A program made the translations under genes and the position numbers. The notes under the pieces were generated by a model that worked only from the letters and a program-made list of their open reading frames with translations, had not been told where the DNA came from and searched no databases. DNA of 64,000 bases, taken from the NCBI GenBank assembly GCA_024704765.1, contig JAKMXF010000321.1, positions 682,001 to 746,000 of the forward strand, in the 5' to 3' direction. Positions 1-64,000 of this stretch are shown here, one piece after another; within the stretch, counting starts at the first letter, position 1; every line of letters begins with the position of its first letter. Source of the DNA: Oopsacas minuta (Eukaryota; Animalia; Porifera).

Positions 1-365
1 GAAATGCAATCAATTAATGTTTTCTTGAACGTAATGAGTGTAATTTTGTATGTACTATACTATTCCCTATTTTCGTTGAAATCTTCATTTCGGGATTACT
101 TTAAATTCCGATTGGACTCAGCCGGAATTTGTTTTTTTGGTTAATTTAGTTTTTGAAATTATGATAGAAAATTTAATTTCGGTTTTGAAATTTACTAATT
201 ACGTTGTTTTGACAAAAATGGTCCCCCTACAAAAATGGCCCGGGGGGACTATTTTTGTCAAATGTCAAATACCCATGGTATTTGACAAAATGGTCCCCCT
301 ACTTTTCTATATAATTGTTAGTTTAGAGAAGAAGGATATGTCTATTACATTTCCAAGAATATCTA

Positions 366-963
366 TTACACTTTAGAGATGGTAGTAAGCACATAAAAAA
401 TACAATTTACACGACCAATAAATTTTCCTAATTTGTCTTTAAGATTGGTTAGTTTGGGCCTTTCCATGCCATCGTAAGAGTACCATCCATCATCCATTTT
501 GACTTTCATGGAAAAATGTATCCCAATATGAATTGTGAACCCGATGAGTGAGTAATACAGCCTTTCATCTTTGTGCACTAGTGATAGAGTGTCAGAAATA
601 TCTTGTGCTTGAACTACCTCATTAAGATGTCCACTTCTATAATCAACAAAGGCACTAGTTCAGTAAACTCATATAACCTTGGCTCAGTGTTGGTGAATGG
701 ATCCCGGCATTTCAAGCAATTGAAACTAGAATCAATTTTAGTATTGATGGAAGATTGGCAGTTGGAGTTGAATGTTGTTAGAGAGGTGAGATTAAGAATT
801 TTTCTGACTCGTAACAACACCCCCAGCACTGAAAAACGATCTTATAGCGGTCTGAACACAAAGAAAATTTCTTACATAAGAGTTGAACTATCTGGCCTTC
901 ATAGCCTAAGAGGTTGTAACTAGAATTTGAGAGCTGGATTCCTAGCATTTGAGCTGTCCACAA
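366..963 (-). pseudogene. Degraded second coding region inside the transposon, possible USP-like cysteine protease C-terminus
   Basis: Fragments CWGC...CLKC (zinc-finger-like) and YYSLIGFTIHIGIHFSMKVKMDDGWYSYDG, which resembles a USP His-box (HxGxHF...W..YD). No clear Cys-box found. Confidence 0.4.
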
Positions 964-1713
964 CCTTAGACTATTAAACTGATGAGCTCGTATTAAAGAA
1001 AGGCTTTCTGGAGTAGTGAGTTAGGAGAAGATTGAATCTTCAGAAATGTAGTGTCAAATGTCTTTTGATGTAAACTGAGTAATGTAATGATATTGTCTTC
1101 CATCACAAAGTCCTCCCCAAGTAGCAGTAGAGTCCTCTAGAGAGTATCCTGAATCTACAGCAGTGTTTAGTCAAGTAGATAGATTTTCTAAGGTATGATA
1201 GTTTATTATTTACTCGTTTAAACCGGCTGCAATACTTTCGTAGAGTAATTCATACTTTTCTATTGCCAGTAAGTAGAAATTTGAAATCTTCATCAGTGTA
1301 CTGGTAATAAGGAATCGCGATTTCATGACTCTCTAAGTACCACTGACTTAGTACGTATATCGCCCATTTTCTGACTTGTATCAAAGTCCATTAGTCTCAA
1401 TTCTGGAATTTCAGTTGGTGGAAAATGTTCTTGTCGCCAGTCAAGAGTTCGCGGAAAGGAAGGTCTACCCTTTTATCAAGTTCGCTGTGAAGGTTGGAGA
1501 GTGGGTTTCCAGAGGTAATGGAGTCTTGTATTTGACCTTTCATTGAGTTAAGAAATTCAAACACTTCTTCTCTTGTTTTTCTAGTGGTGTTGGTCTGAAA
1601 GATTTATTCTTCAGCACCTCTAAAAGGAGATGATGGAATTAGGATATCTTCAGAGAAAGAACCATCATTACTGAGGCTATTCAAACTCTGAAATTTACTT
1701 GGCGGAGTTTCTC

Positions 1714-1714
<1 letters not shown>

Positions 1715-1747
<33 letters not shown>
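1715..1747. repeat. (GTT)11 microsatellite
   Basis: Eleven perfect GTT units directly after the integrase stop codon. Confidence 0.95.
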
Positions 1748-1753
1748 CCGTCT

Positions 1754-3001
1754 TTACAAATGTTTCAGTCTAGATCTCTTAACAAGCTGTAGAGAGTGAT
1801 TTCGAAGTACTTGGACAGTAGTACGGTTGACTTTAGTAACTGGATATGGACCGAGCCATCTATCTTGTAACTTTCCTCCTTTCTTGTTTCGATACATATT
1901 TTCGATCAAAACATTATCTCCATTCTCAATTTTACTAAAGGCGATTGGATGTAATTTCTTGTCGTATTGTTGTTTCATGAGAGTTTGTGAATGTGAGGTG
2001 TTCTCCAGCTTTGTTGCTATTAAACTCTTGGGTTTCCTGCATGAAATCAACGAGTTCTTCAATCTGGTCGTCTCCGGTCCACTCATCTAGAGCTAAGTCT
2101 TCTGGATATTGATGAGTGAAGTTCTGTGCTTGAATAGGAAGTCGAGGTTTTCGTGAACCGTGCATTAGCTCAAAAGCAGAGAAAGATGTAGTTGTTCTTG
2201 CCTGCTATTGATTGCAAAGGTTATTTCTTCAAGGGAATTTGGCCAGTTTTCATGTTTTCATCCAAAGATTTAACCAGAGATCGTTTGATAGCCTTGTGTG
2301 ATGACTCGACTAATCCGTTTGTTTGAGGATGATAGGGTGTTGAGAATATAAGCTTACAGTTATAATCTTCATGCAATGCTTTGGATATTTTATTAGTCTA
2401 TTCTGTTCCGTTGTCATTAATGATTTGAACAAGTGCCCCTTGTCTACAATATATCGATTAAATACCTTTGGAGACCTCTTTAGCTTCTTTAGAGTGTAAT
2501 GGACGAGTTTGAATCCACTTTGGTAAAATGGTCGATTATTTGACAAATATACTTGTAGCCGTTTGATCCAATAAATGGCCCCCCGCTAAGTCCATCCCGA
2601 CTCGATACCAGACCTTGGTGATAATAGGTAAAGGCTTCAATGGATTTGTGGGCGCTTTCAAACTTAGTTGGTTTTTCTGACAACGTATACAAGAGTAAAC
2701 ACATCTTTCGATATCTTTGTACAAGCTTGGCCAATAGTAACGGTCTTTTGAAATATTATAGGAATATCTAGAACATTGGTGACCAGAATTATCGTGTATT
2801 TCCTTGAGGATGTCTTTTAACTCACTGTCTCAGACAACTATTAAACGAATGCCTTGTGATGGTCAAATCAATTTACCTGCTTCAAACTCGTAACTAGCAG
2901 CCTTTTTACGAATCATCCTCTTTTGGTCTTTTTGTACAAGAAATTGGGTATGATTTGGAGTTGATGTAAGTGGAGATTGTTTCATATTCTACTGTATCCA
3001 T
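1754..3001 (-). pseudogene. Integrase-type transposase, frameshifted and with in-frame stops
   Basis: ATG at 3001. Joining frames gives an H2C2 zinc domain (HDNSGH...YYWPSLYKDIERCVYSCIRCQK), a DDE core (VGMDL, IINDNGTE, TPYHPQTNGLVES) and a C-terminal KLQDRWLGPYPV motif of the kind seen in Gypsy/Ginger integrases. Confidence 0.85.
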
Positions 3002-3014
3002 TACTGTAGAAAAG

Positions 3015-3537
3015 TAGGGCCGTAGCTAAGGGGGGCTAGGGGGGGCTGAGCCCCCCCTAGCAAATTTAACCACCCCGTAAATTTTTGCTAAGCTATATTG
3101 ATCTTTACTATCTTAGATCTTAAATATTAGTTAAATCAAGGAAATCTTTGTGAATATGTCAAATTAACTATACATTTTAGTTATCTAATTTGTGTTTGAG
3201 TCTAGATATACGAAAAGATGGAAGTTGAAAAGTTCCTCTTGAAATTTTCTAGGAAGAAGGATAGAAGACTCCTTTTATTTTAGATATTATTTAAATTTAT
3301 GAGATTAAAATAGATTTGTAGTTCATTGGAATATCATAATGTACACGATTACTAAGCGAAACTATAGAATGCCAGAGTTGTCTGAATATTTATGAACTAA
3401 GTAATTTTACCTTCCCCCAGAGTAGCTTGGGAGTTTGGGTATGGGCCTACCCCAAAAATAGATATAAAAATCTTAAGTATCCAAGCCCCCTCTAAAGTTT
3501 ACTTAGCCCCTAACACTACGCTCTGACTACAGCCCTG
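3015..3537. mobile_element. hAT-type MITE nested in the Ginger element
   Basis: Imperfect TIRs TAGGGCCGTAG / rc CAGGGCTGTAG. Exact 8-bp TSD TAGAAAAG at 3007-3014 and 3538-3545. Length 523 bp, non-coding. Confidence 0.85.
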
Positions 3538-4002
3538 TAGAAAAGTAGAACGGATTTTAAGTTAACAACATAGGGATAATTAAATAAAAGCCAAAATTCA
3601 GATCTCATAAGGTTAAGGTAATAATTAGATAAATTAAAACCAGATAAAAACCGGATTACATAGAAAAGTAGGGACCATTGTTGTTAAATACCATGGATAT
3701 TTGACATTTGACAAAAATAGGCCCCCGGGACCATTTTTGTCAAAACAACATGTATAATAAATATTTACGCATATACAACATATTACAAATACAGACTAGC
3801 AAATTTAACTATTTAGTACATTTCTTGTTATGGAATTATTGATGAAGTGGCAATTCTTCAAAGTTGCTTGGTAATTTATAGACAAAATCAAAGGATTATG
3901 GCCTACATAATACTATCATTTGATGTAATTAGCTTAATAATACATCTTAGAAATTATCCAAATTAGCTAGTTTCTCTTCGGCCATTCCGATTCGGGAAAC
4001 AT

Positions 4003-4204
4003 GAATAAGACCGAATAGAATAAGACCGAATGGAATAAGACCGAATCCACCCCATTACCTACTTCATCAATGATATTGAGCGTTTCGCCGGGGCCCCCTT
4101 TAGGGGTGGCGTTACTACTCCTGTAAGGCGTATCTTATTCTATTCGGTCTTATTCCAGTATTGGAAAAATATTTTTTTCACAATGTAAATTCGGTCTTAT
4201 TCAG
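4003..4204. repeat. GAATAAGACCGAAT motif cluster (3 direct, 2 inverted), probable MITE relic
   Basis: Three tandem copies at 4003-4046; reverse-complement copies near 4140-4156 and 4190-4204. Confidence 0.5.
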
Positions 4205-4674
4205 TCAACCCTTCCGATTCTACGAGCATAATATCCTCCAGAACCCTGTCTGGTAATTCAATCCCTGTGTAGTAATATACGTAGTTATATTGCCTATTTG
4301 CTATTTATTACTTCAACACATCCTCAATAATTCGAACGCACTGTTCCACTGCAAAATTATTCGTTCGGATTTGTGAATTTGTTCGGAATAGCGAAATTCA
4401 GTAAGAGGAATACTATTAGATGTAGGAGTATATTTTTTCCAAGTTGTGCTAACGATGAAAAGGGATTGGATAGAATTTGGTCTTTTTGAAAATGTTCGAA
4501 CATTTCCATAGGTTGTATAACCTTCGGGCCGTGTTCGAATTAGCGAGGGTTTACTGTATTGCCAATATGTCATATATGTCATATATGCTAGGGTCTAGGG
4601 ACGATTTAGTATATAATCCTATTAGAGTATGTATTTATCCCATTTTGCGATAATATTAATAATTAGTTAATATT

Positions 4675-4819
4675 ATGGCGGAGAACTTAGATGCAATCGA
4701 TAAAGAATTTATGAAGAATGATCCATACGAAGATTTGAGTGATGTATCAGATAGTGTTTTCATATCTGAAGAGAAATATACTAAATCAGAGACACAAATA
4801 GAGGATGTTATCTCAGAAG
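4675..4819 (+). CDS. Putative first exon of the repeat-prodomain caspase (acidic peptide)
   Basis: ATGG start and an acidic open frame (MAENLDAIDKEF...VISE) ending at a consensus donor GAAG|GTGAGT in phase 1. This is compatible with the phase-1 acceptor at 6156. Extra small exons at 5.3-5.7 kb cannot be excluded. Confidence 0.4.
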
Positions 4820-5798
4820 GTGAGTTGAACATTAATAGAAATTCTAAATACAATTAACATGAATACATCCGGTAACTCGAACCCTCAGGGGAAATCAAAA
4901 TCTGTTCGAGTTAACGGAGCAGTAAGTATTAAAAGTACAAAGAAGCGAATTGAATATCCGTTCGAGCACGGACATGGACGTGACACTCTCATATCACGGT
5001 AGAATATGCCTAATTTGCCATAATTTCTAATTTATTTGGAATTTTGTTTTACTTTTTGTGTCAAAATGCAAAGAAATCTTTTTTGAATAATGTATTTATG
5101 TGGGAATTTCGTTATAGCTTGCTCAATTTCCTTTATAACTATTTATTAGCAAAGAAATTTCTTACAAATACGATTGCTATTAGACGGTTTCCCCTGTATT
5201 ATAAATTTATGATATTGAAGACATCTTGAAATTCGTGAGATTAGTGAGAAATCTTACGATTCGATTGTAAATGTAAGATTTTGTGTTAGTTTTTAATGAA
5301 ATTCTAAGGATACTGTAGTTAATGTAGACCCTAAATCACGACAAGCTCGTGTGAGTTAAGAGCCCTGCAATATATTGTAATATATGCCAATACATATTTC
5401 AGTGCAACGGAAGCTAAAGTCGAACAGACACCATGATGTTTAATTAATAGGCTATTCTGGCGAGAATTTATGTTTACAATCTCTAGTCGGATATCCGGAT
5501 CCGGCAGGTGTAGAGAATGTCTAATCTGGTACAACTCTAGTATCAAGGCATATGTATGGCTTCTCAAATTATGATATGTCATCATTTGATTCCATAATAG
5601 CCTTCTTTGGACGATTTTGTCGATATTTCGAGATCGGTTATAATTATGTTTTACAAAGGATGAATCATCGATTATTGCATGGAGTTAAAGTGAGATGTAA
5701 GTGCTTTTGAAAATTTGAAATGTTGATGGAATTTTAACACATTCCATCGTTGCGTGCGTTGCTATTCAATTAAATCGAGTTATGGTTCTTATAACCGG

Positions 5799-5822
5799 TG
5801 TTCTTATATCCGGCATCTACTG
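5799..5822. mobile_element. Solo TIR end of the Tc1/mariner-pogo-like MITE family seen at 15173
   Basis: TGTTCTTATATCCGGCATCTACTG followed by TA, identical to 15251-15274. Confidence 0.6.
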
Positions 5823-6156
5823 TATCAGAAATTCAGAATACAACTTTTGGTTTATCACTGAATGATATTTAGATCATATTAAGTGGGCTACGATAATATT
5901 CATTAAGATATATGAAAAGCCTCTAAATTGACTGAGCTTGTTTTAGAAATTTATTCTAATTTGGTTTCGGAGTGCGACCTACGAAATTTGTATTTTGCTT
6001 TTGCTTTTTGTTCATAAGGTACCGCATTCCTGGCGCTCGGCATCGGGTTTGAGGTGGCACGAATGCACCACCTTGCGCCACTCTGACAGTGCCCCTGTAT
6101 CAGAGGCTTCAGACCCATGTGTATATTAATTTATATATCACAATTGTTTCTTAAAG

Positions 6157-8349
6157 ATATGTCACAACAAGACGAGCCTACTATAGAGAAGTCTCTTCCA
6201 AATACGCTACAACAAGACGAGCCTACTATAGAGAAGTCTCTTCCAAATACGCTACAACAAGACGAGCCTGCTATAGAGAAGTCTCTTCCAAATACGCTAC
6301 AACAAGACGAGCCTACTATAGAGAAGTCTCTTCCAAATACGCCACAACAAGACGAGCCTACTATAGAGAAGTCTCTTCCAAATACGCCACAACAAGGCGA
6401 GCCTACTATAGAGAAGTCTCTTCCAAATACGCCACAACAAGGCGAGCCTACTATAGAGAAGTCTCTTCAAAATACGCCACAACAAGACGAGCCTACTATA
6501 GAGAAGTCTCTTCCAAATACGCTACAACAAGACGAGCCTACTATAGAGAAGTCTCTTCCAAATACGCCACAACAAGACGAGCCTACTATAGAGAAGTCTC
6601 TTCAAAATACGCCACAAGATAAGCTTCGAAGTAATACTCTTCCAAATACGCTACAACAAGACGAGCCTACTATACAGAAGTCTCTTCAAAATACGCTACA
6701 AGTTAAGCCTCGAAGCAATACTATTCGAAATACGCTACAACAAGACGAGCCTACTAGAAAGATGTCTTTTCAAAATATATTAGAACAAAATCAGTCTACT
6801 CGAAGAGAATCTCTTACATATTTGTCAAAACAAGATGAGGAACGAAAACAGTTTGTTAAAAATCTGTCAAAACAAAGTAAAGAGACTCGAGAAATGATTC
6901 TTGATAGTATGGCACAAGATAATCTTACAAAAATATTCCGGAAAGATATGTTTCAAGATGAAGATACTCGAAAGAAGTTTATGGGAGATATGTCACGAAG
7001 AGCTAAATCTGATAGAAAGACGTTTAATTATAGCATGTCAGAACAAGACGATGCTACTCGTAATAAATTTCTTCAAAATATTTCAAAATATGAGGCTACT
7101 CGGAAAATGTTTTATAGAGATATAAAGGAAGATGAAGTTACTCGCAAGGAGTTTCTTAAAGTTATGTCAGAATTAGATAACACACAAAGTTTGCTTATCA
7201 AATATATATTACAACAAGATGAAGCTACTCGACACATTTTTATGGAAGATTTGTCAAAATTTGATATTCGCGGACTCTATCTTAAAGCTATACTACAACA
7301 AGATGAATCTACTCGAATAATGTTTCTTAACGATTTATCACGACAAGATCCAGCTACTCGGAATGTTTTTCTGGTTGACATATTCGATGATGAGGCTACT
7401 CGATATATGTTTATTAACGATATGTCACGGCGAGCTGAAGATATTATCTTTTATGAAAATGTTTCACGAATAGATCATAATTCCAGAAAGATGGTTTTCA
7501 TAAATAAGACCAAATTTGAATTGACTCGAAGGAAATTGAATTCCGATTTAGTGCAAGATAAAGATATGAAAAAATGCTATATAGGTGATAAGAAACTTTT
7601 CGATAAAACTCGAAAGATGTTGGGTAAACGTGCACGTACTGATATGTCAACAAATGAATTTATTAAGGACATGACAAAATTTGAGGCTACTAGAAAAAGA
7701 TATATTCAGAAAATGTCAAATTTGCCCGACGAGGAGAATCTGTTTGAAACAATGCTACAACAAGATGAAAATAATTTAGAAGTGTTTCTTAACGTTATTT
7801 CTCGACAAGATAAGGAAATCCGAATTAAATTTACTAAAGATACGGCACAACAAGATAAAGCTACAAGAAAGCTTTTTGAAGAAATGGTAAATGAAGCCGA
7901 GATTTGTCGAAAGATGTTTCTTAAAGTAACTGTAAAAGTTGAGGCTAGTTGCGTTAAGTTTATTGAATGTTTGTCACGACAAGATGAGACTAGTAGGAAG
8001 ATGTTGATAAAACAATTATCACTACAAGATAATTTGCCTAATCAGTTTCTTAATGCTCTCTCAAAACACGATGAAGAAACTCTGGGTATGTTTCTTAAAG
8101 ATCTGACACAACAAGTACCAGCCAGTCGAAGGAAGTATTTTAAAGCTATGTCAGAAGATGAGACCATGTTGAAGAAATATATAACTTGTATGTCAGAATA
8201 TGAATCTACTCAAAAGATGTTCCGAAAAGAGATGTCACTATTGCATCCGGCTGCTCGAACGAATTTCAAAGATGCCTTGTTAGCACTTGATAAGGAAATT
8301 CAGGATAAGTTTCCTAGGGATTTGTCAATTCTCGATCCAAATTCTCCAG
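6157..8349 (+). CDS. Repeat-built exon (about 731 aa), probable prodomain of the downstream caspase
   Basis: Long ORF (in-frame ATG at 6159) made of near-identical 15-aa units followed by about 36 degenerate 13-15 aa units (consensus xQDExTRxxFLxxL/M). Acceptor TTTCTTAAAG| at 6156 and donor CCAG|GTAGGT at 8349/8350, both phase 1. Confidence 0.75.
6164..6613 (+). repeat. Coding tandem repeat, 45 bp x10 (QQDEPTIEKSLPNTL/P)
   Basis: 45-bp period read directly; a few point variants (L/P, D/G, P/Q, T/A). Confidence 0.95.
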
Positions 8350-8698
8350 GTAGGTCGTGAGTTCATATTCTAATTAGCATTTACAATATTTTCGATCTAT
8401 CGACGACATAGAAAATACATACTTAATTCAAGGTTGCTACTGAATAGTTCAATATTTGGTTACGGTAACCGAATATTATCAGTATTCGGTAAGACAGCTA
8501 TTCATGAATACTGATATTCAGGTTCGGTCGGTTTCAACCTTGACTAAATCACATGTATTGACACTGAATTCAAACAATTGTAAGTGTCAATGTGAGACAA
8601 TCGTAGTGAATAGCTATTATAGAAATGCCTGAATTTAATCGATTCGCAAGCTTTATACGTATTTTGAAGTGTATAACTCTCATTAACTTTTCTCAGGG

Positions 8699-9024
8699 TA
8701 GGGCTGGATTCGTTAACCGGTTAACCGCAGCTATATCCAGTTAACTGCTAAGGGAAAATATACTTGGTTAACCGAATAGTGTCATTTCCACTAATAAATT
8801 CAGTGTTCCTAAGGTTCTGAGAGGTACGAATTTATACACGAATTCTGATAGGTATTTTGAGATGCTACATTTAGTTCCGTATTCTCAATTTCAATAATTT
8901 TAAGATACAATCGGATCACGAATGCATAAATAAATAACTATGTATTGATAGCTTCAATTGTTGTCATAAAACTTCATTGATTTAAATTAATAATAATAGT
9001 AGCGGTTAACCAACCCCAGCCCTG
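8699..9024. mobile_element. Possible old hAT-like MITE
   Basis: Ends TAGGGCTGG...GGTTAACCGC and rc CAGGGCTGG...GGTTAACCGC. No matching TSD. Confidence 0.35.
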
Positions 9025-9090
9025 CAGTCAGACATTAACAAATTACGATTAGAAATTCGAACTTGTTCAATCTTGGACAAATTTATAAAG

Positions 9091-9993
9091 AGTAGAACTG
9101 TAATAAGAGGTACTCTCTATAGAATAACTGTAATAAGAGGTACTCTCTATAGAATAACTGTAATAAGAGGTACTCCCTATAGAATAACTGTAATAAGAGG
9201 TACTCTCTATAGAATAACTGTAATAAGAGGTACTCTCTATAGAATAACTGTAATAAGAGGTACTCCCTATAGAATAACTGTAATAAGAGGTACTCCCTAT
9301 AGAATAACTGTAATAAGAGGTACTCCCTATAGAATAACTGTAATAAGAGGTACTCTCTATAGAATAACTGTAATAAGAGGTACTCTCTATAGAATAACTG
9401 TAATAAGAGGTACTCCCTATAGAATAACTGTAATAAGAGGTACTCCCTATAGAATAACTGTAATAAGAGGTACTCCCTATAGAATAACTGTAATAAGAGG
9501 TACTCCCTATAGAATAACTGTAATAAGAGGTACTCTCTATAGAATAACTGTAATAAGAGGTACTCCCTATAGAATAACTGTAATAAGAGGTACTCCCTAT
9601 AGAATAACTGTAATAAGAGGTACTCTCTATAGAATAACTGTAATAAGAGGTACTCCCTATAGAATAACTGTAATAAGAGGTACTCCCTATAGAATAACTG
9701 TAATAAGAGGTACTCCCTATAGAATAACTGTAATAAGAGGTACTCCCTATAGAATAACTGGAATAAGAGGTACTCCCTATAGAATAACTGTAATAAGAGG
9801 TACTCCCTATAGAATAACTGTAATAAGAGGTACTCCCTATAGAATAACTGTAATAAGAGGTACTCCCTATAGAATAACTGTAATAAGAGGTACTCCCTAT
9901 AGAATAACTGTAATAAGAGGTACTCCCTATAGAATAACTGGAATAAGAGGTACTCTCTATAGAATTAACTGGAATAAGAGGTACTCCCTATAT
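9091..9993. repeat. 30-bp minisatellite, about 30 copies
   Basis: Unit AGAATAACTGTAATAAGAGGTACTC(T/C)CTAT, head to tail with no spacers. It lies in the predicted caspase intron 8350-10111. Confidence 0.97.
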
Positions 9994-10111
9994 AATTAGT
10001 ACAAAATTGATGATTCTTTTCTGAGAAAAGTACTCTTAAACCGAGGTATACTGTACGTATAAAAATTTTCCATCAGTTCCTTTTCAAACCTGTTTTATAA
10101 TATCTTTATAG

Positions 10112-10872
10112 ACTTCTTGAATTATCCATTCATTGAAGGCAGTAAAGCACAGGGAATTATAATAGTTAACAAGGAATTCAAAGGAAAAAAAAGAAGAAGA
10201 AACGAGGACATCCCGAAGGAGAGAGTAGGAGCTGAAAAAGAAAGAGAATATTTACAAGAGATATACGACAAATTTGACATAGACTATAAAGATAACGATT
10301 ATTTTGATGTGGAAGGAGAAGCAATAGAAAAAAAATTACAACATTTCTCAGATAATGTATCCGATGAGAGTCCAGTCATTTTCATATCCCTTGCTTCCCA
10401 TGGAGGTAGTAAAGGTATTTTGGGTACAGATGGCAGAGGCATACAGATGACAGATATAGTAAAAATCTTTACAGATAATGAAAAACTATTAGGCATTCCG
10501 AAGGTGTTCTTAATACAAGCCTGTAGGGAAAATGCCAAGGATGTCGTGTATGAAACTGAAGATAACAAAGCTATTAAGAAGGGGAAACACGTTACAACTA
10601 AAATTAGTGATGTATTAATCGCATACGCAACTTCAAATGGAACAATAGCATTTCGAGACGAAGAGGGTTCTTGGTTTTTTCGAGAACTTCGTAAATGCGT
10701 TTTAAATGAATCATATAAAAATCGACATTTCCAAGAGTTGTTAACTATTTGTTCAGATCAGTTAATAGATGAGTGTGTGGAAGAAGAAACAAAGAGTGTT
10801 ACAGAGACACCCTCTTATGATTCTACTCTCCGCAAATTCTTGTTGTTCCCTCAGAAACAGAGTCAGGACTAG
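10112..10872 (+). CDS. Caspase catalytic domain (peptidase C14A), terminal exon
   Basis: SHG (catalytic His), PKVFLIQACRE (catalytic Cys), SDVLIAYAT and AFRDEEGSWF. No upstream in-frame ATG, but an acceptor ATCTTTATAG| at 10111 in phase 1. Confidence 0.88.
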
Positions 10873-11654
10873 ATTCTAACAGTTATTTTGTGCCCCGTCT
10901 ATGGATACTTCTAAATATATGAACTAAGCATGATATATATTTATTTGTTGTTGTAGACCGTTCATATATATTTATACATAGTAAATTTGGTATAATTTGT
11001 ATCACAATATTTGAGAATGATGAAAAGTCTCAAATAGTCTAAACGATCATAAACCAGTTGAAATGATCGAATTAGCTCAAAATCATGGATAACTGCAAAC
11101 TCATTTGAATGGTAATTAGTTCGATTAATATCACCACTTCTGTCTTACAGTACGCCATCGGTTATCCGAACTCTTTCGTCTTTAAATTTGAAGATTTTTG
11201 GTGTTCGGATTGATGAAATTGTTCGGAAAACTGAACTAATAGTCAAATTTATTTTGATATGTAATATTCACTGTTTGAGGATATACGAAAATGGTGAAAA
11301 TAAGGATTTTGTAATTGCGAATATTTTATTGCATATTTATGGTAATATTCGGTTAACATCGCCACTTCGTTCGAAAAATTGTCAAAGTAGTCAGAAGCTC
11401 CTTTCTCATACAAAATTTGGACATTTTTTCACAGACTAAATGTAATATGTTTCCTACTGTGTTAGGCCGTGGTGTCGGATATTCCAGGGTATCTGTACCG
11501 TAATCTATATCTATACATTCTATACTATTCTATAGATAGTCTATATACACATTTTATTCATCTAAAAGTAACCATTTAATCAACCCATTTTAAATATGTA
11601 TTAAATATTTAAGATATTTAACATAAATAACAATACAATGTACAAGATATTACA

Positions 11655-14600
11655 TTAATCAATGTACAGAGTGAATAGGAGGTCAACTGGTATCTTATAA
11701 GATCTCAGGGTAGCTACAGCTCCATACATAAACTCCTTTAGCTCGAGGTTCAATAAAAATGCATTATCTGTATAATACAATGTTGTGTATGTGGATTTTG
11801 ACATTACTCCAATCCACTCGTGTAGGATCTGATGGGACAATGACGTCATCAAAAATACGTATATCTTCTCTATAGGTCCACTCCTATTATTGTAATCTTC
11901 TAGCTTACTGAATGTGGTTATAAACCTGTTTTGTGAAGATGATTTGTTAACTGATTGAGACAAGGAGAATTTCATATCAACTAGAATATGAGAGAAATAA
12001 ATCCATAATTGTGTGAATGGGTTTTTAGTACAATTTAATTCGTATAGCAACATTTCAACTAATAGAGGAATTAAACGATTTTCTCCTAACACTAAATATG
12101 TCAGTGAATGTACTGCTAGTCTAGGTTCTGTGAAATAATGTATGACGTCACGAATTGAATCTTGTAGACGAGTTTTAATACATTCAGAAGGACTATCACT
12201 ATCAGAAGTTCCTTCAAATCGAATATTTAAACTATTCTGTTGGGTTAGATACTTCCTTGCAGCGAAGTAATACTCTACACTTTCATCTTTCTGTTTTTCA
12301 CTTAGATTTCTGTTAGCTTCTATGACATACAAATTTCCAGTCAGATTGTTAGTTATTTTAATGTTATTGATAAACACGTCTGGATTCAAACCTCCATTAT
12401 CGTGTCCGACTCTCACACCAAGGATGTGTCCAATATTGTGACATTTGAAAGTGCAGAAATGAGAACCCTTTGGTAGTTTGATGACGTCAGTCCTTCCTAG
12501 CGTCCCTGATACGACTAGCCATAAGACTGAAGTATGTTTTAGCACTGTTCTAGCTATAGATAGTGTAGCAGAGTAGTTCAGTTCTGATTGAGGAAAATCG
12601 TGTGTAAAACAAGAAAATTCCACACAAGATAAACTATCCAAATGGTATAGCAACTGTTCTAATTCAGTGTCAGTACGTATGAAAGATGATTTGTGATAAT
12701 TTGTATTGATGTATGTCGTTAAAGATAGAAGCTCTTTGACACGTGTCGAGAGAGATTGTTTCTCCAGAAGTAATTTAATCCACATACGTACTCTACCTAT
12801 ATCTGTCATTATACAATCTTGATCCAGGATATGCTGTACCTCTGTTATAAGAGGATTTGTAGCTGTGCCAACAGAGCCACGACGAGTATCTAGTTCTCTG
12901 TGAGGAGAACTAGGGATAGAATAGCTGAAGGAGCGAGACATGGCGTATTTTGATTTGAATCTCTTCTTCTTTGTATCAAGTGCAGGTAGCATAACTGAAT
13001 TAAAAGATTGAATAATTGAGTTATGTTTGTAAGCTAGTATATGCTCCCATAAATGAGAGCCATCCGTTTGTGATGTATATCCATGTCGCCAAATATTCTC
13101 CAATGCTTCTATCGAGTTTGAAATCAATCCTTTATCCTCAATACTCATTGAACTGTATTTCCTATGTCCAATCAATATCCTATCTGTATCACTTGTATTT
13201 AGATCTGGTTCATAATGATTACGTAATGTCAATGTGACATGATGAGTGATCAGCTGTTTGATACGTAGACTAGCTTGTCTAAGTAAATCAGACAATTCTA
13301 CTGCTATTAAATGTGGGTAATCCAACGTGTCTCTGTCTGACTCAGTTTCTATGTCGTGAATATCATGAGAATTACAGCAGGTAAATATTCCTGGGCTTGA
13401 ATCGTTATCATTCGAAATCCCGCATGCCAATGGTACATGCATGTTGTCAGGGAGAACACCGTTGTATCCATGCAGTGGAGGTGAGCCATCAGAAATTTCT
13501 ATAGGCATAGGAGCTGTTGTATCTTCTATAGTTTGTGAGTTCTTTACTCTAAATATGAATTTCTCACAAGTTGTATTATAATTACCCACTGGAAATACCA
13601 ATTTAGATGTTTCATTGTTTTGTGATAGGTGACTGATAAAAAGCTTAGCGATTGGATGTGTGACGTCATTCGGTGTTATATTCTCTATTAAATCGTCTAT
13701 GAATTTAGTGAACATTTGGGTTTCAAAAAAGAGCGATAAAAATTCTCGATCTTTCGTTGTATTTTCAGATAAAAAAGCAATTTTATCAAAAGTTCTTGTC
13801 AGTAAAGTTTCTGAGTTTGGTTTTATAATGAACTTAGCTACGTGACTGAAAGTGTTGAGAAACAAACTGTAAAATATATTCCTAACTTTACAATCAAACT
13901 CCATCCTAGAAATGAAATCTTTTGTGAAAATCTCAGAAGAATTGTACTCTTCAAGAATTGGTGAGATTTCAGGTATATTTGAATCTCTTCGCTTGGATGA
14001 ACTTTGAACTCTAATATTAGAAAGTTCTTTCACGAGAGACATTAGTTCTGTGAGAGAAGAGACTTGTTCTTCACTTGTCTCTAAGCTCCTACTATTAGAT
14101 AATAAATGCGTATTGTATAGCTTAGTCAATTCGGTATGTATCTGTTCTGAGAAAGGTAATTGAGGGATGTAATGTTCAGAGAAATCTACGGAAGATGTGG
14201 TGAGATTTATTCGGCAATAAGCACCTGAGAATTTCAAATCGGAATCAAAACGATTTTCTCTTTGATGGAGCCAGCCTATTATGAATGGCAGGGGAGCATC
14301 CAGGAACTCCACTGAAGGAGAAGGTAATATAGGTACATACGGGTATGTCCAGAAAAATGGGTAAATTAGAGAAGACAAACTTTCACAAAAGTAATGGAGT
14401 TTATCTAGATTATCAGATTGTATGAGAATGCTATGCTCCAGTAGAATACAAGTTACAACCTTTACAAGAATACTTGGGTTTAGAAATCTACACAATTGGG
14501 TATAACCCAGCTGGAATAATGGCAAATCATCTTTTGAAGGAAGTATACTATACAAATGTGTATCTGTTGGTGAATGTATTCTAAGAATACTATCATAGGT

Positions 14601-15038
14601 AGGGAAAGTTACGTTATTTATAAGATTGTATATAAAACTCCCAAAAGTAATTTCAGTTTTTGGAGAAGAAAGCATTTTTAGTATTTCTGACAAATAGCTT
14701 TGTAACGTTGAGTAGAATGGGAACTGAGAAATGAGTACAATACTCTTGGAAACATAGTAAGCACTGGTATGACTATTGTCTGGTATTGTAACACAGGATC
14801 CGTAATATTTTGATCCATTTCCTCTCGTCACCAGAAAATTGTGAGTGATAGGATCAAAGGCGTTGTCTCTGATAATCAAACCAAATGGCATACTAAGAAG
14901 TTGAATAGCAGAGTCTTCGTATATGTGTACTGTGTCAGGGTAGCTGTATATTTTGGTAGGGAGGGTGTCTCTAGTTATTTGAGACTCCTGGGGACACCCG
15001 AACACAAGGAAGTAATCAGCCAAGGCTATAGAATTCAT
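11655..15038 (-). CDS. DENND5: DENN domain-containing protein 5 (Rab6IP1)-like Rab GEF, single exon
   Basis: uDENN/DENN (YPYVPILP, DAPLPFIIG), dDENN (FFETQMFTKFI), RUN (IGRVRMWIKLLLEKQ), PLAT (GVRVGHDNGGLNP) and a second RUN-like region, in DENND5 order. 1127 aa. Confidence 0.88.
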   Translation of the reverse strand: MNSIALADYFLVFGCPQESQITRDTLPTKIYSYPDTVHIYEDSAIQLLSMPFGLIIRDNAFDPITHNFLVTRGNGSKYYGSCVTIPDNSHTSAYYVSKSIVLISQFPFYSTLQSYLSEILKMLSSPKTEITFGSFIYNLINNVTFPTYDSILRIHSPTDTHLYSILPSKDDLPLFQLGYTQLCRFLNPSILVKVVTCILLEHSILIQSDNLDKLHYFCESLSSLIYPFFWTYPYVPILPSPSVEFLDAPLPFIIGWLHQRENRFDSDLKFSGAYCRINLTTSSVDFSEHYIPQLPFSEQIHTELTKLYNTHLLSNSRSLETSEEQVSSLTELMSLVKELSNIRVQSSSKRRDSNIPEISPILEEYNSSEIFTKDFISRMEFDCKVRNIFYSLFLNTFSHVAKFIIKPNSETLLTRTFDKIAFLSENTTKDREFLSLFFETQMFTKFIDDLIENITPNDVTHPIAKLFISHLSQNNETSKLVFPVGNYNTTCEKFIFRVKNSQTIEDTTAPMPIEISDGSPPLHGYNGVLPDNMHVPLACGISNDNDSSPGIFTCCNSHDIHDIETESDRDTLDYPHLIAVELSDLLRQASLRIKQLITHHVTLTLRNHYEPDLNTSDTDRILIGHRKYSSMSIEDKGLISNSIEALENIWRHGYTSQTDGSHLWEHILAYKHNSIIQSFNSVMLPALDTKKKRFKSKYAMSRSFSYSIPSSPHRELDTRRGSVGTATNPLITEVQHILDQDCIMTDIGRVRMWIKLLLEKQSLSTRVKELLSLTTYINTNYHKSSFIRTDTELEQLLYHLDSLSCVEFSCFTHDFPQSELNYSATLSIARTVLKHTSVLWLVVSGTLGRTDVIKLPKGSHFCTFKCHNIGHILGVRVGHDNGGLNPDVFINNIKITNNLTGNLYVIEANRNLSEKQKDESVEYYFAARKYLTQQNSLNIRFEGTSDSDSPSECIKTRLQDSIRDVIHYFTEPRLAVHSLTYLVLGENRLIPLLVEMLLYELNCTKNPFTQLWIYFSHILVDMKFSLSQSVNKSSSQNRFITTFSKLEDYNNRSGPIEKIYVFLMTSLSHQILHEWIGVMSKSTYTTLYYTDNAFLLNLELKEFMYGAVATLRSYKIPVDLLFTLYID

Positions 15039-15172
15039 TCTAAAACAAAATACGGTATAACTCGGATTAAGACGGACTTTAGTTTAGTTCGTACTTTTTT
15101 CAAAAACTGATTATCAATTTTTGTACTAATTGTATAGGAAGAATATTCGGATAAGACGTACTTCGGTTTGTA

Positions 15173-15274
15173 CAGTGAATTCCGGTTATAAGAACATCGT
15201 CGGGAACTGGACTTAATGTTCTTATTACCGGCATGATCATATAACCGGCATGTTCTTATATCCGGCATCTACTG
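15173..15274. mobile_element. Tc1/mariner-pogo-like MITE, 102 bp
   Basis: TA-flanked. TIRs CAGTGAATTCCGGTTATAAGAACA and rc CAGTAGATGCCGGATATAAGAACA. Located about 135 bp upstream of the DENND5 ATG. Confidence 0.75.
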
Positions 15275-16115
15275 TACTAATTTTAGTTTCCCGAGGGTTC
15301 TACTCTAAGTTAAAGATTTCGAAGCAGACCAAACAGGACCATTTTGATGCCCTATTTAATATATATATGCCTATTTACGGAACGGGACAGGATTTAATTG
15401 AGAAAATTAAAACTAATCCATTGTCATAAGTTTGACCTTGAAAATCACAGATTTGTAGAATAACGGTTGTCCTGTATTAGTTTCGATATTTCATGTTTGG
15501 TGCTAATCAATTTGTAAGCATTACATAAAATCATAAATATAATACCGCCTAGAAACCTTCCCTCTTAAATCCTGTCGAAAGGTGTCCTTTGATATCCACG
15601 ATTAGAATGAAGAAAAATTGTTCAAGAGGTATTTCTAGAAATCTTAGGCCACTTTTCCCAACGCGAATATGCTTCAAGACTTATAAAGCTATGAAGAGGT
15701 TTTTTGAACCCTTTTATATCCATATCTACACTAGTAATTGACTCTATCCTGTATATACACACTAGACTTTGTGAGCATGCACACGGCACAGGTAACTGGA
15801 TTAAGATACTGAAAATATATACGCATATTACCAAGTAATGATTAGGATATTACACTATGAAACATGCCTACGAGGAGTCATATTATTTTCAAAATGCTTC
15901 ATAGACCATCATAGTGCTTTCAGGTTCGTAAGGCAAAAAGGAATTTTATCATACGTGGATGATGAACACAATAATTCGACAAGGAATATGTACAATTTCT
16001 GGGATAAACCATAGTTATATAATAATTACGAATACTGAATTATTAGTATATAACTAACGGTAAAAACCTATATTCTTAGATCTTAGTAATTATCTAACTT
16101 TATGATTTAGTAGCA

Positions 16116-19100
16116 ATGGCTTACAAACTAAAGAGAATTGGTAAGAAAGCATACAAATTCGAGTACACTCTAACACTACACAGCCTCGCAATAGAGGTTT
16201 CCCGTCCCAAATATAGTCCGAATCAAGTCTCAATAGCTTTCTCTCGCAGAGGCAAACGCCTCTTCTCAAAACTCCTAAAATGGGAGCCTTCAATCAACAA
16301 GCCATGTCACGGTTACGTAGTATGGCCTGAACCAGAATCAATCACTACCATTGTCACACTTTACAAGGGACATAAAGATAAAACATACGAGTTCAAAGAA
16401 TGGGAAGTTAGCATTATAGAAGTTACACGTGAAGGCAAGAAGAAATGTTTAGGCAGGAAAGCTATAAATATGTCAGAATATACTGGTGATGTCATTGGTA
16501 ATAACCAAGATCTCAAACTACGACTAACCCCATCTGGTCGTAGATTGAAAATCTTATTCATAGATTGCTCGCTAAACTCGAGATTTATACGAGCAGGTAA
16601 ATCAACAGATACTGATATGAATAGTCAAACTAGTCAGATGAGTGTTTCAGGCCTCAGCGCTATATCTGATATGGAAGATCTCGATCTAGCTGATGTTAAT
16701 GACCTAGATATTGATTTGAATGAACCAGAGACATGTGAAGTAGATGTAGTTGAGCCGTCTCTTTTCTCTCCTCCCAAATTCATCAAGCAAGAAGACCTCC
16801 TCGCATGGAGTAAGAAATGTGTACAGGGTTACCACGGGGCGAGTATACACAACTTCACAACATCTTGGAGAAGTGGACTCGCATTCTCTGCAATAATCCA
16901 TCACTTCCATCCAGAGCTACTAGACTATGAGAGCTTAGAACCAAATGACGTCACGGGTAATAACAAAAAAGCATTCGATGCTGCTAGCTCTCTGGGAGTG
17001 CCTCTTATTATTCGTCCCGAGCAGATGAACGAATGGCTGGTACCTGACAGATTATCTGTCACAGCTCTAATCTACCAGCTGTATATACGATTTGAGAGTG
17101 AAACTTTACACCCTCCTACAAACACAAACTCTTCATTAGATACAGCTACTACTGACAAACACGATACACATACAATTTCTGAAATATCTGAGCACACGCG
17201 AGAGGAGAGTAACAAAAAACAGAAGAGACAACTCCCTCCTACACCCAAACAAACACCCACGATTAGCCCACAGACTCAGAGGAGAGTAAAAGAATTCTTA
17301 TCAAATCTCGACCATTCACCTAAATCTCAGAATAACAAAGATGTATTCAGTAATTACAAACAGGAGAAAAGACAGAAAAATCAAGAAATAAAGAGTTCTA
17401 CATTAGACCCTATTAAACACAGTCCTTTCTTTGGTAGGAAGGCAGAAAGGAAACAAAAGTCACTGAGTAACCATAGACAAGAACAACCTTTCATTCCAGA
17501 CGAGATAAGCAGGAATTCTGGAATATTCACAGAGAGTATTGAAATGGAGTTCAGCAAGATTGATAGCGAGTTTGATTCTCATGAATTATTTGATAACACA
17601 TTACTGAAGCGAGCAGAGAACGAGCTTACCCCTAGTCTGGGTAGAATATCTCCTCAGAAAGAGAAAACACAATTCTTAAAGGAAATGGCCTCGATAGGTA
17701 AAACTAAACCACAAGAATCTCTACTAGACATAGTCAGTGACCCAGCTATGTTACATGAAACTAAACTACTAAGAAAGAAAGATTCTAAGAAATCTATCAA
17801 TCCTCTCTACTCCAGTCAGGAATCTGATTGTTTCTCGTCCTCCGATACTTCTATTACAGACCCTGGTACAGCTATGGTACCCTCTAAACTAACCACTACA
17901 GTTACAGCCTCCCTCAAGATAAAAGAGACCATAATACCCCCTATAAGCAGTAGGAAAGATAGTTATGATAAAGTAGAGATTCGTTTTGATAAGCCACCGA
18001 ATCAAGAGAAGAAGAAAAGTGTTAAAAAGACCGTGGATACTAAAATAAATTCTACTCAAGATTCTGATACAGGAAAGACGAAGACAGCTGCTGTAACGAA
18101 ACTCGATAAAGTCAGGGCTCGTATAAAAAGTAGGAAAAAGCCAAACCGTAAGAGAGCACAGGTTAAAGAGTGTGAAGTTGAGCATACCCTCTTACTCAAG
18201 AAATATGCTTCTGTATCACAGATAGATGCAATGCAGGATGGAGACAAGGTACAGGAAATTTCAGATGGATGTGTTTCAGACCAAGATATATTAACAGAGT
18301 TTGAAACCAGTAAGCATAAATCAGCATTAAATACAAAATCACAGAGCTATGGCTCTGTAACAGATCGTGATAAGTTAAATAGTGACAGTAATGATAATGA
18401 AGAACCATCCTCTTATTCACATCTATTAATATCTGATCACACATCTACTGATCCTATAAATCCTACTTCCTCAAGCAGACTGCTAGATGTATATAATACC
18501 CGTATTGCTCCTGTAGTCACTCAAAACAAGGATTCTAAACTGATTCTACCTAAAGAGCCTGTAGTTAACATACAAGATCCTCAATACAATTATCCAATAG
18601 TTACTCAACATAAAGATCCGATAATGACAGAACCTATAGAGCCTATACAAACTCAACATAAAGTGACACAATTTAACGAGCATGTACCTGTAATGAGAGA
18701 ACACAATACTGAATCTATCCATAACACCATGGATAATACTAAGAGTAATGAACCAGTACAGAAACGAACTCCCTCTCTATCAGAAGTTTGTCATAACCCA
18801 TTAAATGATAGTATTATATCTACAGAGGAAACTGATTATGTAGCACACATGCAGAAGAAATTGTGTAGCATGCAAATATCAATACAAGCTAGACAGTCTG
18901 ATCTACGTGATCGTATCGTAGAAGCAGAGAGAGTATCTGACACAGAGCTACATGATCAGCTGTTAGAGCAATGGTTTCAATTAGTACAACAGAAAGCACA
19001 GCTTGACAACAGATACGATGACCTTATTCTAATCTCAGAGGCTAGAGATCTTAGCATGAAGGAGGAATTACTGCGTAAAGAGCTAGAACATAAGATGCAA

Positions 19101-19334
19101 ATAGACAGGAGTATAAAGAGCAGAGAACAGATATGGGAAGAAGAGATACTTTGTGGAGAGATTGTACAGATTGGTAAAGAGAGAAAACACATGCAAGACG
19201 AATTGAATAGATCAATACAACATGATACATACGATACTTCTATAGAAGTAAAGCCTAAGCCTGTCAAAGTAAAGACAGAAAATAAAAGCAAAGAATTGGG
19301 ATGGAGAGACAAACTATTAAACATATTAGCTTAA
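16116..19334 (+). CDS. EHBP1: EH domain-binding protein 1-like (NT-C2, CH, bMERB), single exon
   Basis: NT-C2 N-terminus (KRIGKKAYKFEY..., WPEPESITTIVTLYK), CH domain (LLAWSK...NFTTSWRSGLAFSAIIHHFHPELLDY) and C-terminal bMERB (LLEQWFQLVQQK). Confidence 0.9.
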   Translation: MAYKLKRIGKKAYKFEYTLTLHSLAIEVSRPKYSPNQVSIAFSRRGKRLFSKLLKWEPSINKPCHGYVVWPEPESITTIVTLYKGHKDKTYEFKEWEVSIIEVTREGKKKCLGRKAINMSEYTGDVIGNNQDLKLRLTPSGRRLKILFIDCSLNSRFIRAGKSTDTDMNSQTSQMSVSGLSAISDMEDLDLADVNDLDIDLNEPETCEVDVVEPSLFSPPKFIKQEDLLAWSKKCVQGYHGASIHNFTTSWRSGLAFSAIIHHFHPELLDYESLEPNDVTGNNKKAFDAASSLGVPLIIRPEQMNEWLVPDRLSVTALIYQLYIRFESETLHPPTNTNSSLDTATTDKHDTHTISEISEHTREESNKKQKRQLPPTPKQTPTISPQTQRRVKEFLSNLDHSPKSQNNKDVFSNYKQEKRQKNQEIKSSTLDPIKHSPFFGRKAERKQKSLSNHRQEQPFIPDEISRNSGIFTESIEMEFSKIDSEFDSHELFDNTLLKRAENELTPSLGRISPQKEKTQFLKEMASIGKTKPQESLLDIVSDPAMLHETKLLRKKDSKKSINPLYSSQESDCFSSSDTSITDPGTAMVPSKLTTTVTASLKIKETIIPPISSRKDSYDKVEIRFDKPPNQEKKKSVKKTVDTKINSTQDSDTGKTKTAAVTKLDKVRARIKSRKKPNRKRAQVKECEVEHTLLLKKYASVSQIDAMQDGDKVQEISDGCVSDQDILTEFETSKHKSALNTKSQSYGSVTDRDKLNSDSNDNEEPSSYSHLLISDHTSTDPINPTSSSRLLDVYNTRIAPVVTQNKDSKLILPKEPVVNIQDPQYNYPIVTQHKDPIMTEPIEPIQTQHKVTQFNEHVPVMREHNTESIHNTMDNTKSNEPVQKRTPSLSEVCHNPLNDSIISTEETDYVAHMQKKLCSMQISIQARQSDLRDRIVEAERVSDTELHDQLLEQWFQLVQQKAQLDNRYDDLILISEARDLSMKEELLRKELEHKMQIDRSIKSREQIWEEEILCGEIVQIGKERKHMQDELNRSIQHDTYDTSIEVKPKPVKVKTENKSKELGWRDKLLNILA

Positions 19335-20190
19335 CAGTCGTATTGTTTTGTATGTAAATATACTCTGTGTATATGTTATATCATCCATTCTATCATAAAT
19401 CAAACTTATTTTCTTATACAATTGTTTGTAATATTATTTACTAATATTGTGTATATATATATATATATATATATTGGAATCGTTACATTCATATTCAGTT
19501 GTTCACACTCGATACACAGTATGTGGGCTCGATGCATTTGGTAGATTAATTGACATATACAGCTGGCTCTGTTTATTCGGGAACTCATTAATTCGAGCAG
19601 TTCTATTCAGCTGAGTTTCCATTAACTGAATTGTTTGTTATCTCTATTCAAAAGTATTCATTGAGTCTGCTTGTATCATATGAAAGTGTCCCGATTAAGA
19701 GGAAACTTTCATATTCTAGCATTAGAAATTCACCAGCAGTTAAGTCTATTTTTAGCAATCATAGAAAATACAGGGACCCAAGAAAATACTTATCCATTGA
19801 CCATCGTTATCACTAATGATTATCATAAATTTCAATACTTTCTCAGTGACACATAGCATATATGGACAGTGTATTATCAAAACAGGGCTATTGAGTATTT
19901 ACCTATAGAGGCCGTCTGCATGTGACAATATTGTTTTTATTATACGATATTACACTTATATTATTGTAATGTATTTTATCTAATAATCGATTAAGATATA
20001 AATAAAGCTTATTGATACTACATTTGTATTCATCAACTATTACGGCTGTTGTATTTACGTTTTCTCCAAAGCCAAAGACGAGTTGAAGTTCAACACAATT
20101 CAGCATGTGAGCCTTGTATAGGGATAACTATGTTATTTAAGCGTGAAATAACCACATTTTATAGCAAATTAGCCACTTTTTATTGCAATA

Positions 20191-21507
20191 ATGGTATCTA
20201 CGAATCAACTGCGATACTTCATATTCTTGTCAATATTTTTAATCTTATGGCTTCTGATATTCTTACACTCTTATTACCAAACGAAAGGCAATGAACGAAC
20301 TCTAGACGAAAAGTTGGAGTCTATTGATGACATTTTGAATGAGAAAATACAAGAAAATTTAGCTGAAATATTAGAAAAATGGTCAAACACTGAGGTAAGA
20401 TTACAACAAGTAGAAGAGAAGCTAGGTAATATAAAGTTAGATGAAATAGAGGTTGTCGTATCTCACACCAAAGAAGCGAAGAGAACTATTACATACTTAC
20501 ATAAAATAGCTATACTAATAATAGCCTGTAATAGAGTAGAAGTGAAATCTATCATACAACAGACTTTGGAATACTCACAAGATAGAGAAACATTCCCTCT
20601 GTTTGTGAGTCAGGATTGTGGAGACGTGGCTACCAAACGGGTTATCCTAGAGTTCAAATCTCAGCTCACATACTTAGAGCACAATAACAAGACACAGATT
20701 GAAGTAGGACCTAGAGAGACACACATGATTGGCTACTATAAGATATCACGACATTACAAATGGGCTATTGATCAAGTATTCGCATACAACAGTGAAATAG
20801 ATAGTTTAGTAATCCTTGAAGATGATATGATTATTAGTTTTGACTTTTTCGATTACTTCAAGTCCATGCGGCCTCTGCTAGACATTGATACAACTGTGTG
20901 GTGTATTAGTGCATGGAATGACAATGGTAAAGTAGAACTAGCTCACGATAACTCTCTCTTCTACAGAACTGATTTTATGCCTGGCCTTGGTTGGATGTTG
21001 ACTAAGAATGTTTGGAATGAATTGCGTGTGAAATGGCCTCCAGCATTTTGGGATGATTGGATGCGAGGAGATGAAATACGAAAGAATCGAGTATGTATTC
21101 GCCCTGAAGTATCACGTACCAAACTCTACGTGCAGAAAGGAGTATCTGGCGGTTTATTCTTTGATAGATTCTACAAGTATTGGGCACTCAATGATAAGGA
21201 ATTTGATTTTAATTCATTTGATATCAATTCACTAGCAAAAGTAACATATGATCATAATTATTTCCTGGTATTAAGAAATGCAAAAACAGTATCAGCTGAT
21301 GAGATAGTAAATAACAATCTGGAAGCTAATGTCCAATACAAAATACTCTACAAAGATTATCAAGAATATAAACGACTAGCTAACAGGTTTGGACTGATGG
21401 ATGATGAGCGAGGTGGAGTATTGAGGACTGCTTACCATGGTGCTGTTACATTCTACTATGTTAATAAGTATGTACATTTAGTGCCGGCTGAACTGTTGAA
21501 ATCTTAA
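20191..21507 (+). CDS. MGAT1: Alpha-1,3-mannosyl-glycoprotein 2-beta-N-acetylglucosaminyltransferase (GnT-I), single exon
   Basis: Type II TM anchor. GT13 motifs IACNR, VSQDC, YYKISRHYKWA, ILEDD, CISAWNDNG, RTDFMPGLGW, WPPAFWDDWMR and CIRPE. Confidence 0.96.
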   Translation: MVSTNQLRYFIFLSIFLILWLLIFLHSYYQTKGNERTLDEKLESIDDILNEKIQENLAEILEKWSNTEVRLQQVEEKLGNIKLDEIEVVVSHTKEAKRTITYLHKIAILIIACNRVEVKSIIQQTLEYSQDRETFPLFVSQDCGDVATKRVILEFKSQLTYLEHNNKTQIEVGPRETHMIGYYKISRHYKWAIDQVFAYNSEIDSLVILEDDMIISFDFFDYFKSMRPLLDIDTTVWCISAWNDNGKVELAHDNSLFYRTDFMPGLGWMLTKNVWNELRVKWPPAFWDDWMRGDEIRKNRVCIRPEVSRTKLYVQKGVSGGLFFDRFYKYWALNDKEFDFNSFDINSLAKVTYDHNYFLVLRNAKTVSADEIVNNNLEANVQYKILYKDYQEYKRLANRFGLMDDERGGVLRTAYHGAVTFYYVNKYVHLVPAELLKS

Positions 21508-21825
21508 TTCTATTTTATTAATGTGTTTGGTTTTTAATAAAGACAATGTCCTTAGTAATATTTAAAACTGACGCCTGCGAAATAATCATATAATAGTCTA
21601 TAATAATATATTCAACGTTGACTATGCAAGCTATTTCTAGCATAGATTCCCCCACTTTATTCAAACAATGGATTAGCTCTATAGCAAACTATTTCCAATG
21701 AATATTGAAAGCTGATCTCCTCCATCTATTTTCTATCAATGTAATATATGCTCAGTATATCTACTAAAATTCCTATAGAAATGAATAGTAATTACTTATA
21801 AACTGTAATATCAATTATTTTGACA

Positions 21826-23241
21826 ATGGCATCTAAGAACAAACGCAATTCTTCTAATATCTACCAAGAGAACTTGGTAGAAGATGACATTGATGAATTA
21901 TTGTACCTCAAAACAAGGCACGGATATGGTGGATACAATCCTAACTACTTCTTTAATGAACCGAGTTCTAGCAAGAGAATACCTGTATGTTCAAGTTGTA
22001 GCGGAATTGTACGAGAATCGCAAAGAGTTGTGGAATGTGACCATATCTTTTGTAAAAAATGTCTCGACAATCTGGCCAGCTGTCCAGAGGATGGTTTGGT
22101 ATTCCTGGATATTAAGATAGAGAAAATGAAGCAAACTGACAAACATATTCTACAAAGGAAAATACATTGTCCATTGGCTGGAAGGAACTGTGATTGGAGA
22201 GGGAAACTCAGTGAACTTGATGGTCACATAAAAAGATGTCTCTTCATCCAAATAAAATGTCAAAACGGTTGTCCTATAGTGTATGCTCGAACAGAACACG
22301 AGAGTCATGAGTCTTCTTGTACAGCGAAGCAACAAGAATGCAGATACTGTGGGAAAATAATGGTTGGGAGGGAATTGATCGTTCATGAAAGTAGAGAGTG
22401 TCCTGAAACACCAATGGAATGTCCATACCATTGTGCTAATGGAGTTATCACGAGGAAGGAATACGAACAACATATAAATGAGAATTGTCCGGCAATGATA
22501 ATACAATGTCCCTTCTTAAAATATGGTTGTTACACTGCACTAACGAAAGTGGAAATGAACTTGCATGTAGAGAAAGATCAGGCAAGGCATCTAGGATATG
22601 TTTGTGATAAAGTTACTCAGTTAGAAAATGAGAATGAGCTTGCTGTCAGAAAGATAGACGAACTTTCCTCAGAGTCTGAAGCTCAAAAATCCTTTAACGA
22701 ACAAATGCAGTATGAATTGGACTCACTCAATGAGAAAATGTTAATACTCTCTCTCAACTCAACCACTATACTACAAGATGCAGCCTCTTCTATCGGAGTA
22801 TTAACCTGGCACGTACCGGCTATTAAAACTCGCTGGAGTAAAAATGAACTTAAATTAACCAGCAAGCCTCTTTACTCCGGACCCAAGGGCTACAAGTTTG
22901 TGATGGAGATTGACTGTTGCGAGAGAGATAACACTAACTACTTGTCAGTATACGTGAGGCCAATGAGAGGTGTATTCGATCTTATGTTAATCTGGCCATT
23001 CACTGGTGAATTCGTTTTCTATGTTTTGAATCAATTTGATGATAGCAACCATTTCAGTAAATCTCTTATACTCAATGAGAAGCTTCATTTTGATCGAGTA
23101 GAACAAGATCCATCAGCTGACAGACTGGGTATTGAGGATTTCATATCAGATTCTGAAATATACTCTTACTCTAGGTATGGTGGAGTGTATTTGAGAATTG
23201 AAATTATTCCTAAGTTTGTTATCCCTCTCTGGTTAATTTAG
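21826..23241 (+). CDS. TNF receptor-associated factor (RING, TRAF zinc fingers, coiled coil, MATH), single exon
   Basis: RING (CSSC...CDHIFCKKC...CPED), repeated C-x-C/H zinc fingers and a MATH domain (LTWHV, LYSGPKGYKF, LIWPFTG). ATG at 21826; paralog not assignable. Confidence 0.9.
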   Translation: MASKNKRNSSNIYQENLVEDDIDELLYLKTRHGYGGYNPNYFFNEPSSSKRIPVCSSCSGIVRESQRVVECDHIFCKKCLDNLASCPEDGLVFLDIKIEKMKQTDKHILQRKIHCPLAGRNCDWRGKLSELDGHIKRCLFIQIKCQNGCPIVYARTEHESHESSCTAKQQECRYCGKIMVGRELIVHESRECPETPMECPYHCANGVITRKEYEQHINENCPAMIIQCPFLKYGCYTALTKVEMNLHVEKDQARHLGYVCDKVTQLENENELAVRKIDELSSESEAQKSFNEQMQYELDSLNEKMLILSLNSTTILQDAASSIGVLTWHVPAIKTRWSKNELKLTSKPLYSGPKGYKFVMEIDCCERDNTNYLSVYVRPMRGVFDLMLIWPFTGEFVFYVLNQFDDSNHFSKSLILNEKLHFDRVEQDPSADRLGIEDFISDSEIYSYSRYGGVYLRIEIIPKFVIPLWLI

Positions 23242-23569
23242 TATAGTTTGTTAATTATAATCATACTATCGTATTTACACACAATATTCTCCATAGTCTA
23301 TTTATTTATATATTGGTCGTTTCTTTAATTGTTAGTATTCTTAAAATAATATGTTTATACTTATATTATAGGCCATGTTATTTGGAAGTGTTTCAGCTCA
23401 ACCGCTCGGCTCCGTCTGCATAAGTTAACCTGCAGCATGAATATTATCATTATTCGAATTATTGTCAATATTTCACCATGTTCTCACTTCTCAGTGAAAT
23501 TCAACTACACAATATCTATGTCATCGTCCAATTTGAGTATCCGCCAGATACTCAATTTGGACGGTAATA

Positions 23570-24208
23570 TCTATAGTATAAAACGCGATTTATCTGTATG
23601 CGTATACGTATATATGTTTTTGTGTCCAGAATTGATTGAAAAACTGGAAGACCCCCAGGGCTGATTTTTGGTATACAGGGGTATTTTGGGCCTGGCTCGG
23701 ACATGTTCGAGTCTTGGACGAAAATTCACACCTATGACGAAATTATGATGTCATTGTCACCTTTATGGATTTTCGAAAATCATATTATTAACCATTGCTC
23801 AGCCAATATACATGATAGAAGTTTGAAATTTGAATCACAGATACCCCTCAATATGCCACACGTTCTGATATCATGATTCTGGCCAAATGCAAACTTATCA
23901 TGGAGTTATTACGTCATCATGACTTCAAAAATCACAATTTCACAATTTAATAATACATACTACTCGATGCACGAATTGCACAGATTACTATCCAAAAGCG
24001 ACGTAGAAGCTCCAGTATCACCACATAAGGCCTTTAAATGGAGTTTGGGTGGACCATAGATAATAAAATATTATAACTTTGGATATTCTGTGAATTCGAG
24101 GCACGTAGTGCTGAGTATATTCTATCGCGTAGCGACCAATAACGCTATAAAATTTAACTTTTGATACTTAAGCAAACCTGGAACACTAGGCTGTCGCACA
24201 GCGCTAGT
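23570..24208 (+). mobile_element. Non-autonomous Helitron-like element
   Basis: A|TC start, CTAG|T end, subterminal hairpin GCTGT-CGC-ACAGC, no TSD. Confidence 0.45.
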
Positions 24209-24581
24209 ATTTACTAACACGCTTAATTAATTATAATATTTGGAAGTAAAGTAATTGAATTTTTCCGATGAATTGGCCTTTGTATTATGATGACGTCATA
24301 AATGAAGAATGACAATGAAATCCTGCCCATTCGAATACTTAGGTGGACATGGACAGGGAGCTGAAACAAGTTTCTCATTACCAGAGGCTTAAACTTTATT
24401 TAATTAATACAAGACTAAGTAATTTATCTTAGAGGAATTTGATATACTTAAATGAGTTAAATCTGGTGGTTATAGTTATTTATTACATTTGTATGTACAC
24501 TATTCGGTCTTGTATTACAAATACGACAAATTCTCTATGTAATATTCTAATATTATCGAAGTGAAGAGAATACTACACAGC

Positions 24582-25865
24582 ATGGCTAGTGTAGAAGTGA
24601 AGAGAAACTTTGTTCAACAACTAAAAGAGAGTCGTCAGAAGATACAAGACAGCTTCAAGAGGTCACATGAATCTCTACAAGCCAGAGAGAGTAACCTCCT
24701 CTCTTTGATTGATCAAATTGAGAAAGATTACAATAGCAAAGCTCACAAAATGAATAAATTAGTAGAAGCATTGAATCATAATAAATTAATGACATTAGAT
24801 ACTCTGACAGATAATGAGCTTAGTGAAACTCATCAAATAATTTGTTCAGCTATTGACAAAAAGATTACAGAACTTACAGCAGAGATAGACAGCAGAGATA
24901 GACAGCAGTATTGAGTTCGAGTGGGACGATCAATTTGAGGCTGAATTCAACATCTAGGAAGTATTAAGCTTAATGGACAGACTAATAAATCACATACAGA
25001 TACCTTCCCTCCTCAAGTGAAGCCTGTTGTACCTAATTACAAGAGTAAACAGCTGCCTACTGCTTACTCCTGCAAGAAGTCAAATTATCAGAAATCTTCA
25101 GGAGAACTGAACGATGCTAGAAGTGTAGCAGTGCATTACTTAACAGGAAACATTTACATAGCTGATGAGAATAACAATCGTGTACAAATATTTACTGGTA
25201 AAGGAGACTATCTATTCATGTTTAGTGAAAATATGAATAATCCTAGAGGAATTTGTATATCTCAGAATAATGTATTTGTTACACAACACAGTGGTAATTG
25301 CATTAATAAGTATGACATAGGAGGGAAACTAATCAAGAATGTTGGTAGTAGAGGGAAAGGAAAAATTCAATTCAATGAACCATACGGTATAGATGTCTCT
25401 GACAGAAATAGCAATATCTATGTATATGATTCGAATAATAAACGAGTTAAAATCCTTACAGAAGAACTAAATTTCCATTCCATACTAGGAGAAGGCTTGC
25501 TTAGCTATCCACTTGATGTTAAGGTTACAAGAGACAGAGTAATAGTAATAGATGATAGTGATCCGTGTATGTTTGTATTCAATTCAGATCATGTCCTAAC
25601 AAACAGAATGATAACAAAAGGTGTTGGTAAACAAACAAACTTTCCAATATGTTTTGACATAGACAGAGAATACAACATCATTATGAGTGACTATTATAAT
25701 CATTGTGTGTGTATATTCAATCAGAAGGGAGAACAGATACACAAGTTTGGTAAGGAAGGTCAGGGTATCGGGGAGTTCTATCATCCATATGGAATAGCAT
25801 TAGATAACGCAGGACACATTATAGTTGTGTGTCAGAAGGACAATAATTGTCTACAATTCTTTTGA
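24582..25865 (+). pseudogene. Coiled-coil + NHL-repeat (TRIM71-like) gene, disrupted
   Basis: Coiled-coil N-terminus from ATG 24582 and NHL repeats (IYIADENNNRVQIF, FNEPYGIDV, FYHPYGIALD). A 13-bp duplication at 24876-24908 and a probable 1-bp loss near 24944 leave three in-frame TGA codons (24912, 24936, 24942). Confidence 0.8.
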
Positions 25866-26799
25866 TGACATAATGTAGTAGTAGACAAGAATTACTGATA
25901 GATACTGTGTTCTTACTTTTCATTTGTCTCTATTTACTAATAGATATTCTAATATATAATATACTATTAAGCTATGTTAGTATGTTACTTTAATGTATCA
26001 CCCAAGTAGTCGGGGCGTTTACTCGATGCAGGAGTTTACGAATACTAAAATAGGATCAAAATTCTCTATCAAGATTTCGTATTAACCGAATACTGCCGGA
26101 CAAATGACGTCAAAAAAAGGTGATAAAATAGGTAAAAAGAAGTGATTGTAAGTAATTGAAAGGGAAATGAAGAGGAGTAAAGAAGTGAATTAAAGTATAA
26201 TCAGCATTTGAATTCAAGGTTGTAGGAGTGCTAATTAGACTAAAATATTGCTTCTTATTCTAGATTAAAATTAATATAATTTCACCAAAATGTAACTATA
26301 GTACAGTTGGCGTATTTCGTTATTAATACGCGGATTTACTATTATGAGCACAATTAGCTATAGAATATGCACTCTATTTACATGAATATAAGTTGCTAAT
26401 AGGCTAATAGGCGAACACCAGTGCAATTCCTAAACGTTAACTACGATGGCTCTCAGTTAATGTCAACTTTGTATGTGAAAAATCAATATTTTTCAATGAA
26501 CTTAATTCGATCATTACTAATCCGTGTAAGGATTGGACGGTCCCCTGGTGTTCATATTCCTGAGAGTCCACTGAATTTTGTATCCATATATAAATGTCCC
26601 GAAAACTTCACACTACAAGGAGTAAAATGCTTTCTAATATACACAAATAAAGACGATCTAATCACATATAATATTTCAAAAGTTTTGATAAAGAATATTT
26701 CCTGAAATAAATTCAAAAAGCAACCAAAAAATCTACAAACTATTTAAGAATTTTCAAAGCTTAAAATGTTCTAAATAAATATATACACACGAAAACTAT

Positions 26800-29700
26800 T
26801 CATAGATCGACAGGCCAGAATGTCATAAATGGAACGGATAATTCTTCCAGTAACTGAGTAGGTCCCTTGTCCATGCCTTTCATATCCATTCTTGTAGGTC
26901 TAATAATAAGATGAGTTATATTAGCTTGTGGATTCTCTTTATCGATTGAAACCACAAAACTCTCTTTCTCCATCGCTTCTATTACAACCTGTTTCACATA
27001 CCAACCGTGCCGTTGGTCGCTAGGGCCGTAACGAGGCTTTGACGTGAGACCACCCGCCCCCACTTTCTCCCCTACAACCGCGTGGAGTTGGAAACCTGCT
27101 TCAGCTGGATTAGCAGCCCAGAAATCTCCAGGTTTTGGAATATTACTCGCTTTTAACACAAAATATCTTTGAAAAGGGACATCTATTTGTGAGTATGGAG
27201 TACCGTCAATCTGTATAGCATGAAGAGATAATCTTACAGAAGCTGGCTTAGGTATTGTACCGACTTGAGTTACCTTCTGACCAATCTCCCGTGTTATCAT
27301 CTCTAATCTATGACACATAACTGATTCAATACGTTTACCACGTGCATCTATCATATCTACATAGTAGTTACGTATTAACATTGGTCGTGTAGCACTACGT
27401 GTAAAGTTAATAACAGTATCACGGATAATTTGAATAGGAGAGGGAGGGAGAGGGATTCCTTTAGGCTCTCCTCGTTTCTTGAGCCTCATCTTCTCGGGGT
27501 CTCCAGAATCATCCACGTTCAAATGAAATTGCGGATATAATTGTAACGCGCACTGTATAGGGAGTGTGACGAAATTCTCATGCCAACCATCTAGATGACC
27601 CAACAAACGTCCCATCCAGATATCTCCCCCTCTAGTTGGCTGATTTTCATAAAAATATTGTGTAAGAGGATCTTGTAGCTGACTTATATCGATGTTACTC
27701 GTTAACAGCTGGGCCTCGCCTCCACTCACTGTATCTGCATTAGAAAGAGGTATATAGTAGAACACAACATTAATATCCGACATCTGATGTTTAGGCTGTA
27801 CATGGAGATATTTCTTAATAATCATCGCTACAGATTTATCATCTCCTGCTATTACAAGTTTCAAAACAGCTCTACCCTCTCTGAGTTCTTTTGCTAAAAT
27901 TCCGCGTTTCGACTTTGGGACATTTTTCTGTTTCGCACTCATAATGTTACCGAGTATATCCACGTAAATGACGTCATCATTATCAACTTCATCATCTGCA
28001 CCCGGTTCTTCCCCGGGGCTTGTGGGCTCCTTGCTGGGCTTATTTGACAAGGAACCATCCCTTTTGTTCCTCTGGAATGTTTTGATTTTCTCAGACATAG
28101 TAGTTTGTCTAGGAGCTGGCTCTACTTTGCTGTCACTGCCAACTCTGTGGATAGGAGGGAATACATTATCCAAATTGAAGGAATCCTTGTTATTATAATT
28201 TTCAACATTTGATGATATAGGTCTTACTCCTCTTCCTGCTTTCCCACGACTACTATTGCGAACATTCGCACCACCGTCTTGCAGTATACTGTCTATTATG
28301 TCCTCAGGGGATTGAGGGTCCATTAGAGAGTTCAGGAACTTTACAGTTATGGGTGTGTCCGGGAGACTGTCAGTATTGAGCCCTACAAAAGGTATGGGGG
28401 TAGGACTATCTGTAACATCGGCGATAGTATCAATCTTATCATCAGGATTCTTCTCATTAAAGAATTCTATCATTTTAGTTAAGAGATTAATCAAATGTTT
28501 GTTGAGTATTTCCTGTGAGTCTAATTGTCCAGCAAACAGTACTTCATGTGTGTTGTTAATAAGTTCAGATAGCCAGCTATCTAATGTATCGCTTCCTGCG
28601 GTTCTTAGTATCCTATCCAGTAATGTTAAGTCAATATTAATTCCTAGTATTGATACGAATGCTCGTTTCAAAATATGAATCTTAACAGCGCTTTCGTTCT
28701 TGTCAGCTTTTTTGAAACTTTCTCTGAATGATAGAGCCTGGGGCGCTGCGTAATCTATAAGCAGATATGTACGCTCGTATGTATTAATGGTACTGTCTTT
28801 AACTTGTAAGTTATACTCACTTAACATTCTGTTTCTGTAAGAAAATCCTGGACAAATACGTTCAGCATCAATAAAGTTAAGAATATCTCTAGCAAAATAA
28901 CAGTAGGGAACAGGCCATAGAAAGAATGCATAGACTGTCTGGTAAGCTTGATCCAATATCTTACTACTGACCGAAGGAGCCCTGATAACAAATTCTTTGA
29001 ATAGTTGTAAATACGGGAGTAACTGTTCTCTGTCATCCATCCTAGTAGGAGGCTGTAATGTCTCAATCATCCGTATTTCCTCTTTTGTTATATCAGCTAG
29101 CGCCTGAAGGACAATCGTAATTGCTGTGACGTAATTGACTGGATTCAATTCTAGGACTGATAGCAATTTGATAAGACATAGAGAGTCAGAAACTGGAATG
29201 GTTAGACAAAGAGAAGGCGAGAAATCTGGGAATTTATCTCTCATGCCTCTATTCTTCTTCTCAGCGCATTGTTTGATTAGAGTATCAATTTGTTTTTGGA
29301 CATTATTCTTAGATTGATCTAGCGTTCCCTTACGTAGTAATTTGGGCACATCAAGAGTGTCAATGCCTCCGAACAAAGATATGGTTTTCAACTCGAAATC
29401 TAACAATTTAGAATCTCTAGCTATTTTCCAACGTGAGATTAGTGTACCAATCTGCCCTATATTGTAATCAGGATAGAAAGTGACCACAAAATGTAAGGTA
29501 AGTAGAAGTCTAGATCGTAGTATCACTACCTCTTTAGGATCAGGAAGATATACGGTAGTCTTTTTCTTTTTATCTTTCTCTTTCTCCTTCACTAGGGCTG
29601 TTGTCCACGCATCAAAGTTAGCTTTAGTATCACATTTGAGTATTAATGCGTCATAAATATCCGGTAATGACTTAGTAATCGGTACACTATCTACAGTTAT

Positions 29701-29868
29701 GATACGACATAAAATGGACATTATATAGGCAGTGAGTTGATCCTTGTCATTCAGCAGGTCTGTCCAGAATCTCTTTGATTCTTCATAGTTTTGTTTCTTG
29801 TTATTGAAATAGATAAAATCATTGAAAACTCCGAATAATTCTTTTAGTTTACCTTCGTTAAGAGCCAT
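26800..29868 (-). CDS. Class IB PI3K regulatory subunit-like (p101/p84, PIK3R5/PIK3R6 family), single exon
   Basis: Blocks resembling p101 as recalled: FFLWPVPYCYFARDILNFIDAERICPGFSY; KLVIAGDDKSVAMIIKKY...VVFYYIPL; MGRLLGHLDGWHENFV; IIRDTVINFTRSATRPMLIRNY. 1022 aa. Confidence 0.72.
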   Translation of the reverse strand: MALNEGKLKELFGVFNDFIYFNNKKQNYEESKRFWTDLLNDKDQLTAYIMSILCRIITVDSVPITKSLPDIYDALILKCDTKANFDAWTTALVKEKEKDKKKKTTVYLPDPKEVVILRSRLLLTLHFVVTFYPDYNIGQIGTLISRWKIARDSKLLDFELKTISLFGGIDTLDVPKLLRKGTLDQSKNNVQKQIDTLIKQCAEKKNRGMRDKFPDFSPSLCLTIPVSDSLCLIKLLSVLELNPVNYVTAITIVLQALADITKEEIRMIETLQPPTRMDDREQLLPYLQLFKEFVIRAPSVSSKILDQAYQTVYAFFLWPVPYCYFARDILNFIDAERICPGFSYRNRMLSEYNLQVKDSTINTYERTYLLIDYAAPQALSFRESFKKADKNESAVKIHILKRAFVSILGINIDLTLLDRILRTAGSDTLDSWLSELINNTHEVLFAGQLDSQEILNKHLINLLTKMIEFFNEKNPDDKIDTIADVTDSPTPIPFVGLNTDSLPDTPITVKFLNSLMDPQSPEDIIDSILQDGGANVRNSSRGKAGRGVRPISSNVENYNNKDSFNLDNVFPPIHRVGSDSKVEPAPRQTTMSEKIKTFQRNKRDGSLSNKPSKEPTSPGEEPGADDEVDNDDVIYVDILGNIMSAKQKNVPKSKRGILAKELREGRAVLKLVIAGDDKSVAMIIKKYLHVQPKHQMSDINVVFYYIPLSNADTVSGGEAQLLTSNIDISQLQDPLTQYFYENQPTRGGDIWMGRLLGHLDGWHENFVTLPIQCALQLYPQFHLNVDDSGDPEKMRLKKRGEPKGIPLPPSPIQIIRDTVINFTRSATRPMLIRNYYVDMIDARGKRIESVMCHRLEMITREIGQKVTQVGTIPKPASVRLSLHAIQIDGTPYSQIDVPFQRYFVLKASNIPKPGDFWAANPAEAGFQLHAVVGEKVGAGGLTSKPRYGPSDQRHGWYVKQVVIEAMEKESFVVSIDKENPQANITHLIIRPTRMDMKGMDKGPTQLLEELSVPFMTFWPVDL

Positions 29869-30439
29869 CTAATAATTGTATCTAGATTATAGTTAGTGGG
29901 TAAGATTTGGCGATGAGAATGTGTAAGGTGAATATCAGACATTCCATTATTATATCGATATATCGACTTATTTCTATCTTTAGAAACATCTGACGGATGC
30001 TAAATTTATTAATATAAGGTATAATTATATAATTATACAGCTGCTACATACTGGTGAACAGAAAGATATTTATATTGATTATTTATTCAAAAGATAGTCT
30101 ATAATTTTATCTGTTTCTGCAGACCTCTCTCATAATACCAATTTATGAAACACAGTCCTAGAATCTTTAAGTGAGAGATATACATTTATTAAATATATAC
30201 CCCCAGTTAAATAAAGGCATAAAAGTTACTAACTGTGACGTAGCCTTTTTACGATCTCCGTACACTTAACTTACTAATACTGCTTCAAAACGATTAACCA
30301 GGCTTGTCTTATGGCTACGCTAATGGGTACAAATAATATTAAAATAATTCAAATTAGACTTGAAATCGCATAATTAAAGAATCCAGTAAACAAATAGAAT
30401 TGAGTGTTTACACAATGAATAATGATATATTTATAATTG

Positions 30440-30581
30440 TTAATGTTTCTTTGTTAAAAGTTCAACAACCTTTTGAGCGCATTTATATTTAGCTGCATCG
30501 TGTGAACTACCAATATCTGTATAAGAAATTCCTTCTACATGAATTACACACTGAAATTTCCTGTTCTCAACTGTCCGAACT
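30440..30581 (-). CDS. DICER1: Dicer exon 17 (dsRBD and stop; not in the ORF track)
   Basis: [35 protein letters not shown] then TAA; acceptor TAATTTAG|. Confidence 0.87.
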
Positions 30582-33500
30582 CTAAATTAAAAAAGTGATA
30601 TATAAATATTCTAATAATTTGATTATTTCATAGACACCTTAGATAGGAGGACTAGTATCTGGCACTCTCAAATTCCGGAACTTGGGTCCCATTGTATCAT
30701 GACAACGACGTTGTTGCGTCATAAAAATGGCAAATCCTGGAAGGTTTTAGTTTTTTCGCAGCTCCTGGCGCTACTTGACGCTCTACGTAGCTCATGCTGC
30801 TGGATTATGTAGGGTCATGGCCCCCACATAGAATTCTTAGGGCCTTACCAAATTTTTTATGTGCATACATCAAGCCAGGAATATTTTGTCTGGATAAAAT
30901 TTCGGATCATTAATTGTTGTAACTAACACGTCGCTTCAGTCTGTAATAGACCTATGATTGTGTGAAAGTATGTGATATTGCAACTTACTTAAATGTGATA
31001 TTGCCTTTAGGTTTGAGGTTGTAAAGTTGATTGATGGGATTTTTAGGTATTTCCAAGGCTATCTGATCTAAATAGACAATAAATATATAGAATTATACCA
31101 TAAATACTTATCAAAAAAATGTCCAGCCGATAGACTGGTAGTGTAGCTCAGGGTTATGTATTCGTTATTTGACCCCCTTGTAGAGTAATATGCAAAAAGA
31201 TGTGAAATATGATTAATCATATGATAAATCTGTGAATTTGTAACTTTCAAACTCTGAAATTCTCGAAATCGGACTCTACGCACCCAATTACCCCTCACAA
31301 CATGTTGAAACCTAATCTCTAGCTTGCTTTTGTATTTTACATAGAAATTTGTGTGGAAATATGATTAATCACCAAAAAGGTGTGAAATATTGACTTTAGA
31401 AAAAATTCATACCCGAGGTGCAAATCTCTGACCCAAAATGTATACATATGCCAATTTTCAGGTTCCTTCGACTACTAGATTTCGCATGGCCGCGCGGACG
31501 GACGGACGTCGCAGATCGTCCATACCATTAGGGCATCTCCCTATAGGAGCTGCAATAAAAATATATACGTATATTAATACCTATTATCGGTCTGAATATA
31601 GGTCCAAACACATCCCAAACAGTGTCTAGTGAGAATCTAGAATCAAGGAATACAGCAGCTACAATAGCCTCTACGATATCAGCTAGAGGTTTAGGATAAG
31701 ATACTCTACCATAGTCTTTAGCCTAAATAACAATTCTTAATTATTAAACCAAACAGCAAAATTCCAAGTAAATACGCTTACGTTAAAATTCTTGCTCTGT
31801 GTCGCCTCAAGTCTGTGTTCAATCTCTGAGTTTTCAATTGAGACCTTTAATCTGTCATTTGACAGTAAACATTTGTGCCATTGGTGGCCAAGAGCTATCA
31901 TACCCAGTCGTGAGTTGTTAACGATAGCAGATCTTATTTGGCTTAGTTGCTCTGGAAGGTAGTCCTTGTTCTTTTGGTAGATATATACACATGTGAAGTA
32001 ATCCAGTAGCGCATCTCCTAGGAACTCAAGCCGCTGATAGCTAGGCCTGAATATTAAAAAAATCATTCAAATACATACACATACATAGAACTCGGATAAG
32101 AGGTACCCTTAAGCTTAGGGAAACAAAAAAATTAGTACCCACTGAGTGTATTTGGGCACTAAACTTTTGGCTTGAAAGAAGTAGTACTTAATAACCAAGA
32201 GTACGTCTTATCCGAGTACGCATTATCCAATTTCTAATATAATTAGTTTATCATGAAAATATAAAGACAAGGTCATAGTAATTATTGAAAGTTGCCAAAT
32301 GTCTACGATAGAAGGAATATAAAGTGGAATCATACCGCTTACAAAAAAAATGTTTGTATTTTATCGCATATCGTCATATATCAAACAAAAAACACCTTGA
32401 CATACATACTACTTCATCACTTTGTAATATATCATACTATCGCAGCGTTAGCTAGTATTCAGTGATGCCGCAGAGAGTTACGGCAACCAAAAAATGACTA
32501 CAAAGCGTAATAGCCACAAATGAAAGTACTTATGTAGATTGACGCATAGCTATCAATACATCTAGAATGTTATGTAATTGAGCTACACTTAAGAGCAGTG
32601 TTATTTTAATCATCACTTCTACTTTACGTAACCCTTAATTAATCACAGTTTGTAATTAGGTATTGATTAAGAGGAGTATAAGAATTATAATACAGTATAA
32701 CAACTACGTATAGCCTCGGGTATTAAATCATGCAGGTGATATACGAATATTAAATGCTTATTTTAAACCAATATTTTACCCCCGACCTAGTAGTTTAATG
32801 TAAATCTAACCTTGCATTATCCGTTGGTGTAATTTTCAGCATGAAAGAAGGATGAGTAAACGCCTCAATTAACAATGAAATATTCTCAAACTGGAAATTA
32901 AGAACTGATTCTTGGAATCCTTGAATATTGGCGAGAAAAGTCCGTGGTAAATCAGATAAATCTTCACTAGAAGACTCCAAATGAAGTTGTGTATATTCAT
33001 ATTCATTTGCATAGTGAGAGAAGGCATTAGGTGGATTGAAGAAATGACCCATTTCACCATCATGCTTACTCAGTGTAGAATCTATTTTCTGTGTATTGTA
33101 TTCAATACCCATGTCTAGATAGGATATGAATCTCATGCCTTGCTGAATACCTCCTGAACACACATACGAACTGAGTACTGCTTCAATACAATCAGCTGAT
33201 GTCTTATCACTGAATTGTTGGAATCTGAAAGGTAAGGAGGAGGTTACCTGAGGATCTGATTTAGTGTGATAGCTTAAATTCTCAGATAAAATCAATAAGC
33301 CATCTGATGTAGTTATCTTGTCTTTATCTGGTATATTGTTAGCAATTGCATCTAGTGTGGTTATCAGTACATTATCATTGTTTCAATTAATTCTAGTATT
33401 TGCAAAGGAACTGAAAGGAAATTTTGCAAACTTCCATTGAATTATTCGAAATATTAGTTTTACTATTTTTATAACTTATTAGTGATTGATCTAAAACAAC

Positions 33501-36500
33501 CACAAATTGAATCAATTCTAACCAAAACAAGAACCAAAATATATTATTAACTCGAAAACAAATGATTTCAATTACAGTCAGATATGTGTAACCTGCCAGA
33601 TCAACTAGATTGCATCATAACAGATTCCTAATACAAAATGAATAAGCTAGGCGACGAAAAATGGGAATGATATGTTATGCGTACGAGCCATAGAACCTGG
33701 ATTACCCTGTTTGAAATGTATCTATAAACGATTCGTTTCAAATCTAATTAATTGCAACTCTACTTACCAACTAATGCGTTTTTCGCGAATGCAAATCCAG
33801 GAGGAGAATAGTTTTTTTTCAGAGCAAACGATTCTGATCCAATTATGTGTACAATAGCCTTCTTTACAGCAAGTCCGTGGAGAGTTTCATTAGAGATAAA
33901 TTTAGTTCTTAAACGAGTGAGATCCCCCTCACTTCTCAAATTGCTGTGTGTAAACACGTGAAGAGATATTATCAGTTTAAGGAGACTATCACCAATGAAC
34001 TCCTGACGTTCAAGATTTATCAGATCAACAGCTGATGTGGCTACAAGAGTATAAATGTTATTACAACTTAGCAAGAAAGCGTAATTGACCATTATTTTGT
34101 AACAAAATAAGACGATGACAATTGTGGGACAATTGTGGGATAATAGTGATTTTAGAAATTCAAATTCGTCCAAGCCTGACCAAAATACCTGCCAAGGATA
34201 AGCATTTGAGGGTTTGGAGTTCCAGAAGATTCAAACAAATTGTTTTTTCATTTGATAAGTTGAAATCGTTCCAGTACATGATAGGAATAATTATGAAATC
34301 ATCTTGAGGCGGTTAAAGCATAGATGCAATATATAAAATCGGATATATTTCCAATTAAATGTAGCTAACTAGGCAATAGGGTTACACGTTAAAATTAATA
34401 TGAATTTGAATCGATTCACTTTCATTTACACTAAATTGAATTCTGTAATAATATGTCCATCAGTGTATTGAGTCCATTAATTATAAATAGAGTGTGGTAC
34501 TAGTTAATAGAGCAAAAATATTTTCTACAAATGGATTACAACACAAATAAATCTGAAAATAATCTTCAAATGAATTCAACAATGATATCTCAAATATTTC
34601 CATCTCTTCACACTCCGCTAAGAATGCCAATACCACCAACAGCCCTGGCTTGGCTTAGACCATCTCCAAATTCTCAATGTTTAGTAACAGGAATGCAAAA
34701 CGGAAGTATTGGAATAACCTGGTATACAAATAATTCAGTACAAACAACCAGTTTAACTCTATCTCATATCCTGAGTCCTATATCTCATGTCAGCGCTTCT
34801 TCTGACGACAAGCAGGTAGCAGTAGGAGGATATTACGGTACCCTTATGATGTTAAATGTAGGCGAGGCTCCAACCGTTGAAACACGAATGCTAACCTCTG
34901 TTAACATGCTAAAACAGACTATTTTAGGACTGAAATGGTCATGGAATGGAGACAGAGTAGCCTGCTTAAGAGCAAAGCAGAACAAATCTACTCCTCTATC
35001 TCTGATGATATACTCCAATATTTCTAGCTCTCAATACAACAATATAGAGATGACATTTCCTAGGAGAATAGTCGGGGATGCAATGAATAAAAATGATATC
35101 GATACATTCAGTCAGAGGATTGCATGGAACCATGATGATGCTTCTCTCTTCATGACATTAACACACGACTCTTTACTACAAGTCTCTACACAGACATGGA
35201 GGATAATATCAAGTTTACAATTAGGATACTCTACACAATTACACGTGGTAGCAGCTCACCAGTTAATAGCGGTAGACACTAATAATCGTCTAATATCCTA
35301 CAATACAATAACCAACAGTCTCAAAGAGTTGAATACAAATGTAGAGTCTATTATCACACGAAATAATCAGATATTAAGCATCACAAATCAACCACTAACA
35401 GGTAGAAAGCTCACAATATTAAACTCATCAGGAACACAGTTAAATCAATTCAAGTTACCAGCTAAACAACGCATTATGTCATCATCAATTAGCCCAGATT
35501 CTTCCATGTTATTCTACACAACTCCTACAGAGATCTCCTCGCTTATACTCTATTCTAAAGTAGCAACTCTTAAAGAACTGTGCATGACAGCAATTAACGG
35601 TTACAGATTAACTACCAGTCGTCTACCTATACATTTACAGAACCATGTGAGTAATCATCACAATATGCTACTGCCATTAGGGGATGAAGTAGAATTCTGT
35701 GTTCATAAGATTGAGAAGAAAAGGAGATTTGGATTAAACACATCATCTATTGTTGTCAATAAGCATCATCTAGGACTAGTACTAGAAGTAATGCGGTTTG
35801 TGAATTCAATCGGTAATATTGCAAAACTTAAAGAAATGAAAAGTTCATTCGGATACAACGAAAGGAAGAGAATTTTAGAAAAGTTACTTCCCAATAGTAT
35901 TAGCAATCCAGATAAAGATACTAGAATAAAATGGAACAATTCTAGAAATAAATTCACCTTACAGTATAACGGTGAAAAAGCTGTTCTAAGGTTTAAAGAA
36001 CAGACAATTTCTATAACTGGTTGTATGGAAAAAGAGTTCAAATTAATCAACAGAGATGGTGGTATTGTCATACAGTCAGATGAACATTACTTAGCAACAA
36101 TAACTAAAGAAAGGAATTCATCCAGATTGAGATTACACACGACAAAAGAGCTAAAGCTCACACTTACACTATTAATAGCATTAGTTATTATTATTCGCAA
36201 TTAATTTCATATTTTGTTATGCACATGTACATTTCACACACAAGATTAAACGAATTTATCACAATTTTTCCCTGGGGGGAGGGGGGAGGGGGGAAATGGA
36301 AGAATAACCATACATACATACATAGCTATAGTAGCTAAAACTTGAAATAACTTCTGGAGGCGTGTATTCAACATTATTTTAGCTGTAGAATTATGGGTGG
36401 GGAAATCATAAATGGGCCAAACTATGAATGGAAATTCAACACAGATTTAAGTAATTAAAGTAAATTCATGAAAAAGATAGGTATTGGATATTGTGTTAAT

Positions 36501-39500
36501 TGGCCTAAAAAGGTCTGTCTACATTATACCACCATATCCAATATCTGTATTATGTATAATACATTGTACCAAAACGTATTACGTAATCGGAATACCGTAT
36601 TTCCCTGAATAAACGCCGGGGATTAAATAACTAATTATCATCATCACCCTCTGGAAAACTTTTTCAATAAAATTTAAGCCTTTTGACTATACAACAATTG
36701 GGAGAATATTTTTCAATATTGTTTGTATGCTAAAGATTGGAAAATACGATATGTAGCATATTTCTTGAATAAGAAAAATTGTGAGAGTGTGTATGTATAA
36801 TAATCAGCATAAACAAACCAGTAAAGGCAGATAACAGAGAAATTATGTTAGGCCTATCTCCACAACTATTAACACATAGCTCTGGTATAGTATCATAATT
36901 CAAGTGAGCGGGTGTATCCGTAACTCTTTTAACAATCCCTGTATCAATATCATTTCCTGTAGCTGTAACAGGAGAAGTAACGTATGTGTCTACAGAATTA
37001 GAGAACTCTAGCATCAAGATGAATCTCTCTACTCTATACACTATAGATGGTAACATAACACACAGCCTCCATAGAGTACTGGGAATAGGATGTGCTTTCA
37101 AGTGAGGAGAGAAGAAATATGTTTTATGTCTCTTATTATCATAATCTCGTTTGGGGAGATCCTTCCCTTGAGGAGTTTTGTGTCTAAAAATATGATAGAA
37201 CTAATTTCAGTCAACTTCCGTTATATCCGTTATATCGAAGCTCAAGTAATCGCGATAATTACTTTGATATAAGCGGAGTTCGATATACCAATCAAACATA
37301 TGTACTTTGTGGGTTTTGGTCCATATTTGTACAATGTAAGCAAGCATTTCGGTATGTTAGTGTTCGTTAGGAGATGGCTGTATATCACAAAAACAATTCG
37401 AAGATTAAAATTATCTATCATAACTGAATGGCAGAATTTGGGAATGGAAATTTGTCTCATGAAAGCCCCCACCAGTAGTAGAGAGGGTGAAAAATACCGC
37501 AATATACTCGACGCTATTAAAACCTATAATTTTCAATGAACAAGTTTAGGCAAGATAACATCTACGATGATAACTACCTTGAAGTTGTTAAGTTGTAATG
37601 ACCAGAGACATGTATGCCTTCTAATGCACTTCTAGAGTAATCTTCCTTAACAAATACCAAACCATATTTACTGGTAAGATGATCAGAATAAGTTGAGTAT
37701 CTTTCATCTGGGAATTCGGAATTTAGAGTAACTTCTGGTATCATTCTTATAATATGATAATATTGATTAGGATTAGGATGTGTGTTTGGAGGAGAAACAA
37801 CTCGTTGCACATAGAACTCATCTTCAAGTGAATTTAGAACTGCTTTTGATGTAAAATTATTCAAAGATTCTAAGTCAAAATCCCATTTTTCATTTTGAAG
37901 CTGTTTAAGAGGGCAAATCAAGAAACTTCTGTTGTTAGCCTGATCGGGTGAGAATTCAAAATTCCTACCTTTATCATTGTAACTCCAAACTTCAAGGAAA
38001 ACGCTATGCTGAAACTTTAGTATTTCTGAGTGTACCCTTTCTAGAGGGGTTTTGGTTTGTATTGGTTTTATAGTCACTTTTAAATTCAATCCATGATAGA
38101 ATACTTCAAACGTTGGTATCTACGTAGAAGCAAGAATATAAATATAATACATTTATTTCTCAGTTAAAACAATTGAGAAATAGCTCTATTAGGTAAAATA
38201 TCTGAACCTTTAATGGTGTTTTTAGGCTCAAGCACACGCCCAATAGACAATATCAATTATACTTGTATAAATTCAGTATAATACTACATGCAAGTTGATT
38301 TGTTGGTACATTTGGTCACATTTGGTCATGTTGGTCATGTTGGTCAAGTTTGTTCAGAATGGCCATAGAAGATCAATCAACTTCAAGTAGAATGTCTATG
38401 TGGCCAAAGTGTGGACAAATTTGGTTATACGACCACAAGTTGAGGAACCCTGTGGGTTAGAATATAGCCTCTGATTATGATAGATTTATCAAAACAAGTA
38501 CATATGTTTAGTATTTTGATTGTATACAAATCATTTATGTAAATACCTCTTTATAAGGGACTTTCTCAGCTGTAATAATTCCAATATAATTATTTGGTTT
38601 AACTTTTTCATACCTCTCGTTGCTCTCCTGTCCCCAGTAATCTGCTCCACTCTCTTGCAGTACAATAATAAATATATAAATATAGTTCTTATCACTAATG
38701 TTGACTGGTTTACTCAATGCTGACGGAATCTATAGAAATAAGTATATGGTAAATCTTGCTCAGTTACATTATATGGCTGTGTTAAGTTTCTAATACAAAT
38801 TGTATGGTAGAATAATCGTTAAACCCATAGAGTGCGTAGATTTAGTAATGTATCTTTCCTCTCTACATAAATACATTGAAAATATATTATGGAAATAATA
38901 GAATTCTATACTTGATGTGTTTGGTTCATTAACTACCATTCGAGCCTGTTACGAAGAGAAATAAGAAGCCAAAAGAGAGGAGAAATTCGACCCACAAATT
39001 AGATAGTCTCATATCTTCTTACAAAAGGAATTCATTATTATAGCTAATCATATTTGAGATAGAATAATAAATTAAGTGAGAGAGAAATGAACAGTCGAAT
39101 TTTGTCTTCTTGCGTAGTCGTATTAGCCCTACTGATAAGTCTCAATGTAAAATGCTCCAGTGGGAATGACTATAACTGTGTGGGTTGTACCCTGGTGATA
39201 GGGTTGGTACTAGAGTATGTCGAGTTTAACAACCTCACAATGGAGCAAGGACTTAAGACGCTATGCTCATATCTCCCCGCCGAATACGGAGTAACATGTA
39301 AAGAGCTAGTCAATATATTCGAGATACCTTTACTTCTAATCCTCGAGCAAACAAGTCATCCAGATCTGATATGTAGAGGATTAGAGCTATGTAAAGGTAA
39401 TTCTACGAAATGCACTCTATACCCCAAGAGCAGAGATGTACCAGCAAAAGGCATAATCAAAGGCAACCAGTATCGGCCGGGACAAGTTAAAATACCAAAG

Positions 39501-42500
39501 ATTCCTGATGATATCTGTGATTACCCGCCTTTCAAGGAAATCTGTAGAATAATAAAACAGGTAGAAGACCATTATCCCGCACAAGACTTCGATAAGGATC
39601 ATTTCTCGACAATACGAACACTGAGAGGATCGTCTTGGAGAGGAAAGGATTGTAACGATTTTAACAAGGACATATACCCAGGTCGCGGAGATGGTAAAGA
39701 CATTATAGTAGACACTAATTGTAATGGAATAGTAGGAAGTGATCCTGATACCGGGGAGAGCTATGAGGACATGTGGTGTAAGGGAACACAAGCTATGGGT
39801 ACAGTGATACTTGGAGATAGCGTAGGAGCACATTTCCATCTACCAGAAGAATTAGTAAATCCAACGCTAATAGGCCCACTGACCTACAAATACTTGCCGG
39901 AAATGATCGAGAATGAGCTTGACTGGCCTATGGAATCAGCTGCTACTGGCTATGAGGAATCTGTATGGGATCCAGCTAAAGGAGAAGTAATATCTCTGTA
40001 CAGACAATTACGTAATAAGAATCGCTGTAACCATCGAGATTACCATAACATAGCGGTTAATGGAGCTTGGTCTGGAACTAATAGCATGGGAAAGATCGAT
40101 AAAACTTTGACAAGAAACGCAACAGTAGATAAACCAGTGTTCCTAATACTCGCATTACTTGGTAATGACGTGTGTAATAGTCATCATACGATGAATACAA
40201 TGACAACAGTAACAGAGTTTAAAACGAACATGAATGCTGTACTGGATTATCTTGATGGGTATCTACCCGAGAAATCCGTCGTTGTATCAGTGGGACTAGC
40301 TGATGGTCGTGTTTTATACGACAACATGCATAATCGTATCCACCCAGCTGCTGCATTTTCAAGAGATGTTAACTACAGAACTTTTTATAACTTTCTAAAC
40401 TGCTTAGAAATTAGTCCATGTTTTGGCTGGCTTAATGACAATTCAACCTGGAGGAGTATGACCCATCAACGAGCTATGAACTTAAGCCAAGGGTTAAAAG
40501 AAGTTGTTAAGGCGAAAAACTTCAAAAGAATAATTGGGATATACATGGATAGTCCAGTAGCAGAAATGATATCAGACTGGGAGAAGCAAGGAGGGAAGGG
40601 ATGGGAGTTGATTGAGCCAGTGGATGGGTTCCATACGAGTAGAATGGGACAAGCTCAAACTGCTAAAATTCTTTACCAGCAAATGGAGAAGAATTATCCA
40701 GAAATAATACCTCCGGTTAACCCTCATAATGAGGACATTGTGAACATGTTCGGGACACAGAATGGTCATTAGGAGACAGCTAAGTTGAACTAAGCAACCT
40801 TTCTAGTATTTTTAACATTATATTAATTTTAAGCCTTTCTTGTGTACGTATACTCAGCGTTTCTATTAAAATATGTGTTTTTTTAATATGAAATTTAATA
40901 ATTATCTATTCATATGTATTTAACTATCTCTTTCTCCATGTATACCCTCTTCTAGCTCTCATTCTACCTGGCTTTTTCCCTTCTCTCCTACGTATATCTC
41001 TCCAGAGTAGCCCTGCATTAGAAAGAGTTTCCTCTGCTTGTGGTTCTAAGAAGGCGAGACATTGCGCGAGAGCAAGTCGAATAGCCCCAGATTGCCCAGA
41101 GTGTCCTCCGTCAATAACTTTACAATCCATCGAGTATTTCCCCAATACACCAATAAGCTGTAGCGGATATATTATCTGCATTACATCCTGGAAATGAGTG
41201 AAATAATCGCTTACAGATTTTCCGTTTACGATAATATAACCTTCTCCAAGCCAGACCTGTACAACTGCAATGGAAGATTTACGCGTCCCATTTTCCTGAA
41301 CAATCTGACAACCAGATTCATGTCGGAAAGTAATCGTATTTTGGTTTAATGGATCTATCTCTACTACCTTCTCAAAGAAAGGTCTTACAAAAGCTAGAAC
41401 ATCATCATCAGCATTAGGATGGTTAATCAACTCAGTCAATTCAGCAAGAATTTTATCATAATGCCAATTAGTCAGAATCTCACCAATCGCAAGTTCCACA
41501 GCCTCTTTATCCGCGTATTTAAACGCATTTGTATCTAGTATAGTTTTCAACGTACAGTCAGGATGTAGTGGAAGTTCTGGAATGTTATTCGGTTTGAAGG
41601 TAATGTCTTCAGTCTCAAGATACCGCTTGAATCTGATGGTGATAAGTTGGAAGTTTTGGAAGCACGGATGTCTCATGTAAAAGCCCGCTTCAAGCGGTCG
41701 ATTATCCCGATCAACTGTCTCTACTTTAAACTCTACTCTATCTCTACGTCTCAACAATTCAGGATGTAAAATTTGAGGCTTGGCAGGGATCGGACGGATA
41801 TGATGGGGGAGTAAATAATTGAGTGCTTCTTTCATATCCTTCTCAGTAAATCCTACAGGATTAGCACCCATCATTTTAGCTAAGCGATGTTTAGCAGCTA
41901 TATAATGCTTCATTTGTTCTTTGTAGTGCTTTGAGTATGTCGTAAGTGGAGTATCTTTAGCGAGAGTACTCATGTAACATGATTGTAGTATACCATTGTA
42001 TGTTAGGAATGAACGACAAGTGATGAAGGTAGTTCGATACATAATTTAACCCTAAAGTAATTAAGAGTACTATTATAGAGTTGAAAATATACGGTAAACT
42101 AACTCCCGGTCATCGCCAAGTCGGTTTTAACGAAACTCCTGTTAAAACTAAGTGAATCGTTACACCCAATAGCTTGAAATTAATTGATTTTATTCCACAT
42201 ACAAAGAAATGCAGCTTATAATGAAATGAAACCGTGGTCATGAGCATTTCTTATAACGACAGTTTACTGTACATATGTTATTACCTATTTAGCCAGAACC
42301 GAATAATTAGTATTAATTAACCTTGAAAATAAGGTTCGCAGGCATGGTAATGATCTCAGGATAGACTATACAGTTTACAATTTAATTCACTTAATATGAA
42401 TCTATATTATCAAATTGCAAATTTTTTCTGTCTGTCTGTCCGTTGTCAAGGAATGAATTTATGGTATGTTGTATTGAATTCGAATTTCTCAATTCTGAGA

Positions 42501-45500
42501 TGTCGCATAACTATGTATTTATCGTGTTTATCAAGAATGTAAAGATGATTCAATAAAACTTGACTAAATATATTATATATACTTAGATTAGTGGAAATAT
42601 AAATTCAATTCCCTTATAAATATGAGGTGAAATTGTGAAGCATCTTTATTATGAATAAAATAATGGCCCCGTGGGTGTTACAATAAGAGAGTAAAGCGAC
42701 CCTTTATAAAACATATCTTTACTGTAATACACAACAAGTGATAACCGCGATATGAATATTGTATTTCTAAATATATCCCCATTATTCAGTTAGGAATAAA
42801 CTAATGAGTCTACCCATAACACCCGAACAAGGAGCTGTAGATTGTATGTGCTAATACTATCCAGAATTGCAGAATTCGTAATATTTGAAGGGATTTAATC
42901 TAAAAGAGATTGAATGCGACTAAATATTCGTACCTATCATCATGAGTTTAGCACAATAGAGGATAAGGAGTACTCTCAGTAAAATACTTTTTTCAATAAA
43001 AAATTATGGTTAAAATACAACCAGGTTAGGAAAAGTACTAATTTTTATTTCCCAAAGGGGTATGACTGATCCGAGCTACTGTATTAATAGTCCACTGGAG
43101 TTAACATACAGTCCTGGCTCGCTTGGTATATTTCTCATTACGTCATCTAATACAATTGCCTAATCTCATTACCACTATGTATTATTTAATTACGTCACTA
43201 TTATGTATTTCTATTTATTAATTAGTAGAAGACTTTGCACCACAAGCTAGTTAAGATCTAAATATATAGAATAATATAAAACAAAATATACAAATCCTAG
43301 AAAACTATATTGGAATATATAAATCCAAATTGCGTCAGAATATCTTACACAACTAGTCAGCTACAAGCCTGACGTCAGACCATGCATTTCTAACAACATC
43401 TTCAATCAGAATACAGTCAGGATGAGAAATAATGATCTGTTCCTCGCTATTAGCTTCAGCTTCCTTGCTCTTAACAGATGCATCATCTGCATACAACACT
43501 AGTTGATGGTAAGGACAACAGACAGTACAGCGTTTCTCGTGACGGGTCTCGATATCCTTCAGGAATCTAAAGTCAATGAATCCTGTATCAGATTCACCAA
43601 AGAATCGCGGTTTTCTATGCCTTATGCCCTGAGATGTTATCCTCCATGTTGTTCTGAATACGCAGCAAGGACAACACCACCAAAACAGCCATTCACAGCA
43701 GTTATCGGCGTACGCGTATGATTTAACCGGAGTTTGTCCTTCCCATAGAGTTTTACCTCTGTCTGCTTGCTTTCGTTTCTTCTTCAACACTTCCATATAT
43801 TCCAGCATTTGTATACGATCTCCGAGCAGAAGTACATTCATTTCCTTCAAATGCTCATCTCTCATAGCCAGAATACAAACTCCGTTGACTTTATTATCCT
43901 CAAACACTTTGCTACAATATTCAAAGCCTAGAGGCTTAAGGAAGTTGTTGGTAACATCTCTCTCATTCCAAGACCTGACCTTGCTCACGTCCATTGATTT
44001 CAGTACATTCTCCGCATCAGCAGGGGTAATCTTAGGCTGGGTAGTAGCGACGGCCATTTTGTGTGTACAATTTCTGTTATGAATTGAATTCAATGCAATC
44101 TCTGATGGAACACGAAGTTTATACTCGTGGAGGAGATAGGACTATCGTACTAGGCGGTGTCTACGCAGTTTCAAATTACTAAAATATGATATTGTTTGCT
44201 ATAATTGTGTGTTACATAATACAATGCTCATTATAATAATGCATTATTGATAGAGATCATATCATACATCATAATGGTGTTGTGGTGCAAATACCATTCT
44301 ACAGAATTGGTTGTATAGTAGAGTCTTGGGGTAAGCATACTATTCATTCTTTGAGAATTGATACAATTTACAGATAACCAGATTGATAAATATAGAAAAA
44401 TATCACTGTACGACACGGGACCAACAAAAGCTAGTGGAATATTGATATGGCTGTTCAAACGTTAAGTAAAGATACAAAGGGTAAAGGGGGTAGTATGCAA
44501 AGTGTGACAACCCAATTCTTTTCGTATTACAATAGCGTGACACAGGGAGGAGAGGGGGAAATTTCGGGAATTTTGTGTTCGGTAACGCTTAAACAGTGTT
44601 TCTGTACAAATTAAACTAGAATGAATACATTAACAATACAAAATGTGTGAATAAAAGTACCTTTTTCTCATAATAGCTATTCTTGCTATCTGAAAGAGTT
44701 AACCCGGTTAGTTTGGATAAAAGTTCATCTCCAGTTCCTTCTTTCTTCTTCCCTTTATTAGAAGCTATCTGGAGGTAGTTATCAATTTCTCCCATATTAT
44801 GTAGCTTAACACAAGCCTTCATGTGAGCATCACGTTTCGCATTCTCAGTTGTGCTCCAAACTTGACTCTGAAAACACAAAATAGTGAATAAATCAAATAT
44901 ACGTACGTATAGAAACTCAGTTAGTACGTACTTTCTCCAAAACAGATGCTCAATTCTGCATTATAAGTACAGAAGACTATTCGATTAAGACATTACTTCG
45001 CTTAGTAAGTGGTAATATTTGTTTTCTGGGTGTGTATGTCTTATCGGAGTTATACTGTATTTACATAGATTCTATAAACAATCGATATATCGAGATTTGT
45101 AGCTTTTCGAAATGAGCTGAGTTAGATACAGTAACTATTATTATGTAGTGTAATCAGTGGCGTAGCAAGAGTATAATGTATCCTTGGCTCACGGGACAGG
45201 GGACTGGTATCATTTATCTTGACCTGAAATTACAGTAGAGTTAGCAGTGGAACCCGCATAAACCGACACTGAATAATCTGGAAGACTACTATAATCCGAG
45301 AATATTTCTGATGTGAATAGCTTCCAACAATACAAATTCACCTACATAACATAATCCGACAATTATTACAACAAAAATTTTCACGTCCCAACGAGTGTCG
45401 GTTTATGCAGGTTCCACTGTATACGGGAAAATGTAACCATCCATTAAGGCTTTAAAATGCTACTATTAATTAATGGGATAGTAGTACTTGGAAAGACATA

Positions 45501-48500
45501 TCTCATACACAAATACACAACTTACTTGTATAACATCTCTGATAGGAGCTCTCTCAGGTAGAATAAGGTTGCATACAAATCCAACCTTAAGAGGCTGATC
45601 AATCTTCTTAGTAACACAACAAGGTTTAGGAGTGTAAAATGGGTCCCTACATAAGCGTTGACAATAGCTAAAAGAGGAAGTGAAACTAGATTAATATAGT
45701 TTGGATGTCTTATCTTTAACTGGGAATTAATATATGTAAATCTTATGAATCAGCAGTTTCATCTATTAATACAGTCAGCTTAGTATAAGCTAAATGCATT
45801 AACGAATTAACATTTCTTACCAGTTAATAAGCTGAATAGCTGAAGCTCCCGTTATCTTAGCTCCAGTACTTTGTATAATGAATGGAGGGATATCCCCGAT
45901 ATCCTCAATCTGTTCAGAGGCTACTTCTTCCCGAGATCTACACGTACTAGTTAGAGTTTCCTCAATTCTTTTAAAAGTGTCTAAATTCCTCGTTTGTTCA
46001 GGCACCTCATCCTAATTGGTGAAAATAAAAAATCACTTAAATAATCTCATTATAGTGTGATGTTCGCTTATTAGCAATTCTTCCATTAGCAATATTCACC
46101 TAAAGTATTTCAGGAGTTCATTTTGTCTGGGAAATATTCCTCTAATACCAAATTTACCTATTAGCAATGGAAATTCGTGCAATATTATATATGCTAATAT
46201 GCACCTCCATCGTATGTGTATTGGCTACAACCTTACTCAAATCTTAATATGACAAAAATAGCCTTAAGAATAACATAGTCAAAAAATAGATAAATTTGAT
46301 AGGTACTTCTATTGCTAGGAATTTGACAGCCAGGTCAAATTAGATGTCAAAAAAGTCTATGGGAGCACACGAACTTTTCCAAACCAGAGAGTTCCTTTGC
46401 CACATATGCCAGATATAATACAAAACAGCTCAGCTGTTAAATTAAACATACCTTCTGTATCATGTGATACAGCATCGCATCCTTATTCCTAGCTCTCCCC
46501 TTAGACTGTATGTAGCTCCTGGGAGTGAGAGGAAGATCAAATCTTATTATTAAATTGCACTGAGGAACATCTAGACCTTCTTCCAATACATTAGTTGCAA
46601 AGAGTAAGTTCACATCGCGATAACGAAATCGTCTCAATTCCTGTTAAAAATCGTGGATTGTAGTTTATGAAGACAGGTAGAAATATAATAATGGTCAGAT
46701 TTATATTATAAATCTTGATTAATCGCTAGAATGGGGAAATAAAATACGTACTTCTTTTAGTTTCAATTCCTAGATATGCTAATTTCTGTCCAAATACACA
46801 CAGGCCAATATTAATCTCAATCGAATGGAGAGAGTCGAATTGTATAGGGACCTATACCATTACTCCATTAACATCTTTTAGAACAGCGGTTCCCAACCTT
46901 ATCACCCGTGGACCCTTTATACAATTTAACACATTCTGTGGACCCCTCCCCCCTAAACTGCAATACAAAATTTGAAAACCTGCTCTCGACCACCAAGGGG
47001 CCTTAAGGGGCCATGTTGGGAACAGCTGCATTAATACTACCAATTATTATACTGCACAGTGTCTGTGTGATTAACATACCTTTTCCTGTTCATATATATT
47101 CATCTCTGCTTCTGGAACTACACTACTAGAACCATGTCCTACTACACTACCACTTTTAACAAAATTAAATCCTCTGGAATTCGAGGGATCTACAAAACTT
47201 GTAAAAATATGTTTCAATAAAACAGCTGATATTCTTCTGTTAACAAACACTATGCCAGACAGGATAGGCTCAGATTCCTGTGAGGGAGCCTCATCAGCTG
47301 ATTTAGATTTCTGTAGCATGTTAAACGTCTTAACTAGCTCACATAATTTTAAAACCTTAGGACTATAAGCACTTTCTCGTTTATATCGCGAATGAATGTC
47401 AGTTTTTAGCGTTTTGATAACAGAAATTGTGTTGTCAATGAATGAGTAATCTAGCTCAGTAGGAATTCTCTGTGTGCTATAGAATAAGTTCCATCTATAA
47501 TACTTCAAATTTGATATATACAATTCTATACAATCTAGACAAGGGTCCGTCCCCAGTTCATTCAAGGCATAGATACAGTCTGCAATTGCTGTTTTACAAA
47601 CTTCCACTGTATTTCTAACAGGAAACTCCCAACCAGCGTATTTGACATTGTCTCTTTGAAGAAAGAAATTCAAAAATACTTTCATCTCTCCAACATAATC
47701 ATATCTATTGTAAGGATATATATCGAAGTATGCAAAACTCTCTGTGGGGTTAGTAACGTGCATTGACATTGAATTAGGATCTGTTGTAGTAATAGCCTTT
47801 GAGTGTAGAATAGCTTCAAGCTCTGATATTTCTTTCTCAACTTGATTAAAGTCTTTTAAGTTTCTAGCAATTGAAAAAGGATAAAAATCCTATTTTGATA
47901 GATAATATAATTATTAATTAGTAAAAACTACAAACCAGACTACAAAGAATTAATTGATAAATGAGTGGCCAAGGATAGATGCTGGTTCTGACTAAACTTC
48001 CCATCTGGCATCTTCTATCCATTGAGCATAGTTTTCCAACACGATATTAATCATGGGCTCCAACCAGGGGCCAGCAACCTAGGTTGCTAAGTGCCCTCTA
48101 ACAACCTATTTTGTGAGGTGAATCATGAAGTTGCTGGGGGATCAGTATGTAGCAAACTAGATTGTTGATTTGAAAATTCCTTTAATGGAATTTCGTTGAG
48201 AATATTTTTGATCAAATTTATGTCAAATATGTGTATAATACTGGTATACTTAGGGAACGCTAATTCTCAAGAGCAGCAAAATACACATTTATGAACTAGA
48301 ATATACGTATATACCTGGTTACGATAGAAGCACTAAGTCCTAGTATCTTAGGAATTTGACACTGTAATCTCTTAGAGTTATCTTCTAGAGTACGCATAAT
48401 CTCTCTATAAGGATGGTTCCTACGTGCATGATGACACTCATCAAATATTAATAATCCTATACTAGACACAAGCAGGACGCCTTTATTGAAGGCATTGAGA

Positions 48501-51500
48501 GCAGATTGTGCTATCATTACAAGAACCTCTACTCTCTCAAGCTCTTGTTCCCAATCCTCATACCCCCAGTCAGAAATACCTTCTCCTCCTATGTAGTCAC
48601 TGACAGAAAACCCAGTACTTCTGCGTATTACATCAGTTTGTTGTTTTACAAGAGCGTCTGAATAAAGAACATTATTAAACAATGGAAATTGTAAACGTTC
48701 AGTTAAACAAGGAAAAATCAATTAAACTTTATGTTTCCCCAAATATTTTTATCTAAATACCATTTAGTTAATACTGGCTAGGTCATGGATGCCTAACTTC
48801 CTTTCCGTTGAGTAACCGGACAGGTTGGATATCTGAGAGGTAAATATATTCCTAAGTATTTTGCTTAAATGCTCGAGAAACCTAGACATTGGTTATTGAT
48901 TAATGTGGTATAGAAGTCATCTCTAGTGACTTAATGAGTAGTATTTTTGCTATCAATAGTTGAGTTATCCTAATAATGTAAATGATGTAAACAAAATCTA
49001 CCGAATAACTACTTTTACTCTCAGCTTATTTCTAGCAGCAAAACTCAAATAGAGAAGAGAAGCACCAAACAACCAAATCACCATGGATATGAAAAGCAAG
49101 CTGACAAAGAAACTAATAACAGAAGAATACTAATGAATCTACTGTCAAATGAAATGACTGTGCTCGAATATACAGATCAGTTTGGGCTAACTGAAATGTA
49201 GATATCTCTCAACGGGAATGAGATAAGCTATGATTGCATATAGATTTATATAACAGTAAATCAGCTCAAAGCAAAGAGATACAAGAAAGATAACAAACCG
49301 ATAAAAAGATTCTTTCTGCATGAAGAGACGGCTCATATAATCACAACTACTATCAAGATGTATTACGTAACAAGTCGCCCTTTTGATTCTAATTTGTGAG
49401 AATATGCTAATTACGACATAAACTAACCACACGATACATAATATAGTGTAGATTAGTCCTCAACCCTGACCAATGTAAGACATTATATTGTTGATATCGT
49501 CTTGATAGTCAAGAACTATAGCATTTGAAATGTTAGCCATTATTAATTAAGTACTATACAGCTGATAGAGTATTAACTTTTATACAGAAAATAATTATAT
49601 TATATAAACATCACTGGTATTGATATTTCTAATATCATTGAAGATTATGATTGTAAATCAGTGCTCGATCAGCTCAATAACTTCATCCATTATATATAGG
49701 AGACCCGATACTGGGAAATTTATTATAAATTGTCCGTTGCTAATTAAGATAGGTGTATTATGTAAGTAAAGTCACTATAATGTATACACTGCTTTACTTT
49801 ACTGGAGAAATTATCCAGGAATATACATATAACATAGTTGTATGTCCGAATCAATCTTGATTGCATATGTTCTATAATATAATAATAATACAATACATCA
49901 TACACAGCTGGGTGAATTCATCTAAATAAATGTAATCACTTTGACAAATTTATTACAAATAATAATAATCCCAAATTAAAGATAATTCAACTATTATATA
50001 CAAATCATAAATACATATACACTTCAGAATATATCATACTAATGTGAACAAGAAAACAAAGACAAGCACTACGTTACTTTATGCCATAAGTATAATATTG
50101 TCATTGTAATGCATCTAAAATTCTAGATATTAGTTGTGATTAACGAATCGTTTCTTCATGAGAAGGAATCCATTTTTCCGGTATGTTATTCAATATTGTA
50201 AATTACGAGCCTTTGGCTCGTTGCTTCGCGATGAACTCGGCGCTATGCGTCTCGAGGTATTTAACGGACAAACAACAATTGAGATTTAATAATATTGCTG
50301 TTGTTTACAATATTCAGACTCAACATACTCGATTACCCCAGGATAGTTGTTGAAAGTATGATTCTACCTCAATTTTGAAATTTGTTCACTTTATATTCAT
50401 AAAAACAACAATAAATTTACATATGATTAATCCAAAAGTGTGAAAATCGGATTCAGCATGTTCGATATATTCAGTGAAGTTTCATTGAATTCTATTTAGT
50501 TCCTTGATAAACACAATAAATACATAGTTATGCGATAATTTCAAAATTGTATACCGTAAATCCTTTCCTTGACAACGTACACAAACAGACAATCAAACAA
50601 ACAAACAACAATAGAGATTTCATAATATAGATATACATTTGTATTTTCCAAATTTATGGATAATTCTTTGGTCACAGAGTCCGCATTCACACTTTACTAC
50701 TTGTATAGTTGAAAAGTTCAATATTTTTAATGCTCAGAGAGAATATGGCTGAGATAATTGAAGGGTCAGAATATTTTATATATTAACTGGCATATAAAAA
50801 ATATAATCAAATAACGCCCGTCATGGCCAGTTTCCGAAGAAATTACGGATGAGAAACAAGTATTTAATTTTACATAGCCAAATACAATTAGAAAAAACCT
50901 CAAAAGTTACATTCAAAACTAAATATGACTAATAAGTATAGGAGAGAAATATTAAAAATAAGAAACAAAAGTAGGATCCTCGTACATTTGGTACACCTTT
51001 TCATCATTTATATAGAGCTACGAAGCTGCTTCTAATCAAGACAATAATGGATCAGAACAGACTTGATAACGATATCTTTCTCTGTCATAAAACCGGCTCT
51101 TAATGCATCTTTTAGCTGTGACATACATAATGTTCAGGTTTACAATCATAAATATAAAATATATAAGAAGATCAATGAAGTTATTGAATACCAGGCAATA
51201 ACTGCAGATTTGAGTCAGAGTTGCAAATGGGTCACATGAAGTGACCCATGACCCATGTGACCCATGACCCACTGACCCATGGGTCATAACCCATTTATTA
51301 TTTTAAGATCCATTCTGACCCATTATGTATTTCATTATTAGGAGCAAGTATAATGTAAGTATTTAGTCTAACACAATAATTATATCAAGTTGTTTTTATA
51401 TCCTTCCAACAAAACAGAGACAGCTTCAATAGTTTCTGGAAACATTGTATTCCGTTGAGATGTTACGATATGCCGAGCATTAAAGGCACTAAAGTGTCTA

Positions 51501-54500
51501 TCGCTTTCGGATGAGGATGCCTGAATTACCAATAATCTCATGGCAATTATTGATAATAATGGAAACCTAAGTTCATTCTGCTTCCACCAATCAAGGAGGT
51601 TAAAACTCTCACTTGTAGTATTCCAAACATTTAGTATAATGACCACCTCTATTAACTCTATTTAGAAGGTTTTCTAATTGACAAGTAACTCTTTTAAGCC
51701 TACATTGTATATAAATAAAATTTTGATGGGTCATGACCCACTAACCCATCTGACCCATTCGCAGCTCTGATCCCATATATCTTGATTAATTACAATGTGT
51801 AATATAATCGGACAATTTAGATCAATTTCTCAGTATAAAATAGAAATCATTATCTAGTAGAAGGATATATAGCCTGGTAATAGAGAACCGAGTTCTTCCC
51901 CTATTTCAGAGGGATGAAGCTATTGAATAATCCAAGAATGATTACTGCCATATTACCAGATGGTTTATTTATCCTCCCAATTCTATATCTACAGTATATA
52001 AGAAGGGTAAAGACTTATTTAACTGTATAATAGTTAAGATACCTAATCTTCCACGCGTTAGAGGAAATAACGATACATTGCTTTACATTGGTCAGGGGTT
52101 TGGACTAATTTACACTATAGTATGTACTGTGTGGTTAGTTTATGTTGTATTTAACATATTCTCACAAATTAGGAACAAAAAGAGATTTGTTACTTTAATC
52201 CATCTAGATAGTAGTTGTGATTATACAAATCGTCTCTTTATGCAAAATGAATCTATATTCCGGTATGTTATATTTCTTGTATTTCTTTGCTTTGAGCTGA
52301 TCTGCTGCTTGAGTATAATTATATTTGGAGTCTTATTAGAACTCAAGTTAAGCGTTAATATGATTCCAGTTGGTCCGAACTGTTCAGTATATTCGAAACA
52401 TTCATCGGAATTTCACATGATAATAGATATAACATTATTATTCAGCATTTAGTCTCTTCGTTCGGTGCTTTTTCATTTTCCATGATAATTTGGTTGTTTG
52501 GTGCTCTGCTTCTCCATTTGAGTTTTGCAGCTAGAAGTGAGTTGAAAATAAAAATAGTGCTGCGCTTCTTCTTGTTTCGGATACTTATTAATCTCATCAC
52601 ATTAATATTCTCATGTATTCGATACACTAGCATTTTCGGTGTCATCATACGAAGTTTGATCGATCAAATCAGTTTCTTTATCATAGTCTACATAGCTAAG
52701 AAGAGATTCTTTCCTGCCATGAATAGTCGTGTTATAGATGCATATCATCTCCATAATACTAATGTGTATCTACAACAGAAAAGATTGTTAAAACAGTATA
52801 AGGTGCTTGTCTTTGTTTTCTTGTTCGCATCTGAATTAGGTATTCTGAAATGTATGAGTTTTCAGGATTTGTATACAATAATTGAAACAATCTCTCTAAA
52901 CCTTTGTTGGTTTCAAGTAACCTATCATCTCCCTATACTCATGATATCAGAATTTTCAAAGGGTACACTTACTCAAATCAGAGCTGCAAATGGGTCAATG
53001 GGTCAGTGGGTCATGGGTCATGCATTAATGGGTCATGACCCATCAAAATTTTATTTATATACAATGTAGGCTTAAAAGAGTTACTTGTCAATTAGAAAAC
53101 CTTCTAAATAGAGTTAATAGAGGTGGTCATTATACTAAATGTTTGGAATACTACAAGTGAGAGTTTTAACCTCCTTGATTGGTGGAAGCAGAATGAACTT
53201 AGGTTTCCATTATTATCAATAATTGCCATGAGATTATTGGTAATTCAGGCATCCTCATCCGAAAGCGATAGACACTTTAGTGCCTTTAATGCTCGGCATA
53301 TCGTAACATCCCAACGGAATACAATGTTTCCAGAAACTATTGAAGCTGTCTCTGTTTTGTTGGAAGGATATAAAAACAACTTGATATAATTATTGTGTTA
53401 GACTAAATACTTACATTATACTTGCTCCTAATAATGAAATACATAATGGGTCAATGGTCATGGGTCACTTCATGTGACCCATTTGCAGCTCTGTATGGGA
53501 TATGTTAGTGCAGCAATCTGATAATTCATTTATTGGCTACGTCACTGGATAAATTATCCGATTAATTCTTGATTCTTCCATTGGTTGTAGATTAATGTAG
53601 ACAACTAAAAATCTCACGAATCATCTTTTTTACACACCTACAGTCCTACATTGTTGAGTTTATGCTACGTAATACATTTGACAGTTACAAATTTAGCACA
53701 ATTTAGATAACAAAAACAATAGGTATGCTTATGTATCTGGTCATAATCTTGTTCTTTCTATTCCTGAGTCCTAATCAAGACAATAAAGGATTAGAACTGA
53801 TCTGATAACGATATCTTTCTCTGTCATAAAACCAGTGCTTTAAGTATCCTTTAGCAGTGACATACATAATGTTCAAGTTTACGATAATAAAGTTAATATA
53901 AACAACAAGATCGATGAAGTGAAGTAATACACTACAAAAAGTGTATATTAGAATAAGAGTTGTCTTTGTAGATTCTGATATTATTATGACCATAGGAAGA
54001 TTATAAGTTACGTTAAACCAACAAAGATTTTGAGAAATTGATTCCAAAATCACAAATAAGTCAAACAAGAAAAATCTCTTCAGAATATATAACTCAGATG
54101 TGAACAAGAAAACAAAAACTATCACTTTATACTGTTTTAACAATCTTTTCTGTTGTAGATACACATAAGTATTATGGAGATGAAATGCATCTATAACACG
54201 ACTATTCATGGCAGGAAAGAATCTCTTCTTAGCTATGTAGAGTACAATAAAGAAACTAATTTGATCCATCAAACCTAGTAAGAGTATACCGAATACTCTA
54301 GTATACGGAATATAAGTTAATACCACCACGATAAGATATATAACTATTCCTAACAAGATGAAATGTATAACTACTTTCACTCTCAGCTTATTTCTAGCAG
54401 CAAACCTCAAATGGAGAAGAGAAGCACCAAATAGCCAAATCATCATGGAGAATGAAAAATCACCAAACAAAATAATAATATTCATACAAATACCGATAGA

Positions 54501-57500
54501 TCCTCTGTCGAATGAAACGCGAATGAATGTGTGTAATTCTATGGAGCAATGAGGAACAATTTGGTGAAAAATATTTCTTACTGGTTTGGGATCAAATATC
54601 ATTACTCCGAATATATTTATGTGCAGGCAATAGATCAGCTCAAAGCAAAGAAATACAAGAAAGATAACATACCGGAATAGTGTTTCTTTTAGCATGAATA
54701 GACGATTTGTATAATCACTACTACTCTTTAGATGCATTAATGTAACAATTCTTCTTTTGTTTCCAATTTGTGAATATATGTTAGCTATGACGTAAGGTAG
54801 CCACAAGAGGCATAATATAGTGTAGATTAGTCCTAAACCCTGACCAATGTAATACGCCTTATAGTCAACATCAGCTAGACTGTCAAGAACACATTGAACA
54901 TCTGAAGTGTTATTCATGACAATACAGTACTTCTAAATGAATCTTCAACAAATACACACACATATATATATATATAGCGAGATAATACACAAACTAAATA
55001 GATATTACTCAGATCAAAAGCGATTATAAGAAAAGACTAATAAATTAATCCCTCTGGAAGAATTTTACGCATTAGCATTCTATGAGTGATTAATATCCTA
55101 ATATAAAGTACTTTAGTATCATATTATGTAATGCTTCTTACCTTAGTTACTTACAGAGCAGTAGCCAAGGTAAGGTACCTGCGGCAATTCCGCGCCTGTG
55201 CTCACTACTATCCTGCACCATCGTGCGACCCTAGCTACGAATCTGGTTACATACGGGATAATGTCTCGTTATATGTTATAGCAGATCTTAAGATTAAGTC
55301 ACACATTTTATTACTAATTTTGTAACTGATTCAGTATCTGAAGTCACATTTGCTCTATCATGTAATAATCTTAGAATATTAGACATGCAAAATGCCAAAA
55401 ATCAACTATTTTTGAAATATATTTCTATTTTTGAAACTAACAAACTGAGGATATTTGTGGACAAAAGAGTATTTGTACGTCTCAGCTATTTCAGTTATGC
55501 AGAGTTATTTTCGATTTTTATTGAGAAGCAATTACGCTAAAGTTCCAAAATTCACATATACAGAAAAACTCAATACAAATATATCAATAGCCAAGTAAGA
55601 AATGGAATAACATAGAGATAGAATGAAGCAGAATAGTCATGAGTACCTGGTATAATATGATAGCTGTATTGTTTAAACATTAGGCATCCACTGCTAAATA
55701 TTATTATCCCAAACTTAAATCAATTAATAAGTACTACAATCGAAATTCAATAAAAATTATTGCCAATTCGTCATAGCTTCACAAAGAAATCTCATAAATA
55801 AGCTAGTATAGCATATCTCATGTGTCAATTAATTTGAAAAGTGCAAATGCCCCACAATCCACAATTGATTGACAATAGAAAAATACAATTGAATTAAATT
55901 CCAATAAATAGGCATGAAATTTTATGGCACCATAATAGACTATAGCATACGACGTGTATATATAAATTAATTGCAAGATCATATCATTTAACAACGAATA
56001 AGCAGGTTGACATAGGAAATGCTTCGGGTTGAGGTTCAAGGAGCTTCAGGCCTGAAAAATCAAGATTACACGAAAAAGAGTGACCCTTATTGTATTATAA
56101 AGTTTCAAGGACAATCTGACAAAACTAAAACAATAGAAAGAAATCTAAGTCCAATCTGGAACCAAGTACTAGAATTTGAAATAAGAGCTCCATTAACAGG
56201 GACTGAGAATATAGATTTGGAAATAAAAGATGAAAATACATTTGGACGCGACACGCTAATGGGAAAAGCTTCTATTCTAATTCGTACAGCAGTCAAATCA
56301 GGTAGACAACCTGTTGCCTCACAAGGATTGCTAGACAAATCTGGAAAGACTACACTAGGAACAGTCAACTTGATTGTAAGCTACAATCCGCCACACGAAA
56401 GAGGGCGTGCAGGTACATACGTAGAGAGGATAGCTGAAGACCAGAATTCACCTCTGGAGGAGAACATAGGGATAGGGATGGGAGACGACTGGGAAATTGT
56501 TGAGAATGAAAATCCAGACGAAAAAGATGCAGGATTGAGTGGACTAGATAGTAATAAGTCTGCAATAGCACGTGCTGACAAATTCAAACGCAAACAAGCT
56601 AGAATTCGGCTACCTAACGAACCTCTTGATTTCCAATTACAGATACATTGCATTGAAGCCCGTAGACTATCAGGGGGAGGTGGAAACATTAGTCCATCAT
56701 GTGCAATAAATATAGGGAGTCAATCAAAAAGTACATCATCAGTAGACAGTAGTATTAATCCTGTATGGGATGAGACGTTAATATTCTACTTCAGAATTAA
56801 GCCATCAGAGCTATTCAATACAATGCTAATGATTAAGGTAGTCAATAGTAAGTATGTGGTAATGGAGAACTTGATTGGTAGCTTCCAGATGGATATAGGC
56901 GTGATATACGATGAACCTAATCATGGATTCATACAAAAATGGTTGTTGTTAACAAACATAAAAGATACTTCAGCGGGACCTAAAGGCTACCTCAAGATAA
57001 GTATTCAAGTAGTCGGACCAGGAGATAGTCCAAGCCCCCTCCCACATTACGACCCAATTAGTTCCCATACTGATGACATAGAAGGAAATCTCCTCAGGCC
57101 AGCTGGTATCAATCTACAACCTGCAACCTTCAAAATCCGTATCTACAAAGCAGAAGATGTACCTCAAATGGATTCGGCGTATCTAGAAACTGTGAAGAAG
57201 ATATTTTCTAAGAATGCAACTGAATCGAAGAATCTAGTAGATCCTTACGTAACTGTAAGCTATGCTGGACACACAGTAACCACAGGAGTACGCTGGACAA
57301 CCTGTAATCCAGAATGGAATGAATCGCTCGCATTAGGCACAAGATTTCCCTCCATGAGTGAAAGAATACAAATCAGATTATACGATAAAGACACGACTAG
57401 TCAGGACGATATTATCGGGACAACTTTCCTATACCTTTCTAATATATCTCTCCCAGAAGGTGACAACGGCTTCTTGCCCACCTTCGGCCCTGCTTGGGTT

Positions 57501-60500
57501 AATTTCTACGGCTCCACACGTGAATACAAACATATAGGCACTGATTACGAGCATTTGAATGAAGGAGTTTTTGAAGGCGTAGCGTATAGAGGAAGAATAC
57601 TCATGGATCTTAATACAGAATTAGGCAAATACCCAGCAACCACACAAGCAGCCAAGTTTACAAGAGAAAAATCTCTTGCAAAAGGCTTCAAACGTCTAAA
57701 ACATAGAATCTACGTAGCTTTCTTCCATGCTACACAAATAAAACCGCATACAAGTGAAGTTTCATTCGAAGTTAGTATCGGTAACTATGGTTACCGAGAA
57801 GATCCGAATGCTATTATAGCACCATCCACTACCCAACCCACGAAACCTGTAACAGAGAACAACAGTCTCTTCTTCCTGCCCTGGGGCAAGATGAAACCCT
57901 GTTGTGTGATACCATGTTATTGGGAAAACAACGTATACCGTATTGAAAGCATGAACATACTAAATTATATTGCAGATGAACTTGAGTTGGAGACGATACA
58001 AGTAAGAGAGCTAATGAAGAAGGAGGATGTCGATAAAAAAGAAGTTTCTCAGGCGATTCTTAACATGCTTGAAAAGCTATCTACTCTGTTAAGTGAACCA
58101 CTACCTCTCTTACCGAGAGATGCACACACAATGCTAGATATTCATTGGTGGGGACTACGTGATAAAGAACGTAACGCTATTCTCAATGAAATCACAGGTT
58201 TGAAAGATTTAATCGATAAAGAAGAAGTAGTGTATATTTGTGAAGGATTCGTCAACAGAATCAGGGTAGTAGCAGTTGAGAGTCAAATCTCTATCCCTGA
58301 CATCATAATATGGATGATTCACGGTGTTGACCGTGTAGCTGTTGCTAGAATTCCTATACAGGATCTATTCTATTCTAAAAATCCGATAGCTAGAGGTAGA
58401 CTATGTGGCAAAATACATACAAGATTCCTAAGGGAACCAATAAAAGTAGCGAAAAATGATGTACATAGAGAATATAATGCTCAGTTGAGGATAGCTGCAT
58501 GGGTTGGAAGGGAGAAAAATACCTTTAATTGGGAGGAATGTATACCAGGAGGAACAGTTATGACATTCGCCGAAACATACGAGAACCAAATATTCACTGC
58601 GATTTCTTGGGGACCAGTTCCGTTTGGCCTGATTCCAGCTTGGTCAGATAGTACAGGTAAAATGAGTCTACCGAAAGAGAGCTTTGGAATTCCCATAGGA
58701 TGGAAATGGGATGATGACTGGATTGTTTCATCAGCAGAAGACATTGAATATGACCCAGAATATAAATTACATCGAATAATGGAAGAGACATATGAGGTGA
58801 GAACGAAGGATGAGGATGATCAGGATTGGAACGATACTAAAACAGTTTGGGAAGATGAGAACGGCAATCAAAGCTCAGCTCCACTAAACGTAAAACCTCC
58901 GAAGGGTTGGGACTGGGATGAATCTAAATGGACAATAGACACGAACAGAGCAGTGGATGAAGAAGGCTGGGAGTACGGAAGTAATCCTGACTCGAGGGAG
59001 TCTTTCAATCCAATCGAACTAGCAGACTCTATCATTAGAAGAAGGAAGATAGTAAGGGTTAGGGTTAGGAAAGCAGATGAGCTAGGGAATGATAAAAAGA
59101 GTACCAGTAGTAGCAGTGATGACGAACAATGGGAATATGCAACAACATTAAGTGGTCCATTTTACAGAGTCAAACAGATAACACATTTATTCCGTCGCAG
59201 GAGATGGCTTAGAAGAATGGTAGCTACTGAGAAGAATGCCTCTAATATATTTAGCATAACCCAAGAAGAAGTTACTAGTCATATAGAAGTAGTAAAGAGT
59301 AAGAAAGATAAACCTACACCAAAAAAACACAAAAAACTTCGTGAATCTCCAAGAATTTTCATGTGTTTCGAAAAGGAATACAGATGGACATTAAGAGCAT
59401 ATATATACCAAGCACGTACACTTCTATCAGGTGATAAGAATGGATTATCAGATCCTTTTGGTGAGGTTTCAATCTCAACTTCAAGTCAAAAGACACGTAC
59501 AATCAATAAGTCATTGTCTCCTACCTGGTGTCAAACTTTAACCTTCAATGAACTGGTGATTTATGGTGAGCCTGAATTCACTCAAAGCACCCCACCTATC
59601 GTGGTTGTTGATATCTACGATAAAGATATATTATTGAGAAATGAGCCTCTGGGACAAGCCTTAATCCGACCTGAGGTAATACTCAATGTGGAGGGACCTG
59701 TTACAAAAATGAAATGGCATAATATCATATATGCGGGTAGAGATGAAGGACAGCTATTAGCATCATTTGAATTGATATTACTCGATCCAGAAGGCAACAA
59801 CCTCAAGAAAATCGAAGCTTTAGAACTTTCGAGTGATCAAACATACTGTAAAATTCCAGATACAATTAGACCCAAGACACAGTTGATGCGCATAGAAGTT
59901 CTACTATGGGGATTAAGAGACATGAAAAGATTCGAACTAACATCTGTTAATCATCCGTTCGTAAGAATATCCTGTGGGGATTTTTACATAGACAGTGAAC
60001 ATATAAAAAACGCGAAAATAAACCCAAACTTTCCAAACCCTAGCATTCATTTGGACTGTGAGCTTCCAATAGAAGCAGTATACATGCCTCCACTTCAAAT
60101 ACAAGTCCTGGATAAGAGACTGTTCGGCAGGACACCAATTGTCGGTATACACAGTGTTACTACACTGAAAACATTTATAGTACACACCCCGGGATCCACA
60201 CAGGCACTCAATGTATGTCCAAATCTAAAGGCTAATATACCAGAATTTGTTGGAAAATTAGAGGAAGCAGGAGAGCCGAGTAGTCCTGGTACCAAAATAG
60301 CTTCTGCTCTGACTCACTTAACAAATCGAATAGAATTAGAATCAATTGAGAGTTCTGACTTAGAAATGGAGTATTCAGATTTCGATTGGTGGAGTAGATA
60401 TTACGCATCAATTGGTGATGAGAGGAGATCATCTGGATTTGAGAGTAAGGGTTATGAAAAGATGACGTATTATAAAGGGGAATTAGAGAAATGGTTCGGA

Positions 60501-63500
60501 AGCTTTAGAGATAGAACGAAAGATTTTCAGTTAACTCGGGGAAAAACTTTCAGCAGGAAATCAGAAGTGTCAGGACTATTCAAAGGAGATATAAAAGTCT
60601 ATCCTCTCTCAGAAGATGACACCCAAGATGTTCCGTTAATATTCAAAGACATACCAGAGCATGGTGTTAACGAAGTGACCGTTCGGGTATATATTATACG
60701 AGGAAGGCAATTCACTCCACAAGATCCATTCGGTAAATCAGATCCCTACATCAAAATAGTGCTAGGAGAGAAAGAAATGATAAACGACAAAGAGAATTAT
60801 ATTCCTAATAATCTCAATCCACTTTTTGGGAAGATTTTCGAATTCAATACATTTATCCCACAAGAACACGAAATGAGAGTTGTAGTGATGGATCATGATG
60901 CTCTATCAGCTGATGATCTGATCGGTTACACTTCTGTTGATTTGGAAAATAGATATCTATCAAGTATGCAGGCTACTTGTGGAATACCAAAATACTATTT
61001 TATTGCTGGACCTTGTAAATGGAGACATCAACTCTTACCTACTGTGTTGCTAGATAAATACCTGAAATCTAATAGATATGGCAGTGTAAGGTGGGTTGGA
61101 AACACAGAAGTGAATTTATGCAATCAGAAGTTTAGATTGAAAGAGGATTTCGAACCACATGGGATATTTCCACACATTTCTAACGAAATAGAGAGGAAAA
61201 TACTAACTAGACAGTTAGGCGGACAGAAACAGAGATTAGCTCTATATGTATTGAACCTATTCGAGCATGTGCCAGACCATATCGAAGAGAGAAAACTTAT
61301 AAATCCGATCCAGGGAGAAGTACCTCAAGGCTATCTAGAAATGTTCGTTGATATTTTCCCTAAAGCAGATGGAGTATTACCAGAACCTGTCGATATAGCT
61401 ATCCGACAGCCAGAAGACATGGTGTTGAGGATGGTTGTATGGAATGCAAAAGATGTGGAGCTATTGGATAATCCTATCTATCAAGACGATCCTACAGCTG
61501 ACATATACATCAAGGCGTTTCTACGAGGCCAGAATAAGAGCAAATCTACTGATGTTCACTACAGAAGCATGAATGGAGAAGGCATGTTTAATTGGAGATT
61601 AGTGTTCCCATTCAAATATCTACCGATTGAGCAGGAAATTGTTAGTACAGAGAAAGAGCATTTCTGGAAAATGGATGGCACAGAGAAACGTGTAGAACCT
61701 GAATTAGTTGTACAGATATGGGATAATGACCAATTCCTGCCTGATGATTATATTGGCAGTGTTGAATTCAAGTTAATTAACTTCTACAAACCGAGGAGAT
61801 CTGCATTTTGGACGAATTTGGAGCAAATAACACCCAGAGAGGATCACTCAAACGCTGACAATATTTTCAAGAGAAAGAGACTACGTGGCTGGTGGCCTGT
61901 TGTGAAGATTGAAGATGGAAATAATCCAAATATTACAGGAAAGATTGATATGGAAATTGAAATTCTAACTGCTGCTGAGGCTATCGACAAGCCAGCTGGA
62001 GAGGGCAGAGATGAACCGAATGCTAATCCGTTCCTAGCGAAACCAATTCGCCCTGCAACTTCCTTTGCTTGGTTTACTTCTCCTTTCAAAAGCTTCCGTT
62101 ACATTATCTGGAAACATTACAGAACTCAGATCATCATAGCTGCCATATTACTCGCTCCTGTTGTGCTATTTCTACTAATTTTACTATAATACGCCAATTT
62201 GAAGTATTTTTAGCATATAGGATATTAGATTAGATATCTAGTGAGAGTGTCGTATATATTGCTTCTTTGATATGAATAAATATTAGTAGTTTGACTATAT
62301 AGTAAACTTTCGTTATAACGAAATGCTCGGAACTCTGGTTTCATATCGTTATAATCGGTATTTCGTTAAGCGAAGTACTATCAATTATTTTCAAGCTATA
62401 GAGGTAAAGAATCACTTAGTTATAACAGGAGTTGACAGTAATAGGGGAATAAGAGTTCATGGTTTAACTCCTTTTAATATTATCAATACAAGCAGAATAA
62501 ACCGAAGGCTATAGAATAATTCTCAAATATAAATAGGTAAAATGCTGATGCTCTTTCCTCATGGATCAGGATGGATATGTGAATAATTGGCCTGTCACAT
62601 TAGCCAAATTTATATTAATAGAGAAACTACAATAATTTTCGAGAAAATCATATAACCTCTGAATAAGAGAATACACATTTATAGAAGTGAAAAGAAAGAT
62701 ACCTGTTGGAGCTAAGAACATTATCCTCTGTCCTGGTAATAGAGATCCTCCCTCTACCATTTTCCTAATTAACATACAAGCTATGTGTGTTTTACCCGCT
62801 CCAGTCCCTAGAATACGTGATGAGCAATAAAAATAGTAACAGATCTCGAAATATATAATTACGAAAGCAGAAGTATATATAATCTCAACACAATCATATT
62901 TCGAATAATCTCTTTTCAGTTATTAAATACAGTTTAATAAGTTTCGAATCCAAGAAAATATACAATTTGATGTGTATATGTTCTGCTTTCTCAGTTCCGA
63001 ACCGGTAATGACCCCTCTATCAATCAGATCACAGATCTAATTGAAAATGATTGTTCGGGGCCTACTGGAACAGGGAATCCTTATAGGGAACACCGTAAAC
63101 CTACTGGCCAGTTTCACGCTTCGACTAATAAGCTGTTCACAATAAGTAACCAAGGATGTTCTATTAATTTCCCTAATGGACTGGTTTATAGATAGGGACG
63201 CGGGGTACATTAGTTTAGGTGTGAACGATGTCAAAATAGGATATTTTCATTCAATCTGAATTGTTTACTAATATGAATTTCGAAAGAAAGCTTAATAATT
63301 ACATGAAATAAATAAACCATTTTACACAAACTAAATTCACTAGATATAATGTAGTACTCAAACTACTCATAAAAGGTATACACATTCATTTTATGCTTCC
63401 ATCAATGGTTGTCTCCACCTCCCCAATCCAGACATATATGTGTCAAAGGTGGAATTTGATACGAGGGCTTTTCAAATTTCCTACCCCTGGGAGATTTCAA

Positions 63501-63871
63501 AAAGTAAAATCCCCATATCTTATGTAGGGTATTCTGGTGAGTAATTAGGGATAAAATGAGTAGGTCTTATCGAGTCTTTCTATAGTACAATAATATAACG
63601 TTAAGATCCTATCTCGAACAGAATTTGATTCTCCTGATAATTGGAGAGAGAGAGAGAGAGAGGACGCAAACATTAGTAACATACCTAGTGCTATGATCCT
63701 ATTCCCATTGAGTGCAGATTGAAGTAACTCAGTCTGATAAGGTCTAGGCTTCTTCTCAGGTACAACCACATCATCTCTGTGTTGATCGTAGTTATTATTA
63801 TTGTAGCGTCTATAATGGTGCCGATTTTTATATTGGTTCTTCTTGTAATGGTGAGGATGCTGAGCTGCCAT
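30440..63871 (-). CDS. DICER1: Dicer (helicase, DUF283, platform, PAZ, RNase IIIa, RNase IIIb, dsRBD); 17 exons, 1559 aa
   Basis: Exons 63685-63871, 62703-62807, 48315-48657, 47080-47863, 46452-46640, 45821-46011, 45526-45667, 44661-44867, 38547-38729, 37578-38119, 36819-37183, 33768-34040, 32811-33351, 31782-32046, 31581-31722, 30989-31067 and 30440-30581 sum to 4680 nt. All introns are GT-AG and every junction keeps frame. The symbol denotes the family; orthology to miRNA-type Dicer-1 is not established. Confidence 0.93.
30989..31067 (-). CDS. DICER1: Dicer exon 16 (not in the ORF track)
   Basis: [20 protein letters not shown] (start of dsRBD); CTATTTAG| ... AA|GTAAGT. Confidence 0.85.
31581..31722 (-). 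CDS. DICER1: Dicer exon 15 (end of RNase IIIb; not in the ORF track)
   Basis: [27 protein letters not shown]; follows a 59-bp intron. Confidence 0.92.
31782..32046 (-). CDS. DICER1: Dicer exon 14 (RNase IIIb signature)
   Basis: [14 protein letters not shown] and [11 protein letters not shown]; ATATTCAG| ... AAC|GTAAGC. Confidence 0.94.
32811..33351 (-). CDS. DICER1: Dicer exon 13 (end of RNase IIIa, start of IIIb)
   Basis: [13 protein letters not shown] and [10 protein letters not shown]; CACACTAG| ... AG|GTTAGA. Confidence 0.9.
33768..34040 (-). CDS. DICER1: Dicer exon 12 (RNase IIIa signature)
   Basis: [14 protein letters not shown] and [18 protein letters not shown]; CTTGTAG| ... G|GTAAGT. 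Confidence 0.93.
34531..36204 (+). CDS. WD40 + SOCS-box + degenerate tubby-like protein (TULP4-like), nested in Dicer intron 11
   Basis: Beta-propeller-like N-terminus ([19 protein letters not shown]), SOCS box ([12 protein letters not shown]) and a C-terminal [16 protein letters not shown] resembling the tubby PxWN...Y.LDF.G motif. Confidence 0.6.
   Translation: MDYNTNKSENNLQMNSTMISQIFPSLHTPLRMPIPPTALAWLRPSPNSQCLVTGMQNGSIGITWYTNNSVQTTSLTLSHILSPISHVSASSDDKQVAVGGYYGTLMMLNVGEAPTVETRMLTSVNMLKQTILGLKWSWNGDRVACLRAKQNKSTPLSLMIYSNISSSQYNNIEMTFPRRIVGDAMNKNDIDTFSQRIAWNHDDASLFMTLTHDSLLQVSTQTWRIISSLQLGYSTQLHVVAAHQLIAVDTNNRLISYNTITNSLKELNTNVESIITRNNQILSITNQPLTGRKLTILNSSGTQLNQFKLPAKQRIMSSSISPDSSMLFYTTPTEISSLILYSKVATLKELCMTAINGYRLTTSRLPIHLQNHVSNHHNMLLPLGDEVEFCVHKIEKKRRFGLNTSSIVVNKHHLGLVLEVMRFVNSIGNIAKLKEMKSSFGYNERKRILEKLLPNSISNPDKDTRIKWNNSRNKFTLQYNGEKAVLRFKEQTISITGCMEKEFKLINRDGGIVIQSDEHYLATITKERNSSRLRLHTTKELKLTLTLLIALVIIIRN
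36819..37183 (-). CDS. DICER1: Dicer exon 11 (connector helix, start of RNase IIIa)
   Basis: [23 protein letters not shown] and [12 protein letters not shown]; ATTTTTAG| ... G|GTTTGT. Confidence 0.88.
37578..38119 (-). CDS. DICER1: Dicer exon 10 (platform and PAZ)
   Basis: [21 protein letters not shown] and HYNLTTSR; CTACGTAG| ... AG|GTAGTT. Confidence 0.88.
38547..38729 (-). CDS. DICER1: Dicer exon 9 (platform)
   Basis: IPSALS...NYIYIF...[11 protein letters not shown] matches the platform pattern; TTTCTATAG| ... GAG|GTATTT. Confidence 0.8.
39087..40772 (+). CDS. AOAH: Acyloxyacyl hydrolase (LPS-deacylating lipase), single exon, nested in Dicer intron 8
   Basis: Signal peptide, saposin-B domain (CVGC...LC...C...IC...C), [24 protein letters not shown] (nucleophile Ser), NRCNHRDY and IEPVDGFH (Asp/His). 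Confidence 0.95.
   Translation: MNSRILSSCVVVLALLISLNVKCSSGNDYNCVGCTLVIGLVLEYVEFNNLTMEQGLKTLCSYLPAEYGVTCKELVNIFEIPLLLILEQTSHPDLICRGLELCKGNSTKCTLYPKSRDVPAKGIIKGNQYRPGQVKIPKIPDDICDYPPFKEICRIIKQVEDHYPAQDFDKDHFSTIRTLRGSSWRGKDCNDFNKDIYPGRGDGKDIIVDTNCNGIVGSDPDTGESYEDMWCKGTQAMGTVILGDSVGAHFHLPEELVNPTLIGPLTYKYLPEMIENELDWPMESAATGYEESVWDPAKGEVISLYRQLRNKNRCNHRDYHNIAVNGAWSGTNSMGKIDKTLTRNATVDKPVFLILALLGNDVCNSHHTMNTMTTVTEFKTNMNAVLDYLDGYLPEKSVVVSVGLADGRVLYDNMHNRIHPAAAFSRDVNYRTFYNFLNCLEISPCFGWLNDNSTWRSMTHQRAMNLSQGLKEVVKAKNFKRIIGIYMDSPVAEMISDWEKQGGKGWELIEPVDGFHTSRMGQAQTAKILYQQMEKNYPEIIPPVNPHNEDIVNMFGTQNGH
40924..42042 (-). CDS. MRPS9: Mitochondrial ribosomal protein S9, single exon, nested in Dicer intron 8 on the same strand
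   Basis: Basic N-terminal targeting-like peptide, HRLAKMMG...ALNYLLP, and the S9 core ([33 protein letters not shown]). Confidence 0.93.
   Translation of the reverse strand: MYRTTFITCRSFLTYNGILQSCYMSTLAKDTPLTTYSKHYKEQMKHYIAAKHRLAKMMGANPVGFTEKDMKEALNYLLPHHIRPIPAKPQILHPELLRRRDRVEFKVETVDRDNRPLEAGFYMRHPCFQNFQLITIRFKRYLETEDITFKPNNIPELPLHPDCTLKTILDTNAFKYADKEAVELAIGEILTNWHYDKILAELTELINHPNADDDVLAFVRPFFEKVVEIDPLNQNTITFRHESGCQIVQENGTRKSSIAVVQVWLGEGYIIVNGKSVSDYFTHFQDVMQIIYPLQLIGVLGKYSMDCKVIDGGHSGQSGAIRLALAQCLAFLEPQAEETLSNAGLLWRDIRRREGKKPGRMRARRGYTWRKR
42401..42590 (+). mobile_element. Helitron-like relic, 5' part (family shared with 50300-50631)
   Basis: A|TCTATATTAT start and (CTGT)n microsatellite. 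Shares CGTTGTCAAGGAA and CGCATAACTATGTATTTAT with the minus-strand copy. 3' end not located. Confidence 0.4.
43353..44057 (-). CDS. SAM-domain protein with Cys-rich segment and unknown C-terminal domain, nested in Dicer intron 8 on the same strand
   Basis: ATG at 44057 (234 aa). SAM motif [11 protein letters not shown]...[23 protein letters not shown], followed by [13 protein letters not shown]. Confidence 0.8.
   Translation of the reverse strand: MAVATTQPKITPADAENVLKSMDVSKVRSWNERDVTNNFLKPLGFEYCSKVFEDNKVNGVCILAMRDEHLKEMNVLLLGDRIQMLEYMEVLKKKRKQADRGKTLWEGQTPVKSYAYADNCCEWLFWWCCPCCVFRTTWRITSQGIRHRKPRFFGESDTGFIDFRFLKDIETRHEKRCTVCCPYHQLVLYADDASVKSKEAEANSEEQIIISHPDCILIEDVVRNAWSDVRLVAD
44661..44867 (-). 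CDS. DICER1: Dicer exon 8
   Basis: [24 protein letters not shown] (end of DUF283); TTTTCAG| ... AAG|GTACTT. Confidence 0.9.
45245..45419. mobile_element. Tc1/mariner-pogo-like MITE in Dicer intron 7
   Basis: 25-bp TIRs CAGTGGAACC(C/T)GCATAAACCGACAC with one mismatch. TA on the right flank only. Confidence 0.7.
45526..45667 (-). CDS. DICER1: Dicer exon 7 (DUF283; not in the ORF track)
   Basis: [10 protein letters not shown]...[18 protein letters not shown]; CTTTTAG| ... CAA|GTAAGT. Confidence 0.88.
45821..46011 (-). CDS. DICER1: Dicer exon 6
   Basis: [22 protein letters not shown] (start of DUF283); donor TG|GTAAGA. Confidence 0.88.
46452..46640 (-). CDS. DICER1: Dicer exon 5 (helicase C-terminal)
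   Basis: [21 protein letters not shown] and [10 protein letters not shown]; TTAACAG| ... AAG|GTATGT. Confidence 0.94.
46884..47028. mobile_element. Old hAT/Charlie-like MITE in Dicer intron 4
   Basis: Ends CAGCGGTTCCCAAC and rc CAGCTGTTCCCAAC. TSD poorly preserved (4 of 8 positions match). Confidence 0.45.
47080..47863 (-). CDS. DICER1: Dicer exon 4 (helicase insertion, motif IV)
   Basis: Acceptor TTGCTAG|; [20 protein letters not shown] and GIVFVNRR; donor AAG|GTATGT. Confidence 0.9.
48315..48657 (-). CDS. DICER1: Dicer exon 3 (DECH box)
   Basis: Acceptor TTATTCAG|; [20 protein letters not shown] and ILGLSAS; donor AG|GTATAT. Confidence 0.93.
49011..49540 (-). pseudogene. Truncated paralog of the 53775-54917 membrane protein
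   Basis: ATG at 49540. YIGQG is followed by TGA where the paralog has TTA. Homology continues to about ...ARNKLRVK and then stops. Confidence 0.8.
50300..50631 (-). mobile_element. Helitron-like relic (family shared with 42401)
   Basis: Minus-strand A|TCTATATTAT start, (TTTG)n tract and blocks shared with 42401-42590. Inner boundary approximate. Confidence 0.4.
51036..51215 (-). pseudogene. Displaced 3' end of the middle membrane-protein paralog
   Basis: [20 protein letters not shown]...[15 protein letters not shown] parallels the intact paralog C-terminus. It begins with the 8-bp duplicate ACTCAAAT. Confidence 0.88.
51216..51769 (-). mobile_element. Internally deleted hAT element, copy A (554 bp)
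   Basis: TIRs CAGAG(C/T)TGC(A/G)AATGGGTCA and subterminal TGACCC arrays. Carries the hAT C-terminal dimerisation remnant ([16 protein letters not shown]...[11 protein letters not shown]). Confidence 0.93.
52078..52978 (+). pseudogene. Inverted 5' part of the middle membrane-protein paralog
   Basis: [11 protein letters not shown]...[19 protein letters not shown]...SKGTLTQI. One frameshift near 52390; ends at TSD ACTCAAAT (52971-52978). Confidence 0.88.
52979..53493 (+). mobile_element. Internally deleted hAT element, copy B (515 bp), inverted relative to copy A
   Basis: Same TIR family and an 88-aa remnant identical in protein sequence to copy A. Flanks are ACTCAAAT and TATGGGAT. Confidence 0.93.
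53775..54917 (-). CDS. Multi-pass membrane protein (about 7 hydrophobic segments, GPCR-like topology), nested in Dicer intron 2 on the same strand
   Basis: 380-aa intact ORF. N-terminal NNTS sequon, hydrophobic helices separated by basic loops, hydrophilic tail. No class A/B/C signature recognised. Confidence 0.7.
   Translation of the reverse strand: MNNTSDVQCVLDSLADVDYKAYYIGQGLGLIYTILCLLWLPYVIANIYSQIGNKRRIVTLMHLKSSSDYTNRLFMLKETLFRYVIFLVFLCFELIYCLHINIFGVMIFDPKPVRNIFHQIVPHCSIELHTFIRVSFDRGSIGICMNIIILFGDFSFSMMIWLFGASLLHLRFAARNKLRVKVVIHFILLGIVIYLIVVVLTYIPYTRVFGILLLGLMDQISFFIVLYIAKKRFFPAMNSRVIDAFHLHNTYVYLQQKRLLKQYKVIVFVFLFTSELYILKRFFLFDLFVILESISQNLCWFNVTYNLPMVIIISESTKTTLILIYTFCSVLLHFIDLVVYINFIIVNLNIMYVTAKGYLKHWFYDRERYRYQISSNPLLS
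55154..55245. mobile_element. 92-bp hAT-type MITE
   Basis: Ends CAGAGCAGTAGC and rc CAGATTCGTAGC; 8-bp flanks GTTACTTA and GTTACATA (7 of 8 match). Confidence 0.6.
56019..62189 (+). CDS. Type I ferlin (myoferlin/dysferlin-like), 2056 aa, single exon, nested antisense in Dicer intron 2
   Basis: Multiple C2 domains (KSDPYC, LVDPYV, SDPFGEV, GKSDPYI), FerI (NLLRPAG), [13 protein letters not shown], FerA/FerB, DysF ([17 protein letters not shown]), [27 protein letters not shown] and a C-terminal TM segment. Confidence 0.95.
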   Translation: MLRVEVQGASGLKNQDYTKKSDPYCIIKFQGQSDKTKTIERNLSPIWNQVLEFEIRAPLTGTENIDLEIKDENTFGRDTLMGKASILIRTAVKSGRQPVASQGLLDKSGKTTLGTVNLIVSYNPPHERGRAGTYVERIAEDQNSPLEENIGIGMGDDWEIVENENPDEKDAGLSGLDSNKSAIARADKFKRKQARIRLPNEPLDFQLQIHCIEARRLSGGGGNISPSCAINIGSQSKSTSSVDSSINPVWDETLIFYFRIKPSELFNTMLMIKVVNSKYVVMENLIGSFQMDIGVIYDEPNHGFIQKWLLLTNIKDTSAGPKGYLKISIQVVGPGDSPSPLPHYDPISSHTDDIEGNLLRPAGINLQPATFKIRIYKAEDVPQMDSAYLETVKKIFSKNATESKNLVDPYVTVSYAGHTVTTGVRWTTCNPEWNESLALGTRFPSMSERIQIRLYDKDTTSQDDIIGTTFLYLSNISLPEGDNGFLPTFGPAWVNFYGSTREYKHIGTDYEHLNEGVFEGVAYRGRILMDLNTELGKYPATTQAAKFTREKSLAKGFKRLKHRIYVAFFHATQIKPHTSEVSFEVSIGNYGYREDPNAIIAPSTTQPTKPVTENNSLFFLPWGKMKPCCVIPCYWENNVYRIESMNILNYIADELELETIQVRELMKKEDVDKKEVSQAILNMLEKLSTLLSEPLPLLPRDAHTMLDIHWWGLRDKERNAILNEITGLKDLIDKEEVVYICEGFVNRIRVVAVESQISIPDIIIWMIHGVDRVAVARIPIQDLFYSKNPIARGRLCGKIHTRFLREPIKVAKNDVHREYNAQLRIAAWVGREKNTFNWEECIPGGTVMTFAETYENQIFTAISWGPVPFGLIPAWSDSTGKMSLPKESFGIPIGWKWDDDWIVSSAEDIEYDPEYKLHRIMEETYEVRTKDEDDQDWNDTKTVWEDENGNQSSAPLNVKPPKGWDWDESKWTIDTNRAVDEEGWEYGSNPDSRESFNPIELADSIIRRRKIVRVRVRKADELGNDKKSTSSSSDDEQWEYATTLSGPFYRVKQITHLFRRRRWLRRMVATEKNASNIFSITQEEVTSHIEVVKSKKDKPTPKKHKKLRESPRIFMCFEKEYRWTLRAYIYQARTLLSGDKNGLSDPFGEVSISTSSQKTRTINKSLSPTWCQTLTFNELVIYGEPEFTQSTPPIVVVDIYDKDILLRNEPLGQALIRPEVILNVEGPVTKMKWHNIIYAGRDEGQLLASFELILLDPEGNNLKKIEALELSSDQTYCKIPDTIRPKTQLMRIEVLLWGLRDMKRFELTSVNHPFVRISCGDFYIDSEHIKNAKINPNFPNPSIHLDCELPIEAVYMPPLQIQVLDKRLFGRTPIVGIHSVTTLKTFIVHTPGSTQALNVCPNLKANIPEFVGKLEEAGEPSSPGTKIASALTHLTNRIELESIESSDLEMEYSDFDWWSRYYASIGDERRSSGFESKGYEKMTYYKGELEKWFGSFRDRTKDFQLTRGKTFSRKSEVSGLFKGDIKVYPLSEDDTQDVPLIFKDIPEHGVNEVTVRVYIIRGRQFTPQDPFGKSDPYIKIVLGEKEMINDKENYIPNNLNPLFGKIFEFNTFIPQEHEMRVVVMDHDALSADDLIGYTSVDLENRYLSSMQATCGIPKYYFIAGPCKWRHQLLPTVLLDKYLKSNRYGSVRWVGNTEVNLCNQKFRLKEDFEPHGIFPHISNEIERKILTRQLGGQKQRLALYVLNLFEHVPDHIEERKLINPIQGEVPQGYLEMFVDIFPKADGVLPEPVDIAIRQPEDMVLRMVVWNAKDVELLDNPIYQDDPTADIYIKAFLRGQNKSKSTDVHYRSMNGEGMFNWRLVFPFKYLPIEQEIVSTEKEHFWKMDGTEKRVEPELVVQIWDNDQFLPDDYIGSVEFKLINFYKPRRSAFWTNLEQITPREDHSNADNIFKRKRLRGWWPVVKIEDGNNPNITGKIDMEIEILTAAEAIDKPAGEGRDEPNANPFLAKPIRPATSFAWFTSPFKSFRYIIWKHYRTQIIIAAILLAPVVLFLLILL
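62703..62807 (-). CDS. DICER1: Dicer exon 2 (Walker A)
   Basis: Acceptor TTCTAG|; completes LGTGAGKT and runs to RIMFLAPT; donor G|GTATCT. Confidence 0.92.
63685..63871 (-). CDS. DICER1: Dicer exon 1
   Basis: ATG; PRPYQTELL (Q motif) and NRIIALG; donor G|GTATGT, phase 1. Confidence 0.88.
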
Positions 63872-64000
63872 CTCATAGAGGCTTATTATAGACTAATCAT
63901 ATACACTATATATATATATAAAAGAAATGTATTGGTAACGGAAATATAATTATTCGGTAGAAACTGAAATCCAAAGTTTTATTTCGCTCTTTCTAAAGAG

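Follow-up and report, generated by a model that had tools for sequence, protein, structure and literature searches.

How does a sponge caspase come to carry some 780 residues in front of its protease domain, and what might such an extension do? The locus lies in a 64,000-nucleotide stretch of Oopsacas minuta contig JAKMXF010000321.1 (assembly GCA_024704765.1, positions 682,001 to 746,000, forward strand), called the window here and numbered from its first letter. The original prediction, made from the letters alone, placed a caspase and a repeat region of about 730 residues in one spliced gene, and on this the public protein and a contig of run X1 agree. The proposed exon coordinates and phases all hold, and the joined three-exon product of 1032 aa is, residue for residue, the public O. 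minuta protein LOD99_11756 (P0001). It was less apt to call the gene hidden by splicing: the public gene model, which comes from an RNA-seq-guided BRAKER annotation, already has exactly this structure (4675-4819 / 6157-8349 / 10112-10872, + strand). The gene is thus already publicly annotated, though uncharacterised, its annotation reading only "hypothetical protein". Its parts are as follows.

4675 to 4819, plus strand: exon 1, start codon and 48-residue acidic leader, ending in phase 1 (tblastn, 100% identity)
4820 to 6156, plus strand: intron 1 (GT...AG), donor GAAG|GTGAGT, acceptor CTTAAAG|AT
6157 to 8349, plus strand: exon 2, symmetric (phase 1-1), with the whole repeat region, residues 49-780, and a shared codon at each end; preceded by CTTAAAG|, donor CCAG|GTAGGT
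8350 to 10111, plus strand: intron 2 (GT...AG), whose removal connects the repeat exon with the caspase exon (run X1 contig)
9096 to 9996, plus strand: 30-bp tandem repeat of 30 copies inside intron 2, non-coding (TRF score 1702)
10112 to 10872, plus strand: exon 3, caspase (Peptidase C14) domain and stop codon, following CTTTATAG|

Exon 1 starts at the first ATG downstream of an in-frame TAA. Its leader, residues 1-48 of LOD99_11756, is 31% Asp+Glu and has no Pfam family in a profile search; the exon 1/exon 2 junction is taken from the public BRAKER model. At the other end of the repeat exon, the codon for Asp780 is split across intron 2 as G(8349)|AC(10112-10113).

Is the joined form expressed? 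Transcripts across 8349/10112 had been named as a check, and one contig of run X1 bears that splice. The contig follows the window from 10110 onward and carries 88 extra letters, the last 30 of which uniquely match window positions 8318-8347, the end of exon 2. It is the only spliced contig supporting the junction (n=1, run X1 only). Contig depths in run X1 are 735-1850 over exon 3 versus 109 in the intron and 30 downstream, and from this depth contrast and the adapter type, rather than from a record stating so, we infer that run X1 is RNA. Runs X2-X4 have flat depth and no joined form of 8349|10112 was found in them, which disfavours a retrocopy. These data show an expressed, spliced O. minuta gene for a predicted 1032-residue protein.

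The same genome also holds a decayed partial duplicate of the gene (fragment P0136), which is the only other credible match to the repeat among 1.84 billion cluster representatives; a proteome search for caspases with the repeat had been called for in the original prediction. Both contigs of the duplicate end or start within the 30-bp repeat of intron 2, so the repeat interrupts its assembly. The public model of P0136 ends at a read-through stop, and because the contig edge lies inside the intron repeat, that model could not take in a caspase exon. The donor and acceptor of intron 2 are conserved in the duplicate. The spliced X1 contig includes 12 nt (coding ILDP) that are missing from the duplicate, and so it originates from the LOD99_11756 copy. 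Between the two copies omega is 0.74, and in the p20 half of the caspase dN > dS.

What kind of protease is attached? Exon 3 matches PF00656 with E 3.8e-27 and 95.9 bits (cut-off 21.4) over profile positions 5-231 of 233, and its best matches among solved structures are caspase-3 (E 1.2e-12) and caspase-8. The catalytic residues were placed by alignment with caspase-3 and with a family alignment of 10 sponge caspases (A1).

10399 to 10401, plus strand: codon of catalytic His876 (motif SHG), aligned with caspase-3 His121; invariant in A1
10522 to 10524, plus strand: codon of catalytic Cys917 (motif QACRE), aligned with caspase-3 Cys163; Q, A and C invariant in A1

An alignment with caspase-3 and caspase-8 structures shows that the counterparts of caspase-3 Arg64, His121, Cys163 and Arg207 are all retained, as is the GSWF motif; these residues are likewise invariant across the 10 sponge caspases. 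The S1 pocket (Arg179, Gln283 and Arg341 in caspase-1 numbering) matches that of caspase-3 through the R of RVGAE, the Q of QACRE and the R of AFRD, and the domain's two S1 arginines, R36 and R180, are invariant in A1. The inter-subunit linker is short, with ETED930|N aligned to caspase-3 IETD|S. In PF00656 membership, His/Cys pair, S1 Arg-Gln-Arg, GSWF and a short linker of this type, the domain is like caspase-3/-7/-6 and caspase-8 (C14A). These comparisons show the C-terminal 250 residues to be an intact, predicted aspartate-specific, caspase-3/-8-like protease. Cleavage at Asp780 and Asp930 is proposed by alignment and position only. The closest relatives of the domain are proteins of 228-371 aa, and by sequence it sits in a clade of short, effector-like sponge caspases with little or no prodomain.

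The front part, about 780 residues, opens with the 48-aa acidic leader. This is followed by 13 near-identical 15-mers rich in proline, and these in turn by 37 degenerate units of 13-16 aa, which gives about 50 repeat units in total.

6164 to 6777, plus strand: 45-bp tandem array of 13.9 copies, 15-residue unit QQDEPTIEKSLPNTL/P (TRF score 913)
6735 to 8327, plus strand: 37 contiguous degenerate units of 13-16 residues, residues 242-772, tiling exactly

The unit of the 45-bp array is 14% proline, and these 15-residue units are probably disordered. Over their last 13 positions the degenerate units have the consensus DDATRKMFLKDMS, and column statistics put hydrophobics at -5, -4 and -1. The repeat ORF runs for 730 open codons, which at its own composition would occur by chance at about 1e-24.5, and its other five frames contain 17-77 stops.

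Does the extension resemble anything known? Against 5.8 billion proteins the repeat exon found only itself, and among 1.84 billion cluster representatives its only credible match was the same-genome fragment P0136. Residues 1-790 have no Pfam family at E<=0.01; the only CARD line stands at E 0.56 and 10.7 bits versus a cut-off of 23.9, and no death-fold prodomain (CARD, DED or PYD) is recognisable N-terminal to the protease by Pfam profile search. The prediction of a prodomain outside the death fold and outside any known family is thus borne out by the Pfam and 1.84 billion-representative searches. Helical repeat families (ANK, ARM/HEAT, TPR and others) gave no Pfam match, and the unit is 13-16 residues versus the 33-42 typical of them. 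An Atlas search with the extension gave no lead. The sole foreign match, the cricket protein P0137, aligns with the extension over one 38-residue stretch at 37% identity, recurring across its 14 copies; its family is the insect allergen repeat PF06757, for which the sponge sequence has no profile match. In three related sponge assemblies, the synteny on the far side of the DENN orthologues is kept, and no caspase or repeat was found on the gene's side. Judged by sequence across these three assemblies and the 1.84 billion representatives, the array is confined to O. minuta.

Where, then, did the repeats come from? In the closest paralogue, P0002, the first exon encodes 21 aa (MAE...) and a phase-1 intron lies 5 residues ahead of YPLI; in LOD99_11756 the phase-1 intron lies 3 residues ahead of YPFI. 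That exon 2 is phase 1-1 at this place, and that the paralogue has the same intron, suggests that the repeats expanded within an old phase-1 intron. From 5' to 3' the units grade from identical to degenerate. The first 10 copies of the 45-bp unit differ at 4 sites only, all nonsynonymous, and the proline-rich first third of the array is a very recent minisatellite expansion. The repeat part gives the impression of a recent addition under little constraint.

Has selection acted on the older units? Compared with their consensus, the degenerate units have pS 0.35 and pN 0.36, an omega of about 1.05 that is biased towards 1 by the mis-registration of some units in the right-anchored alignment, and all three codon positions have changed equally. 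The hydrophobic contrast of the units is 0.70 versus 0.52 +/- 0.044 in neutral simulation (P<0.0005). The drift of the units is close to neutral, and nothing but the open frame and the hydrophobic stripe is retained. Alternatively, purifying and diversifying selection acting together, as happens in genuine immune receptors, could also produce an omega of about 1. The stripe fits amphipathic helices, and is uninformative on ligand sensing. Two AlphaFold models, both of low confidence (pLDDT 46.6 and 50.5), are helical; the second of them renders half of the sequence as strands, and the best-scored stretch has one 9-13-residue helix per unit. A fold search returned only generic three-helix bundles, the best at Z 11.3, under the bar of about 13 for helical models. 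The helical repeat array of the original prediction thus survives in so far as helices are predicted, and falls short in that the models are of low confidence and yield no confident fold; the picture of helical units rests mainly on the sequence pattern.

The explanation that we consider probable is that the effector-type caspase of this expressed, spliced gene acquired, by repeat expansion in place, a prodomain that can be removed and that serves regulation or self-association. In the ancestral gene a phase-1 intron would have separated a short 5' exon from the caspase exon, a layout still seen in the closest paralogue. A 45-bp coding unit would have become a phase 1-1 exon in that intron and then been amplified in tandem, leaving the youngest, near-identical copies at the 5' end and 37 older, drifted copies next to the caspase. 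Each older unit may form one short amphipathic helix, while the young proline-rich units would be disordered. Serving as a long prodomain, the extension would retain or position the zymogen; most likely the helix array would do so by associating weakly with itself or by binding some partner or surface. The extension would be removed at or near Asp780 (NSPD|F), and activation would cut the linker at ETED930|N. Selection, if so, would chiefly maintain the open frame and the amphipathicity of the helices, not a specific binding surface.

Might the array instead be a dedicated sensor or scaffold, through which caspases are brought together, either by a bound ligand such as a microbial one or by assembly of the array, making the protein a one-component death or immune receptor? 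A long prodomain is an initiator-like architecture, the amphipathic pattern is held by selection, omega of about 1 together with dN > dS in the p20 half is compatible with an arms-race gene, and ankyrin-repeat prodomains are known in flatworm caspases (PMC11463336). However, Pfam recognises no ligand-binding family and no fold is confident; the equal change of the three codon positions is drift-like; a third of the array consists of newly expanded, proline-rich minisatellite, in which the few variants are without exception nonsynonymous; the array is missing from related sponges; and the short linker is of effector type, the closest relatives being prodomain-less. We regard this reading as unlikely.

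We are equally doubtful of the idea that exon 2 is a passenger, the functional product being a 299-residue short-prodomain caspase made by skipping exon 2, and the long isoform a tolerated by-product of an exonised intron minisatellite. Since exon 2 is phase 1-1, skipping preserves the frame and restores the Asp codon, the product would resemble the paralogue's layout, and the near-neutral drift of the units fits as well. But the sole junction seen at the acceptor of exon 3 has exon 2 on its donor side, and no exon 1/exon 3 loose end is listed there. Moreover, the 37 old units, about 36% diverged, have neither stop nor frameshift, and a 730-codon frame would not survive habitual skipping; the hydrophobic stripe, too, is under selection. 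A further proposal, to which we give a similarly small chance, is that the minisatellite-born array is now an ordered amphipathic-helix solenoid. Through self-assembly or target binding it would activate its own caspase by proximity, making the protein a newly evolved, single-chain death switch.

Slightly less probable still is that the 37 amphipathic helices attach to the surface of a membrane or of lipid, placing the caspase at an organelle or syncytial membrane. Each unit may offer a short helix with a three-residue stripe (-5, -4, -1) and charges elsewhere, the stripe is selected while the remainder drifts, and AlphaFold gives helices without confident packing. The amphipathic-repeat arrays of apolipoproteins and perilipins bind lipid surfaces. 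The argument is only an analogy, however, from general knowledge of amphipathic repeat proteins, and the unit is 14-15 residues versus the 11/22-residue lipid-binding repeats. The repeat ORF's own ATG (6159) and stop (TGA 8360, just within intron 2), and the end of the P0136 model at that stop, might suggest that repeat and caspase ORFs belong to different genes and were mis-joined. This reading is close to refuted already, given that the spliced contig connects 8349 to 10112, no ATG precedes the domain within the caspase ORF, the public annotation joins both ORFs, the duplicate conserves donor and acceptor, and P0136 ends where the caspase exon is out of reach.

If the long isoform is functional, a death protease has gained a very large N-terminal module without domain shuffling, through a short coding repeat expanding inside an existing intron, and one exon displays all stages of the process, from newly made identical copies through drifting ones to a hydrophobic stripe under selection. 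Should the solenoid reading be true, this would be a datable case of a domain arising de novo and serving a protease of innate immunity or cell death. By itself the gene reveals no new signalling principle; it is a further example of how freely early-branching and invertebrate animals vary what is attached to their caspases. Lophotrochozoan caspases have unusual pro-domains, ankyrin-repeat in flatworms and Z-binding, kinase, PARP, TIR and ROC in annelids (PMC11463336). They share with LOD99_11756 a species- or lineage-specific swap of the death-fold prodomain, including for a helical repeat array (ANK), but theirs are recruited pre-existing families, whereas that of LOD99_11756 matches none and was apparently generated in place.

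Drosophila Strica and Aedes CASPS16 have long, Ser/Thr-rich, lineage-restricted prodomains of poorly understood function (PMC4924790, PMC12292325). Like them, LOD99_11756 has a long lineage-restricted prodomain without CARD, DED or defined interaction motif, a resemblance that is functional only. Its extension of about 780 residues is 15% Ser+Thr, not Ser/Thr-rich, and unlike theirs consists of some 50 recognisable tandem units that show an amphipathic-helix pattern, and it has no sequence relationship to them; the host is a sponge and the Strica-like class an insect-specific clade, so that we do not place it there. From effector caspases, with their prodomains of about 28 residues, LOD99_11756 differs in its 780-residue N-terminal extension, in its pentapeptide QACRE rather than QACRG, and in a Lys/Arg-rich insert (KGKKRRRNEDIPKE) ahead of the first S1 arginine.

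LOD99_11756 of the glass sponge O. minuta is expressed and spliced; it encodes an intact caspase whose repeat extension is an orphan, restricted to this species. Among 5.8 billion proteins, the translation of the 733-residue repeat ORF retrieves only this 1032-residue "hypothetical protein", at 100% identity, and the three-exon product first proposed from the DNA is exactly its public sequence; the gene span in the genome record is the same 6198 bases. The original prediction described the gene as hidden by splicing; since the public annotation holds the exact model, it is uncharacterised, not hidden. The public models were produced by BRAKER/Augustus with RNA-seq hints. Caspases and apoptosis receive no mention in the genome paper, and our literature search found no paper on caspases of Oopsacas or hexactinellids. 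The parts of the gene are as follows.

4675-4819, plus strand: exon 1, beginning at the first ATG past an in-frame TAA, with donor GAAG/GTGAGT
6157-8349, plus strand: exon 2, with acceptor CTTAAAG and donor CCAG/GTAGGT, phase 1 at both ends
9096-9996, within intron 2: 30-bp tandem repeat, 30 copies, 98% identical
10112-10872, plus strand: exon 3, with acceptor CTTTATAG

Are the exons joined in transcripts? Reads of four sequencing runs (X1-X4) were aligned over 9700-11650 only, avoiding the 30-copy intron repeat, so that the exon 3 acceptor is the sole junction covered. The splice from 8349 to 10112 that had been predicted is seen there in one X1 contig, which matches the window from 10110 onward and has 88 extra upstream letters, the last 30 of which match the window uniquely at 8318-8347, the end of exon 2. 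The AG at 8348-8349 is identical to that at 10110-10111, and the GT-AG rule therefore places the joint at 8349/10112. The X1 contigs reach depths of 735-1850 on exon 3, as against 109 within the intron and 30 past about 10950, and the loose ends of this run bear a TruSeq-type adapter; from this depth contrast and the adapter, and not from a run record, we judge that X1 behaves like an RNA run. In X2-X4 the depth is level over exon, intron and intergenic DNA and the joined form occurs in none of them, which argues against a genomic retrocopy; X2 and X3 carry the Nextera adapter. The spliced contig contains 12 nt coding ILDP that are missing from a partial duplicate of the locus, and so it derives from the window gene. 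After 10925, about 50 nt beyond the stop codon and near the drop in X1 depth, an X1 contig departs from the window with 19 unmatched letters starting GTAAGT; these might mark a splice donor in the 3' UTR or some other variant.

The Peptidase_C14 profile recognises exon 3 with a score of 95.9 bits (cut-off 21.4), and among solved structures the exon is best matched by caspase-3 (E 1.2e-12), caspase-8 and caspase-6. The structure alignment retains the first S1 arginine (RVGAE), His876 (SHG), Cys917 (QACRE), the second S1 arginine (AFRD) and GSWF, and places ETED930/N on the caspase-3 inter-subunit site IETD/S; the two arginines, His876 and Cys917, among other residues, do not vary when nine sponge homologues are aligned with it. 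All of the nearest relatives are short proteins: the O. minuta "Caspase-3-like" protein P0002 has 282 aa and 49% identity, and the others, from other assemblies, have 228-371 aa and 29-42% identity. Because the catalytic and S1 residues are kept and the nearest relatives are short, the exon 3 domain is an intact effector-like caspase of a clade that normally lives almost without a prodomain. P0002, the closest full-length paralogue of the domain, is the middle gene of a tandem cluster.

L008:1069-6745 (O. minuta JAKMXF010000288), all on one strand within less than 6 kb: three tandem caspase genes, of 342, 282 and 326 aa

Another sponge-type assembly has a head-to-head pair of caspase genes (L002:1424-6748, ENA contig ctg319687), each with a 204-aa weak-PARP gene on its outer flank in mirror orientation; the arrangement resembles a palindrome, in which one PARP-caspase pair has been duplicated in inverted order.

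The extension can be divided into three parts. An acidic leader of 48 residues is followed by a tandem array whose 45-bp unit is present in 13.9 copies; only four sites, all nonsynonymous, vary among the first ten. The product of the 45-bp unit is QQDEPTIEKSLPNTL/P, and since this part is 14% proline it is probably disordered. The third part, residues 242-772, is tiled without remainder by 37 older units of 13-16 residues, with DDATRKMFLKDMS as their consensus over the last 13 positions. Position -5 is hydrophobic in 97% of these units, position -4 in 76% and position -1 in 84%, and this i, i+1, i+4 stripe fits one short amphipathic helix per unit; the prolines or Asp/Ser at unit starts are suited to helix capping.

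That the repeat is an orphan, as had been proposed, is borne out by the searches. No Pfam family matches any of the extension (the CARD line, with its E of 0.56, is noise), and phmmer with residues 236-781 against 1.84 billion representatives returns only P0136, a duplicate fragment of the repeat in the same genome, and P0137, a cricket insect-allergen-repeat protein. The cricket match (E 9.4e-11) is one 38-residue stretch counted over its 14 copies, a chance or compositional resemblance, which leaves P0136 as the only credible match. An ESM Atlas feature search gave no usable match to the extension. For residues 236-781 (pLDDT 46.6) and residues 344-528 (pLDDT 50.5), AlphaFold2 without an alignment gives all-helical or partly helical models and no confident fold. 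A wide structure search with VIA-align finds generic three-helix bundles only, the best at Z 11.3, below the tool's bar for helical models.

What has been preserved in so divergent an array? The probability that a frame stays open over 730 codons by chance is about 1e-24.5, and 17-77 stops occur in each of the other frames. Compared with their consensus, the 37 old units give pS 0.35, pN 0.36 and omega of about 1.05, a value that mis-registration in the alignment biases towards 1; changes fall on 37% of first, 33% of second and 38% of third codon positions. In a neutral simulation of drift from the consensus, with an equal number of changes and stops forbidden, the hydrophobic/polar contrast was 0.52 +/- 0.044, and the observed 0.70 was reached in none of 2000 runs. 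Column -5 (P 0.0005) and column -1 (P 0.0075) stand out, and the remaining columns are compatible with drift. The long open frame, omega near 1 and a stripe stronger than simulated all point to selection that preserves the open frame and the amphipathic helices, and little besides.

We suggest reading the extension as a young prodomain that combines amphipathic helices with a disordered minisatellite; it would regulate or place an effector-type zymogen and might be removed near Asp780. The original prediction proposed that the repeat array may be a sensor or scaffold of a one-component receptor, which is less probable; no result here favours ligand recognition.

How might such a prodomain have arisen? 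The locus has a conserved neighbour.

11655-15038, minus strand: DENN/RUN/PLAT (DENND5-like) gene, single exon, 1127 aa, convergent with the caspase gene

Its orthologues in six other sponge assemblies are 51-74% identical, and those in three related assemblies 66-73%. In these three, synteny is intact 5' of the DENN gene and broken exactly at the caspase side. The far side is conserved, as at 15-23 kb of the window, with NT-C2/CH in 3/3 and GNT-I plus TRAF-MATH in 2/3; the near side holds DSPc or TRAF genes, and neither the caspase nor the repeat is detected in it by tblastn. The stretch 5' of exon 1 has no syntenic match and just short ORFs without Pfam matches; the ORF fragments at 1754-2734, which by eye seemed to be retroelement remains, have no Pfam match either, and we do not claim them as such. 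Exon 1 has no significant similarity to the N-terminus of P0002 apart from the MAE start of both. The first exon of P0002 has 21 residues, and its phase-1 intron lies five residues ahead of YPLI; the phase-1 intron of the studied gene lies three residues ahead of YPFI. Because exon 2 is phase 1-1 and P0002 has a phase-1 intron near the same site, the simplest history would be that a coding repeat became an exon within an ancestral phase-1 intron and was amplified there. Skipping of exon 2 would give a short caspase of 299 residues, with the Asp codon rebuilt. Long prodomains without a death fold are known from Strica (PMC4924790, PMC12292325), and caspases joined to ankyrin, Z-binding, kinase, PARP, TIR or ROC partners have been described (PMC11463336). 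What sets the O. minuta gene apart is that its partner, unlike these latter ones, has not been taken over from an existing domain and seems to have arisen within the gene itself.

Part of the locus has a second copy elsewhere in the genome.

Window 7827-13456: span of a partial segmental duplicate at L006:10024-11497 and L001:1-3514 (contigs JAKMXF010000063 and JAKMXF010000007)

Within this span lie intron 2 and exon 3 in full, together with the 3' end of exon 2 (174 codons) and the 3' part (RUN/PLAT half) of the DENN gene. One of the contigs ends, and the other starts, inside the 30-bp intron repeat, which is also a repeat in the duplicate, so that the two are probably one locus split by an assembly gap. 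The pieces are annotated separately, as LOD99_10810, LOD99_9827 and a 409-aa RUN protein, and the caspase exon of the duplicate has frameshifts. The duplicate accounts for the other letters among the reads at 10115 and 10125 and for the loose end of X2 and X3 at 10187. An open frame of 308 codons (RGTLYRITVI...) in the intron repeat is a mechanical artefact of a period divisible by 3. Between the copies omega is 0.74 in the repeat part and 1.85 in the caspase exon. Of the 63 amino-acid differences, 31 show the outgroup state in the window copy and 14 in the duplicate; both copies have changed in the p20-coding half, the duplicate about twice as much. In that half (window 10114-10593 versus L001) dN is 0.18 and dS 0.09, with a substitution divergence of about 0.07 in the adjacent intron, and this excess of dN over dS could be positive selection or a gene-conversion mosaic.

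Follow-up and report, generated by a model that had tools for sequence, protein, structure and literature searches.

Introduction

Nesting of genes within the introns of other genes is frequent in flies, mammals and glass sponges. In Drosophila melanogaster, about 10% of the genes are nested, with a median of 7 introns in the hosts vs 1 in the guests, and the introns that harbor guests are long (median of 4.8 kb vs 138 bp for the other introns); 71% of the guests are antisense to their hosts, many of them are young duplicates, 72.5% of the same-strand guests are single-exon genes, which has been read as selection against mis-splicing, and co-expression is lower in nested pairs than between genes that are merely adjacent (PMC3814207). 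In mammals, more than one tenth of the genes are involved in nesting, with a slight orientation bias and a preference of the guests for long 5' introns; hosts carry 3-4 guests at the 95th percentile and 77-186 at the extremes (PMC11694760). Among glass sponges, the compact genome of Aphrocallistes vastus consists mostly of single-exon genes (12,409 of the 19,578 transcripts) and harbors 2432 nested genes, or 12.4% of the total, with conservation of many of them; the guests are single-exon genes and the hosts intron-rich (PMC10282587). There is extensive microsynteny between A. vastus and Oopsacas minuta, nearly half of all genes being syntenic, and in both of them the glassin gene is nested and consists of one exon; the O. 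minuta annotation includes only 83 nested genes, and such low counts in some genomes have been blamed on a disabled option of the gene predictor (PMC10282587). The mean O. minuta gene has 1.59 introns, and the mean intron size is 341 bp (PMC10280926). Nested genes, single-exon genes and Dicer all go unmentioned in the O. minuta genome paper, a literature search found no paper that names both Oopsacas minuta and Dicer, and the word Dicer does not occur in the A. vastus paper (PMC10282587).

Here we describe a stretch of 64,000 nucleotides of the O. minuta genome, hereinafter the window (all coordinates refer to it), in which a single Dicer gene hosts six guests in three introns. As in A. vastus, single-exon guests reside in an intron-rich host within a compact genome that consists mostly of single-exon genes. 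The locus also resembles the nested pairs of Drosophila in that the host is intron-rich, the guest-bearing introns are long, the same-strand guests are single-exon genes and both orientations occur. In contrast to the antisense majority and the many young duplicates of Drosophila, the guests of Dicer are evenly split between the sense and antisense orientations (three each), and five of them are old, conserved genes of single-copy type, including one for a mitochondrial ribosomal protein. Hosts with multiple guests occur in mammals as well, but the six guests of Dicer exceed the mammalian 95th percentile, and their combined coding sequence (12.5 kb) exceeds that of the host (4.7 kb) within a 33-kb gene. 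Six guests in one host is a high number that nevertheless has precedents. With 16 introns, the ordinary ones of roughly 400 bp, the Dicer host belongs to the intron-rich end of the O. minuta genes and is not odd.

Results

Reconstruction of the Dicer gene

With a GC content of about 35%, the window is AT-rich, and it contains many long single-exon ORFs. The Pfam matches of the open segments on its minus strand are collinear with the domain order of Dicer: the N-terminal part of DEAD (62.9-62.6 kb), DEAD/ResIII with the DECH motif (48.7-48.3 kb), Helicase_C (46.6 kb), Dicer_dimer (45.7 and 44.9 kb), RNase III (34.2-33.8 and 32.0-31.5 kb) and dsrm (30.5 kb). When the exons were joined by picking in-frame GT..AG sites, a Dicer gene of 17 coding exons spread across 33.4 kb was rebuilt (63871-30440, minus strand; Table 1). 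Its coding sequence of 4680 nt encodes 1559 aa and contains the terminal stop only; all 16 introns are of the GT..AG type, and the 13 that lack guests are 59-877 nt long. The first-pass annotation had proposed that 17 exons reassemble without a frameshift into a Dicer with an intact Walker A motif, DECH motif and both RNase III catalytic sets, and this is what the rebuilt protein contains (GTGAGKT at residue 63, DECH at 170, ERQEFIGD at 1090, DCIE at 1224, QRLEFLGD at 1355 and DIVE at 1454); the sizes that it gave for introns 2, 8 and 11 were reproduced exactly.

Table 1. Exons, guest-bearing introns, guest genes and neighbours of the Dicer gene in the O. minuta window, and the corresponding models of the public annotation
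Feature	Position	Strand	Remarks
Dicer exon 1	63685..63871	-	ATG at 63871; helicase Q-motif region PRPYQ; matches P0007 residues 8-32; kept in relatives
Dicer exon 2	62703..62807	-	Walker A GTGAGKT ... FLAPT; same donor in L001-L007
Dicer exon 3	48315..48657	-	ALVKQQ ... DECH
Dicer exon 4	47080..47863	-	Helicase insertion domain and beginning of second helicase lobe
Dicer exon 5	46452..46640	-	Helicase_C
Dicer exon 6	45821..46011	-	
Dicer exon 7	45526..45667	-	Dicer_dimer, first part
Dicer exon 8	44661..44867	-	Dicer_dimer, second part
Dicer exon 9	38547..38729	-	Platform; X4 joint 38547/38119
Dicer exon 10	37578..38119	-	Platform/PAZ; X4 joints; orthologous ORF of L004 with weak PAZ match
Dicer exon 11	36819..37183	-	PAZ connector helix; matches human Dicer 1022-1065; X4 joints
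Dicer exon 12	33768..34040	-	RNase IIIa, ERQEFIGD
Dicer exon 13	32811..33351	-	End of RNase IIIa with DCIE and start of IIIb; X4 loose end at 33768
Dicer exon 14	31782..32046	-	RNase IIIb, QRLEFLGD
Dicer exon 15	31581..31722	-	RNase IIIb, DIVE
Dicer exon 16	30989..31067	-	dsRBD, first part
Dicer exon 17	30440..30581	-	dsRBD and stop codon; Pfam dsrm
Dicer intron 2	48658..62702	-	14045 nt, GT..AG, phase 1; contains ferlin, TM380 and degraded TM copies
Dicer intron 8	38730..44660	-	5931 nt, GT..AG, phase 0; contains SAM, MRPS9 and AOAH
Dicer intron 11	34041..36818	-	2778 nt, GT..AG, phase 1; contains the WD40 gene
Guest 1, ferlin	56019..62189	+	Intron 2, antisense, single exon, 2056 aa; Pfam C2 (five), FerI, FerB, dsrm_Ferlin, Ferlin_C
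Guest 2, multi-pass membrane protein (TM380)	53775..54917	-	Intron 2, sense, single exon, 380 aa; without Pfam family
Guest 3, SAM-domain protein	43353..44057	-	Intron 8, sense, single exon, 234 aa from first ATG; Pfam SAM_1/SAM_2
Guest 4, MRPS9 (mitochondrial ribosomal protein S9)	40924..42042	-	Intron 8, sense, single exon, 372 aa; Pfam Ribosomal_S9; atlas uS9m
Guest 5, acyloxyacyl-hydrolase-like (AOAH)	39087..40772	+	Intron 8, antisense, single exon, 561 aa; saposin and GDSL lipase
Guest 6, WD40 beta-propeller protein	34531..36204	+	Intron 11, antisense, single exon, 557 aa
Degraded TM-gene copies	48990..53460	both	Intron 2
Robl_LC7 gene	64475-64768	-	Upstream of exon 1
PI3K-p101-like and TRAF genes	26800-29868 (region)		Downstream of exon 17
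Annotated 142-aa gene	62566-63871		Exons 1-2 read on into the intron
Annotated 885-aa gene	51776-43353		DEAD, Helicase_C, Dicer_dimer, SAM; exons 3-8 fused to the SAM guest
Annotated 398-aa gene			Dicer_platform; exons 9-11
Annotated 432-aa WD40 gene			Truncated WD40 guest
Annotated 1510-aa gene			Two RNase III, Dicer_dsRBD, PI3K_1B_p101; exons 12-17 merged with the next gene downstream

The locus encodes one full-length Dicer of the animal type, with a DExD/H helicase at the N-terminus followed by DUF283, a probable platform/PAZ region, two RNase III domains and a probable dsRBD. The helicase is identified by the Walker A and DECH motifs, by the Pfam DEAD/ResIII and Helicase_C matches and by matches to Dicer helicases in PDB; for the exon with the DECH motif, the score is 103 bits with the reconstructed animal Dicer AncD1D2, compared with about 70 bits for human Dicer and for fly Dcr-2. 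DUF283 (PF03368) was detected on exons 7 and 8 (E-values of 4.9e-5 and 3.3e-8, respectively), and the RNase III family PF00636 twice, both domains retaining the catalytic acidic residues; in the PDB search, exon 12 hit the RNase IIIa domains of human Dicer and Dcr-2. The Pfam domain calls were made on separate exon pieces, and the pieces of exons 9-11 gave no match to platform or PAZ; exon 9 alone found no Dicer in PDB. Exon 11 matches residues 1022-1065 of human Dicer, the connector helix (E-value of about 1e-3), and weak precomputed matches were found to Dicer_platform on the annotated 398-aa model and to PAZ on the orthologue from one of the relatives (L004). The final exon alone matches dsrm with an E-value of 0.0037, which is below the curated cut-off, and the precomputed Dicer_dsRBD match is weak. 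A phmmer search with exon 4 (272 aa) returned 11 matches, mostly short fragments, among which the full-length Dicer of the window was absent. Compared with animal Dicers (human DICER1, Drosophila Dcr-1 and Dcr-2, and AncD1D2), the sponge protein shows the same domain order and catalytic motifs; it falls short of the 1922 aa of human Dicer, and its PAZ region is too diverged for detection by Pfam in the exon pieces of the window.

Guest genes

The ORFs of all six guests are intact and consist of a single exon each, and comparison of the coordinates places each coding sequence wholly within one Dicer intron. The ORF coordinates agree with the earlier claim of six intact guests on both strands of introns 2, 8 and 11 with a total coding sequence of about 12.5 kb. 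The assignment of the guest in intron 11 was upheld in part: it is a WD40 gene on the plus strand, and the label 'TULP4-like' that it had been given comes down to a weak WSB/TULP4 lead. Hexamers resembling AATAAA or ATTAAA are present within 400 nt past the stop codon of each of the six guests. Retroposition of the guests, with poly(A) tails and target-site duplications as its marks, was set aside, given the age and conservation of the guests and the prevalence of single-exon genes in these genomes.

Part of intron 2 (48990-54917) is taken up by a membrane-protein array that consists of one intact copy of 380 aa and degraded copies. The same intron contains a 434-nt inverted repeat (51316-51749 and 53020-53453), 99% complementary and carrying identical ORFs of 88 aa, which may resemble the C-terminal part of hAT-type proteins.

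RNA and DNA read evidence

Contigs from four public runs of one sample (X1-X4) were placed on positions 33400-39399, a segment that includes intron 11 and one end of intron 8. The runs X1-X3 are DNA-like, with a flat depth of 60-90 and overlapping contigs that continue through the introns without joints and tile most of the segment. Run X4 is RNA-like, with depths of about 600-1200 over the Dicer exons and about 0-90 over guest-free intron sequence. The X4 depth reaches 12-25 thousand over the WD40 guest and 5-11 thousand over the start of AOAH, that is, 10-30 times the depth over the Dicer exons, with low values in the neighbouring intron sequence, contig depth being a poor measure of expression.

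The X4 contigs include a joint, 36819|34040 (depth 755), that skips the 2778 nt of intron 11, as well as the joints 37578|37183 and 38547|38119; all these joints read CT..AC on the plus strand and hence GT..AG on the minus strand. The RNA link across intron 8 is the loose end of one contig at 38731, 221 letters long, of which the 30 letters shown, the first ones, are identical to 44663-44692 in exon 8. Another loose end, at 33768, corresponds to 33327-33351 in exon 13. Thus, both intron 11 and intron 8 are spliced out of real transcripts at the sites that the first-pass annotation had put forward for checking by RNA, the junction 36819/34040 being directly joined and the junction 44661/38729 being supported by the loose end.

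A minor X4 joint, 34189|34040 (window 34040-34557, minus strand), with a depth of 43 vs 755 for the main joint, ties the sequence adjoining the start of the WD40 guest to exon 12. The donor is CAG|GTATTT, and a reading frame that begins with a Met (MYWND...) continues across the joint into RNase IIIa without a stop. Such a start within intron 11 could yield, from a minor transcript, a Dicer isoform devoid of the helicase and PAZ that would comprise the RNase III part only. This putative isoform resembles the Dicer isoform of mouse oocytes that is driven from an intronic promoter.

Intron 10 contains a short dispersed repeat (37227-37287), over which the depth of the DNA runs rises from about 70-90 to 320-630 and at which many contigs of X1-X4 break with unrelated loose ends. 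Relative to the assembly, X2 and X3 show a 9-nt deletion at 38322, in intron 9, and single-base differences between the runs from this sample and the assembly are located at 35630, 36104, 39072 and 39170; the deletion and the four substitutions are probably alleles.

Conservation of the locus in relatives

A search with exon 3 identified ORFs with 66-85% identity on long contigs of ENA assemblies. The loci from relatives analyzed here (L001-L010 and L012) come from seven ENA samples and include two extensions and one contig that was found via MRPS9. The order common to the seven samples, where the contigs reach, is exons 1-2, ferlin, exons 3-8, SAM, MRPS9, AOAH, exons 9-11, WD40 and the RNase III exons, and the guests have the same orientations as in the window, with ferlin, AOAH and WD40 antisense and SAM and MRPS9 sense. 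The comparison with related species, which had been suggested as a check of the gene model, accordingly supports all three long introns. The order of the flanking genes is also conserved, with Robl_LC7 upstream of exon 1 (in four samples) and the PI3K-p101-like gene followed by TRAF downstream. When the Dicer model was compared to the relatives using tblastn, the matches broke at residues 717 and 1080, which are the positions of introns 8 and 11, and most of the RNase III catalytic motifs were found in the relatives as well.

Five of the guests align with their counterparts in the relatives over the full length, without gaps and as single matches, at 38-86% identity (68-81% for ferlin, 76-86% for SAM, 57-76% for MRPS9, 66-73% for the AOAH-like gene and 38-56% for WD40). 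Located in the same place and in the same orientation in the relatives, these five genes are ancient residents of the Dicer introns. In contrast, none of the relatives has the membrane-protein array in intron 2, and a homologue with 22% identity is found outside Dicer; the array is thus a recent, lineage-specific insertion that doubled the intron.

In three of the ENA samples, the locus is present on a pair of contigs (L004/L005, L006/L007 and L009/L010), with nearly equal coverage where it is stated in the contig names (297x/299x and 320x/321x). The paired contigs presumably are separated haplotypes, with the full nest in both copies.

Public annotation and alternative interpretations

The public annotation of O. 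minuta (GCA_024704765.1, examined over 30924-63871 of the window, loci L011 and L013) wrongly splits Dicer into four gene models, two of which are chimeric (Table 1). The MRPS9 and ferlin genes of the window map to contig JAKMXF010000321.1 of this assembly, which is listed as Oopsacas minuta in PMC10542158. The annotated 142-aa gene suggests an alternative structure for the 5' part of the locus, in which exons 1-2 form a separate gene outside the mature Dicer mRNA, and transcription starts just upstream of exon 3, resulting in a Dicer without Walker A. In the relatives, the ferlin start codon is located about 0.7-1 kb from exon 3, in the divergent orientation, and the sequence in between could be a shared bidirectional promoter. 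However, exon 2 keeps GTGxGKT and an identical donor (...FLAPT G|GT) in all five samples checked (L001-L007), and the reading frame past this donor immediately runs into early stops in four of the five, so the extension contained in the 142-aa model is not conserved. In four samples (L001-L004 and L007), in which intron 2 spans 6.9-7.8 kb, the start of exon 3 is shared as well, being in phase 1 and reading AG|AT GCN CTN GT, which completes the same split Asp codon. The protein joined across intron 2 reads FLAPT-D-ALVKQQ. Exon 2 aligns with residues 135-173 of Arabidopsis DCL4, exon 3 begins at residue 172 of DCL4 and residue 71 of AncD1D2, and residues 31-69 and 64-180 of P0007 align with exons 2 and 3, respectively; given these contiguous alignments, the join restores helicase motif Ia without a gap or overlap. 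We consider a Dicer that starts at exon 3 to be quite unlikely and, on the strength of the sequence comparisons, predict splicing of the 14-kb intron 2 at the modelled sites (62703|48657).

It is extremely unlikely that the public annotation is correct in a broader sense, i.e. that the helicase-DUF283, platform-PAZ and RNase III parts belong to independent genes and there is no nesting, as the NCBI models of 142, 885, 398 and 1510 aa would imply: the RNA contigs of X4 link exons 11 and 12 as well as exons 8 and 9, two of the models are chimeras (one of Dicer and SAM, the other of RNase III and PI3K p101) whose partners are separate ORFs in the relatives, and the annotation is poor in nested genes, with only 83 reported (PMC10282587). 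A mis-join in the assembly that brought the exons together or inserted the guests, which the first-pass annotation itself had named as a way in which its model could fail, is contradicted by the even and almost full tiling of 33400-39399 with DNA-like contigs of X1-X3 and by the same arrangement in seven independent samples, in some of them in both haplotypes; the chance of such an error is negligible. A different kind of interpretation would make the nest itself functional, with the antisense transcripts of ferlin, AOAH-like and WD40 pairing with the host pre-mRNA into long dsRNA that Dicer would sense, with feedback on its own expression, or with the genes being kept together for co-regulation. 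The antisense guests AOAH-like and WD40 are apparently highly expressed relative to the host, and the arrangement is kept across relatives in which MRPS9 is only 57-76% identical. However, nested pairs in Drosophila are less co-expressed than neighbours (PMC3814207), and given the extensive microsynteny of glass sponges (PMC10282587), conservation of the nest requires no special selection, so a function of this kind appears highly improbable. It is likewise very unlikely that duplexes of the host pre-mRNA with antisense guest mRNAs are processed by Dicer such that the locus would serve as a feedback sensor of Dicer activity.

Discussion

The interpretation that we favor, with a probability of roughly 0.85, is that of a conserved nested-gene locus of a hexactinellid sponge in which a 33-kb Dicer is spliced over presumably independent, intronless guests, the membrane-protein array being a lineage-specific addition. 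Run X4 shows both canonical GT..AG splicing across two of the guest-bearing introns (8 and 11) and an RNA depth of two guests (WD40 and AOAH-like) far above that of the host. In the proposed mechanism, the RNA polymerase that transcribes the host would traverse the guests without terminating, even at the poly(A)-signal-like hexamers that follow the three on the sense strand, as happens with nested genes in other animals. The guests probably possess independent promoters, and their lack of introns would help to avoid mis-splicing with the host.

Two general claims of the first-pass annotation have to be toned down. The view of nested genes as typically single, small and antisense is overstated, same-strand guests and hosts with multiple guests being known (PMC3814207, PMC11694760, PMC10282587). 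Nor does nesting of this type call for an unusual solution for transcription, splicing and polyadenylation, considering how common it is (12.4% of the genes in A. vastus). Nothing special to Dicer has to be invoked; the locus fits the known patterns of nesting and reveals no new kind of system.

Since previous work has established how widespread nesting is in the compact genomes of glass sponges, the main new result is the error in the annotation of Dicer. As the public models split the gene and fuse its pieces to other genes, the earlier reconstruction with 17 exons corrects the annotation. Errors of this kind distort comparisons of gene content and domain architecture, and O. minuta is a species that is invoked in arguments over the loss of core animal genes. 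The locus itself is a clean, deeply conserved case of multi-gene nesting, with housekeeping guests on the sense strand, in a lineage that is rich in nested genes, and it is therefore usable for studying transcriptional interference and the bypass of poly(A) sites beyond flies and mammals.
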